From: Hemiscyllium ocellatum
Taxonomy: Eukaryota
NCBI RefSeq assembly: GCF_020745735.1
Contig: NW_026867863.1
Coordinates: 1,110,504-1,174,503, forward strand
Direction of reading: 5' to 3'
DNA length: 64,000 bases
A model generated the notes under the pieces. It searched no databases, was not told the DNA's origin, and saw only the letters and a list, made by a program, of their open reading frames with translations. Numbering within the stretch: the first letter of the stretch is position 1; each line of letters begins with the position of its first letter. Both the position numbers and the translations under genes were made by a program. Shown here piece by piece: positions 1 to 64,000 of this stretch.

Positions 1-950
1 TGGGAGTTGGCTATCCTTTTCTTCTTCTCTCGTGAATCGGATTCCTGTGAGTGTGGCGTTGATGATCCGGTGTATTTTTTCTATTTCTGTGTTTTTGATG
101 ATTACAAAAGTGTCATCGACATATCTGACCCAGAGTTTGGGTTGAATTTGTGGTAGGGTTGTTTGTTCTAACCTTTGAATAACTGCCTTTGCTATGAGTT
201 CCGAGATTGGTGATCCCATGGGTGTTCCGTTGATTTGTTCGTATATCTGATTGTTGACTGTGAAGTGTGTAGTGAGGCGCAACTTTATCAACAGATGCCT
301 AAGAGATAGACCACGGAACGAGGACATGCCACAATAAAAAGGACTAGCCACACTACCATACATCAGAAGCGTTTCATATCTGACAGCCAGACTACTGCGA
401 CCCTTAGGACTCATAACGGCACACAAACCAACAGCCACGCTCAGACAACAACTTACTAGAACAAAGGACCCGATACCCAACATGAGCAAAACTAATGTAG
501 TTTACAAAATACCATGCAAGGACTGCACAAAACACTATATAGGACAAACATGAAGACAGCTAACAACCCGCATCCATGAACATCAGCTAGCCACAAAACG
601 ACACGACCAGCTATCCCTAGTAGCCACACACTCAGACAACAAGCAACATGAATTCTACTGGGAAAACACTACTATCATAGGGCAAGCCAGACAGAGAACA
701 GCCAGGGAATTCCTAGAGGCATGGCATTCATCCATAAACTCCATCAACAAACACATCGACCTGGACCCAATATACCAACCACTACAGCGGACAGCTGAAA
801 CTGACACCCGGAAGCGGCAAGGACAGACCACTATAAATACCGGAAGAAACATCAAAGAAGCGCTTCACAGGAGGCTCCAGAGCACTGATGATGTCTCCTA
901 GCCAGGGGACGAAACGTTCGCAACAAAAACTTCCAGCTCCGCAAACAGAT
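1..950. mobile_element. Penelope-like retroelement (RT + GIY-YIG endonuclease) with internal inversion
   Basis: 1-278 minus strand translates to an RT (GTPMGSPIS...LWVRYVDDTFV). ~279-900 plus strand gives linker plus GIY-YIG (VVYKIPCKDCTKHYIGQT*RQLTTRIHEH...REFLEAW), followed by a gatgatgtctcc...gaaacgtt tail. Confidence 0.85.
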
Positions 951-2639
951 CTTATATATTATACTAACCCCGATATTACCAGAATCATAATTTGCAGAGT
1001 GTTAGAGAAGCTGAGATCCACACAGAAAGATCAGCAGGACAATGTGATGGGCTAAAATTAGAGGACTCTGCAAGGGAATCTAAGAGGCATAGAAATGATA
1101 GGCTGGTCAAATCAGAAGTGACGTAAAAACTTTTGATGGTATTCGTTATAATGAAAGAGTTTGATGAACAAGGCGGATGAATTAATGGCTTAAACGAGGA
1201 AATTATGCGATTGCTCTCATGGTGACATGTTGAGAGAGGGGCAGAAGTGACTATTCAATATTCCACAATTTAGTGCCTTCAGGCGAGACAGGGAATGATG
1301 GGAAAAATGGGGGAGTGGGTGAGTGGTCGAAAATGTCCGTTCTGTAGTAATTCTGACAAGAGTATTTTAGACTGGAAAGAGAAACGAAGGCAAATAAACA
1401 GTACTTCCAAACCAGAATACAGCAAACATAACCACTGGCAGAGCACGATAGACCTTACTGTTTTGTCCAAATGGCTGAGAAGTGCAGATACATGGGCAAA
1501 TGTCAGAGCAACGTAAATTATCTTAAACGTAAATTAAATGAGAAAACAGGATTTTGTCTTCCTCAGCGTAGGCTTGGATATTCATTTTGCCAAAAATTTA
1601 GAGGGAACAGAATTTTGAAAATGCCCCCAGGAGAATATTTTCGCAAAGTTAGTGTTTAATACAGAACATTTTAATCCAGAATTTGCAAGAGAGGGGTGAA
1701 CCTGGACTTTACTTTAGAGATTGAAATCGATCGAGTAGGTAAAAATCAATGGTGGAGCTCTTTGCAGATGGTGATCTTCAATCTGTTGGATTCCAGATTG
1801 TTCTGGAAAAGGATAGAAATGGGTCCAAAGTTCTGAAAGGGGAAGGACAATGGTAATAAGATAAGGTAATGGTTTGACCAGAGTGGACTGGAATCTGAAA
1901 CTTCCTGGTAAATCTAAATCAGAGCATTGTGGCACATTTAAAATAAAAGAAATAGGAAAAGCGCAGGGAGAACATTTCCCATGAATCCACAGCGTGGGAC
2001 CAAGAATGCAGCGAGCCTGGAACGTAAAAGGACATAGCGGGTGAGATGAACAGAAACAAGGGAGACTTCCGTTCTATACTGAAATCTCAAAACAATAGAA
2101 ATTAGAATGAAGGACAGAATGTGCAAATGGGTATTTGCAAGAAAAAAAATGTATTAGGAGAGGAAAAGGGACCATGAGAAAATAATAACAGTCAAAATAA
2201 AGAAAACTATTTTAATAAGTTATGGGTTCATTCATAAAAGAATAATTTGGGGAACAGTAATACCCATTAGATGATATTATTGGCATGAGCCAGAGGATTA
2301 CGTTGCAGTCGAAACAAATGTGCTGTGTCAGTTTTCAACAGTAAGAGAAACAATGTGGGGATAGAAATCATGGAGGAGTGTTGTAATGTACTTTCAAAAG
2401 TTCGGTCAGACGATGTGATGTTCTTTGTTGTCTTGCTGGATGAAACGTGCTTATATTTCCAGGGCAGATGAAATATATAACAAGCTGTTGAGTGATGCAA
2501 AGGATGCAATAGTTGTGTCGCTGACAATGGTTTAGAATTACTGTCTGACATGTGAGTGCAGATCAGTCAACGTTGCATTGTTATGCAGGAGGAAGGAAGG
2601 GATAAACAATGAAAATGCAGATCTTTCAAGCTAGTCTCA

Positions 2640-3895
2640 GTGGTAGGGAAACTATTGGAACTATTGAGGAGCAGAATTTGTCTTCATTTGCAAGATCAAT
2701 CAACAACTTCCAGCATGGTTTTATTGAGAGAAAATCATATCTTAACAATTTGGTGGTAGTTTTCAGACAGATAAATCAATGACCAAATGACAGCAATAAT
2801 CAGAGCCAATAGGATCAGAGTTAAATTTCCAAATTGGATCGAGAATTGGCTGAGTGGTCGGGAGCAGAGGATAATGGTCATAAGGTGTCTGCGTGACTGT
2901 AAATCTATGTCTCATGATGTTCTGCAGGGATCAGTGCTGATTTCCTTGCTGTTTCTCTTATATACCAATGATTGAGAATGGAATGTAGGAAGGTTAATCA
3001 GCAACTTCGGAGATGAAAGGAAAATTGTCATGTTGGTAAGTCATGAGCATGATAGTTTTAGAGCGCAGGACGTCATACAAGGATTGATTATATGTGAAGA
3101 GAAGTTGCAAATGGAAATCACTCTAGATAAGAGTAAAGTATTGCACTGCGGCAGAAGAAACTGCGAGGTATTACGTTTTGAATGGTGGAAACCTGGAAAT
3201 AGCTGAGGGCCATTGGTGTTCGCACCCACTGATCCCCTATATTAATGCGTCATATGGATAAAGAGGCGAGGAAGTTCGGGAGGATATTTGTTCATTTTAG
3301 GTGAGACATTGACAATGAAGAGTAGGGAGATGATGCTGGAACTTAATAACACATTGATTAGGCCATACTGAAGTGCTGTGTGCATGCTATCGACAGAATT
3401 TGATTACGCTGAAAGCAGCATTAATGAGCTTTGCAAGGATTTTGCCTGGGTTGAAGTATTTTATTTATGAAAAGATTAGACAGACGGGGGATATCCTTGC
3501 AGCAGAGGAGAATTAAGGAGAAGATGATTGCGATGTCTATACCTCAAATAATTCCAGGCAGGCTGAACTGGACAAAAACAATCCCCTTGAGGGAGAGATC
3601 AATGCCTCAGGGGCACAGGGTGAAGGCAAGGCCAGGAGTTTTAGGATGGATCTCAAGTCAAAACAATCTCAAACAGAGGGTGATGTGAGTCTGGAGCTCA
3701 GTGCTGACAAGTTATGTAGAGATTGAGCCCCTCATAATATGTATGAAATATTTAGATCCATACTTGCAAAGGCATGTCACACAAGGCAACGGATCAAGTG
3801 CTGGCACATGAAACTGGCACAGTTAGGTGGCTGTTATTTTTAGGTGTGGATTGGATGGACCAACGGGCCTTTTCCTGTGCTGTATAAAATGCTTC
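2640..3895 (+). mobile_element. Old degenerate CR1-type LINE, RT and 3' end
   Basis: WIENWLSGREQRIMV and LQGSVLISLLFLLYTND resemble the CR1 RT GVPQGSVLGPLLF..Y.ND motif; CR1-like 3' tail ends near 3890. Confidence 0.7.
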
Positions 3896-3973
3896 TGTGA
3901 GAATGGTTATCAATAATGCCTCATTCATGTTAATCACAGATGTTCTGTTGATCTCAGTTCCCACAACACTTAC

Positions 3974-4279
3974 CTGGACATGGCATTTCTTTGCTCTTGT
4001 GTGACCCGTTGTGTTGAACCTCACAGTAGATTTTGGTGGGGCAATCTACTGCTGACCCGGGCAGGGTTAACTGGCTGCTCTGGGTATAGGTTCCACTCTT
4101 GTTTCTTACTGATCGGTAAGTCTTCAATCCAGTCGTGATTAACTCCCCACCTTTCTTCCAGGTTACCTTGGTTACATCAGGGTAATAGTCCATTGCCAAA
4201 CAACCAAAGATCGGAGAACCGGTGTTGTGGTCCTCACAGGAGGAGACCAGGCCATAAAGCGTGGGGGGAGACGGTGTCT
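3974..4279 (-). CDS. IGHM: IgM heavy chain constant exon Cmu1 (cluster 1), open frame
   Basis: 306-bp phase-1/phase-1 exon between ctatcgtag| and |gtaagt. Translation (E)[101 protein letters not shown] has both Ig cysteines and the Trp, and matches the remembered shark IgM CH1 pattern. Confidence 0.93.
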
Positions 4280-4639
4280 CTACGATAGAAAGATCAATTG
4301 AGCACATTAGTTTCTGTTAATTTGTCCATATCAGTTACTCAAATGCATCTTCATTTGTAAACGTTTTCCAGCATCCTCCTGCTGAAGTCCACAGTATAAC
4401 TGGAGTTTATTTTTACTTCTTAACAGATGTTGATCATGATCTATATGTTTCCTCTTCATAAACATGCCCTCTATCTTTACCATTACCATATAATTTAGGA
4501 AGAAGAACATGCTGATCCCACCCCAGTAACTGTTTTAAAATCTTACCAACTGACACTTTCACTGGGTTGCAAGTGAAGAGCAGAGAGGTTTTACAAAATA
4601 CAAACCAAGGAAATGCGCATTCATCAAAATTCTACAGTG

Positions 4640-4985
4640 TGTGCAAACAGGCCATTTGGCCCAACATATCCACACCAACACTCTGAAAAGTAACCATCCA
4701 GGCTCATTGCTCTACCCTAATACTCTACATTTAACTCTGACTAATGGACCTAACATGCCAATCCCTGAACACAGAATGCTGAAACTGCGGACCTCACTTT
4801 CTCCCTGAACACAGCATGGCTAATTTACCCAGCTTGCACATCTATAGACCTTTCGAACAAACCCACACAGCCACAGAGAGAATGTGAAAACTCCACACAG
4901 ACAGTCACCCGAGGATGGAATAGAACCCGAGTCCCAAGTGCTTTGTTGTAGCAATGCTAACCACGGAAACAGTGTGCCACCCGAC
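4640..4985 (-). mobile_element. tRNA-derived SINE (HE1-like), shared with right arm 44330-44610
   Basis: Reverse complement begins gggtggcac...gtggttagcattgct...gggttctattcc (A/B boxes), then gactgtctgtgtggagtt core. Confidence 0.85.
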
Positions 4986-5569
4986 TAGGTACCGTGCTGC
5001 ATGAAATCAGAAACGAAATCAGATATTGCTGGAAAAACCCAACAGCTGGCAGTATTTCTAGAAAGAAATCAGAGTGAACAGTTCAGGTCCAGTGACTCTT
5101 TCTCATTTATCAAGGCAGAATGTTCTCTCAGGAAAGATGGTCACTGCAGCAGCAGCATGGGCAGGAGCTGAGCACTGGGACTTGGAGGAAGTCTATCATA
5201 GCTGGACTCATGTCAATTGTCTGAAAGTTGAAACTTCTAATTTAAAATTATCTGAATTCTGGAGGACTCTGAAAAATGGAAGAGCATTAGGGTTCAAAGG
5301 CTTTGAAGGGTTACAACTAACTGAGTTGACTATTTACGTAAATATGATTTGAAAAATTAACAAGTACTCTTTAACTTTAATACATTTCAAACTGACACGC
5401 AGTTCACCACCAAAACCATCATGTCTCAGACTGAGCCCTGCTCTCCCTCGCTGTCTAGACCTAAATTTCCACTCACATTGCCAAATCCTTCCGGTTACTC
5501 ACCCATTCATCCCCGGAATACACCACCCCTATCACAAGAAACACATCCAAGACAATCCATATCGGTCAT

Positions 5570-6530
5570 GTCGATGAGCAGAGAGACCTCGGTGTCCATG
5601 TGTATAGAGCCAGTCAGGTTGATAGGATTGCTAAGAAGGCATACATTGAGTTGGCTTTCATTAGTAGAGGGACTGTGTTTCAAAAGCATGATGTTGCCTC
5701 CTGTGGCGGGAAGGTTTTATGAGGAAAGCATGAGGTTCTTGAGGCTGTTTTTGTTTGAGTGGAGAAGTTTGAGAGGTAACTTAATTGAGAGATATACGAT
5801 AATCAGAGGGTTAGATAGGGTAAGCAGAGAGAGTATTTTTCCTTGGATGATGATGGCTAGCAGGAGGGGACATAGCCCTAAATTGAAGGCTGATAGGTAG
5901 AGGACAGGTGTCAGAAGTAGTTTCTTTAATCAGAGAGTAGTAAGGGTGTGGACGGCACTGTCTCAACAATAGTATATGTGTGAAATTTGAGGACATGTGA
6001 AATGTCATTGGATGAACATATGGGTGAAAATGAAATAGTGGAGGATAAAAGGTTTCAGATTGGTTTCACAGGTTGGCATGAAATAGACGCTTGAAGGGAC
6101 TGTACTGCAGTCTAATGTTCCATGTTCTACATTCTAGATTGATACATAATGTCAATCCCAGAGGTTTATATAATTATGAGGGGCATGGATAGGATAAATA
6201 GACAAAGTCTTTTCCTTTGTTTCAGGGAATCCAGAACAAGAGTGCATAGGTTTAACGTGAGAGGGCTAAGATGTAAAAGAGACCTAAGGGGGGATTTTTT
6301 CATGGAAAGAGTGATCCATGAATGGAATTAGCTGCCAGAGGAATTTGTGGAGGCAGTTACAATTTCAACATTTAAGAGAAATTTTAATGGGTGTATGAAT
6401 AGGAAGGGTTTGGAGGAATATGGGTCGGGTGCTGGCAGGTGGGACTAGATTGGGTTGGGATATCTGGTCGGCATGGTTTGGTGGCGTGAAGGGTCTGTTG
6501 CCATGCTGTACATCTATATGACCCTGTAAT
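5570..6530 (+). mobile_element. Two CR1 LINE 3' fragments
   Basis: RGNLIERYTIIRGLDRVSRESIFP and MRGMDRINRQSLF...RGDFFMERVIHEWN; ggcaggtgggactagattggg tail. Confidence 0.8.
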
Positions 6531-6948
6531 TCCACTGCTGCCACCCTGCGTCTGTCCATGTTGAATTTGGCCCTGACTGGACATGGCACCCTCATTTTTA
6601 CAACCTCTGTCAGAACCCCACTACCCAGGCATGACCTCAGCCCTTGGTCACTGATCTCTCATCTTATCCAAGTCAACGTGTGCACACTGCATCCTAGCTC
6701 CTTTCGCATTTGTCCTTTACCTCATTCCATTTCTCCAGACTCTGAGCTTTGCATTTTGACATCAAGTCCACCTGCCACTGCATTACAGTGACCTTCTGCT
6801 CTCGAAAGAGCCTGGCATCCTGCACATCTCTCCAATCAGCAGCGTGGCACTCTGCTGATCTCTCCGCTAACAAGCTTGGCAAAGATAGACCTCCTGTATT
6901 TCAACTCAAACGGTCCCTCATTTACCAAGCACAATTTGACGAAACTGT

Positions 6949-7135
6949 GGGCAGCACGGTGGCATAGTGGTTAGCACTGCTGCCTCGCAGCGTCAGAGAC
7001 CCGGGGTCAATTCCCACCTCAGGCGACTCTGTGTGGTGTTTGCACATTCTGCCCGTGTTTGCGTGGGTTTCTTCCGGTTTCCTCCCCCAATCCAATAATA
7101 TGCAGATAGGTGAATTGGCAATGCTAAATTTTCCG
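6949..7135 (+). mobile_element. tRNA-derived SINE (HE1-like), 5' part
   Basis: gggcagcacggtggcatagtggttagcactgctgcctc...ggggtcaattccc (A and B boxes). Confidence 0.85.
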
Positions 7136-7619
7136 TACTGGTAAATGGCCAGCCAAAGCCTACTAACTCAAACAATCTCATACTCCCAATCTATCCCCTC
7201 ACTTGCTTACCAACGTTGAGCAAACTGCACAATGAAGCCATAGAGTCATAAAGCCACATAGCACAGAACATTTCCTTTGTTATGCTTTCCTTTATTGGTC
7301 AGAGTACAGTTTGTCCATGCTGACCAGAGTTTTCAAATTAAACTAATTCCATTTGTCTGCTATTAGCACACATCCATCAGAACCTATCCAATTCCTATAC
7401 CTGTGCAAATGTCTTGTAAGTGTTGTACCTGTCTCTGCATTTACCACTTCCTCCGGCATTTCATTCCAATGTCTGGTACAGTTACAGAAAGAAGATTCAA
7501 CTCCTGCACTCAATGCTCTGACCAATGAAGGAGCATGTGCCAAACCTTCAACACACTGTCTACTTGAGGCAATGTTTTCAAGAATTTATGTATCTGAACC
7601 CCCTGGTCCCTGTATTCAA

Positions 7620-9535
7620 CATTACTACCCAGTGAGAGTATAAAGGAAGTAGGAGTATACTTAAGAGGGATATCAGGAGTGCAAAAAGGGGACATGAGAC
7701 AGCTTTGGCAAATAGAATTAAGGAGAATCAGAAGAGTTTTTAAAATTACATTACGGACAAAAAAGTAACGAGGGAGAGAATAGGGCCCCTCAATGATCAA
7801 CATGGTGGCTTTTGTGTTGAGCCGCAGAAAATGGCGAGAGTATTTTGCGTCAATATTTACTGTAAAAAAGGATATTGAAGATAAAGACATAGGGAAATGC
7901 ATAGTGACATCTTGTAAAATGTCCATGTTATTAAAGACATTGCTAGATATCTTGAAACGGGTAAAGATGGATAAATCCACATGACCTGATCAGGTGTAGC
8001 TTAAAACTCTGTGGGAATCTAGAGAAGTGATTGTGGGACCCTTGATGAGATATTTGTATCAACGATAGTTACAGGTGAAGAGCCGGATGACTGGAGGTTG
8101 GCTATCGTGTTGCCACTGTTTATGGAGGAAATGCCATAGAACTATAGACCAGTGAGTCTGACGTAGGTTGTGGGTAAGTTGCTGGAGGGAATCCTGAGGG
8201 ACAGGCTGTACCTGGATTTGGAAAAGCAAGGACTGATTAGGGATAGTCAACATGATGTTGTGTATGGGAAAGCCTGCCTCACAAACTTGACTGAGTTTTT
8301 TGAGGAATTACCAAAAAGGATTTATGAGGGCAGAGTGGTAGATGTGATCTATATGGACTTCAGGCAGGCGTTTGACAAGGTTCCCCATGTGATACTGATT
8401 AACAAGGTTAGCTCTCACGGAATACAGGGAGAACTCAGCATTTGGATACAGAACTTGCTCAAAGGTAGAAGATAGAGGGTCTTGGTGGAGAGTTGTTTTT
8501 CAGACTTGAGGCCAGTTCCCAGTTGAGTGCCACAAGGATCGGTACTGGGGCCTCTACTTCTTGTCATTTACATAATTGGTTTGGATGCCAGCATAAGGGG
8601 TACAGTTAGTAAGTTTGTTGATGACACCAAATTGGAGGTGTAGAGGACAACGGAGAGGGTTATCTCATTAAACAACAGGTCGTTGACCAGATAGGCCAAT
8701 GAGTTGAGAAGTGGCAGATGGAGTTTAATTCAGATAAATGCGAGGTGCTGCATTTTATGAAAGCAAATCTTAGCAGAAATTCTACACTTAATGGTCAGGT
8801 CCGAGGGAGTGTAGCTGAACATAGAGAACTTGGAGTGCACATTAATACCTCCTTGAAAGTCTAGTCGCAGGTAGATTGAATCGTGAAGAAGGCGTTTGTT
8901 ATGCTTTCCTTTATTGGTCAGAGTATTGAATGCAGGAGTTGGGAGGACATGTTGTGGCTGTATAGGACATTGTTTTGGCCACTGTCGGAACATTGTGTGC
9001 AATTCTGGTCTCCTTATTATCGAAAAGATGATGTGGAACTTGAAAGGGTTCAGAAAAGATTTAACAAGCATGTTGCCAGGATTGGTGGATGTGAGCTAGA
9101 GGGTGAAGCTGGACAGGCTGGGGCTGTTTTCCCTGGAACTTCAGAGACTTAGTGCTTGAACTTATACAGGTTTAGAAAATCCTGAGGGACATGGTTAGAG
9201 TAAATAGGCAAAGTTTATTTTCTCCTGGGTTCGGGGAGTCCAGAACTAGAGGGAATAGGTTTAGGGTGAGGGGGAAAGACACAAAAAGACATAAGGGACA
9301 ACTTTTTCACACAGAAGGTAGTACGTGTATGGAATGAGATGCCAGAGCAAGTGGTGGAGACTGGTACAATTGCAACATTTAAGAGGCATTTGGATGGCTA
9401 TATGAATAGGAAGTGTTTGGAGGGATATGGGCCATGTGCTGGCAGGTGGGACTAGATTGGGGTGGGATGTCTGGTCGGCATGGACGAGTTGGAACAAAGA
9501 GTCTATTTCCTTGCTCTACATCTCTATGACTATAT
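7620..9535 (+). mobile_element. CR1 LINE ORF2 (RT) and 3' UTR, frameshifted
   Basis: CLTNLTEFFEE, VDVIYMDFRQAFDKVPH, VPQGSVLG, SKFVDDTK and CVQFWSPYYRKD motifs; ctctatgactatatgac terminal repeat. Confidence 0.9.
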
Positions 9536-12500
9536 GACGCTGTAAGAATCGATGCTTCTGAACTCCCAGGTCTCTCTGTTGGACAACACGATCCAGTGCC
9601 CTACAATTATCTCTGCAAGTTGTGACCTGCTTTATCTTCTTTAAAGGTCGTTTTCATTTAATCTATACTCCAATTGCAACTCTTCAGCCCATTTGCCCAA
9701 TTGCCCAATTGATCACGATCTCTTTTAGATAACGTTCATTGCCAATTATAGCACCAATTTTGGTTTCATGTGCAAATTTACAAACCATGCCCCATTCGTC
9801 GTTCTCATGACTTTCAACCGATATTGTACCCTGTTTGTCTTTTTTTCCACATACTCGTAGTATATCTTCAGAATTGAAGGAATCTATCTCCTTCTTGAAA
9901 TCACTTAATGTTTTAACCTCAAGCAATTTAGTGGCGGAGAATTCCAATGGTTCACCATTCGTTCATTGAACAGTAAAGAATCGGGCTCAATTTTATCGGC
10001 TGTTGGAAAGACTGGTGAGCAGCAGGATTTATGATGATCCCATGAATACAATAGCATTCTAAAGTGACCGAGGTGCCTAATTCAGCTTCTAATTTGTATT
10101 CTAACATGTCCCTGGCAACATGTTTCAAAATTGTGATCTTTGAGGATAAGGGCGTGCATGCATGAAAATGCTTCATCTGAATGATTACCTCCAAATTAGA
10201 CTCCACCTTGACTTGCAACTATTTCCCTGCCGTTTTACTTTTCCTCAATCACAGCCATGGGACTCACTTTCTAACAGTGCTGTGAATGCTAATACCACAC
10301 GAGCTTCAGCAATTCAAGTATGCTGAGGACAACTGGTTTTTCAATGCGATATAAAAGTTTGATACTTCCACACCTGTCCGCCGGAAGAATTGAAAAGTAT
10401 TTGAGGCACTTGCGTGCCCACACAAGATGACATGTTGAATGGTTTAATTCTGTGTGGTTTGACTGCGTTTTCACTCAACTAACAGAGCTATTTCGTAATC
10501 ATATAATGGAAATGAGGATTCCCTCATTTTTAGCACGGCAATCACACATTATGCTTTCCTGGAATAAAGAAGTACCATTAGTGGAATACGAGACTGGGAT
10601 GTTACAGCCTCATTGTGTCCCTTTAAATACTCACAGAAATACCTTTCAAAAACGGTGTCTTCCTTTGTTATGGGCAGTCGAACCATTAAATTTGGGATAG
10701 ACTTTGCTTGCAAAACAACGGTAGTAAAGAGTTTTAGCCAAAGAGAGGCGTCTGCAGTTAGTGCGCAGATGCACCATGATATAAGTAAGTGGTGGATCAG
10801 CTCGAGGGCTTAGTGCTGTCCTCCTCCCCATCCCTATCATGTGTCAGTCGTTAGGTTAGCACTGGCGGTGAACAATTTGTATTAAAATATTTTAGCAAAT
10901 TAATTGTTTCACACATTCTTTAAAAAGTAATTCTGTTGATTACAGGTATTTGGAATGGGAGCACTGACATTCACTACTTGACTGATCAAAATAACTCTCA
11001 CCCAAATACAGCAGGCACTGCACTCTGGAGTGTGCTGTTACTTCATGATGCTTTCTTGTAAAACATGATTCTCTGATAATAAATATCTCTGAACATTCTC
11101 AATTTGTTTAAGTGCATTTTCTCTCTGAAGAACTTGTTTAATCGAACAGAACATTTTTAGAAATGAATCAAAAAACTTGGAATACTAGAAAACTAAAATA
11201 AAGACAGAAATTTCTGAAGAAACTCAGCAGGTCTGGCAGCTCCTGTGGAGAGAAAGCGAGGTTAACGTTTCACGTCGAGAGACACCCCTCACCCCGCTAC
11301 CCCATCCCCTCCCGCTTCAGGAAATTGTTTTCATGCTATTGGCACAAGAACTCACACCTGTTGAGTTAGACAGCGGTTACGTTTGCTTGACTGCAGTGAG
11401 AAAAGCATTCTTAGCAGAGGTAGTGGATGAGCCGAGATAACAATTGAAGACCACTTGAAAAGCTATCACCATATGATGCAAGTGTTGGAATCAGCGGAAC
11501 CCCCATTGTACTGAACAATCATATTCAGCCACAGCACCAGTTTAATATAAAGTAAAACAACCTAGGCATAATCTCATCAATTATGCTTCAAAACAATACA
11601 TTCTGGATTAGTTATACGTGATATTATTTGAACAGCAGTTATAAAGCTGGGAATTATTAAAGGACTTACTCGATTAACCCCAGCTAGATGTGCTCAAAAT
11701 CTTGTGAACAAATATTGATCTCGAAAAAGCTGCTAAACGCCAAAGTTTTGTTTAATATCTAAGAGATACAAGTCAGGACAGAGATGAAATAGATTTCACC
11801 TGCCTCTGTGAGTGGAACTCCAACAAACACACTAACAACTCAATCTGCTTTTTTGCCCAGAATTAACCGGATAAGAGTTGGTATTTTATACTTCTCAACC
11901 AGGCTGTAAGTGAACACAGGCCGCTTGCCATGGAGTCAGGCACACTACAATAATATCACAGCAGACCTGAACACAATGAGCTTCACACTATCTCAGAGAA
12001 GACAGCCCACCTGTTTGACAGTACATACACGATGTTAAGTATTGATACTTTCCAACAACAAGGGATTGTTCCAGAAAGTTTGTACACGAAAGTAACATTG
12101 CAACAATTATCAAAGAATACTTTGACAGCAGCTCCGAATTGTCCAAATTCTCTGAGGAATAAAAAGTGGGATTACATTACCATCAATTCACTGACACTGG
12201 ATTTTAACCTAGAACTCCCTTCCCTAGAACCCCTATGAATGTTGCTGCCCCACGTGGTCTACTTAGTTTGATATAGATGAAAATGTTTTGAAATGCATTA
12301 TGACCGTTGCCAGTGATATTAAACGCTAATAGGTTTTCAAATAGTAAGATGCAAAATAATTTTTGATTCTACATTGTGCTACATGTCCATGACCAACTGA
12401 GGCACAAAAGGAAATAATCAGCATGTTTCCCTCTTCATCGCTCAATCAAGTATCCCTTATTGCCAAGAACCAATATCAAAACATTTGGAATCTGCCTGCC

Positions 12501-13184
12501 TTTTGTTACTGTGGTATTCGTTCTGATTGGAATAACTTAGCCACGGCACTCAGTTCTGAGGCACCCAATCAAATATTGCAGTTCTGGCAGATAAAAGTCG
12601 ATTTGAAGAGCAAGATAAAATTGAACTATCGAAAATTCAGGTACCCAAACCAGACAATTTACAAATGGTCAGGACCCGTTGACAAGTTAGTCGGAGATAA
12701 CACTGAAACGAAATGTACAACAATCTGTATGTTAGCAGATATATCTGCTCAATTCCTCACATCCAATGTATTCACTGCAATTGAACATTCATCAGAGGAA
12801 CTAACCAAAGGATTAATGCAAACGAGAACGTGTTCACAATGAACATAGATAATCACTGAGTCAATAAACTTAATAAGTCGTTGTAATTAGCAATGGTGAG
12901 ATATGTCAACAATTAATGCAAAGCTCCGGAGGAAATGGATAATACTCCAAATAGTTTTTACATATCTGAAAGCATTTCTTGAACTGTGGAGATTTTACAT
13001 GAACTGCATGACGTTAGTCCTGCATTACAGTGTGGAAATGCATGTCTGTTGAAGAAATTAGGGCAAATTCATTTTCTTGTTAGCAGCTTTTCATGTACGA
13101 AAATGTTTTTTTTTTAAAAAAGTGTGAATTGAAAACATGCTTCTCTCTGGAGTTGCCCGCTTTAACTGAGTGGCTAAGTAAATG

Positions 13185-13497
13185 TGGGCAGAGCGGTGGA
13201 TTTGTGTTGCGCACTGCTGCCTCACAGATCCAGGTACCGGGGTTCGGTTTCAGCCTCGGGTGACTGTCTCTGTGGAGTTTACACAGTTTCTACTTTGGCT
13301 GCGTGGGAATCCTCCCACAATTCAAGGATGTGCCCGTCAGGTGAACTGGTCGTGCTATATTGTCCATGGTGTTAGGTGCATTACTCAAGGGTAAATATAG
13401 GGTAGGGGAATGGGTCTGGGTGGGTTGCTCTTCACAGGATCGGTGTGGCCTTGTAGGGTCAAATGGCCCAATATATACTATAGGAAATCAAATCTAA
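13185..13497 (+). mobile_element. tRNA-derived SINE, shared with right arm 38280-38575
   Basis: gggcagagcggtgg...gcactgctgcctcacag...gggttcggtttc; orthologous inverted copy in the right arm. Confidence 0.8.
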
Positions 13498-13606
13498 ATA
13501 ATCATCATACTTAACTAACGTGAGCAGTCTCCTTCAGATTGCTACATTGCAATAATCGGTCAAGTATATTGATTAAAAAAAAATACTCTATTTTCAGCGT
13601 TTGAAT

Positions 13607-13665
13607 AAACAATGTGCCCTGTTATCCTCTAGTTCAAACAATGTACTCTGTTATCCTCTAGTTCA
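13607..13665. repeat. 29-bp tandem duplication, left arm only
   Basis: aaacaatgt(gcc/act)ctgttatcctctagttc occurs twice; single copy near 38150-38175. Confidence 0.75.
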
Positions 13666-13779
13666 TGTCTTCTGCAAATTTATGAACTCCGCATATGTCT
13701 AAATACATCGATGGGAAATAAATTCTCTGCTTTTGCAGCAAGTACTTCCATTGTTTTAGAGTACATTTCCAACATATTG

Positions 13780-14108
13780 GAAACAGGCCATTTGGCCTAA
13801 CAATTCCACACCGATCGCCCGAGCAATATGGAGCCCACGAAAACCCATTTACCCAACCCATATTTACCCCACCGAATGCACCCTAAATATGCACATTCCT
13901 GAACACTATGTGCAAAGCAACACTGCCAATTCACCTAACCTGCCCATTTTCAGGCTGTGGAAGGAAACCGGAACACCTGGAGAAAGCCGACGCAGACACG
14001 GGGCGAATGTGCAAAGTCCGTACAGATAGTTACCCGAGGGTAAAATCGAACCTGGGATCCCGGCGATGTGAAGCATCAATGCTAACCACTGAGCCATGAT
14101 GCTGCCCT
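13780..14108 (-). mobile_element. tRNA-derived SINE, shared with right arm 37678-38045
   Basis: Reverse complement gggcagcatcatggctcagtggttagcattgatgcttcac...gggttcgatttt. Confidence 0.85.
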
Positions 14109-15679
14109 CCGAGTTCATAAGTGGATTATTTCAATTAATTCGAAATTTGGCCTTGGTCACCAATTCACTATAGTAGTTGTTTCCAAAAGAATGACTCTTC
14201 AGTTGATATTGTGCTGTAAAATGTAACTATTTATTTAAAAAGTAGGGATTGGGGATACCTAAAGCACTGTGCAGATTAAATTACTCAGGTTTCATTTTTC
14301 ACAGCAAACCCAGTTTAATCAGGGCTAGAACAATTAATTGACTCAGGACTCAGATTACTTGTGAAACCGATCAAAGCAGTGAAATTGATCTGTTGTTCAT
14401 CGAATTGAGCAGAATTTCCAAATTGTCTTTGCCAATCATATTTTCCAGCCAGAAAACTTGTGTGTAATATACAGCAGAATGGAAAGGCATTTCTTGATCA
14501 ATTATAACCACAGTTAAGGATTTTGTTTGCAAAGGTAACAACTTCTGGAATATTATACTTTTGAAATTCAATTTATATTTCTCTATGACTTGTTAAACTG
14601 TTTAAAGATAGACATTGTGGTTTAACTATGTAGTTGAGTTCTGAACGTGGATTGTAAAGAGTGGATTAGGTTAATCTTTAATTATTACTTCTCGTTAAGA
14701 CTCGCGCCTGAAGGTATCTGTTTTCCCTTCATTTCCAAAACCCTGCGACTTACCTTTCACGTAACGTCAAGCTTTGTGAAGTTTCATTTGGCATGCTGAT
14801 TGCATTGAATGAGAAAGAGGAAACTGGAGCGGTTCACTGACAGAAATCATGTGAACAGTGCAATAACAATGTAGAATACTCAACATAGCAAAGATCAACA
14901 AATGACAACACGATGTGTTTGCAGCAGAGCTAGCACTGCAAACAGTTTCAACAGAACCAAGAACATGATGTAACCTCACAAGAAAACCCGAACTGAAGTC
15001 TAACAGAACTGCTCAGAATCAAGTAAATTAATGATTAAATTGAACAAATAGTAACAAGTCATAACATCAGTTTTGTTTGTGAGGGGACGTAACATTTAAA
15101 GCTGTAACTTTTCCGGCAAAGGTTAGATTTATTTCCCAACTGTACACCCTTGATGATCATGACAATCTAGTGCAGCATTTTTAGGCATATAATGATTAAT
15201 CTCTTTAAGGACAAAACAAAATTTCTCTAATGGAAAAATATTAAGACAATATAAAAAATATAATATTGTAGTAAGTTAGTTTCAATTTTGTGAACTGAGC
15301 AATTCTGCAGTTGCAGAATTTAGTCCCAAATTTTATTTTGAATGAACCGACTGAAAACAAAATTCGGTTAATTTACAATTAGAAATGCGATTTTTAAAAA
15401 AAATCACCACTGTATTAAAAAGTCAAGTTTTTCATTCCTCGCGCTTCTTTATTTCTGCCTTAAGTTGGTTTTCAGACAGTTACAAACAGATGCAAATTTT
15501 TCAATCAAGCTGAGTTAAAAATGGCATACAAATTTAACAAATGCCGAAACGATTCAGGAAAACCAAAGAACTTCACAAAGATTTTCAATTAAAAGTAATC
15601 CAGAGAGACCATCTTATCGCCAGAAAGAAAACACCAATTACAGAAAGCATGAAAACACAGATCAATTGCACAAACTGAA

Positions 15680-15965
15680 TAAGAATCCAATCAACTCAAT
15701 TCAACAGATTCGAGGAAAATAAAACCAGAATCCAATCAATTGAAAACAACAGACTTAAATGAAACATAATCAGAATCTCACCAATTCAATTCAACAGAAC
15801 CAAATAAAACAATTTCAAAATTCAATCAACACACTTCAGCAAAACTAAGTAAGAGCACAGTCAGAATCCAATCAACTCATTTCAACCGAATCAACTGAAA
15901 CAAATTTAAAATCCGAACAACTCAATTCAACAGAATCAAGTCAAACGATCTTAGAATCTCAATCA
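15680..15965. repeat. Degenerate tandem repeat in JH-Cmu intron, ~6-7 units of AGAATCCAATCAACTCAATTCAACAGA
   Basis: Units visible near 15682, 15727, 15772, 15862, 15908 and 15952; orthologous array at 35700-35935. Confidence 0.75.
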
Positions 15966-16487
15966 ACAGAATGAAACATAGCCCTGCAAAAAATTATGAC
16001 AGTTTCTAACCTGCTTGTCATCAACAAAATTAGCAAAATAAAGGTGAAAATATAATCATGGTAAGAACATAATGTGTACAGGAAATATATTCAAGAAATG
16101 GATAATGATATTTTAGCATTTTTAATCATGTTTGGTAATATTTTGAACATCTTCAACTTCTTAGCATTTGTTGTCGATAAGAAAACCGATAGTCCCAGTG
16201 TCACTGTCGTTAAACATTATTTATACCTGACTGATTAAGAGACATTAAGTAACCCAGCCACACTGAAAGCCCATCGGATCGAAACAAAGAGACACTCAGA
16301 GTAACTGACTCCGTCACAACCATTATAACCACTTGCTGAGCCTTAACTGAAGTCTATAATCAGCCTGAACAAAAATTATTCCGAACCAAACCAAACTCAA
16401 GACAGAATATGAGTTTCATTTAATACAGAAATTAATCACATGAATGGAAAGTTTTTAAAAAATCACAGTTAAGGTTAAAATTCTCAC

Positions 16488-16535
16488 CTGAAGTCACTGT
16501 CACCATGGTCCCTTGGCCCCAGTCATCAAGATAGG
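16488..16535 (-). CDS. IGHJ: JH segment (cluster 1), YLDDWGQGTMVTVTS
   Basis: WGQG motif, TCAG|GTGAG splice donor, preceded by an RSS. Confidence 0.93.
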
Positions 16536-16574
16536 CACAGTGTTACATTGTCTGCACTGGGCCACATAATAACT
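16536..16574 (-). other. 23-bp-spacer recombination signal sequence of JH1
   Basis: Plus strand CACAGTG (16536-16542) + 23 nt + ATAATAACT (6/9 match to ACAAAAACC). Confidence 0.85.
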
Positions 16575-16882
16575 AGCTCTGCATAAAACAATCCAAAAAT
16601 CTCCCATTACATTTTCGGAACCACTGGCAATATTAAGTCACAATGAAGCTACATCACATGCGCTAGTGAATTCTGATCATTCTTAATAAATTTTTATGTT
16701 GTTTTATATTTCACAGAGTAACACTTGAGCTGATTCTCAAAATAACCAATTGGTGTATCAATAATTATCACCACTTTTACAAATTAAACATGCACAGAAG
16801 CCCAGAGAACTAATACTGCACTGCAAGTTAAGACGGTTTGTAGAAATAATCACTGACGTGTTGCAAACAATAGGGTCTGAAA

Positions 16883-16910
16883 GGTTTTTGTATCGATCAT
16901 AATTGCAGTG
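16883..16910 (-). other. 12-bp-spacer RSS 3' of the joined D (cluster 1)
   Basis: Minus strand CACTGCA + ATTATGATCGAT (12 nt) + perfect nonamer ACAAAAACC. Confidence 0.9.
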
Positions 16911-17232
16911 AATATCCACCTACCCACTGCTCTTGCGCAGTAATAGATGGCCGTGTCTTAGATCTTCAGGTTTCCCATGTTCAACACAAAAATGTTGTCT
17001 GAAGTCTCTTTGGACGCAGTAAATCGGCCCAATATCGCTGGTGCATAGTTTTTGTCGACTGAAGTATAGTAGTACAGCAGCCATTCCAGGCCCTTGCCAG
17101 GAACTTGTCGGACCCAGTGCATGTAGCTGCTGCCAAGATTGAACCCGCTGGTTTTACAGGTCAGTCTCAGGCTACCAGCAGGAGGGCCAGTCTCTGCCTC
17201 TGGCTGAGTCAAAACAACCTCTGACTGGACAC
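16911..17232 (-). pseudogene. IGHV: VH exon with germline-joined D(D) junction and one in-frame stop in FR3
   Basis: [108 protein letters not shown] at 16958-16960. No V-RSS after CAR; 20 nt (GCAGTGGGTAGGTGGATATT) lead directly into the 12-RSS. Confidence 0.92.
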
Positions 17233-17359
17233 CTTTGAAAAGAAAACAAATTAAATTGCAACATTAACGCTGATGAAATGATGGCTGAGTCTTTGACATT
17301 CCTGAGGTAGACTAACATTGAGACAGTATCAAAGAAAGACTTGAACAAAAAACACTCAC

Positions 17360-17408
17360 ATGATAAGAAAATCAGTAACAAACTGAGAAAAATTGTCGAT
17401 ACAATCAT
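17360..17408 (-). CDS. VH leader exon (cluster 1), MIVSTIFLSLLLIFLS
   Basis: ATG at 17408, hydrophobic signal peptide, phase-1 donor T|GTGAGT, matching acceptor ttcaaag| at 17233. Confidence 0.88.
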
Positions 17409-17459
17409 TCTGATAAATTGTGAGAAAATATTCTGTCAAGATCTTTCTAAACAAAGCCG

Positions 17460-17620
17460 ATCCAGGCGTGTTGAATTACGGTCCAGTGCCCAGGATTTAT
17501 GTGGCCATCAGAAGGGGCAGGCTGACAGCTTCCGACTCTTGGTTTCCAGTTGGAGTCTGAGACCGGATCCTGGTATCAGCTTGCACAGCCCGAAAAGATG
17601 GGTTCATGTATTTACATGAG
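17460..17620 (-). promoter_or_regulatory. Putative VH promoter, conserved with 33940-34120
   Basis: 38-nt block ttcgggctgtgcaagctgataccaggatccggtctcag is identical in both arms. Also shared: palindrome TCATGTA-NN-TACATGA and a TATA-like CATAAAT/TATTAAT ~90 nt upstream of the start codon. Confidence 0.55.
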
Positions 17621-19628
17621 ATTACGCTTGAACTTGGAGATATACACATCTTAGGATATTTGTTTTGCTGAATAGCTTCTTTGGAAGTGTTTTTTTTAAA
17701 TGGTGGAAGTAAATTTGAGTAGCTTCAGGTCTGTTTCAAATGCTAGTTGCAAGTACTTTGTTTTAAAAAATACAAAACGAATTAAATTGGAATTTAACTC
17801 CCTGTATTTCTAAATTCTTTCACAATCAGATAAAACTAAAATCAAAGTTCAAAGATATTAACAGCTAATAAAACAATTGAGCATTTTTTTTTCTGGACAC
17901 TGCAATTCTCTGTCGCACTTCAAAATAACATGTAATTCATACTAGACATTGCAAAAATCAATTTAGGCAACTGAATATATAGCGTGTTCAAAGTGACTAT
18001 ATTTAGAATATTCAATTGCAATTTAATTCTACATTCAACCACAAGCAGATAAAACTAAATAGAACTTCACTAATATTATTAGCCATCAAATTTAGTGGCG
18101 TTATTTTTACTGTCCCTCAAAGTCTCTCTGATGTTACGAAATAATACATCATTTCCAATCTGCGTTTCTGAAATCAATCTAGGCAACCTAATATAGATCA
18201 TGTCTGAAGAGATTATATTCAGAATGTGATTGTATGTCACTAAACAGTTTGGTTCCTGAGATTAGAAGCAGAATGTCTCTCCTTGCATCTTCTTTTTTGA
18301 ATTGCTTCGACCCTAAGATGCATCATAAAGGAAAGCTGTTTGCCTGAGAAACAAAAAGTGAGTTGGCACTGATATACAACACCCAGGTAACCTTTTAAAA
18401 GAACATCTAATGAACTAGAACAAGCCAGTCCATTAGTTAAAGCAAAATCCTCAAAATCTAAACCATTGCAGGTAACTGTCTGGGTACATCAGGAGTGTTT
18501 TGTTATATTAGTGCGTATTTCAATAATAATTACCACGAATGTTGGTCATAAACAGTACATTTCTCTGCTCACTGATAGGGACAGTTAACTCGTAACAATC
18601 AGCAAACATTCGGCGTTACATTACACCTGTATTAACCAAGTATAAAAGGGCCCATTTCGTTTTAATGAGGTGCATGAATCAGAGAATCGTGCATTAAGTG
18701 ATGTGAGTTTGAACCAATTCGTATTTGTCAATTTATTTTGAAATAAAAATAACAAATGTTACTGCAACGTGGGATTTTGGTCAATTAATTTCATATTCAG
18801 AAGCTTTAAATATACTGAATAAATGGGCTGAACTAACCAGAACGTAATTGCATTCAATTTCCTGTTTTCTCATAATCATACGGTGAATGCTGTATTCAGT
18901 GACTTTCCTTTCAAAAGAAGAAATGCAAAGTGGAATGTGTCCATTGTGAGAAAATGGGAAAATATAGTTTGGTAGGATCTTATTTTGGTTGCTTCATTTC
19001 GTCTTTTGATGCAATACTTGGCAGCAAATAACCTAACTGCCGAAAAGGTCCTTGAGTTCCCAGTTTCATTTACTGGAGTTTCTGCAGTGGATCAAAGATA
19101 TTTTGACTCATTGTTGCCGAGGTGGTGGAAAGCCAATTGCAAACTATCTCCACAGAATCAATTCTGCACAGCAACAAAGCTGGTGAACATTTTATTTTTA
19201 AGTTATGTGTCTTGGAGAACTCGTCCCTCCTCTCATTGAAACAAGAATTCGCGAAGTCTCAGACACAATATAAACGTCAACAGTTCATTCTAGGATCATG
19301 ACAACACTGTTCAATATTGAGAAAAAAAGATAAATAGTCGCAGAGTCATGGAGTGATTAAGCATGGAAACAGAAACTTTGGTCCAGCCAGTCCATGCCAG
19401 TATTATCCCAAACTAAACTGATCCCACCTGTGTGTACTTGGCCCATATCCTTCCAAATGTTTGATATTCATTTACTTATCCAAATGTCGTCTGAAAGTTT
19501 TAACAGTGCCCGCCACAAACCATTCTCTGTGAAAAAGCTGTCTCCGTTATATATTTTACATTGTTTCTCCTCTCATAATAAAAATATGTCACCTACTGTT
19601 GAAATCCACCAACAGAGTGAAAATACAG

Positions 19629-19915
19629 TGGGCGGCATGGTGGCTCGGTGGTTATCACTGCTGACTCACAGTGCCAGAGACCCGGGTTCAATTCCCGATT
19701 CAGGTGACTGACTGTGTGGAGTTTGCACATTCTCCCCGTGTCTGCTTGGGTTTCCTCTGGGTGCTCCAGTTTCCTCCCACAGTCCAAAAATGTGCAGGTT
19801 AGGTGAATTGGCCACGCTAACTTGTCCTTCGTGTTAGGTGTACGGGAATGGGTCTGGGTGGGTGTGTGTCGGTGTGGGCTTGTTGGGCCGAAGGACCTGT
19901 TTCCACACTGTACGT
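19629..19915 (+). mobile_element. tRNA-derived SINE, left arm only
   Basis: gggcggcatggtggctcggtggttatcactgctg...gggttcaattccc; absent from the orthologous site near 31870. Confidence 0.85.
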
Positions 19916-19924
19916 AATGTAATA

Positions 19925-21740
19925 TGCCAATATCTTAGTCAAAACTTGAAGACAATCCCAGCTCCAAACATTTACAAAATATCATTTGGATCATCCTTGT
20001 GCCCAAAAAAGATCTCACCTTTAATCAATGGTTTCTAAAAGTTGCTTGTGTATCTGTCGTAAAGGACGTTTTCCTAAACTTCTGAAGTGCAAATTGTTCA
20101 CATCCATCGGATTAAAGTAACATTTCGTGAATTACCCCACACACAAAAAAAATCAAGCAAATTTGTTAAAACGAGTTGCTCTGAGGAAGTGTACGATGGA
20201 TTCATTTATCAAACTAAATCATTTCCAATATTGTGAGGCCTCGTCTATCTTCTGTACAATGGTCTAAATTGTAAGTTGTGGATCTGACTGCAGATGAAAC
20301 TGATTTGTGTAGAAGTATGGTTTGAGTCTTTCACATTGTTAATATTTATTGCTGACTTTATTTGATTGGAGGGACGTTGTACCAGGCATCGTTTGGCACC
20401 ATCATATACACCATTAATTTCCACATCGCTGGTGTCATGTACAGTTTATTGATATGTGATGCTTTGAAACGAAAGCTTTGAAAATTTCCGGTATGAATCA
20501 TGTCAAGAAGAGCTATTCGCCATTCCACTCATGGCTTTATAGACTTACATGTAGTCACTCCCAACCCCGAACTCTCAACCTCCAGTGAAAAATGTTCAAG
20601 TCTATCTGGATTTCCAACATTGATTCTGTTCCCGCACATTCCGTTGTTAAAGATCCTCCTGCCGCCCCAGGTCCACAGACAGCGTCCCTTGATACGAGTT
20701 CAAAGAAGTGAAAGGAAGTTGTCCCACTATATTGTTTAATTTTATTTGGCTTCAAAAATAAATATTCATGTTATTGCTGATTTATTGGAGAATGCAATGT
20801 GCCAGTATTTGCTGAAATACATGCAGCACCATCCTGAACCTGATTTGCAGGTTCACCTGCTGCTCACATACGCAAGTGGGCATCAGGGAACAGTGAACAT
20901 TGCCCATCCCCACAACAACCCACCGACACACACAACCTCCCCTGTACTTTGCACTTTGTGAATTGCATATTTTTAATAATCAATTAATCGGAAGTGGTTT
21001 TTAAAACTTATTTACTTCATGTTGCTGATCTTGGCAAGATAAACGTATGTTGCTGTCAGCTTTTCTGGAGAGCATGTCTGCATTTTTCACATGTCATTTC
21101 CATTGATTCATGTTGCTGATCTTGGCTAAACAAACGTACGTTGCTATCACCATTTCGGGGGAAAATGTCTGCATTTTTCTCCTTTAAGTCAAGAATACTC
21201 AAAACGTCTTGAGAAACATCTACCCCTTCTTTTTCCCCATAAGCCAGGATTTACAACATTGGAAATCATATCTATGATGAAAGTGGATTAGACCCTACGC
21301 AATGTTCCCAAATATTTACTTGAAGTGCGATCACCAACAGGTTTGTGGACAACATACTTTAAAGTGGGTGTCAGCTGGAAAGGTCTGTTTTCAGGTGGCA
21401 CAGGTGCGATGGGCGAAGCGGTCTCTCATTGTCGTGAAAGATTTCTACAACTCTAAATTCATCTTGCCTACTTTGTCTAATTCAGAGGCTCTAATTCAAA
21501 TGATTCATTCCGGAAACATTCCAAGCCTTCGTTTTAATGATGTCACATGTCTATAAATTCCACCTGACACTCCAGCTCGCGATGTGGAAAATAATGGTCT
21601 AATTAATGGTGCCAGATGATGCCTAAGACAACATTCCTTTATTCAACTAAAGTCAGCAATATTAATTAACAAATCGAAAAGCACAAACTGTGCTTTTACC
21701 CAGTTTCACCTGCAGTCAGACCCAAAATTCAAACCATTAA
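19925..21740. repeat. Fold-back structure (inverted arms around a core), second arm truncated
   Basis: 21470-21740 is the reverse complement of ~20240-20520; complete version at 29718-31865. Confidence 0.75.
21016..21183. repeat. ~91-bp tandem duplication, left arm only
   Basis: ttcatgttgctgatcttggc... starts at 21016 and again at 21107; single copy near 30680-30770. Confidence 0.75.
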
Positions 21741-24529
21741 AGCTCTCACAGCACTCATCCATTCAACACTGAAACGGTTGTTCAAAGATATTTTGCATAT
21801 GTGTGTGTGCATGAGTGTGCCTGTTCATTATAAGCTACTCAACATTACAAAATCAGAAAGACAAGAGTAGGGGTTCAAGCCCCTTTACACTGCTACATCA
21901 AATGATTTCCATGATTGTACAGTCGATGTATGTGCTGGGTAAATCTCCCTCCATATTGCACTGTCCAATGCATCATATCAAATACATTTTGGTTTATAGT
22001 AGAACTGCATCCAGGATTCCCTGAAAAAAATCCTCCCAGAGCAGGCACAACACAGAATCGATACAGAATAAATCGCCTTGTAGAATATTAAACATTCCAT
22101 GAGATATGCAGAAAAGGTTAAATATAGGCTAAATATGCATTACGCTGAGCCATTAAACATTCCTCAGCCAAGAATTATACTGGTGAGATAAAATGATAAC
22201 ACTAACACAGTAAAGTTTTGCAGCCTCAACCATTTACAGGTCACTCAATACTCAGACAGATTTTCGAGAACATCTTGCCCTACTGATTCAAATCACTGTG
22301 AAGAAAAGGATGAATTTGGCTGAGAGGATATGTTGATGAGGTGTTGACTTCATGTTATTGAGGAAAACCTTGACTGACTGTGGAGAGGCAAAACAAGACA
22401 TCAGCTTTAAAGACAAAAGGGGGCAAGGCAGGAGGGGAAGAGAGAAAGAGAGAGACTGAAACATTGGTTGTGCCAATATATCTCTTAATTTTTTTTGACT
22501 AAACATGACAATTGATACCTCTGTCATTTAAGAATCATACATCCTATGTATCAAAACGGTCCAACATAAATTACTATTGGAATGCATTCAGTTATTTGCA
22601 TTTTTTGCCAATAATCGTGCTTTGTGTTTGTGGGGAAATACAAATTGGGGTTTTGTTGTTCTGTAATCTATTCTGAGAGTTCTATTTCTGTGTTAAGTTA
22701 CAGAAATGCTTAATTGGTTTCATGGAAGTGTTGATGACAGCAAAGCCAGATGAACGAAATAATTTACTGGTAAGTTTTAATTCGAAACAAGTTTATTTAA
22801 GAATGTTGACAGTTTGCAGAAAGGAATACAAATTAATGAACATTAATTGTAAGAGATGCTATTTATTTCAGGAAATTAAACACAATTTAACACTTTTATT
22901 TAGATTAAGAATTCCGTTCTGAAAGTTCTGCAATTAAACGTCTCTGTCCAACTACTCTGAATGTCCCATTGATTTATATTGTAGTCCGTTTAGACAGGAA
23001 AATATCAAAAGGTGCAACACAGCTCAAAGTGCATTTTAGAATATTCATGTAAAATATTTGAAGTGACATCAGGAACTGCCGCAACAACTACATTTAATTG
23101 ATGTAGTTGTTGCGAGATATCATCAAGCATTATTGATATAGTTGTTGCTAGGTTTCATCACGCATATATTTTCTTATATTCTTTCCTAAAATGTTGACAT
23201 TGCTGGCAAGGTCAGCAATGAGTCCCTATCCCCGAACGCCCATTGTATAGCTTGTGAAGGCCACTTCAGAACGCAATGAATTACTTCCCGATTGCTCCGG
23301 AATCTCATGTCGGCCAGATCAGGTAAAGGCGATAGACGACTTTCCTAATTCATTAGTGAACCAGCTGATTTTGTATTTTTTCCATTGACTTTGATAACAT
23401 TGCCACCATTCGGCTTTTTTTCTGATTCCATGATTTCTTTGAATTCGAATTTCACCCTGGGAAAACGATGGTATTCCAAACCCTGTCCATTCAGCATCAA
23501 AATTGAGTTCGGGAAAACTGGTCTCGTGATATCACCACTGTGTTCCTAATTTTGGAAATGCAGGAGGCATGCACGGAAAGCGGTCACAAACAGAAATGCA
23601 ATAATACGGACACTTTGTATAATGAACCAATATTGAACTGGAATACTGGCAAGAGTTATATTTCTGTTTACAGCAACGTCACAGGAGACCATTCATCCAA
23701 TCATTTATCTTAAAATCTCTATCGGACTGTCTGAGCAGCCTGACTCCCTTGCTACATAATTCCCACATTTGTATTCTGCTTCTCTTTCAGATTTCCATAC
23801 TCCACCACAAATTCCACTTTTTGACTTCTTGTTTGAAATATGAAAATGTCAGTCACATATCTCAAGAAGGTGGTCATCAGCTACTTTTTTGAAAGCCTAC
23901 CATCTTGCTTGGGTAATTATGGTTGATCTTTCTGAAGAAGATTTATTACAACTGATTGACTTCTTATTCGAGAGTGTCGTGCTGGAAAAGTACAGCAGAT
24001 CAGGCACAATCCGACGAGCAGAAGAATTGATGTTTCGGGCATAATCCCTTAATTAGGATACCTAATGCTGCCTAATCTGCTGTGCTTTTCCAGCATTGCA
24101 CTCTCGACTTTGAGCTCCAACATATGCAGTCCTCACTTTATGCTAATGGATTTCTGAGTCAGATTTGGCACAGGAAAGGAACCGTCATCTTATTGTTGGA
24201 CTGGTAGGCCAGGCCAAGTCGACAGGGCAGACGTTCCCCTCTGAAGGACAATACTGGAACATGTAATGTGCATCAAAACTGTGGTAAGTCTGTGATTATC
24301 GTTCATTACACCAGCAGTTTCATTTCAAATCCTTTCATTAATTAAAGTTGCCATGCTAGAGGTTGAAATCTTGATTCTGGAACTTTACTCCAAGCTTTTT
24401 GATTGTTTATTAAGTACTCGTAATGCCCCCTCAAACACTTAATCGAGCTATCATGTTTGCGACGAATAGTTATTTTATTGACTCATGGGATGTGGTGGTT
24501 GTTATTAGCCGTTTGTCGGTATCCTTCAG

Positions 24530-26900
24530 AAGATAGCATTAAGTTGCGTTTCTGAAATACCATGTTCAACGTGCCCTGAGGAAGGGAATGCCAGATTTTG
24601 ACCCAGCTACAGTAAAGGATAGATGATATATTTCCATGTCAAGATGCAGAGTGGTTTAGAGAGGAGCTTACAGTTCTGTTATTCCCATGTATCTCCTGCT
24701 CTTGTTTTTCGAGTTGCAATTGGGAGTAGGAAGTTACTCTCTAAGGAAGTGGCCAAATGACTGCAGTGTAGTTTTTTAGATAATGCATATGGCAGGAACT
24801 GAACATCAGATCTGGGGCAATGGACGCTTGTGAACATGCTGCTGATCAAGTGGGATGCTTTGTCCTGGACATTGCCAAGCTTCTTGACAGCAGTTAAACA
24901 TGCTCCTATCCAATAAAAGGTAGAGCTGTGCTATTACAGTCCTGACTTCTGTCTTTTCTACAGTCAATTCTTTATGCGAGTCAGGAGGGTGAGTTACTCG
25001 CTGCAGTAATCCTAGCCTCTGGCCTGCTCTTACAACCAATGTATTTATATGAAGTTTCCAATTCAATTTCTAATCAACAAAAAAACCCAGGATGTTGATG
25101 GTGAGAGATTCAATAATGGTAACAATATCATGGGGTTTTAGTTAGATTGTCTCTGATGGTCGCTGATTATTGTCTGGCAGTTTTGTGGTGTGAATGCTAC
25201 TTGCCAATTGTCAGCACAAGTATGGATATTGTACAGATCTTCTGGCATTTGACTGTGGACTAATTCCGTGTGCGAGGAGTCAAAAAAAGTGCACTTTTCA
25301 TTTCTAACCATCTGATGGAGGAAATGTCATTGATGAATTAGCTGAAGATGGATGGCCCGAGGACACTTTCTTGAAGAACTCTGACAGAGATTTGCTTCGG
25401 CTGAATTGAGTGACCTTCAGCAACCAGAACCATCGTCCAATGTCTGTCCAGGCAGCGGGGAGTTTGTCACTTAATATCCATTGATTCCAGTTTTGCCAGG
25501 GCTCCATAATACCTTACTCTGTCAAATTTGACTTGATTATCAAAGGCTGTCACTCTCCCATCATTTCTGGAATTCAGTTCTTTCTCCATGTTTGCATCAA
25601 GTCTGTAATTCAGACAAGAGCTGAGTTGGCCTTTCTAATCCACATTGAGCATCACCGAGCAGATTATTGCTGGGCCATTGTTGCTTGATAGCATCGTTGA
25701 TAGCACCTTCCTACACCTAACTCAAGATTGGGCTTGGACTGATGGGGCAGTAATTCGTCAGGATGGTTTGTCCTATTTTCAGTGCACAGGACATGCCTGA
25801 CCTATTTTCCATGTTGTCGAGTCGATTCCAGTGTAGTAGCTGTACTGGGACTGCTTGGCTAGCAGAAGTCAACAGTATTATTGTAATAATTTTGTCAGGC
25901 TCCATAGCATTTGCAGTAACGAGAGTCCCAACAATGTCTTGAAATCACATGGAGGGAAGCAATTTCCCTGAAGACAGGTATCTGTAATATTGGTGGTCAT
26001 TGGAAGATGCCAAGATGGATAATACAATTGGCACTTCATGCTAAAGATTGTTGTGAATGCTGCAGCCTTACATTTTGCACTGATATGTTATGCTATCTAT
26101 CACAGAGCATGGGAATATCTGTGGAACCTATTCCTCGAATGAGTTGTTTAATTAAAAACCATAATTCACGACCTGATGTGGCAGCACTGCGGTCTGAGAC
26201 CCGAGTTTCCTGAATTAATAGTCAAACCACAATACCTGGAAACTATCGTCCACACCTAACTCACCACATGATGTGGCTATGCACAACAAGAGATCGCTTA
26301 CCTTTTGTGTTTTGTAGGTTCCAACTGTGCATCGTATATTTGCTTAAATTGTTAGTCTCGAAAATGCTTTATTTCACAGACCTCAGGATATAATATTACG
26401 TTTTCAATTCATTCTTCTGTCGGAAAGGCAAGTCATCGATGTCATACTGTATTCCAAGGATTTCCTCCTCCTCAATTGCAAAACTAAACGTTTTTCACCT
26501 TATCTTTGATCTTACTCATCAAAATTGCTACATTCTTGACGAGATCATTAATATACACTGCAAACAGCAAAGAATCCAACACAAAGTCTTATAACAAGCC
26601 ACTGGACAAGATATGTCTTCATAAAGATTACCGTCGACCATTACCCTCGACCTTCTGCCACCAACTAAACCTTCGATGCATTTGCCAAACTGCAAAAGAT
26701 CCCATGAACTCTTTACTTTACTGAAGATACAAGCTCTTGTCAAAAACCTCATTGAAGTCAAGAAGCATTTCATTCATTTTTGACACTCGTTGACAAATCT
26801 CATTACCTCTTCGGAAAGCAGAATCAACCATGTCCGATATGATATCACTTCCACCAAAGACATGCTGAATTTTAATGTTTAAAACTTGCAATTCCAACTG
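24530..26900 (-). mobile_element. Old CR1/L2-type LINE RT fragments in the spacer
   Basis: WKLHINTLVVRAGQRLGLLQRV, shifted GVPQGS-like region near 25350, and RRSRVMVDG near 26650. Confidence 0.6.
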
Positions 26901-28129
26901 TTAATGAATGCTGTCTCTTAGATTTATTTATTAACTTCCCTCATGCTTTCTACTTTTAAACATAGATTTATGAGCGAAACTACATATTGTCGTTTACCTC
27001 CTTTGGCCCAATGGTAACTCTTCGTATCTCTCAGATAGGTAATTTATTATGACTTAAATAATCTTTTGACGCTTCGTTTTTATTCTGGAAAAAGGGAATC
27101 GAATTGAATGTAATTTTGAGGCCAACAGCCGTTTGTTCTTGATACTGTCTGTGTGTTCACCCACAGAGGCAAGATGACTGTTTGTGCTGATAATACAGAA
27201 TGTAGCGCCTGGTGTATCATTCTCAGCTGACACACAACTTCCTGTTTGTATGTGCCAGCAGCTAGCAAACATCTCACTTCTCATCAGAAAATAAACTCAG
27301 GGGACACAATCTGGCGGAAACATCTGCCAATGTGGCCTATATCAGGGCACAAAGTGTAAAATGTGCATTGAAACGACCTTTCAATCGCTGTTTTGTGGTC
27401 CGATACCAGGACGTCATTGGACGAGTCTCCCGACTATGTAACAAACCCATTCGAATCACCACCGTCTGGAACATATCGACTGCACCTATTCCTGTCTTTG
27501 AGGAACTTCTTGTTACTCTCACTTCAGATTTAATGTTCCCAGTTTTAGATTCTGTTTTCTGTATCTATCACCTCCCCAGCTGAATACATTCTGTTTGATC
27601 TATTAATAGATTTTCATCAATTAAGCAAACAATTTCGTAGAGACAGGTATGTCGGTGTGTCCGATTAACAGAATCCATATATGGAGAGATCACCTCGTCT
27701 TGTCTAACGCTGACCGACATTGAATTGAAATAAAGCACAGCACTGTATAGCTTCAAACTTTGCAAATCATAGTTGAAAGGGCTAATTCTAACGGCTAAGT
27801 ATTTTCTCGATTATTTCAGAAACTATGATTGAAAATGCCTAGTTTTAACAGAGTTTCAAATATTCTTAAAATTTGAAGTCACTGACATTTCCCACAGTGA
27901 GCTTTGTGGTATTTAACGTTCTGGTCAAAATTTGCTTCAAGCGGAAGTCTAAAACATTGTTTTTTCTGAGTTACCAGCCATTGTCCTTGCAGTTCCATAA
28001 AAAGTGCGAGCTATTGATAAGCCCCAGAATGAACAGAATGACAAGGCCTTGTACACATGCAAACACCATGACACAGGCCTTGAAGCTCACCAGTTTTTCC
28101 TGTTACACTAACGCAAGCAGTACCCTGCC

Positions 28130-29140
28130 TCTCACACTCTCATTCACTTGGCTGAACAGCTCAACTGTCAACTACTTTTACTTCCAATCTTCTCATTACC
28201 TCCAACCTAAAGGAGTAGACATGGGCACCCGGATGGGCCCAAGCTATGCCTGCCTCTTCGTCGGATATGTGAAACAGTCAATCTTCCACAGCTACACCGG
28301 TACCATTGCCCACCTTTACCTCCGCTACATTGATGACTGTATCAGCGCCATTTCATCTCGGAGTTTGAACAGTGCATCAACTTCACTAAAACATTCCACC
28401 CTGACCTCAACTTCACAGGGACCATCTGGGACACTCCCTCCCATTCCTAGACCACTCCATCTCCATCACGAATTAACGACTAAACATTTACTACAAGCCC
28501 ACTGACTCCCACAGCTACTTGGACGACATCTCCTCCCACCCTACCTTCTGTAAAAAAAATCCCTTCTTCTCAATTCCCTTGCCTCCACCGCATCTGCTCC
28601 CAGGAGGACCAATTCCACCATAGAACGTACTAGATAACCTCATTTTTCAAAGACTACAATTTCCCCTCCCACCTGGTCGACAATGCCCTGGAAACCCGCA
28701 CCCCCTCCAATCGCAGCAGGGAGCCCTCTTGGTCGTCACCTTCACCGCAATGACCTTGCATATATCATATCATCCTCCACCACTTCCACCACCTGCAAGC
28801 AGACCCCATTACTTGGGGTATATTTCCCTCCCTACCACTATCTGCATTCTGCAGACAGCATTCCCTCCACGACTCCCTCGTCAGGTCCACGCCCGCCACC
28901 AGCCCACTCCCCACCCCGTCATCTTCCCCTGCCACCGAAGGAAGTGTAAAACCTGCGCCTACGCCTCCCCCTCACCTCCGTCTGAGTCTGTACCACCAGA
29001 TTTGGTGTCATCTACATCAGGGAGACAGGATGTCAACTTGTGGATCATTTCAAAGAACATCTCTGAGACACCTGCGCCAATCAACCCCACGGCCCCTTTT
29101 CTGAACACTTTAACTCCCTCTCCCACCGATCAATAACAGG
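28130..29140 (+). mobile_element. Penelope-like element, RT and decayed endonuclease
   Basis: FYFQSSHYLQPKGVDMGTRMGPSYACLFVG...LYLRYIDD, followed by CHRRKCKTC. Confidence 0.85.
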
Positions 29141-29345
29141 CTGTTCATATTCTGTTCATTTCCACTGAATAAATACAAGATAACTGGTTCTGAATTTAAA
29201 TGGTATGGTCAGGATTTATTTCGATAAAAGCAGGAACAGTGTATTTTGACATAACAGATGGAGAGATTCACTTCCTGAAAAAGCAGCTCGAGTGATACAA
29301 GCTGACACCAAACCAAGTTTGGTCCAAACAGAGGCAAAATGCAGC

Positions 29346-29387
29346 ATATATATGTGTGTGTGTGTGTGTGTGTGTTTGTATATATAT
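29346..29387. repeat. (TA)n(TG)n microsatellite
   Basis: atatatatgtgtgtg...tatatat read directly. Confidence 0.9.
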
Positions 29388-29717
29388 TCTTGAGTGAAAT
29401 AAATTTAAAAAAAAACTATCTTAGCCCCGGAACAAGATAGGGTGTATTAAGTATAAACAAAGACACAATTATTTTAATTTGTAGTCGAAAAGTAATTGAT
29501 AGTATATTGAAATGCAGCCAGAGCCGTGTATTTGTGTTCTTGCATTCTTCCGATCTAAATTAATCATTTCATAAATGCTTTTGGTAAATGTCATGTATCA
29601 CTTGTCTGTCCATTACACGAACCTTGCTAGGGCCTTGTTAAATTCTGAACCATCGTCTTCCTGGTTCACAGTGGTTGCTAGTTTCATGTTAGAGTAAATG
29701 GTGAGGTTTTGTACTTT

Positions 29718-31865
29718 ACGCCAATATCTTAGTCAAACATTTAAAGCAATCACAGCTCAAAACATTACAAAATATCACTATGGATCTTGCTTGAGTCCAA
29801 AGAAAAATAGTCCCCTTTGAATCAATGATTACTAAAATTTGCTCACGTATATGCTGTGAATATATTCAAATAACCTGAAGTGCAAATGGTTCACATCAGT
29901 CAGAATAAAGTAACAGTTCGTATGTTACCACACATAAAAATAATCAAGCAACTTTCTTGAAACAAGTTGCTCTAAGGAAGTCTAAGATTGATTCTTTTAT
30001 CAAACAAAATCATTTCCAATGTTGTGAGGGCTCATCTACCTTTTGTGCAATGGTCTGAATTGTGTGTCTGACTGCAGGGGAAACTGGGTAAAATTACAGT
30101 TTGTGCTTTTCACATTATTAATTTATAATGCTGCCTTTGGTTGAATAAATGAATGTTGTCCCAGGCATCATCTGTCAGTATTAATTAGACCATTAATATC
30201 CACATCGCAAGCCAGAGTATCAGGTGGTGTTTATTGATTTGTGATATAATTGAAACGAAGGCTTGGATTGTTTCCGGTATAAACCATGTGAATTGCATCC
30301 TCTTAATTAGACAAAGGAGGAAAGATAGATTTAGAGTTGTAGAAAGCTTTCATGACAGAGAGGGATCACTTCACCCATCGCACCTGTGCCACCTGAAAAC
30401 AGACCCTTCCAGCCGACACTCACTTTGTAGCATTTTGTCTGTAACCCTGCAGGTGGTAGCACTTGAAATAAAGATTCGTGAACATTGCTTAGGGTCTAAT
30501 CCAATATCAACATAGATATGATTTCAAATGCTGTAAATCATGTTTTTTGGGGAAAAAGTCGGGGCAAAATTGTATCAACATTCAAACAGTTGGTGCATGC
30601 CTGGGGAGCAAATGGGCCCATTTCTAAACGTTGTTTCTCAAGACATTTTGACGATTCGTTACTTAACATCAATGTAAACCGACATGAAAAAAATGCAGAT
30701 AATTTCCCCAGAAATGCTGACAGCAGCATACGTTTATTCAGCCAAGATCAGCAACATGAATTAAGCAAGTTTTATTTAAATAAACACTTCTTCTAACTGA
30801 TTATTTACAATACGGATTTCCAAAGTGCAAAGTACAGGTCGGGGAGGATTGGGGGCGTATGTAGCTGGTGGACGATATTCACTGTTCCTTGATATGTACT
30901 TTCATTTGTAAGCAACAGGTGAATCTGCGAACCAGATTCAGGATGGTGCTGGAGGTATTTCAGCAGATTCAGTGTACATGGCATTCTCCCATCAAGCAGC
31001 AATAACATGAACATTTATTTTTTATGGTATTCGAAGCCAAATAAAGTTGAACAATATGTTGGGACAACTTCCTTTCTTTTCTTTGAACTAGTAACAACGA
31101 ATACACTCTATGGACCTGGGGTGGCGGGAGGATCTTTAGCAGCAGAATGTGAGGGAACAGAGTCAACGTCGGAAATCCAGATAGACTGGAACATTTTTCA
31201 CTGGAGGTGAGAGTTCGGGGGGTGACCTCATATAAGTTTATAAAGCTATGAGTGGAAAGTTGAATGGATCTAATTGGCATGATTCATTCCGGAAATTTTT
31301 AAAGCTTTCGTTTCAAAAATATCACATATCAATAAACTCCACCTGTCATTCCAGCTAGCGATGTGGAAATTACTGGTGTAATTCATGGTGGCAGACGATG
31401 CTAGGGACAGCATCCATTTATTCAACTAAAGTCAGCAATAAATATTGACAATGTAAAGGCACAGACTGTACTTTTACACAGATCAGTCAGTTTCATCTGC
31501 AGTTGGACGAAAGTTAAAATTCAGACCATTGCACAGATGATAGATGAGCCCTCACAACATTGGAAATGTTTTTGTTATATAAAAGTATCAATCATAAACT
31601 TCCTCAGAGCAACTCGTGTCAACAAACGTGCTTGTTTTTTTGTGAGGGGTAACACACGAAATGTTACTTTCATCCGATTGATGTGAAAAATTTGCACTTC
31701 AGAAGTTATTGGAAAACGTCCTTCACAACAGATACGCAAGCAAAGTTTAGAAATCATTGTTCGAAGGGGGCAATCCTTTTTGGACTCATGCAAGACCCAT
31801 AGTGATATGTTGTAAATGTTTGGAGCTGGGATTGTTTTCAATTTTTGACAGAGACATTGGCGTTA
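29718..31865. mobile_element. ~2.1 kb fold-back element with ~580-600 bp imperfect inverted arms
   Basis: 29718-30295 (cgccaatatcttagtcaaa...) is the reverse complement of 31270-31862 (...tttgacagagacattggcg); no ORF recognised in the core. Confidence 0.65.
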
Positions 31866-34152
31866 TTTCCGTATGGTGGGGGATTTCAACAGTAGGGGGC
31901 ATGTTTTTACAATAAGAGGAGAAAAACTTTTAAAAAGATAACGGACACAACTTTTTTCACAGTGAATGGTTTGTATGTGGGATGATTTGGTGATGGGTAT
32001 TGTTAAAATTGTTAGAAGACGTTTGGATAAATAAACCTGTAACAAATGTTTGGAAGAATATGTCCCAAGTACACACAGGTGGGATCAGTTAGTTTGGGAT
32101 TATCACTGATATGGACTGGTTGGACCGAAGTGTCTGTTTCCATGCTGTATCACTCCATGACTCTGAGACGATTTAACGATTTTCTCAATATTAAATAGTG
32201 CTGTAGTGATCCTCGAATGACCTGATGATGTTTAGATTGTGTCCGATACTCTGCGAATATTTCATTCAATGAGAGGTGGGACGAGTTCTCCAAGGTACAA
32301 AATTGAAAAAGACAATTTTCTCCAGCATTGTTGCTGTGTAGATTTGTTTCTGCGAAGGCAGTGGTTATGGCTCGCAGTTGGCTTTCCACCAACTGGTCAA
32401 TAGTGAGACAAAAATATCTTTGATCCACTGCAAAAACTCAGATGCTTCCTGGAAATAAACCTGGGAACTCTAGGACCTTTTCTGCAGTCAGCTTAATTGC
32501 TGCCAACCGTTGTATCTGGCTGATTAAAGGGAAAATGAATCAACCAAGATAAAATTCTACCGAACAAATTATATTTGCCCGTTTACTCCCAATGGACAAA
32601 TTTCATGTAGCATTTCTTCTTTAAAAAGGAAAGTCACTGAATACAGCATTCAATGTAAGACTGCCAGAAAACAGGAAATTGAATGCAATGACGTTCTGGT
32701 TAGTTCAGCCTGTTTATTGAGTATCTTAAAAGCTCCTGAATATGAAGTTAATGAATCCCATATCGCACATTGCAGTATCATTTATTATCATCTCAAAGTA
32801 AATTAACACACTTGAATTGGTTAAAACTCACATCACTCGTTGCACCATCCTCTGATTCATGCATCTCTTTAAAACTAGAAGGACCCGTTATACATGGTTA
32901 ATACTAATGTAGTGTAACGGCGAGTTATTGCTGATATTTACGAGTTAACTGCCCATGTCAGAGCCACCAGTGAACAGATTAATGTACTGTTTATAACCTA
33001 CATTCATGGTAATAATTATTGTAATACTATCTAAATTAACCAAACACTCCTGACGTACAAGACAGTTACCTACAATGGTTTACATGTTGATGATTTACTT
33101 TTAACTCATGGACTGGCCTGTTCCAGTTCATTAGATGCTCTGTCAAAAGGTTACCTGGGTGTTTGGTATCACTGCCAAATCATTTTTTGGTTCTCAGGCA
33201 CACAGCTTTCCTTTACGATGCATTTTAGGGTCGGAGCAATTAGAAAAAAAAGATGCAAGGAGAGACATTCTGCAATGTAAGGAGGTACTTCTAATCTCGG
33301 GGTCCAAACTGTTTCGTGACATGTACTCACATTCTCAACATAATCACTTCAGACATGCTCCATATTATGTTGCCTACATTGAATTTAGAAACGCTGATTT
33401 GTAATGAAATATTAATTTGTAATGTCAGAGAGACTTTGAGGGACAGCAAAAATAAAGTCACTACTTTGTTGGCTAATAGTATTATTGAAGTTCTTTTTAG
33501 TTTTATCTGCTTGTGGTTGAATGCAGAATTAAAGGGAATTAACTTCTAATTGAATATTGTAAATATAATCACTTTGGACACGCTCTGTATTCAATTGCCT
33601 AAAGTGAATTTCGAAATGTTTCGCATGAATTACATGCTATTTTGTAGTGCAACATAGAATTTCAGTGTCCAGAGGAAAAAAGACTCAACTATTTAATTAG
33701 CTAGCAACATCTTTGAACTTTAGTTTTAGTTTTATCTGCTTGTGGATGAACGCTGAAATAAAGGGAGCTAAATTTCAATTTAATTCGTTTTGTTTTTTTG
33801 AAACAAAATACTTGCGACTATATCTGAAGCAGACCGGAAGCTACTCAAATTTACTTCCACCATTTAAAAAAAACGTCTAAAGAAGCTATTCAGCAAAACA
33901 AATATCCCAAGATGTGTATATCTCCATGTTAATGCATATCCTCATGTAAATACATGAGTCCATCTCTTCGGGCTGTGCAAGCTGATACCAGGATCCGGTC
34001 TCAGCATCCAGCAGGAAACCAATAGGTGGAAACTGTAAGCCTGAGCCTTCTGATGGTCATATTAATCCTGGGCACTGGACCATAATTCAACACTCCTGGA
34101 TCGGCTTTGTTTAGAAAGACCTTGACAGAACCGTTTTCCACAAGTTATCACA

Positions 34153-34201
34153 ACGATTAGGTCGACAATTTTTCTAAGCTTGTTACTGACTGTCTTAACA
34201 T
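34153..34201 (+). pseudogene. VH leader exon (cluster 2), start codon mutated ATG>ACG
   Basis: acgattaggtcgacaatttttctaagcttgttactgactgtcttaacat|gtcagt aligns to the cluster 1 leader. Confidence 0.85.
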
Positions 34202-34329
34202 GTCAGTATTTTTTGTTCGAGTCTCTCTTTGTGACTGTCTCAATATCAGTCTACTGCAGGAATGTCAACGACTCAGCCATCATTTCATCAGCGTTCATGC
34301 TCAAGGTTTATTTATTTTCTTTTTTAAAG

Positions 34330-34613
34330 ATGTCCAGTAAAAGGTTATTTTGACTCATCCAGAGGCAGGGATTGGCCTTTCCAGAGGCACCCTGAGACTG
34401 ACCTGTAAAACCAGCAAGTTCAATCTTTGCAGCTGCTACCTGCACTCGGTCCGACAAGTTCCCGAGCAGGGCCTGGAGTGGCTGCTTTGGTACCAAACTT
34501 CATCCAACAATAACTGTGCACCAACGATTGAAGGACGATTTACTGCTTCCATAGGCAGTTCAAACAACATTTTTGCGTTGGACATGATTAACCTTAAGAC
34601 TGTGCAGTTGGTA
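34330..34613 (+). pseudogene. IGHV: VH pseudogene with germline-joined D remnant (cluster 2)
   Basis: TAA at 34338-34340; [32 protein letters not shown] (conserved Trp>Ser); apparent 22-bp deletion of the EDTAIYY region; junction GCAGTTGGTA runs into a 12-RSS. Confidence 0.9.
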
Positions 34614-34641
34614 CACGGCATTTATGATCAATGCAGAACCG
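34614..34641 (+). other. Decayed 12-RSS 3' of D (cluster 2)
   Basis: CACGGCA + TTTATGATCAAT (12 nt, 10/12 identical to the cluster 1 spacer) + GCAGAACCG. Confidence 0.8.
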
Positions 34642-34756
34642 TATTCAGCCTCCATTATTTCTGCATTTATTAAATGGTTACTTGTACAAATCGTCTTAAC
34701 TTACAGTGCAGTATTAGTTCTGAGGGGTTTTATGAAAGTATCACTGTTTTATTTGT

Positions 34757-34874
34757 CATGAGTTGGAGATGCCTGTGTTGGACTGGGGTGTACAAAGGTT
34801 AAAAAAAAGGTACAAAGGTGTGCTTCCAATTAAACCTGTTGGACTATGACCTTGTGGTGTGTGATTTTTAGCTT
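34757..34874. mobile_element. 118-bp Penelope-tail insertion between D and J, with 12-bp target-site duplication
   Basis: TGTTT(T/A)ATTTGT at 34745-34756 and 34875-34886; insert resembles the tail at 43090-43160; absent from cluster 1. Confidence 0.7.
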
Positions 34875-35130
34875 TGTTTAATTTGTATAAGTGCTGCTAA
34901 GTATTGATACGCCATTTGGTGATTTTCAGAATCAGCTCATATGTTACACTGTGAAGTATAAAACAACATTAAAATTTGTCAAAATGATCAGAATCCACTA
35001 GCACAATTATGTGATTAAGATATATCGTGACTTTATTTTGCCCGTGGGTCCGAAAATTTAAAATAATGGTTGATTTTTGTTTTTTTTTAATGCAGATCTA
35101 GTTATGGTGTGAGCAGTCCAGAGACTGTAA

Positions 35131-35183
35131 CACTGGCTAACTTGATTACTGGGGCGAAGGGATCATGGTAACAGTGACTTCAG
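35131..35183 (+). pseudogene. IGHJ: JH segment (cluster 2), *LDYWGEGIMVTVTS, with broken heptamer
   Basis: WGEG motif and CAG|GTAAG donor; heptamer reads CACTGGC (2-bp loss relative to CACTGTG). Confidence 0.88.
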
Positions 35184-35699
35184 GTAAGAACTTTGAACTT
35201 TCTTAGAGACTTTTTTAAAACTCTCTATTCGTGTGACTAATTTCTGAATTAAGTGAAACTCACATTCTGTGCTGAGGTGATTTGGTTCGGATTGATTTTT
35301 TTCAGGCTGGTTATAGACTTCAGTTAAGGTTCAGCAAATAGTTAAAATGATGATGACGGAGTCAGTTGCTCGGTGTATCTTTTTTTTAATCAGGTGGTCA
35401 TTCTGTGAGAAACACCTAATTTGGCTTCATCGGTCAGGTATAAATAATGTTTAATGTCAGTGACACTCTAATTGTGAGTTTTATTATCGACAGTAAATGC
35501 TCAGAATTAAAAGATTTTTGAAATATTAACAAACATGATTAAAATATGCGAAAATATCATTATTCATTTCTTGAATATATTTTCTGTATACATAATGTTC
35601 TTACCATGATTATATTTTCTCCTTTATTTTGTAAGTTTTGTTGATGACAAGCTGGTTATAAAATGTATTTTTTTGGGATACTATGTTTCCTTCTGTGGA

Positions 35700-35935
35700 T
35701 TAGATTCTGATTTTTCTTGTTTGATTCTGTTGAATTGAGTTGACTTGGATTCCGACTTTGTTTTTACTTGGTTTTGTTGAATCACACTGATTACCTTTTT
35801 TAAATTGTTTTATAAGATTCAGTTGAATTGAGTTGGTTGGATTCTGATTATCTTTCATTTAAATCTGTTGTTTTCAGTTGATTTTATTATGAGTTTATTT
35901 TATGATTCAGTTGCAGTGAGTTGATTGGATTCTTA
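35700..35935. repeat. Degenerate tandem repeat in JH-Cmu intron (cluster 2)
   Basis: tctgttgaattgagttgacttggattcc, tcagttgaattgagttggttggattct, tcagttgcagtgagttgattggattct. Confidence 0.75.
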
Positions 35936-37677
35936 TTCATTTTGTGAAATTGATCTGCGTTTTCATACTTTCAGTAATTCGTGTTTTCTTTCTGGTGAGG
36001 AGATGGTCTCTCTGGATTACTTTAATTACGAATTTTTGTGAGGTTCTTTGTTTTTGCTGAACCGTTGCTACATTTATTAAATTCATCTGGCATTTTTTTT
36101 GCTGCTTGATTGAAAACATTACGTCTGTTTGTAACTGTCTGAAAACGAATTTAAGGCAGAAACACGGAAGTGAAAGAAATGAGAAAAAAGTATTTTAGTG
36201 CATTATTTTTTTAAAAAAAAACCTCAGCTCTAATTGTAAACTAAGTCAAGTTTGTTTCGAGTTACATCTTTCAAAGTAAAATTTGGGATTAAAATCTGAA
36301 ACTGCAGAATTGATCAGGTTACGTTATTGAAATGAACTTGCTATAATTTAAAATAATAATGTCATAATGTTTGCCTATTGAACTAACTTTATTTTGATCT
36401 CAATCTGATTAATCATTATATGACTTCAACTGCTGTACTGTGCACAACACAAGAATGGCATGACCGCAAAAGGTGTACAGATTGGAAATAAATTGAACTG
36501 TTTCCGAAAGCTTTACAGCTTAAAGTATTAAGTAAATCACCTCACAAACAAGGCTGCTGTTATTATTTGGTATTTCTATTCAATTTGATCATTCTCTGCC
36601 TGGAATCTGTACAACTTTGTTTTGATTTTTTTTTGTGAGGTAACATCATGTTTTTGGTTGGAAATGTTTGCAGAGCCCGTTCTGCTGCAATCCCATCGGT
36701 TTCCTCAGTGTTGTCATTTGTTGATCTTTGCTCTAATGAGGAGGAGGGACTGTAACATTAATTTTGTTACATTTGGGAAACTGTTTCTGGTTTCTACATT
36801 GTTATTGCACTGTTAACATGGTTGGTGTCAGTGAACTGCTCCAGTTATCTCATTCGATGCAATCAGCATGCCAGTTGAATCTTCATAAAGCCTAGTATTA
36901 CGTGAAAGGCAAATCGCAATGTTTTTGGAAATGAAGGAAAAAACGATACCTTAGGGTGCGAGTTTTAGTGAGAACATAGAAAGTTACGGCACAGTTCAGG
37001 CCCTTCGGCCCTCGATGTTGCACCGGATTATCACACCAATCTGAAGCCCATCTAACCTGCACTATTCCATGAACAATGATGACTTAAATGTAATGAGAAG
37101 TAATAACTAAGGATTAATCTAGTCCACTATTTACAATCCAAAGTCAAAACTCAACTATCCAGTTGAATCACAAGTTCTGTCTTCCAAACATTTGGAAGTC
37201 ATAGAGAAATGTAAATAAAATTTCAAAAGTATGTTGTTCTAATAGTTCTTGCTCTTGAGCAAAGATGCCATGACTATGTTGTAATTAGTCAAGAATCACT
37301 TTTCAATTCCGCTGTACACTACACACAGTTTTCTGGTTGGAAAAGATCATTGGCAAAGACCATTTGGAAATTCTGCCCAATTCGATGAAGAACAGACCAG
37401 TTTCACTGCTTTGATCAGTTGCACAAGTAAAACGAGTCAATTAATTTTTATGTCGCTGATTAAACTGGAATTGCAGGAAAAACATAAAACAGTGACTGAA
37501 TGATTTAATCTGCACAGTGCTTTAGGTGTTCCCAATCCATGCGTTTTAAATGAATAGTTACATTTTACAACAAAATTTCAATTGAAGAGTCATTCTTTCG
37601 GAAACAACTGCTATGTGGAATTATGTGATCAAGGCCAAATTTTTAATTAGTTAAAATAATTCACGCATTAACTCATA

Positions 37678-38575
37678 GGGCGGCATGCTGGCTCAGTGGT
37701 GAGCATTGCACAGCACCACGGACCGCATTTCGATTCCATTCTCGGGTGACTACCTGTGTAAAATTTGCACATTCTCCCCATGTCCGGGATTCTTCTGTGT
37801 GCTCCAGTTACCTCGCCCCCCCCACCCCCGCCACAACCCCCCCCCCACCCCCCGCCACCCAAAGTCACTAAGGTGTTCAGGCTAGGTGAATTGGCTGTGC
37901 TAAATTAAACATTGAATTCAGGGATGTGTAGGTTATAGTGCATTAGACAGGAGTAAATATAGCGTAGGTGGAATGTGTTACTTACTGTTCGGAGGGTCGG
38001 TGTGGAATTGTTGAGTACAGTGGCCTTTTTCCATACTGTTGGAAATCTACTGTAAAACAGTAGGAATGCTTGTTGCGAATGCAGAGAACGTAGTCTGCGT
38101 CGACGTGTTCAGACATATGCAGAGTTCATAAATTTGCAGAAGACATGAACGAGAGGATATCAGAGCACGTTGTGTATTCAGACTGAAAATAGAGGGTTTT
38201 TTAATTAATGTACTTGACCAATTTTTGCAATGTACTTAACATTAGTTAAGTGTGGCGATCATTTAGATTCGATTTCCTACACTATGGAAACGGGTCATTG
38301 TCCCTTAAATTACACACCGATTCTCTGAAGACTAACCCACACAGACATATTACCCTACCCTATATACACCCCAGATCAATGCACCTAACACTATGGATGA
38401 TTCAGCATTACCAATTCACTTGGCCAGCACATCTTTCGATTGTGGGAGGAAGCCCATGCAGACACAGGTGAGAATGTGTAAACTCCACACAGACAGTCAC
38501 CTGAGGCTGGAACCAAGCACGGGAATCTGAATCTGAAAGTCAACAGTGCTCATCACGAAACCACCACGCCGCCCA
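37678..38575. mobile_element. Two tRNA-derived SINEs (37678-38045 +, 38280-38575 -)
   Basis: A/B-box heads; orthologous to the SINEs at 13780-14108 and 13185-13497. The first carries a poly-C insertion at 37816-37860. Confidence 0.82.
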
Positions 38576-41500
38576 TATTTACTTAGACCTCATTTAAAGT
38601 GGGCAACTCCAGACAGAAGCAAGCTTTCAATTTATACCTTTTTAAAACATTTTCGTATGTTGCAAAACAGCTAACAAGAAACTGACCCACCCATTGTAAA
38701 GAAAACCTGATAGTAAATACTTGCCCTATTTGTTTCAACAGAAACGCATTGCCACACTGGAATGGAGTATTGGCTTTGTCCAGAATATGTAAAATCTTCG
38801 AGTACAAGAAATGTTTTCAGAATACGTAAAAATAATTTAAAGAAGAATCCATTTCCTTTGCACCTGTGCATAAATTTGCAATATGTCCTACATCAATAAT
38901 GTTGTTAATTACAATGACTTATTTAGTTGATTAAATCGGTGATTATCTATGTTCATTGTGAACCCATTCTCGTTCACATTAATGGGTATTATCTTTTTCA
39001 TTCCTACGATGAATGTTCAATTACAGTGAACATATTGGACCTGAGGAATTGAGCAGATATATTGGAAAGACCAAGATTGTTGTACAATATGTTTCGGTGC
39101 TATCTCCGACTAACTTGTCAACTGATCCTGACCATTTGTAAGTTGTCCGGTTCCAATACCTGAATCTCCGACAGTTCAATTTCATATCCCATTTCAAAAC
39201 CATGCTTATCTGCCAGAAATAGAATATTTGATTAGGTGCCTCTGAATTGAGAGCCCTGGTCATGTTTTAGTATCAGAACGAACACATCAGTAACAAAAGG
39301 CAGATTGCAAGAGTGTTTCAATTGGTTGTTGGCAACAAGGGATATATAATTGAGCGAGGCAGAGGAAAATATGCTGCTTATTTTCGTTGTGCCTCGATTG
39401 TCCGGGACGTGTTTAGTGACACAATGTAGGATCAGAAATTAATTTGCATTGTATTATTTGAAAACATTTTGCCAGCTTTTAATGTCACTGGAAAATGTCA
39501 TAATACAGTTCAAAATGTTTTAATCTATTTCTAACTAAGTAGACCATCTGGTGCATCAACATTAATGAGTAAGAGGAAGGGAGTTCAACGTTGAAGTCCA
39601 GTGACAGTGAATTTATGGCAGTGCAATTCATAGTTTTATTCCTCTGTAGTTCCCACAGACTTTGGACAATTCAGACTTACAGTCAAAGTATTCCTGGAAA
39701 ATTGTTGCAATGTTAATTTCATTGCATAAACATTCTGGAACAATCCTTATTTGTTGGAATGTGTTAATAATTAACATGGTTTATGCACTGTAAAACAGGT
39801 GGGCTGTGCTCTCCGATATAGTGTCGAGCTCATTGTGTTCAGGTCTGCTGTGATATTGTAGTAGTGACCCTGACTCCATGCCACGTGGCCTGTGTTCACT
39901 TACAACCTGTTAGAGACGTATGTAACATCATCTCTAATCAGTTTCATTCGGGGCAAAAAACCAGATCGAGTCGTTTGGGAGTTTTTTTGGAATTCCATTC
40001 ACAGAGGCCGTTGAAATCTATTCAATCGCAATCCTGATTTGTGTCTCTTAGATATTAAACAACTTTGGCGGTTAGCAGCTCTTTCCAAGTCCATTTTTGT
40101 TCACAAGCTTTTGGACATCACTAGCTGGGGTTAATGGAATAACCCCTCAAATAAATCCCAGCTTTTAAATTACCATTCTAACAATAACATGTATAACTAT
40201 TCCAGAATGAATTGCTTTGAAGCATTTTTGTTGAGATCATGCCTAGGTTGTTTTATTTTATATTTAACCAGTGCTGTGGTTGAATTTGACTGTTCAGTGC
40301 AGTGGGGGTTCCGCTGAATCCAACACTTCCAGCAGATGGTGATAGCCTTTCAACTAGTCATCAGTTGCTATCTTACGCATTCCAGTACCTTTGCTAAGAA
40401 TCTTTTTGCAACAGCAGTCAAGCAAACGTAATCGCTGTCTAATTCAACAGGTGCCAAAAACATGAAAACAATTTTTTGAAGGGGGATCTCGGAACGCGCA
40501 ATGTCAACCTTACTTTCTCTCCAGAGCCGCCACGAGACCTACTGAGAATCTTCAGAAACTTCTGTCTTTATTTTGGTTTGCTAGCAATCAAAGTTTGTTG
40601 TTTCATTAAAAAGAAGTTCTGTTCGATTAAACAAGCTGTACAGAGAGAAGATGCGTTTGAAGAAATTGAGAATGTTCAGAGATATTTAATATCAGAAAAT
40701 CATTGAATGTGAGAACCCTGATTTCAAGCTGTATTTTCACAAGAAACTGTTTCGTGAAGTAACAACACACTCCAGATTGCAGTGACTGCTGTAATTGGGT
40801 GGGAGTTGTTTTGATCACTCAAACATAGAACGTCAATGCTCGCGTTCCAAATAATCAAAGATGTTTTAAGAATTTGTGAAACAATTAATTTGTTAAAATA
40901 TTTTAATAAAAATTGTTCAGTGTCAGTGCTAGCCTAATGAAGGACACAATTATAGGAAAGTGCAGGAGGAGGGCACTCAGCCCCTCGAGCTGTTCCCCCA
41001 TTACTTAGATCAGGGTGCATCCGCGCACTATTTTCTCAGGCCTCTCTTTGGCTAAAACTCTTTTCCATCTTTGACTAGCAAGTAAAACCTATCCATAGTT
41101 CAATGATTTTACTTTCCTTAACAAAGGGAGAAACCGTTGTTTAAAGACATTTCTGTGAGAAGTTAAAGTGACCCATTGAGGCTGGAATTAATTGGTCGTG
41201 AAAATAAGCTTTAAATCTCTGATAACTTACAATTTAAACATCCCAATCACCATATTCCATTAAGTTTAGATTATATTTCTTTATTCCAGGGAAGTATAAT
41301 GTGTGATTTCTGCTTTAAAAAATGAGGCAATCTTCATTCCCACAATATGATTAAGAAGTAACACTGTTTGTTCAGAGAAAAAGAAGCCAAACTACACAGA
41401 AAGAAACCATTCGCAATTCGTGTAAATACTTTTCAATGCCTCCAGTGATTATCTGCATCTCTAGACAAGCGTGGAAGTGTCAGGCTTTTCCTTGAGAAAC

Positions 41501-41589
41501 AAATCATCATCAACTGACTTGAATTGCTAAAGTTTGTGTGGGGCAGTGTTTTCTCGAGGAATAAGACTGTATTAATTTCTGGCTCTGTA

Positions 41590-43095
41590 ACTTACGAAGG
41601 AGTAAAAATTGGCTTTAATAGAGTGGTATGTGCTTCTTGTCAGATGTGGGAGTTTAAAGAGAGATTAAGCATTATTGCAGATTATATCTGTCATAGGTCC
41701 TGTTTGATGCGAATCTTACCAGATCGAATGGATCGGTTGGAGAGACAGTTAGAAGCAACAGTATCTCATGGATGGCAGTTATAGGAAGGGGCGATGTCTC
41801 AGATACTGTCACATAGATGGGTTAACTCCAGGAAATGTAAGATAGGTAGGCACCTAGTGCAGGAGTCTTTTGTGGTTGTACCGATTCAATCAGGTATGCT
41901 GTTTTGAAAAATGTAGGGGGTGATGGAATCTCAGGGGAACATAGGACGAACAGCCAAGTTTCTGGTATTGAGACTAGGTCTAATGCAATGAGGGTTATAT
42001 CGGCTTCAAAGAGATCAATTGTGTTCGGGGATTCTGCAATCCGAGTGCAGAGATACCTTTCTGTGACCAGCAGCGAAAAAGCAGAATGGTGTGTTGTTTC
42101 CCCGGTGCTAGGATCAATGATGTCTCAAAGAGAGTGCAGAAAGTTCTCATGGGGGAGAGGGGACAGCAAGAGGACATTGTCCACTTTGGAACCAAGGACA
42201 AAGGAAGGGAAAAGATTGAGATTATGAAGGGAGATTACAGAGAGTTAGGCAGAAAATATTAAAGGAGGTCCTGGAAAGTAGTAATATCTGGATTATTCCC
42301 AATGCTACGAGCTACAGACGGCAGGAATATGAGGATAGAGCAGATGAATGCGAGTCTGAGCAGCTGGTGTATGGGAGAAGGATTCATAATTTTGGATCAT
42401 TGGAATTTATTTTGGGTTAGAAGTGATATGGACAAGAAGGACGGATTGCACCTAAATTGGATGGGACCAATATTCTGACCGGGAAATTTGCTAGAGCTGA
42501 ACGGAAGGATTTAAACTAGTAAGGTAGGGAGAGGGGTGGTGTTGTGACCCAGGGAGATTGTGAGGAAAGAGGTCAATCTGGCACTAGTGCAATTGAAAAC
42601 AGAAGCGAGTCAAACAGTCAGAGCAGGCAGGGACAAAGTAGGACGAATAAATTAAACAGTGTTTATTTCATTGCAAGGGGCCTAACATGGAAGGCAGGTG
42701 AAATCAGTGCATGGTTAGGATCATGGGACAGGGATATCATAGCAATCACAGGTACATGGCTCAGGGATGGTCAGGACTGGAAGATTAATGTTCCAGGATA
42801 CGAATGCTACAGGAAGAATAGAAAGGGGGGCAAGGGAGGAGGGTGATTGATATTTTTGATAAGGGATAACATTACAGCTGTGCTGAGGGTGGATATTCCC
42901 GGAAATACATCCAGGGAAGTTGTTTGTGTGGAACTGAGAATTAAGAAAGGGATGATTATGCGCTTTGGTTTTGTATTCTAGACCCCCTAATAGATGGAGG
43001 GATATTGAGAAACAAACGTGTAAGGATACCTCAGCTATATGTAAGAATAATAGGATGGATATGATAGGCGATTTTAACTCTATAAGCATATACTA
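41590..43095 (+). mobile_element. CR1 LINE ORF1 (Zn knuckle, SGNH esterase-like) and start of ORF2 AP-endonuclease
   Basis: VCASCQMWE, IVFGDS and cfpgarindv-like motifs; DIIAITGTWLRDGQDWKINVPGYECYRKNR. Confidence 0.85.
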
Positions 43096-43745
43096 GGAAA
43101 GCAAAGTTAAAAATCACTCAACACCATGTTATTGTCCAGCAGGTTTAATTGGAAGCACACTAGCTTTCGGACCGACGCTCCTTCATCAGGTGATTGTGGA
43201 GTGCTCGATCGTAACACAGAACTTATAGCAAAACTTTTCAGTGTGCCATAACTGAAATTATACATTGAAAAATTGATTGACTGTTAAGCATTTCATCTGT
43301 TAGAATACAGTGATAGTTTAACTTCTTTCATGTGTAAATCACAAAAGACTCCCTATCCACCCTATCGAACCCTCTGATTGTCTTATATGTCTAAATTAAG
43401 TCACTTCGCAACCTTGTTCTCTCAAACAAAAACAACCTCAATTCCCTCATCCTTTCCTCATTAAACCTCCCTCCACACCAGACAACATTCTGTTAAACCT
43501 CCACTGAACTCTTTCCAAAGCTTCCACATTCTTCCTATAATGTGGTGACCACAATACTCCAAGTACGGCCACACCAGTTTTTTGTACAGCTGCAGCACGA
43601 TGTCATGGTTTTGAAACTCAGCCCTTCCAATGCAAGCCAACTCAAAGTATGACTTCCTAACATTCCTATCAACGAGCCTGGCAACTTTTAGGGATCTATG
43701 TACATGGACGCAAGGATATCTCTGCTCATCTACCCTACCGATATG
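43095..43745 (-). mobile_element. Penelope tail (43095-43340) and CR1 RT 3' fragment (43345-43745)
   Basis: Reverse complement cacctgatgaaggagcgtcggtccgaaagctagtgtgcttccaattaaacc; the CR1 piece is orthologous to the one starting at 5570. Confidence 0.7.
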
Positions 43746-44329
43746 GATTGCCTTGGATGTGTTTCTTGTGAAAGGGGTGCTGTACTCCGGCCACGAATTG
43801 TGTGTAACAGGGTAAGGTTTGTCAATGTGTGTGGAAATTCATGTCTGGATAGGGAGGGAGAACAGTTGTTTGTCTGTGACAGATGAGAGTTTTGGTAGTG
43901 AACTGCGTGTCAGTTTGACAGTTATTAAAGTTAAAGAGTACTTTTATTTTTTCAAATCAGATTTACGTACATTGTCGGCTCAGTTAGCTGAAATGCTCCA
44001 AAGTCTCTGAACCTTTATGAGTCCTCCATTTTTCAGAAGCCACCAGACTTCAGATAATTGTAAATTACAAGTTTCAACCTCCAGACAATTGGCATGAGGT
44101 CAGCAGTGACAGACATCCTCCAGTCTCAGTGCTCAGCTCCTGCCTGTGCTGCTGCTGCAGTGACCTTCTTCCCAGAGAGGACATTCTGCCTTGTTTTGAT
44201 AAATGAACAACGATCACTGGACCTGAACCATTCACTTGGATTTATCGCCAGAAACACTGCCAGCTTTTCGGGTTTGTCAAGCAATTCCAAGCAATTTTGT
44301 TTGTGATTTCCAGCTGCACAGTGCATAGT

Positions 44330-44610
44330 GGGGTGGCGTGCTGGTTCGGTGGTCAGCATTGCTGCCTCGCAGTCGTAGGGACTCTTGTTCGATTCCAGCC
44401 TCGGCTGATTGTCTGTGAAGAGTTTGTACTTTCTCCTCATGTCTGTCAGGGTTTCCTCCCCATGTGCAAACTGGGTGAATTCGTCATGTTGCATTTAGGG
44501 ATTGGGAGGTTAGGTCCATTAGTCAGGGTGAAATGTGTCTGGATAGGTTATTTTTCAAAGGGTGGTTGTCGACTTGTTGGGTCAAATGGCCTGTTTGCAC
44601 ACACTGTCGA
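44330..44610 (+). mobile_element. tRNA-derived SINE, shared with 4640-4985
   Basis: gggtggcgtgctggttcggtggtcagcattgctgcctcgcag...gttcgattcc. Confidence 0.82.
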
Positions 44611-44958
44611 ATTTTGATGAATCCGTATTTACTTGGTTTGTATTTTGTGAAACCTCTCCGTTCTTCACTTGCAACCCAGTGAAAATGTCAGTTGGTGAGA
44701 TTTTCAAATAGTTACTGGTAGTGGGATCAGGATGTTCTTCTTCATAAATCTTATGGTAATGGTCATGTTAGAGGGCTTGTTTCTGAAGAGGGAATCAATA
44801 CAGCATGATCAACAACTGGTAAGAAACAAAAATAAACTCCAGTTACGCTGTAGACTTCAGCAGGAGCATACTGGCAAACTTGTACAGCTGAGGATACATT
44901 TGAGTAACTGACAAGGACAAATTAACAGAACCTAATGTGCTCAATTGGTCATTCTATC

Positions 44959-45254
44959 CCGTCTCCCCCACGCTTTATGGCCTGCTCTTGTCCTGTCATG
45001 ACCACGATACCGGTTCTGTGATCTTTGGTTGTTTGGCGATGGACTATTTCCCTGAAATAACCAAGGTAATCTTTAATAAAGGTGGAGAGCTAATCACGAT
45101 TGGATTGAAGACTTACCCATCAGTGGTATACAACAAGGGAACCTACACCCAGCGCAGCCAATTAACCCTGCCCGGGTCAACAGTAGATTACCCCAGCAAA
45201 ATCTACTGGTTTAACACAGCGGGTCGCACAAGAGCAAAGAAATGCCATGTCAGG
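44959..45254 (+). pseudogene. IGHM: Cmu1 pseudo-exon (cluster 2)
   Basis: [35 protein letters not shown]...[23 protein letters not shown] 9-bp deletion removes the acceptor AG, plus a 1-bp loss in the C run, Trp>Phe and a 4-bp deletion after the second Cys; donor gtaagt retained. Confidence 0.92.
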
Positions 45255-45824
45255 GTAAGTGTTGTGGTAAATTAGATAAACAAAACATCTGTGATTAACA
45301 TGAGTAAGGCATTATTTATAACATTTTTAAAAGATTCGCCTTATACAGCACAGGAAAAAGCTCTTTGGTCCATCCTATAAATAACAGCCACCTAACTATT
45401 CCAGTCTCATGTGCCAGCACTTGATCCATTGCCTTGTGTGTCTTGCCTTTGCAAGTATGGATCTAAATTCTTCACACGTATTATGAGGGGCTCATCCTAT
45501 ATTTAAAATATAAGGAAATAATTACGATACTCGTTCCTAATATCCATTCCTCAAATAATAATATTCTTCAATAATAGATTAAAAGAAAAAGTAATTTGAA
45601 ATGTTCTGACAGTCAGTGATGAAAGAACATGTGCAGTTAGAATTTGTAAGTTCCTGCTGAGAATCAGTAATGCTCTAATAGATACAGCTAACAGAGTCAC
45701 GTTTGATAAATGTCTGACTACTTCCTGAACATGTAATGGTCTCTAATTACATAACTTAGATGCAGATAGATCGGACTGGGTCAATTAACTATTTAAGTGT
45801 GTTCTCTCGTCTTTATATTCGTAG

Positions 45825-45953
45825 GTTCAATAGATCACACTTGGATTGAAGATTATGAAGATGATAACAGCAACATCTGTACAACTGCTTCCACATTCAT
45901 CACCCTATTCTTCCTGAGTACCTTTTTACAGCGCTGCTGCCACTCTGGTGAAT
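45825..45953 (+). pseudogene. IGHM: Ig heavy chain TM1 exon with a +1 frameshift
   Basis: ttcgtag|GT TCA...: SIDHTWIEDYEDDNSNICTTASTFITLFFLSTF, extra T at 45923-45927, then YSAAATLVN|gtcag. Matches the conserved Ig TM motif. IgM vs IgNAR/IgW origin cannot be fixed from the TM alone. Confidence 0.88.
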
Positions 45954-46092
45954 GTCAGAATAATAACATCTTTCACACGCCAAGCAGCCGAATATGTTTT
46001 GTGAAATCTCTAAGTGTGCCATTGAATAAAAATTGAATCTGAATGCTCCTGACCATAAGCATCTGCATCATTGTTTTATCTCCCTTTTCCAG

Positions 46093-46101
46093 GTAAAGTG
46101 A
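46093..46101 (+). CDS. IGHM: TM2 exon coding part, Val-Lys-stop
   Basis: ccttttccag|GTA AAG TGA, 139 nt after the TM1 donor; canonical VK* cytoplasmic end. Confidence 0.85.
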   Translation, partial: VK

Positions 46102-48289
46102 ATGAGTTGTCGACCCCGTAGGTTTTCCTGATCTGCATAACAAGGTCGCTGAATTCCATATCGACAATCAGCCCTGTTGCTGACTGTTCACTTGCTGAGA
46201 TCACTTCAGTTTATCAGCGTGTAACTGAGACAATTATTGATGGGTTTTCCTATTATATCCTTTGATATCGTTGTAATGATTGTGGTTGAAAGAACTTGTA
46301 GCTTCCCCTTTGTTTGAAGCCTATTTGTTTTGTTTTTATTTGTTCATTATTCAAAATGGTGATGAGCCATTGTATTCCATTTCTGGTGACTGTTACAGAT
46401 ACACAGAAAGTTCACAGCTCACAGCGCATGCGTTCTTGTCTCAATGCGGCATCCAGCCACAGTATTTGCTTCTGTTATCTTTTACATCAACGTTTTGGAT
46501 AAAAAATGCCTTCTAAAATGGTTAATTAATCTCGAATGAATATGCACTAACCTTGAGTTTGCTTAATTGTTGCTTCAAGGTCAGTCAGTAATAACACATT
46601 TTCTCACGTCCCCACACTCCTTTCCCAGCGAAATACCTTCACTTATTTTGTTTGGTTGTGTTTCATCCAGTCATTTAGGTGAATGCTGCGCCACCACGTG
46701 GCCCACTTATCACGATATGCCTCGTGGAACACACCGGAAACAAAATGATTAGAGAACTTTTCCTCTTTCGCATTAACGGTCACAGCCTTGATATACATAA
46801 TGATACAAATTTGGAGCGTTGCTCCGCCAGAAGCCTATAAAAGGCAGGCAACGGAGATTGAAACTTTACTCTACATTGTCTAAATTAAATTTACTCCAAA
46901 AGTTGCAACAGCGTGGATTAGTTATGCACAAATCACCACCTTACACACCCAACGAAACATTCATCAGCCAAAAATGTCACCGTTCAGTCAGGTATTCAGA
47001 AACAACACGTGCACAATCCAAGAGCGAATTCTCAGAACTGGGGTTTTTCTCACATTTAAATGTCACGGAGAACAATTTCTGGGATCTATTTGAAACACCA
47101 TATCTGTCAAATCCCAGGAAAAGAGACTGAGGTCTCTCTAACTCAGGGATATTACTGAACAGAAGCCCTCAAAAATAATAAATCAGTGGTCGATGTCGAT
47201 CAGACAAGGCAGAGCTCAAGAAGTGCTAGAAATATTCAACCGTTGCAATCTATATGACGCAAGATGGAATTGAGAACCAATCATAGCAACTATTCACATG
47301 TTCAGCAGTGGGGAACAGTTCCAATTTCTCAGAAACCGTAAGGTACATCATCCCAGGAACAGTGTTGTGAATCCGGCACGCAGCCTGTCTCATAGATTTG
47401 CGTATTTTAAAAATGTGGCTTCTGAAACTGGATGCTTTATTTCAGGTGAGACAAGCGACTGTTTTATTTCAGTTTAACATAATTACAGCGTACTTGAAGT
47501 AAGTTTTATTGTTCTTCCGTCCACCTGTCATGGTACATTCTCTGATTTATGCACATATAACGGAGGATCCTCTGCTCCTGCACCACTTTGGATTTACACC
47601 CTTAATATTATATGTACCCCTGAGTTCATCATAAAACAAAGAGGCATGTCACACCCGCTCGAGACTGAGATCTATCTGATGCACCAATATTAATGGACAA
47701 CAATCCTCAAAAATGATAAATCACAGGTTGATTTCGATAAGGGAAGGCAGCGATCAAACGGACTGGAAACCCTGCTGCTTTCCATGTCTTTTCTCAAAAA
47801 CCCTCTGTTATATTTTGAAGCGCTTAGCTGTTCTTCCGATATCCTAACATTTTAACTTAAATTGCTATTAACATTTTTCTGTAATTTTGCCTAATAGACC
47901 AAGGCACAGGTTGAAACAACAAACACTACAAATACTGAATTCCCAGAGCGTACACGATAAGGCGACATACATTGTGAAACAGCAAACACCCGTTAACAAA
48001 GCGCTGACAAGTATAAAACAGCGGATGAGATGAATTTGAACTAATCAAAATATAAGGAAAATATGCTGAAGGTAAACCAGTGTACGAAAAAACTGAGCAG
48101 ACAGAATGGAGTTTGTTTTATTTACAAAAATGTTGTTTATATCCAGAACCTTCCTTCCACACAAGGTAACATATTTACTTCCCATCACCAAGTCACGCAT
48201 AGTATCTTTATTTTCAGGTACTAACCATCACCAGTAAATTGAATAATTTATGTTCGAAGTCCTCAAGGGCAACTCACACCATCAAAGGT

Positions 48290-49640
48290 ACAGCAGAAGT
48301 AGGAAGAGTTAAAAGGAGATTGGAAGCAATTTTAATTGTGGTGAAGTATTAGAGCTCTTCTAACAGAAGGTATTTGTGAGGGATGGTCCAGTAAACCTAT
48401 GTGGATGAGACTCAGAAATAAGGAAAGCACAATTAATTTGATGTTATTGTAATAGTCCCCCTGGTGGTCTGAATGAAATTGAGTAGCAAATATGTTGACA
48501 GATCTCATGTATACGTAAGAATTTTAGGATTTTAATAACAGCAAATTTTAACCTTCCAAACATAAAGTGGGACAGGCATGATCTTAAGAGCTCGGATGCT
48601 GAGGAAACCGTTAAGTGTTGAAGGAATTTGTCTTCATTAATATGCCGATGAAACTACCATAGAATGAGCAAACCTCTGGTTTCAGGCAGGGCAAGTGACT
48701 GAAGGGTTAGTAGGGGAGCAGTTTGGGGCCGGGACATTAATTTAATTAGTTGTAAAATACCAATAGAAAAGATTGGTATTATATATAAGTTAATGTTCTT
48801 GATTGGGCTAGGGCAAATTTTGATAGTATGAGACAAAAACTTTCAAAGGTTGATTGGAGTAGACTTTCTGCAGCTAAAGAGATGGCCAGCAAGAGCGAGG
48901 CTTTTAGGAGTGAGATAATAAGAGTTTAGAGGCTTGATGATCCTGTTAGAGTCAAGGTAAAGCTGGTAAGAGGATGGAATACTGGAGAAATAAAGATATT
49001 GAGGCTCTGGTTAAGAAGAAGAACGATTCTTATAATAGACATAGATAAATGAGATCAAGTGAATATCAAAGAGTACAAGAGATGTAGGAGCATTCTAAAC
49101 AGGGAGGTGAGGAGGTGATGAAAGGAAAAATGGGAAAGACTTGGTAGATAATGTTAAAGATAATCCAAAGAGATTCTCCGGGTACATTAACAGCAAAGGA
49201 GTAGAGTCATAGAATCATAGAGATGTACAATTTGGAAACAAACGTTTGGTCTCACTCGTCCATGTTGACCGGATATCTTCAACTAATCTATTCCCATTTG
49301 CCAGTACTTGGCCCATATCCCTCTAAACCCTTCCTGTTCATATACACATTCAGATGCTTTCTAAATGTTGAAATTGCAACAGCCTCCATCACTTCCTCTG
49401 GCAGTTCATTCCAAATACCCCCCTCCTCTGCATGAAAAAGTCACTCCTAAGGTACTTTCATCGTTTCCCCTTCTCACCCTAAACCTCCACTCACGAGCAT
49501 AGGTTTAAAGTGAGACTCTGCTCACCCCAGGGAAGAGCAATTTTATATTCACAGTCTCCATGCCGCTCATGATTTGATGAACATTTATAAAGTCACCCCT
49601 AAGCCTCCAACGCTGCAGGGAAATCAGCCACAGCCTAATC
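48290..49640. mobile_element. Decayed CR1 ORF2 fragment (+) and inverted CR1 3' tail (-)
   Basis: AP-endonuclease-like remnants (aattttaaccttccaaacataaagtggga); tagagtcatagaatcatagag tail at 49200. Confidence 0.65.
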
Positions 49641-50169
49641 AGCCACACCATGCATTACTCTAGGTGGCTGCGGATATGTATAAGCCTGGAGCGATGGCTT
49701 CGTAAATCATTTCTTTTTACCATCAGTTAGTTTAAAATGGAGGGTGGGTGCCCTTTCAATTTGATACCAGTCGCACAGAAAGACCTGGGGAAATAAAATG
49801 CAACCAAAAGAAATGATCAAAAAGTAATTACACTACGGATAATCTCTCCATATCATTCGTGTAAAAATAATTCCCTATTTTGTTCTTGCAGTTCACAGAG
49901 CCTATTAATTAGCCCTGTGTTGGTAATAATTTTTATCTGTCTGTCATTTTCCGTTTCGTTGTTACTTTACTGTGCAGATTACTGCACCTCTCTAGGTACT
50001 TAAGCCAAAAAATCAAAACCAAGTAAAACTGCAAATTAAATATTGTCTGTAATTATTACAAAAATGTTTAGCATTTCAAAGACACCAAATTTGACGAGGA
50101 ATGTTGAAAGATAGCCAACTCTGAGGAATACAAGAAGTTGCAACCTGTCAATAATTAACTTCCAGTATG

Positions 50170-50905
50170 GCCAAATAATTAGCAAATGAATAACCACACA
50201 CTCATAAACGTAAGGTGTTATGTCTTGTTCAAATATGCACGTTTAAGTGAGTGAGACAAACAAAGGGATCTAAGACAATTACATCAGTCACTAACAATTT
50301 TATCAATGGTTCCAAAGACCATAAAAATGCAAACAAAGCTCTAAGCTTTATCTCTAAAGTGATAGATTTGAAAGTAGGGTCCTTATAAAAATTGGTTGAC
50401 TACAATTAAGGTTATTGCCTGCAGTTCCAGTTGACGCATTATAGAATGTACGAGAAGAAGTGAAGAGAAGGTTTACAAAATGATAAACAAGTTTATGGCT
50501 GTGTATATCAGGGAATAATTGTCGTGCTGTTCACTTCTCTCTTGAAAAGAAGGCTGACAGTTCTAAAAATATGAAAGATTTTGAAAAGGGAACGTACCAA
50601 GAAAACATTTCTCTATGGGGTAGAATATAATTAGAGGCTGAAAATATAAGACAGTGCCTCAGAAGAAACCTCCTCACTGAAAGAATGACCAGAATGGGGA
50701 ATATGTGACCAGACAGAATAGTTCACATCAATAGTTTAGATGTATTTCAAAGAATCTAGGTGAGCACTTGGAAGGGATAGGAATAGAGAATTGTAATGGG
50801 CGACTAAGATGACAAAAGATTTGAAACAGCTTGAGTGGAGCATAACCACTGACATGAACTGATTAAGCCAAATGCTCTGTTTCTGTTCTGTATTCCCTCT
50901 GTCAT
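50170..50905 (+). mobile_element. Old CR1 3' fragment
   Basis: gcaaacaaagctctaagcttt...gcagttccagttgacgcattatag and CR1-like 3' UTR. Confidence 0.55.
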
Positions 50906-53900
50906 CCTATGTAGAAAATCACTATGCTATGAAGCAAACAGTGCATTAAGAATATTTCGAGGAATTATAAAGAATTTCACAAAAAAAAGACACAAAAGTG
51001 TACAACACTGAATGCAAATGATTTTATCTCGTGGCCACTCTTCACTGAAACAGCAGTAATCACAATACTCTTCCTCGGAGAAAGATTACCCCGTTGCCCA
51101 TGAACCAAATGGGGGATTTTGTTGAATCATTAATGGCCTCAGGAGGGCCTGCCAACCTGGTCCTGGGAATGTTGTGGACACTCGAGGCCTCACGGCATCT
51201 TTCACTCAATTACTTTGATTTCCAGTTCCTGTAATGATCGCTGCCATGGACAGGAGACTGTTCAAGTATGCAGATGGGCTATCCTGTTGTGAGCCATGAG
51301 GTACTTCTTTAGCAGGGGCATCCTGCAGGCGTGCATCTAGGATGCAGGAGGAGGACTCCCACACAATGGAAGACCCACCTACTGCAAGTAAACTGCCAGC
51401 ATTGGCGGCAACAGACTCTACATTGACCACCTGAGTGGCTATCCGTTCCCTAATTTGGGATCAATAAAATATTACGGAGATACAGAGGTGGTAATAAGGG
51501 AGGCACTGAATCTCCTTCCTTTCCCAGGCATCTTCCAACCTCTTATCCACCTATTGACCCTGCAGCCTATCCTTAGAGGGCTGATAGAACCCAGTCCCAT
51601 TCCAATTCTCAAGAACACGAAGGGCTGGGAAACTGGATCAATATAAACAATCTTGGCCTTACTATCAAATTCCAAAGTGTAACTTGATATGAGTCCACCA
51701 AAAATGACGGAGGTACAGAAAAACCACTTACATCCATCAGAAACAAATTTCTACGAATGACAAAGGGTGGTCTGCTATTTGGAATGGAGCAGTGCATTTG
51801 AAAAGTCAATGAGAGGCAGCAATGTTTTGTGTTGGGCGTGTGCACAGTTTGAAGCTGTTTGTTGGTTCAGTTTTGCTAAAGGTTTAGCAGATAGATTCCA
51901 ATAAGTATTAATTAAATTTGCCAATGTAGACATTAAATACTCACATTTATGAGTAGCTTTAACTGGAAGAGGATGCACCGTAAAACAGTAAACAAGTTTT
52001 TAGGCAAGCTTTCAAAGAGTGAATGAGTACCAGAGGGAATCTGAGGAAGTTTATCATAGACTACAGCGAATGAAAGAGGCTTGACCATACTCATGGACAA
52101 AAATAAGACATAATTCAATCAGAGAAGCAAAGATCAGAGTGTTATATAAAGGGTACAAGAGAGAGTGTTGATCAAAGCCTTAAAGAATTTAGAGATAGAA
52201 CTAAATTTAAATTGAATACATTTAATGAGAGTTAGCCAGTTAAAATCTCAGACCTTTCTCTATAAGCAGAAATTTAAGTTTACCATTCTTGTTCAGGCCA
52301 GCATTAAATGGGATTTTTATTTGCGCTGTGTACATCTCCTGATTTCACAAGATATCTTAGATTTGTAAATGCAATAAAATATATTTTCCATAGTTTCAGC
52401 AGTTCATTAAATAGCAGTTTACAGAAATAAACAATTTTCCCAAGCTTTCTTTCAACAGCCACACTGATACAATATTCAAAAAGGATTTGCATGAACAAAT
52501 TGGGCTTGTCAGAGGGTTAAGTCATTTCAATTTCTAAAACTTGTTCCGTTTCCATCATATCAGCTGAATGTTGGATACTCTATTAGCAAAGGTTTCCCAT
52601 ATTCAAAGGGTTGTTTCCAAATACAGAAATTAAGCATTTTTTGTTGTTTTGCCTCGCATTCATCAGGATAGCTGCAAGAATTTTGACATAAAGGGAACCA
52701 ACATTTTACACTGCACAAGAAAAGATTTCTGATGTTTTGGAAGTGCACAATGACTGTTCGAGATGTTACCAATGGAAAATGGACTGGTCAGATGGTGACG
52801 GACAGTCGGCAGGTAAACTTTGTCAAATTTTCAATTGGCAGGTTGCCTGAGTGGGCAAGGTGTTGCTCTGCCAAATGAATCAGGGAATGGTCATCACAAT
52901 TTTGTCGAATCAAAACAAGCCACAACAAGCATTGGCAGTTAAATGCGAATCATCACCTGGTCCATTCTACATGTCTTCACCAATCCACACTCATTGCTCA
53001 TGTTTTCTCGCTTTCCATTAGTATTCTTTAGAGTGTCCTGTTAAGTACAATATTAAAATCTTAAATTTAAAAATAAACTTTATTTTGAACAATACTCAAA
53101 TTTCCATGTTGTACCAGCTGGCGTAGGTGAAACTGAACTGCAATATATCAGGCTTACAATGAACTGGTAGCGTTCTGTACTGGTCTCAGAGGAAAATCAG
53201 CAACAACGACATTGTGGAGAGAGAAGAATCGTATTACTTTGCCTTTGATCCTACACAGCAAGAATATAAAAGCCATTGAGGACCAAAAACAGAGACAAAC
53301 CACATGCACATGCAAACAACACATTATTAATTAAATTAAGAAAAAAATAATTGTTATTCTGAATAGTGAATGTGGCACCAAAAGCACCTTTCTGATGATG
53401 CCAGTTTGAAAATTGGTTTACAGCAGTTGAAGAGTTAGTCATTCTATTATGAGACCTGCTCAGTCCCTACATCAGAATGTGATCATAGATTCAGATTATT
53501 TTTAAAGGCAGATATCAATATGAAGTTGTACAGTGGCAGGAGCACGGCTATCCTATGGACAGCACTAAAAATATCTCAAACCCATTGCCTCTTTAAGAAA
53601 GAAATGTGGCAAACCTAAAAGATAGGGAAATGTAAATAAAGGAACTACGATCAAGATTTCATCCAATTCGATAGTAACAGATGTCGGATCCCCAAATTCA
53701 GCTGCCACTTGAAACGATGCAAGAAGCCTTATAAGGAGATACTCCAACTTTCATTTGATACCACGTCACATTATCGCAAGAGAGCTTTGTAGTTGCCTTC
53801 TCGCAGACATTATGTTTTTCTACAAACGACATAGGTTTGACAGAGATGCATTGGTTCTGAACAGAGATCAGAGCCGAATAGTGCAGAACCACATCATAGT

Positions 53901-54086
53901 TCATCTCGAGAAGCTTTGTCAATGGGTATTTGGGTTTGCAGTGCCTCTGTATTCTGAGCTTATTCCCCAGTCTCTCACGGTTCCCTAAATTTTCTGATAA
54001 TTTGCAGTTCCAGTCAGTTTGTATTTTATCCTCATCGCAGATTATAGATGTTTCAGTATCAGTGAGTTCTCCAGCACATTGAGTAA

Positions 54087-54660
54087 ATCATAGAACATAG
54101 AACATAGAACAATACAGCACAGAACAGGCCCTTCGGCCCACGAGGTTGTGCTGAACATCTATTCTAGATTAAGCACCCATCCATGTACCTATCCAATTGC
54201 CGCTTAAAGTTCGCCAATGATTCTGACTCTGCCACTCCCTAGGGCAGCGCATTCCATGGCCCCACCACTCTCTGGGTAAAGAACCCACCCCTGACATCTC
54301 CCCTATACCTTCCACTCTTCACCTTAAGTTTATGTCCCCTTGTAACACTCTGTTGTACCCGGGGGAAAAGTCTCTGACTGTCTACTCTATCTATTCCTCT
54401 GATCATCTTATAAACCTCTATCAAGTCACCCCTCATCCTTCGCCGTTCAAACGCGAAAAGGCCGAGAACTCTCAACCTATCCTCGTACGACCTATTCTCC
54501 ATTCCAGGCAACATCCTGGTAAATCTTCTCTGCACCCTCTCCAAAGCTTCCACATCTTTCCTAAAGTGAGGCGACCAGAACTGCACAGAGTAATACAAAT
54601 GTGGCCTAACCAAAGTCCTGAACAGCTGCAACATCACTTCACGACTCTTGAACTCTTGAA
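54087..54660 (-). mobile_element. Young 5'-truncated CR1 LINE
   Basis: Open frame LQLFRTLVRPHLYYSVQFWSPHFRKDVEALERVQRRFTRMLPG...FTQRVVGPWNALP; (atagaac)n tail. Confidence 0.92.
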
Positions 54661-55039
54661 TTCAATCCCTCTGCTAAATCAGCAGTGGCTCTACTGAAAA
54701 GGCTTTTAAAACCCATGGTTCATAGAACAGCATATATTTATCCCTTTTAAAAAATGTGAGACCAATTAACAGCATTATATTTGATCTGCTATATTTTCCA
54801 TTACTGACTGCAATGAATCTACCCGATGGGATACAGAAAATCAATAATGTCAGTAAAAACATCTTAAACTTTGGACAAAGCCCAGGCTATTGACATAAGA
54901 GAAAAAAAAACTCCATGCAATTATGCAACTAAGAAAGGCAGATTGAAGTCATATGATGCACAGGTTTGATATAGAGCAAAACTCTCTCTACCCTAGCAGG
55001 AAAAGAAGTAGAGGAATTGAGATCTTATCTTTTATCTTA

Positions 55040-55192
55040 GCCTGCTGGACCCACATTCCTCATTCCTGGTGAAGTGCTTATGCCCGAAACGTCGAATTTC
55101 CTGTTCCTTGGATGCTGCCTAACCTGCTGCGCTTTTCCAGCAACACATTTTCAGCTCTGATATCCGGCATCTGCAGACCTCACTTTCTCCAC
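55040..55192 (+). mobile_element. Penelope-like 3' terminal fragment
   Basis: cctgatgaag-like...cgaaacgtcgaatttcctgttccttggatgctgcctaacctgctg; related copies near 23960-24140 and 61580-61735. Confidence 0.7.
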
Positions 55193-55409
55193 CATTCAAT
55201 AAGACTCTGGCTGACCCGATTATTAACAAGCTGATAAAGCATTCGACTGACAATATCCCACTTCAGCTTCTCTCATTTTAATATATTCCGCTACACATCT
55301 ATTATATTCTGCAGAATAATATGTTTGCCGTTAATTACTGGTCCACACTGTATTCCTCTCCTCATTCTCGAATTGAAGGAGTCCGTAATGCACTGTTTAG
55401 ATAACTAAT

Positions 55410-55683
55410 AGTGTGGAAACAGGTCCAACACGTCCACACCGAACAGCAACCCAGCCATTCCCTACATTTACTCCTTCACCTAACAAATTAGCATTGCCAA
55501 TTCACCTAACTTGCACGATTTTAGACTGTGGGAGGAAACCAAATCACCCGGAGGAAACCCACGCACACAGGGGTAGAATGTGCAAACTCCCCGTGTGTAC
55601 ACAGACAGTTGCCTGAGGCAGGGAACCCGGGTCTCTTGCGCGGTGAGGCAGTAATGCTAGCTACTGTGCCATTGTGCCGCCCA
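55410..55683 (-). mobile_element. tRNA-derived SINE
   Basis: Reverse complement gggcggcacaatggcacagtagctagcattactgcctc...gggttccctgcc. Confidence 0.85.
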
Positions 55684-55719
55684 CTGTTCTTTTCCTTTGC
55701 CTATTCTTTAGGCAAGATA

Positions 55720-56650
55720 AAAGTGATTGGAACAGACACGACTGTTTGCTGGTACTTGACACTCCAGATACATCGGATCATCCTTCGTCATTTCCGCCAC
55801 CTCCAAATGGACCCCACCCCTATCAGCGTTCTGGAAAGACCACTCCCTCCGGGACTTCCTTGTCAGATCCACACACACCCCAACCCCCACCCCCACACCC
55901 CTCCACAAACCAAATCTCCACTCCCGGCACTTTGCGCCCACATCTCCATCCTCACTTCCCTCCAAGGCCCCAAGGGATCATTCAATATCCATCAGAAATT
56001 CACCTGCACCTCCACACACATCATTTACTGCATCCTCTGCACTCGATGTGGCCTCCTAGATATTGGGGAGACAGGCGCCTACTTGCAAAATGTTTCAGAG
56101 AACACCTCTGGGACACCCACACCAAACAACACAACCGCCCCATGGTTGAACACGTTCACTCCCCCTCCCACTCCGTCATGGACAGGCAGGTCCTTGGCCT
56201 CCTCCATCGCCAGAACATGGCAACACGACTCCTGGAGGAAGAGCAACTCATCTTCCGCCTATGAAAACTCCAACCACAAGGGAAGAATGCAGATTGCTCC
56301 AGCATCCTCCGTTCCCCTCTCCCCACCTTTTCTCAGTCCCAAACCTCAGACTCAGCACCGCCTCCTTGACCTGCAATGTTCTTCCCGACCTCTCCGCTCC
56401 ACCCCCTCTCCAGCCTATCACCCTCACCTTAACCTCCTTCCACCTATCGCATTACCATCGCCCCACCCCAAGTCCCTCCTCCCTACCTTTTATCTTAACC
56501 TGCTTGCCACACCCTCCTCATTCCTGAAGAAGGGTTTCTGCCCAAAACGTCGAATCTCCTTCTCCTTTGATGCTGCCTGACCAGCTGCGCATTTCCCGCA
56601 ACACGTTTTTAAGCTCTGATCCCCAGCATCTGCAGTCCTCACTGTCTCCT
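55720..56650 (+). mobile_element. Penelope-like element, GIY-YIG endonuclease and 3' end
   Basis: GSFNIHQKFTCTSTHIIYCILCTRCGLLDIGET...RLLEEEQLIFRL; ctgaagaaggg...aaacgtcg tail. Confidence 0.88.
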
Positions 56651-58439
56651 ACAATGGTGAAAAATATAATTTGTTTTAATCCTTTAAAACTGGTTCAATT
56701 TGTTTTATATTTGCATTGGATGGTATTTTAGCTTGATCCAGATGTTAGTATCAAATGATATATTACAGCACTGAGCTTTGTCTCGTTCTCTTTTGATGGA
56801 AGTTGGAAAGGAGTGTTTTCTTACAGCGGAGAGTGAAGAGAGTGAAGAATGAACAACAAAGTTGATCAATAATACATGCATATTCTGACAAAGGCAATTT
56901 TCAATCAGATATATTCTTTCAACGATCAAAGTATTTTTGATCATGTAGTCACATATCAAAAACGTGATATCTAATTTGTGTACCATGAGAAAGCCAGGAA
57001 GGAGATAATGACCAGAGCATCTGCTCACAGGACTAAGCGATAAATATTGGCCAGGCCACCAGGTATAATCTCCTCACTTTAATTCAGAATAATAAAATGG
57101 TCCCTTTAGAGGGCAGAATTGGCTTTGGTTTAATGCTTCATAGATATCTGATGTCCAGGATTATCTCAGGACAGCACTGCTGTGGCAGTATCCATTCGTC
57201 TATTCTAACCCCGAGGGTAGATCTTGAACCCTCAAACTTCCAACTCAAAGATCAGCATACTATTCAGTAGCGCCTGAGCAACACTGAGCATTCTGACAAG
57301 CGGCTTATAATTTACATCTCCAAAGATTAATGAAGCAATTAAGGGCAATTGCATCGATTCTGTATGAAATGCAAAACAGGACTCTTATGGGAGAATGAGT
57401 GTCTCCCTACCCCATGATCAATAGGCTCAAGTTCCTCGATTAGAATTAGTCGTCTTAAATTCCTGTCCCAACTACTTCAGAGGTGTGTTATACATCTCTG
57501 AACGTTTTAATTAAAAAAAAGAAAACTTCTTCAACCAATGTGCTGTTCTCATTGAGAAAGTGCAACATCTCTAATTAGGAATCAGCACTTTGGGTCACCT
57601 TTGCTGATTCCCCGTGTGTCTACGGGAGCCAGTAATGGTTATCAGAGTCCACCAGTAAAGCTACAAAATGTCCTCTAATATCTCTCCTCAATTGATCATT
57701 CTTCCGTTTTGAATACGGTTAGTGAGCATACAGTCCTATCTCTCCTTATCAACAAATAGCTACCTTCTTTCCAGCTAGCTATCAGAAATAGGTTGACGTG
57801 CACTGTCAAAGTGTGGCAATACTGAGAATAACCCTCCCCATACATGACCCAGGCTAAGATCACAAGGTGCAGCACAAGCCACTGCTTATATCCAGAATCA
57901 GATAACCAGGAAGGATGTTCTCCACGGCTGGGCAGTCCAGAACCAGGGCTCGTGCTCTAAGCATACTAGCTCGGGTATTTTGGACTGAGATGAGGAAACT
58001 TTTCTTCACCCTGACAGTGATGACTCTTTAAATTCACTGTCATGGAAATTGATTGAGTACAAAACATATTTTGTTTTACGGCTAAAGAGATCAAAGCCTG
58101 CAGAAATAATGATGGAACAGGGCACTGAGTTGAATAATCTGCCATGGTCATTTTGAACAGCAGAGCATGCTGAAGGGTCTGAAGAGCTTACGGATCCACA
58201 TAAATCTGTGACCACTTTGTGGCTTGAAGAGATGTGTTTGGTTCAAAATCTATTTTGATACGAAAACAAAAGAGAATGTGTTACTAGTTACAATACAGAG
58301 TGACGAAACAATTTCAGATGATTGAGAATTGGACATTCGTAAAATTAAATTGAACAATGTGGAAGTTCTGGAAAACTAAAATAAATTGCTGAGTTAACTT
58401 CCAGATGAAAATCGAAATATCCTGAAATAGTTAGCGTAA

Positions 58440-59760
58440 TCACATAGGGAGATATGTGGGTATAACCTGGGAATTGCTAAACTCCTTACACATCATGTTG
58501 ATTCGAGAAATGCGATTCCAATCAAGCAACATCCTATACACTTAACCTTTGAATGTTGGCAAAGGTTCAGAAAGAGACTGAACATATGCTGAAAGACAAA
58601 AAAATCAAAATCAGTCGTAGCGAATTGAGCTCAAAAACATCAGTGGTACCAAAGTCAGATATTATCAAACGATTATGTGTAGACACATGCAAAATCCATG
58701 CAGTTACTAAATCTGATGCATAAATTAAATCAAGTTTGGAAGGCCATATTGAGAAGATGGGACAAACAACTTATATTTCTCAGTCCGACTTACTCAAAGG
58801 ATACTGGCAGTTACATTTATTGAAAAAGATGAAGACAATTTCGGCATTCGTGACACCAAAGTGCACTGTAGCAGTTTACCGTCATGTCATGTGGTATGCA
58901 GAATGTGACTACTAGATTTTAAAGACTAACGAATGAAGTAATTTCTTCCTTACCCAATTGCGTGATACACATTGATGACCTGATTTTTACTCATACATGG
59001 AAGGAAAATTTGCAGAATTTCTCAAAATTATTCATTCGACTTTGGGAGGCAAGCTGGATGATAAACCTGGCTGACAGCGAATTCGAGACAACACAAATCG
59101 CCCTCCAGGACTATATTATTGGACATGGACAGATGGTCCTATCGACCAAAAGAGCAGTACGACTATAAAACAACCTTGATTATCCAAATAAGATAGGTGG
59201 GGTTAATTGATTGTTCAGGTAACTGATTGCTCGGATAACTGATCTGATTGCGAACAAAGGAAACCGTACAGGACTTAGACCCCTTGTTCGGATATTGGGA
59301 TTTTGGATACTTGATGTTTGGATATCAGAGGTTGTCCTGTATTTGGTACCAGCACTCGTGAGTTTTATCAGAAAGTCTTTGGAATCTTCGCAGTGTGGCT
59401 GCTCCACTCATTGAATTACTGTAGAAATGCAGGACTTTTCAATGAATGGAAAACTGCCAGAAGGCATTTGACAGCCTTAAAGTTGTGTTTACTATTGCCC
59501 CAATATTTGCAATATCTAATAACCCAAAGCTATTCAAGGTAGTTATCGATGCAGGTGATAAAAGTGTCGGTGCTGTACTTTTGTAAGAAAACAACGAGAA
59601 GATAAAAAGACCTATCAAATGTTTCTCAGGAAGATAAACATTTATCAAAAGAAATATTCGACTGTTGATAAAGCGAGGTTGAGATTGGTATTGGCGTTAC
59701 AAAACTTGCCAGTAATATATCTGAGACAACCACACAGATTGATCATCATCCATTAACTCT
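58440..59760 (+). mobile_element. Decayed Gypsy/Ty3 LTR-retrotransposon pol (RT, RNase H)
   Basis: PIKQHP, DLLKGYWQ, SAFVTP, HIDDL, then FKVVIDAGDKSVGAVLL...YQKKYSTVDK; many stops and frameshifts. Confidence 0.85.
59164..59341. mobile_element. Tc1/mariner (Tigger-like) MITE nested in the Gypsy pol
   Basis: Imperfect TIRs TATAAAACAACCT-TGATTATCCAAA and reverse-complemented TACAGGACAACCTCTGATATCCAAA; TA at both ends. Confidence 0.6.
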
Positions 59761-62700
59761 TTGTTGGAGAAATTGAAGAACAAACATTGTATACTGGTTG
59801 CGATGGTTTGGAGTGCTGTTTGCCATCTGGTTTGGGGGGCATGTCTCTTTTTTTTATAAAACATTTTGGCTCTCCAGCAATTTCTCTCACATCGTAAGAT
59901 TCCGAATTAAAAATACAATTTAGCCACATGACAATTCAAACTTACTTTTTCATCATTGTTTTAGTTTCTGCAGAACAGAGGCTTTTTTTTTCATGAATGC
60001 TCGGTGTGTAAAAGAGCAATTGATCAATAATCACAAAATTAAAAGCAAATTAAACCGGTCTCTGGGTCGATAATTTATTGCCAGACATTAAAAGTAACAG
60101 AAGTCTCACAATGCTGCATTTCAAGCCATAATCAGTTAATTTAATTAAACTAGGTCATACTCCAAATGTAAAACTGCATAAGATGGTGAATACTTCTTTA
60201 AATAAGTTGCAACACTAGATTTATTAGTCAGCATATAAATTTAGTCCATATGATCTCCTGGTATTGTTGCTTGAGGATGAGATTACAGATTATTAAAAGC
60301 TTTCCCACCACTAAGATAAATCGGGTAGCTGGATTTATAGACAATTTTGACCAAAAATATTTTAAATGTTGTGATTCTCCAGTCACTGATTCCATACCTG
60401 CATTTGAACAGGATTAGGTTGTTGCGCACATTACCACTGCAGCTTCAATGTTACTTTTCTCTGTATCATCAGGTGACTCCAATTCCGTTGTTATCAGTTA
60501 CCAACACGCAATGATAATCAAACTTTCTAATTAAAGTAAAAATTGCTGCAGAAGCTCAATGGGTCACAGAACTCAAAACCATTAACTCTGCTTTCCTGCC
60601 ACAGGTGCTGCCAGACTAGCTGATATTCTCCAGCAGTTTCATTTTTGTTTCAGATTTCCAGCATCTGCAATTTTGTTTTATTTTAGCCTTTCTATAATTC
60701 TGTCAAACTTCACCTCCTCCAAGTCTCAAGTACATTTATTTTTCACAATAAACTGGACATCAACCTCCTCTTCTTAATACCTCAGACAGGCCACTGTTCC
60801 TATGAAGTACAACAAAGGGAATTTATGACAATTGGTCCCACTCATTCTTTTGCTAGCCTTGCACTGTTTGTGATGAAGGATGACTTTTGGATTCCCTTTT
60901 AATATTAGTTGCCAGTCTCCCTTACTCTTCACTTCCCCTCTGAACTGTCTATATTTAGCACGCTTCTCACTGTGGTAATCAATAATCCGTATCCTTTGCA
61001 ACACCATTCAGGAATTAGACTTTTGTTTTTGCCACCATTCCCTGTTTGAGGAAACGATAAGCTGTACTGTGCAGCTGAAGCTGAACATTGTCCAAATTTA
61101 TGCTCAAACGTCCTTTCTCAAATGCCCTCTGGCCCATTGAAATCAGCCCTCCTCCAAATCAGAATTATTCTGGATTGTACCTTGTTCATTTTCTACACAA
61201 GCTAAAATCTTGTAATGCAATGATCAATGCTTCCTTAAATTATCCCAGTCTAATATTTAATGCAGTTTATACATATTGGGTGTATGCACACAAATTATGC
61301 AGTTGGCAGTGCAGATTGAAGATATCATTAGGATTCTGAACTTTATAACTAGGACCGTCGCATGCAAAATAAGGAAATTATGACAAACTGTTATAAAACG
61401 TCTTGTTTTTCCCTCACATCAACTATTTATGTAACATGTTTCAGGAAGGAATTCGAGAAGGTGCACAAAACGTGCACAAAAATGGTACCAGAGATGAGCA
61501 AATGGACAACTGTGTGGATAGTTTGAAGACGCTTAGGCCGCACTTTATGGTGAACAGAAGATGAAGTAAAAAATGAGGTCAGCAGATGGTGGAGATTACA
61601 GCTGAAAATGTGTTGCTGGTTAAAGCACAGCAGGTTAGGCAGCATCGATGAAGAGCTTATGCTCGAAACGTCGAATTTCCTATTCCTGAGATGCTGCCTA
61701 ACCTGCTGTGCTTTAACCAGCAACACATTTTCAGAACATGAAAATGAAGAAGACATTTTATAAGTGTTCAAAATCATGAGGGATTTGGATAGAGTAGAAT
61801 AATAGGGTAGGGAAATGCATCTGGATTGGTTACTCTTTGGAGAGTTGCTGTAGACCTTTTGGGCGAAGTGTCCTGTTTCCATACTGTATGGACTCTATTT
61901 AAGAAAGGCTTGAGAAGAAAAGGACACTGATTAAAGATGATCAGCAAAAGAAAACGGTTACAAAGAACACTTTTTATAAACAAATTATTTCAGAAAATGG
62001 CATGTTCTGCCTAATATCGTAGTGGTGGGTGCAGCTTCAATTAAGGTCCTCAAAAGGAATCTGCAATTTACATAAGCAGAAATTTGTAGTATCACATCAT
62101 AAAAGGACTTGGGAGCCAACGTAGGCAAGTTCCCCTTTGAGAGATGATCAAATCTTTGCTTCCGAGCTGTTACCATTTGTTCGCTTATAATTGCACAAAC
62201 TGCCAACCCGGCAGCTGTTTCCTAACGGTTTGTCATATTCTGAAATAATGACTAACATTGTCATGCATGCAACTAAACTGACATTGCAGTACTTCACTTG
62301 ATCCAGCAGCACCTGCATTCCCATTTTCCTCACCGTTTGCACTAACAATGTTTCCAGAACTGCAATTGAGCAAAGAACACAAATTAAGTCATTTAACATA
62401 AGTAAACTTACCCATAATTAACTCCAAAGCAATTTAAGACTTGAGATTCAATATTGAAAGCTTGGTCAACTAGTTTTCTTAAGTTAGTCAATGACTCTGC
62501 AAGATGCATGTGTTGGAATGCGGTTCTTTTGTCTTCTACAGGATGTCTACAGTACACCACAATGAGGTAATATTGGGGTATGGAAGAGTCTTTAGAGTGT
62601 GAAAGGAAGAGAAAATCACTTCTTCAGCGTGTCACCCTCGTTTTATAGCCGTTTCTGTGCGACTTCAACCGACCAATGGAAAACTTTGAATGTTTTATGC

Positions 62701-64000
62701 TGCTTCAAGTTTGGTCTCTCAAAATAAGCCAAACATTTTTGAAACAGTCAAGCAGTTGTTTTGTGTGATTGTTTTCATCTGTGTTGGTGTTCACGACGCT
62801 GCCATGGGATACATTTATGAGTCAATCCTGATATAATCTTACTCCAACTGCTAGCACTTCCCTTTCACATTATTGGATCCCTAATATCGCAAACTTAAAG
62901 CGACATCAGACGAAACTTACTTGCCAATTCGTTTCCTTTATTTTCTGACAAACTTAGGTTTCCACCTAATTCCCAGCGTGAGGTGTCAACATTTTCACAG
63001 CTGGAACTGGTCATAAAGTGCCAGTTAAATCATTTTAAATATGTTCATGATCACAATGTTTATCTTTGCCACTTCTTATCAGCATAGAGAGTTTTGGCTG
63101 TGAGGGCAGAAGCTGGTGAGTGGGGAGTAAAGAGGTCAAACAAAGACTTGTCGCCAGTGGGATAGAGGGAGGACACCTCAAATGAAAGGATTTAAGTTTA
63201 ACTTCCTTATCTCGGAAAACAAAACTCAAGCTCTTTATACACTATTGCTAATTTAACCCTTACAAGAACAACTCGTAACTCATGCTTGATTCACAATGTG
63301 ATTATAGTAAATTCTCATTATTCAAATTCACAGAGCGTTCATGTCATATTAGTCAATATTGGCTGTTTTTTTAAAAAAAAGATAATTTTCTTAATTTTCC
63401 TTTCCTGCTCCTTCATCTGTTCTGAGCTTACAGTAAAATCTGGCTATAATAAACCCAGGAGTAATTGCAGGTCACTGACCCAGAGGTAATTGCAGTGTAA
63501 TGACCTCAGTATTTAGGCTTCTATTAATTGATGACGTCAGTGAGATGGTGTGGCTGTGCTGCTGTCTCTATTGAATTCGCCATGAAAGCACTTCATAAGC
63601 TTGATTCAAACAAATAACCATTTTTTGGGAAAGTGGCTGACTCCGCGGATACACATGGCAGCTGGTCAACTTAGCTGATAAAAAAATGCAAAGCATTCAA
63701 TGGCGACACTGAATGGGAGATAGACCAATGCGAGGAGACCAGGAGCCGGTCCCAATCCATAGCCATATTTCTTCTAATATGTAGCCATATTTCTTCAAAT
63801 CTCACCGGACTTTGGAGACCATGACAATGATTTCGGAGGTAGTGTCGTGGAGGGGTGGGAGCGTGAGAATGAGAAGGACAGAGAAACAAAGGGAAGCGAT
63901 GAAGTGGGGTGAAGGAGAGGAACCCATTGCTTTAGTATTTTCACTGTGCCTCCAATGTCCAGAAATAAAACCTCAATATTGATCAGCAAGCAATTTCCCA

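What the first reader, a model, noticed from the sequence alone, without database searches (positions are those of the whole stretch)
3722..45497. Two IgM clusters head-to-head as a ~42 kb diverged palindrome, leaders only ~17 kb apart
Seen: full reverse-complement collinearity from 4 kb upstream of the leader to just past Cmu1, with a unique ~8 kb spacer. Divergence (roughly 75-80% identity by eye in the V exons) argues against an assembly duplicate. Established: cartilaginous-fish IgH is organised as V-D-D-J-C mini-clusters; from memory, nurse shark clusters were reported as widely spaced. Inference: a close, divergently oriented pair is unusual and records an inverted-duplication route to cluster multiplication.
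Basis: partly seen in the sequence, partly recalled or inferred. Interest (0 to 1): 0.72.

Follow-up and report, generated by a model that had tools for sequence, protein, structure and literature searches.

The report
Head-to-head pair of dead IgM clusters
Two neighbouring shark IgM antibody gene clusters really do lie head-to-head as an old, diverged mirror repeat, but both are broken pseudogenes, and the long mirror homology is what any two of this genome's ~50-kb IgM repeat units would show, so this is a modest structural curiosity.

Summary
The inverted repeat is real. Left arm 3724-21738 matches right arm 30049-45494 in reverse complement at 74-79% identity, and the leaders lie 16.7 kb apart.

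Three parts of the description need correcting:
- The mirror does not end past Cmu1. The right cluster has a clean 8.7-kb deletion of Cmu2-4. Homology then resumes and runs to at least window -20 kb on the left and 63.7 kb on the right.
- The 8.3-kb spacer is not unique. It is the normal far-upstream part of the right cluster's unit, shared at 77-82% with at least 11 other IgM clusters. The only true breakpoint is 21738/21739.
- Both clusters are dead, germline-joined VDD-J genes.

The genome matches the epaulette shark paternal assembly. It holds at least 80 Cmu1 exons, embedded in ~50-kb repeat units that often sit 37-80 kb apart in either orientation. So a close or inverted pair is not exceptional here.

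The two arms are sister lineages in two independent ML trees (98/96 and 96/94; AU p 0.018-0.037). This supports one very old inverted duplication, or a duplication followed by inversion.

The whole pair was later copied to scaffold C217 (94-96% identity). It also recurs in five to six ~99.8% copies, some of which may be assembly redundancy.

The scan has already noted other IgM palindromes in this genome. Interest is low to moderate.

The parts
3724..21738 (-). Left arm inside the window: an IgM cluster unit on the minus strand, cut off 4.3 kb upstream of its leader. It continues beyond the window start to at least C477:1090506.
   Evidence: blastn self-comparison; collinear with canonical cluster C17a
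21739..30048 (+). The 'spacer'. It is the conserved far-upstream 8.3 kb of the right cluster's repeat unit and is contiguous with the right arm. 21738/21739 is the only real breakpoint.
   Evidence: Collinear at 77-82% with the upstream flanks of canonical clusters; in C17 the match runs to 97894577 and the arm homology starts at 97894578. Canonical homology stops near the position equivalent to 21739. All 5 sampled 31-mers of 21700-21777 are present in runs of a second study.
30049..63674 (+). Right arm: an IgM cluster unit on the plus strand, mirror homology followed to 63674
17360..17408 (-). Left leader exon (ATG at 17408-17406, GT donor at 17359)
   Evidence: sequence read directly
16931..17232 (-). 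Left V exon. Pfam V-set, but with an in-frame TAA at 16960-16958 (Glu to stop in KIEDTAIYYC).
16883..16930 (-). D1- and D2-derived sequence fused to V (16930-16911), followed by the D2-type 3' RSS: CACTGCA, 12-bp spacer, ACAAAAACC (16910-16883). This is a germline VDD joint.
   Evidence: Compared with the unjoined D1 and D2 of C17a
16488..16574 (-). Left JH with its 23-RSS (nonamer AGTTATTAT, heptamer CACTGTG at 16542-16536, J coding 16535-16488, YLDDWGQGTMVTVTS)
3957..4316 (-). Left Cmu1 exon (open frame, conserved Cys and Trp intact)
   Evidence: Pfam C1-set 1e-13; 85% aa identity to canonical Cmu1
1..949 (.). Window part of a ~1.9-kb hairpin-like insertion (arms -903..-233 and 277..949, 95.5% complementary) lying just upstream of the left Cmu2 exon
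34153..34201 (+). Right leader exon relic; start codon is ACG instead of ATG
34330..34606 (+). Right V exon relic: in-frame TAA at 34338-34340, conserved Trp replaced by Ser, FR3 deletion, no Pfam hit
34607..34641 (+). Right D-derived GTTGGTA followed by a decayed 12-RSS (CACGGCA, 12-bp spacer, GCAGAACCG). Same VDD-J layout as the left arm.
35131..35183 (+). Right JH relic (heptamer CACTGGC, coding LDYWGEGIMVTVTS)
44958..45271 (+). Right Cmu1 exon relic with a frameshift and a stop near 45209-45242
45493..45494 (+). Junction of the 8.7-kb deletion that removed Cmu2, Cmu3 and Cmu4 with the secretory tail (canonical C17a positions 6782-15514)
   Evidence: the deletion is shared by the C217 paralog
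45818..45962 (+). Right TM1 exon relic (frameshift, Trp to Cys)

Best explanation
The window holds two neighbouring copies of this genome's ~50-kb IgM-cluster repeat unit in opposite orientation. The genome is, by assembly statistics, that of the epaulette shark.

The right unit is complete at its upstream end: the 8.3-kb 'spacer' plus 4.3 kb plus the leader. The left unit is cut off 4.3 kb upstream of its leader and joined at 21738/21739 to the natural upstream edge of the right unit.

Both clusters are of the germline-joined VDD-J type, and both are pseudogenes.
- Left cluster: stop codon in V, weak RSS, frameshifted Cmu2, and lost Cys/Trp in Cmu2-4.
- Right cluster: no ATG, stops and deletions in V, decayed RSSs, frameshifted Cmu1 and TM1, and Cmu2-4 deleted.

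The two arms descend from one ancestral cluster unit by a very old inverted duplication, or by a duplication followed by inversion of one copy. They differ by about 0.20 substitutions per site.

The pair then behaved as one unit. It was copied to scaffold C217 (about 0.045-0.05 substitutions per site) and very recently into several 99.5-99.8% copies.

Shown: anatomy, defects, extent, sharing with other clusters, and tree topology. Inferred: the order of events and the mechanism.
For: - Mirror blocks and extent.
- Exons and defects.
- Clean deletion at 45493/45494 against a canonical cluster, shared with C217R.
- The spacer is collinear with canonical upstream flanks and contiguous with the right arm. 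Canonical homology ends near the 21739 equivalent.
- The far-downstream part of the arm is also shared with other cluster flanks.
- L+R grouping: 98/96 on 2042 columns around Cmu1; 96/94, or 99/99 without long rows, on 2425 columns upstream of V. The alternatives are rejected by the AU test at p 0.018-0.037. L+R is a clade when rooted on C188 (94/89).
- Both arms and both C217 paralogs share the short V-to-J distance and the same V | D1-derived GTGGGTA/GTTGGTA | 12-RSS layout, whereas canonical C17a and C5 are unjoined.
- Copies.
- Junction 31-mers are present in a second study's runs.
- Genome identity: total size, scaffold count and N50 match PMC10587355.
Against: - By raw identity each arm is closer to canonical clusters (80-86%) than to the other arm (78-81%).
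- The stem uniting the arms is short (0.010-0.017) against arm branches of about 0.09-0.11, so long-branch attraction is not excluded. The AU p-values are only moderately small.
- The V-D-D junctions of the two arms differ by gaps of 6 and 10 bp. Another lineage (C181) is also VDD-J, so the joined state is not a clean shared-derived character.
An inverted duplication therefore cannot be told from a tandem duplication plus inversion.
- No reads could be laid.
Confidence: 0.7

Rival explanations
1. Chance juxtaposition. The two arms are simply two members of the large IgM-unit family that ended up adjacent and inverted, by inversion or by independent insertion. No duplication event is specific to this pair, and the tree grouping is long-branch attraction between two fast-decaying pseudogene lineages.
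For: - Every tested part of the arms and the spacer is shared with many other clusters, at identities equal to or higher than arm-to-arm identity.
- The stem branch is short.
- Other adjacent clusters in both orientations exist in the genome.
Against: - Two non-overlapping regions give the same grouping with 96-99% support.
- AU tests reject both alternatives.
- The grouping survives removal of the long rows and rooting on C188.
- The regions used are mostly non-coding, so pseudogene decay should not speed them up.
- Both arms share the VDD-J layout.
Confidence: 0.2
2. Assembly artefact. The head-to-head arrangement, or at least the breakpoint at 21738/21739, is a misjoin on a minor unplaced scaffold rich in near-identical repeats.
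For: - C477 is a 1.5-Mb unplaced scaffold.
- It carries three ~99.8% copies of the unit. Two of them flank a 500-N gap and overlap over 49.5 kb, a pattern typical of redundancy at gaps.
- No reads could be laid.
Against: - Arms 74-79% identical cannot be confused by an assembler.
- The same arrangement, with the same spacer, is assembled independently on C402, C336, C1648 and twice more on C477. It is also present in a 94-96% diverged form on C217.
- All sampled 31-mers across the breakpoint occur in runs of a second study and sample.
Confidence: 0.04
3. A functional arrangement. The divergent pair is kept because it does something: shared upstream regulation, inversional V(D)J joining between the clusters, or a donor role in gene conversion.
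For: The pair stayed together through a later duplication (C217) and recent amplification. The left cluster keeps a J 23-RSS and an open Cmu1 exon.
Against: - Every coding part of the right cluster is broken.
- The left V has a stop, its Cmu2 is frameshifted, and Cmu2-4 have lost structural Cys/Trp residues.
- The arms diverge at about the same rate as the non-coding flanks.
- Copying of linked dead DNA needs no function.
Confidence: 0.04

Closest known systems
Cartilaginous-fish IgM heavy-chain mini-clusters (V-D1-D2-J-Cmu1-4-TM), as in horned shark and nurse shark
   Same: Leader plus V exon, D-derived sequence, JH with a 23-RSS, a J-C intron of about 10-12 kb, then Cmu1-4 and TM exons in the left arm. 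The clusters belong to a large multi-copy family in the genome.
   Different: Both clusters are non-functional. The right one lacks Cmu2-4. In this genome the clusters sit in ~50-kb repeat units, often 37-80 kb apart. Nurse shark was reported to have about 15 loci at least 120 kb apart (PMC2435157).
Germline-joined shark Ig genes (VD-J, VDD-J and VDJ forms; e.g. PMC2193156 for joining in germ cells)
   Same: V is fused to D1- and D2-derived bases with no RSS between them. The D2-type 12-RSS and the J 23-RSS are retained, and V to J is only about 400-500 bp against about 1.2 kb in unjoined clusters.
   Different: Here the joined genes are dead. The joined state is carried by both arms of an inverted pair and by their C217 paralogs, so the joining is likely to predate the duplication (inference).
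Large diverged inverted duplications (palindromes) formed by fold-back or by duplication plus inversion
   Same: Two reverse-complement arms flank a segment present once, and the arms are sister copies in trees.
   Different: - Only one true breakpoint is visible (21738/21739).
- The other edge of the 'spacer' is ordinary contiguous sequence.
- There is no arm-to-arm homogenisation: identity is 74-79%, unlike sex-chromosome palindromes.
- No junction microhomology is recognisable after this much divergence.
Other IgM cluster palindromes noted by this scan in the same genome (s1-195771 tail-to-tail 32 kb; s1-191628 head-to-head)
   Same: Adjacent IgM clusters in inverted orientation. My own hit tables show tail-to-tail pairs on C53 and C17 and a head-to-head pair on C126.
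   Different: This pair is much more diverged than the near-perfect C53 fold-back described in that note. It also has the shortest head-to-head distance seen: 16.7 kb between leaders, against 45 and 72 kb.

Membership tests
Shark IgM heavy-chain cluster | Split leader plus a V-set V exon | tested here: met
   Left: ATG leader 17408-17360 and V exon with Pfam V-set 2.2e-9. Right: homologous relic (63% aa, about 80% nt) with no Pfam hit.
Shark IgM heavy-chain cluster | Separate D1 and D2 segments flanked by RSSs between V and J | tested here: not met
   No free D segments. V to J is about 400 bp (left) and about 490 bp (right), against 1.2 kb with D1 and D2 in canonical C17a and C5.
Shark IgM heavy-chain cluster | Cmu1-Cmu4 exons followed by TM exons | tested here: inconclusive
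   Left: all present (Cmu2-4 and TM1 lie just outside the window at C477:1109494-1103491) but damaged. Right: Cmu2-4 deleted; Cmu1 and TM1 are relics. TM2 was not mapped.
Shark IgM heavy-chain cluster | Open reading frames and usable RSSs (a functional gene) | tested here: not met
   Left: TAA in V, Cmu2 frameshift, and Cys/Trp losses in Cmu2-4. Right: ACG start, TAA in V, frameshifts in Cmu1 and TM1, mutated heptamers.
Germline-joined VDD-J Ig gene | V coding end fused to D1- and D2-derived bases without an intervening RSS, with the D2 3' 12-RSS and the J 23-RSS retained | tested here: met
   Left: TGCGCAAGAG | CAGTGGGTA | GGTGGATATT | CACTGCA-12-ACAAAAACC, and the J 23-RSS. Compared with C17a D1 (ATACTACAGTGGGT) and D2 with the same 12-RSS. 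The right arm and C217R have the same layout, decayed.
Inverted duplication (palindrome) of one ancestral unit | Arms collinear in reverse complement well beyond chance | tested here: met
   About 13 kb aligned inside the window at 74-79% identity, and more outside it.
Inverted duplication (palindrome) of one ancestral unit | Arms are each other's closest relatives among all family members | tested here: met
   Topology: L+R at 98/96, 96/94 and 94/89 when rooted; AU p 0.018-0.037 against the alternatives. Caveat: raw identity to canonical clusters is higher than arm-to-arm identity, and the stem is short.
Inverted duplication (palindrome) of one ancestral unit | Homology specific to the pair, with a unique central spacer | tested here: not met
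   The arms and the spacer are all shared with many other clusters at 77-86% identity.
False duplication in the assembly | Near-identical copies, typically flanking gaps or lying on small unplaced scaffolds | tested here: inconclusive
   This does not apply to the two arms (74-79% identity). It does apply to the ~50-kb unit. Copies at C477:800001-853254 and 853755-910000 flank a 500-N gap. Copies differ by 1.35-2.3 substitutions per kb, about the species' nucleotide diversity of 0.002. Read depth could not be obtained.

The most novel reading that the evidence does not exclude
The head-to-head pair of dead, germline-joined clusters is an evolutionarily stable 'module'. It has been copied as a whole at least twice: once long ago to C217, and very recently into three or more ~99.8% copies in tandem and inverted order. 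On this reading, current growth of the shark IgM family proceeds by amplification of multi-cluster ~50-kb blocks, including inverted ones. Such dead pairs might then serve as sequence donors for gene conversion into working clusters.
Probability: 0.12. Interest if true: 0.5.

Novelty: new member of a known kind. Interest (0 to 1): 0.3.

Why it matters
It gives a concrete, dated-in-order example of how the multi-cluster IgH system of sharks grows and decays. The order is: a germline-joined cluster, an inverted duplication, inactivation and loss of Cmu2-4 in one copy, and then re-duplication of the pair.

It also shows that in the epaulette shark assembly IgM clusters are embedded in ~50-kb repeat units. 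These units frequently lie 37-80 kb apart in either orientation, unlike the picture recalled for nurse shark.

It has no bearing on antibody function, because both genes are dead. It also warns that long 'palindromic' homology between Ig clusters in this genome is the default for any inverted neighbours.

Tried and rejected
- **Reads.** One local pairwise comparison of whole 50-kb copies (run_python) did include them as part of the window file.
- **Genome-letter allowance.** I also could not fetch 10-kb V regions for 20 clusters; smaller pieces were used instead.
- **Strict RSS scan.** It found nothing in either arm. Reading the sequence showed weak or decayed RSSs.
- **Junction microhomology.** I looked for microhomology or a fold-back signature at 21738/21739 and recognised none.
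- **Right cluster as a working short membrane form (V-Cmu1-TM).** Rejected: no ATG, stops and frameshifts in every exon.
- **Nurse shark as the source.** Rejected on cluster number, J-C distance and assembly statistics.
- **Dating with the pedigree mutation rate.** At 7e-10 per site per generation, about 0.10 substitutions per site per arm corresponds to about 1.4e8 generations. That seems implausibly old, so I give no absolute age.
- **Literature.** Searches found no description of IgM cluster orientation in this species.
Full report
**1. Observation**

An inverted-repeat scan and a BLAST of the window against its own reverse complement confirm the mirror. The blocks are:
- 3724-5691 with 45494-43603 (78.3%)
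- 10437-14697 with 41412-37091 (73.6%)
- 14689-16790 with 36974-34875 (73.9%)
- 16798-19622 with 34729-31866 (79.3%)
- 19926-21738 with 31861-30049 (78.2%)

There are 8,310 bases between the arms, and the window has no N runs.

Each arm carries a V exon and a Cmu1 exon on opposite strands.
- Left V (16961-17263 frame) hits Pfam V-set at 2.2e-9, and left Cmu1 (3957-4316) hits C1-set at 1e-13.
- Right Cmu1 only just reaches C1-set (4.5e-4), and right V gives no Pfam hit.

The leader starts are at 17408 and 34153, 16.7 kb apart. Arms only 74-79% identical cannot be an assembly duplicate.

**2. Where the description is incomplete**

With 20 kb added on the left and 10 kb on the right, the mirror goes on: window -6555..-10539 pairs with 45497..49437 (80%), -10544..-12483 with 49819..51721, -14548..-15866 with 60212..61566 (81%), and -18410..-19997 with 62114..63674.

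The apparent end 'just past Cmu1' is a deletion edge. Against a canonical cluster (C17:97905001-97935000), the right arm matches up to 234 bp past Cmu1 (window 45494). It resumes at canonical position 15515 (window 45493). This is a clean 8.7-kb loss of Cmu2, Cmu3 and Cmu4 with the secretory tail.

The left arm is collinear with the canonical unit throughout. It carries Cmu2 (C477:1109109-1109494), Cmu3 (1106937-1107326), Cmu4 (1106099-1106518) and TM1 (1103491-1103634) just outside the window.

Inside the J-C intron, left 5692-10436 and right 41413-43602 do not align. The left stretch contains a weak reverse-transcriptase fragment, below Pfam's threshold.

**3. The spacer is not unique**

A search of the genome with 21739-30048 finds it collinear, at 77-82% along almost its whole length, with the region upstream of at least 11 other IgM clusters.

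In C17 the match to the end of the spacer stops at 97894577. The match to the inner end of the arm starts at 97894578. The spacer/right-arm boundary at 30048/30049 is therefore ordinary contiguous sequence.

The spacer is the far-upstream 8.3 kb of the right cluster's unit. The left unit is truncated 4.3 kb upstream of its leader. The only rearrangement breakpoint is 21738/21739.

In a tandem pair on C55, homology to this window stops close to the position equivalent to 21739. That position therefore looks like the natural edge of the repeat unit.

I saw no microhomology at the junction.

**4. The arms are ordinary family units**

- The 4 kb upstream of the left leader matches more than 25 other clusters at 80-82%.
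- The Cmu1 region matches them at 80-82%, against 78.3-78.5% arm-to-arm.
- The 2.4 kb upstream of V matches at 82-86% (right arm) and about 82% (left arm), against 80.6% arm-to-arm.
- Even 60.2-63.7 kb, 15-18 kb downstream of the right Cmu1, matches the downstream flanks of dozens of clusters at 80-86%.

IgM clusters in this genome therefore sit in repeat units of about 50 kb. Any two units placed in opposite orientation would show this 'palindrome'.

**5. The genome and its cluster map**

The assembly has 3,983,466,396 bases in 1962 sequences, and its contig C53 is 83,580,160 bases long. The epaulette shark paternal assembly is described with 3,983,483,121 bases, 1963 scaffolds and N50 83,580,160 (PMC10587355). 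The difference in bases and in one sequence would fit an omitted mitochondrial genome; that last point is my inference.

The window lies on a 1.5-Mb unplaced scaffold (C477).

The genome holds at least 80 IgM-type Cmu1 exons and a similar number of V exons, on many chromosomes and small scaffolds.

Reading those tables, and excluding this family, I count about 13 neighbouring pairs under 100 kb apart:
- 8 tandem: for example C55 at 42.8 kb, C26 at 37 and 53 kb, C17 at 49 kb.
- 3 tail-to-tail: C17 around 98.70/98.73 Mb, C53 around 6.12/6.14 Mb, and C8.
- 2 head-to-head: C126 with V exons 45 kb apart, and C53 at 72 kb.

Closeness and inversion are thus common here. Only the 16.7-kb head-to-head distance is special to this family. 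The nurse-shark figures (about 15 loci, at least 120 kb apart; PMC2435157) do not transfer to this species.

**6. Gene state**

*Left cluster.*
- Normal ATG leader and splice sites.
- The V exon has an in-frame TAA at 16960-16958, replacing the Glu of KIEDTAIYYC.
- After CAR come 20 bases of D1- and D2-derived sequence (CAGTGGGTA GGTGGATATT). These are followed directly by a weak 12-RSS (CACTGCA-12-ACAAAAACC).
- About 350 bp further on lies a J with a 23-RSS. This is the VDD-J germline-joined form.
- For comparison, canonical C17a and C5 have free D1 (ATACTACAGTGGGT) and D2 (ending in the same 12-RSS), with V to J of 1.2 kb.
- Cmu1 is open.
- Cmu2 has a frameshift and a Cys-to-Phe change. Cmu3 has Trp-to-Arg and Cys-to-Tyr changes. 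Cmu4 has a Trp-to-Leu change.

*Right cluster.*
- ACG in place of ATG.
- TAA at 34338-34340, the conserved Trp replaced by Ser, and an FR3 deletion.
- The same V | GTTGGTA | 12-RSS layout, with decayed heptamer and nonamer, and J heptamer CACTGGC.
- Frameshift and stop in Cmu1, Cmu2-4 deleted, and a frameshift in TM1.

Both are pseudogenes.

Other clusters in the genome show every joining state: unjoined, V-DJ, VD(D)-J and VDJ. This agrees with the long-known germline joining in sharks (PMC2193156).

**7. Are the arms sisters?**

An ML tree of 2042 columns around Cmu1, mostly intron, from 21 clusters groups the left type (window, C1648b, C217L) with the right type (window, C217R) at 98/96. The stem is 0.013, and the arm branches are about 0.09 and 0.107.

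An independent 2425 columns upstream of V give the same grouping at 96/94, or 99/99 without two long rows.

AU tests reject trees that put either type outside the pair: p 0.018 and 0.020 for the first region, 0.037 and 0.036 for the second.

Rooted on the distant C188 cluster, L+R is a clade at 94/89. This uses a subset of the first region's columns and is not independent of it.

The higher raw identity to canonical clusters is explained by their short branches.

I therefore accept, with moderate confidence, one ancestral unit duplicated in inverted orientation, or duplicated and then inverted. The event is very old: the arm-to-arm path is about 0.20 substitutions per site.

The shared VDD-J layout fits this. 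It is not decisive, because the junctions differ by gaps of 6 and 10 bp and the C181 lineage is also VDD-J.

**8. Later history**

A second head-to-head pair lies on C217: V exons at 2042990(-) and 2061402(+), Cmu1 exons at 2031644(-) and 2074668(+).
- It has the same spacer (95-96% identity).
- It has the same right-arm deletion.
- It is 94-96% identical arm for arm.

So the pair was copied as a whole, at about a quarter of its own age.

There are also near-identical copies:
- C477:800001-853254 and C477:853755-910000, in reverse orientation, 99.7-99.8% identical over 50 kb or more.
- Further copies on C402, C336 and C1648.

The first two flank a 500-N gap and overlap over 49.5 kb. The three C477 copies differ by 1.35-2.3 substitutions per kb with few indels. 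That is about the species' nucleotide diversity of 0.002.

Some of these copies may be assembly redundancy. A more diverged member on C1648 (V 92% aa) argues that at least part of the amplification is real.

**9. Support for the assembly at the breakpoint**

Indirect support comes from two sources:
- The same junction is assembled in six places, and in diverged form on C217.
- All five sampled 31-mers of 21700-21777 occur in runs of a second study and sample of the same organism. In addition, 86-94% of the sampled words of 19000-24900 are present in eight runs from two studies.

**10. Verdict**

The inverted-duplication inference survives its own test. The claims of rarity, a unique spacer and a defined outer end do not hold.

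The object is a pair of dead, germline-joined IgM clusters, a new member of known kinds. Earlier notes of this scan describe other IgM palindromes and joined clusters in the same genome, including this pair's other copy.

Noticed in passing
window 1-949 and C477:1109600-1110503 (window -903..0): A ~1.9-kb hairpin-like insertion with two ~670-bp arms 95.5% complementary (-903..-233 against 949..277) sits about 50 bp upstream of the left Cmu2 exon. A related copy (86%) lies about 10 kb past the window end, at window-equivalent 73496-74000. It may be a foldback-type transposon.
   Followed up: partly
window 29717-30300 and 31266-31863 (also 19923-20506 and 21488-21738 in the left arm): Each IgM unit carries a pre-existing ~580-bp inverted repeat pair, about 78% identical and about 1 kb apart, 2.4-4.6 kb upstream of the leader. 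Canonical clusters have it too. The left arm is truncated inside the distal copy.
   Followed up: partly
G000 contig C9, about 6.5-24 Mb: More than 60 open 116-aa exons about 39% identical to Cmu1, in both orientations, spread over about 18 Mb. They are probably another large Ig-type C1-set gene array, possibly light-chain clusters.
   Followed up: no
loci L050-L059 (C17, C55, C54, C130, C181, C205, C5): The genome holds IgM clusters in every joining state: unjoined V-D1-D2-J (C17a, C5), V-DJ (C130), VD(D)-J (C181, this family), fully joined VDJ (C55, C54), and a V-to-J distance of about 800 bp in C205.
   Followed up: partly
C1648:76626-157633: On this small scaffold the head-to-head pair is followed by a partial spacer (first 6977 bases) and a second left-type cluster. 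That cluster's V is only 92% identical in protein (YYCTR instead of YYCAR). This is a tandem re-duplication of spacer plus left cluster.
   Followed up: no
window 8167-8472 (+) and 27870-28502 (+): Weak reverse-transcriptase (RVT_1) fragments, below Pfam's threshold: one in the left J-C intron insertion and one in the spacer.
   Followed up: partly
whole IgM family: With the published pedigree rate of 7e-10 per site per generation, the divergences among cluster paralogs (0.1 per lineage and more) imply implausibly many generations. Either these regions evolve faster than the genome average, or the family is extremely old.
   Followed up: no
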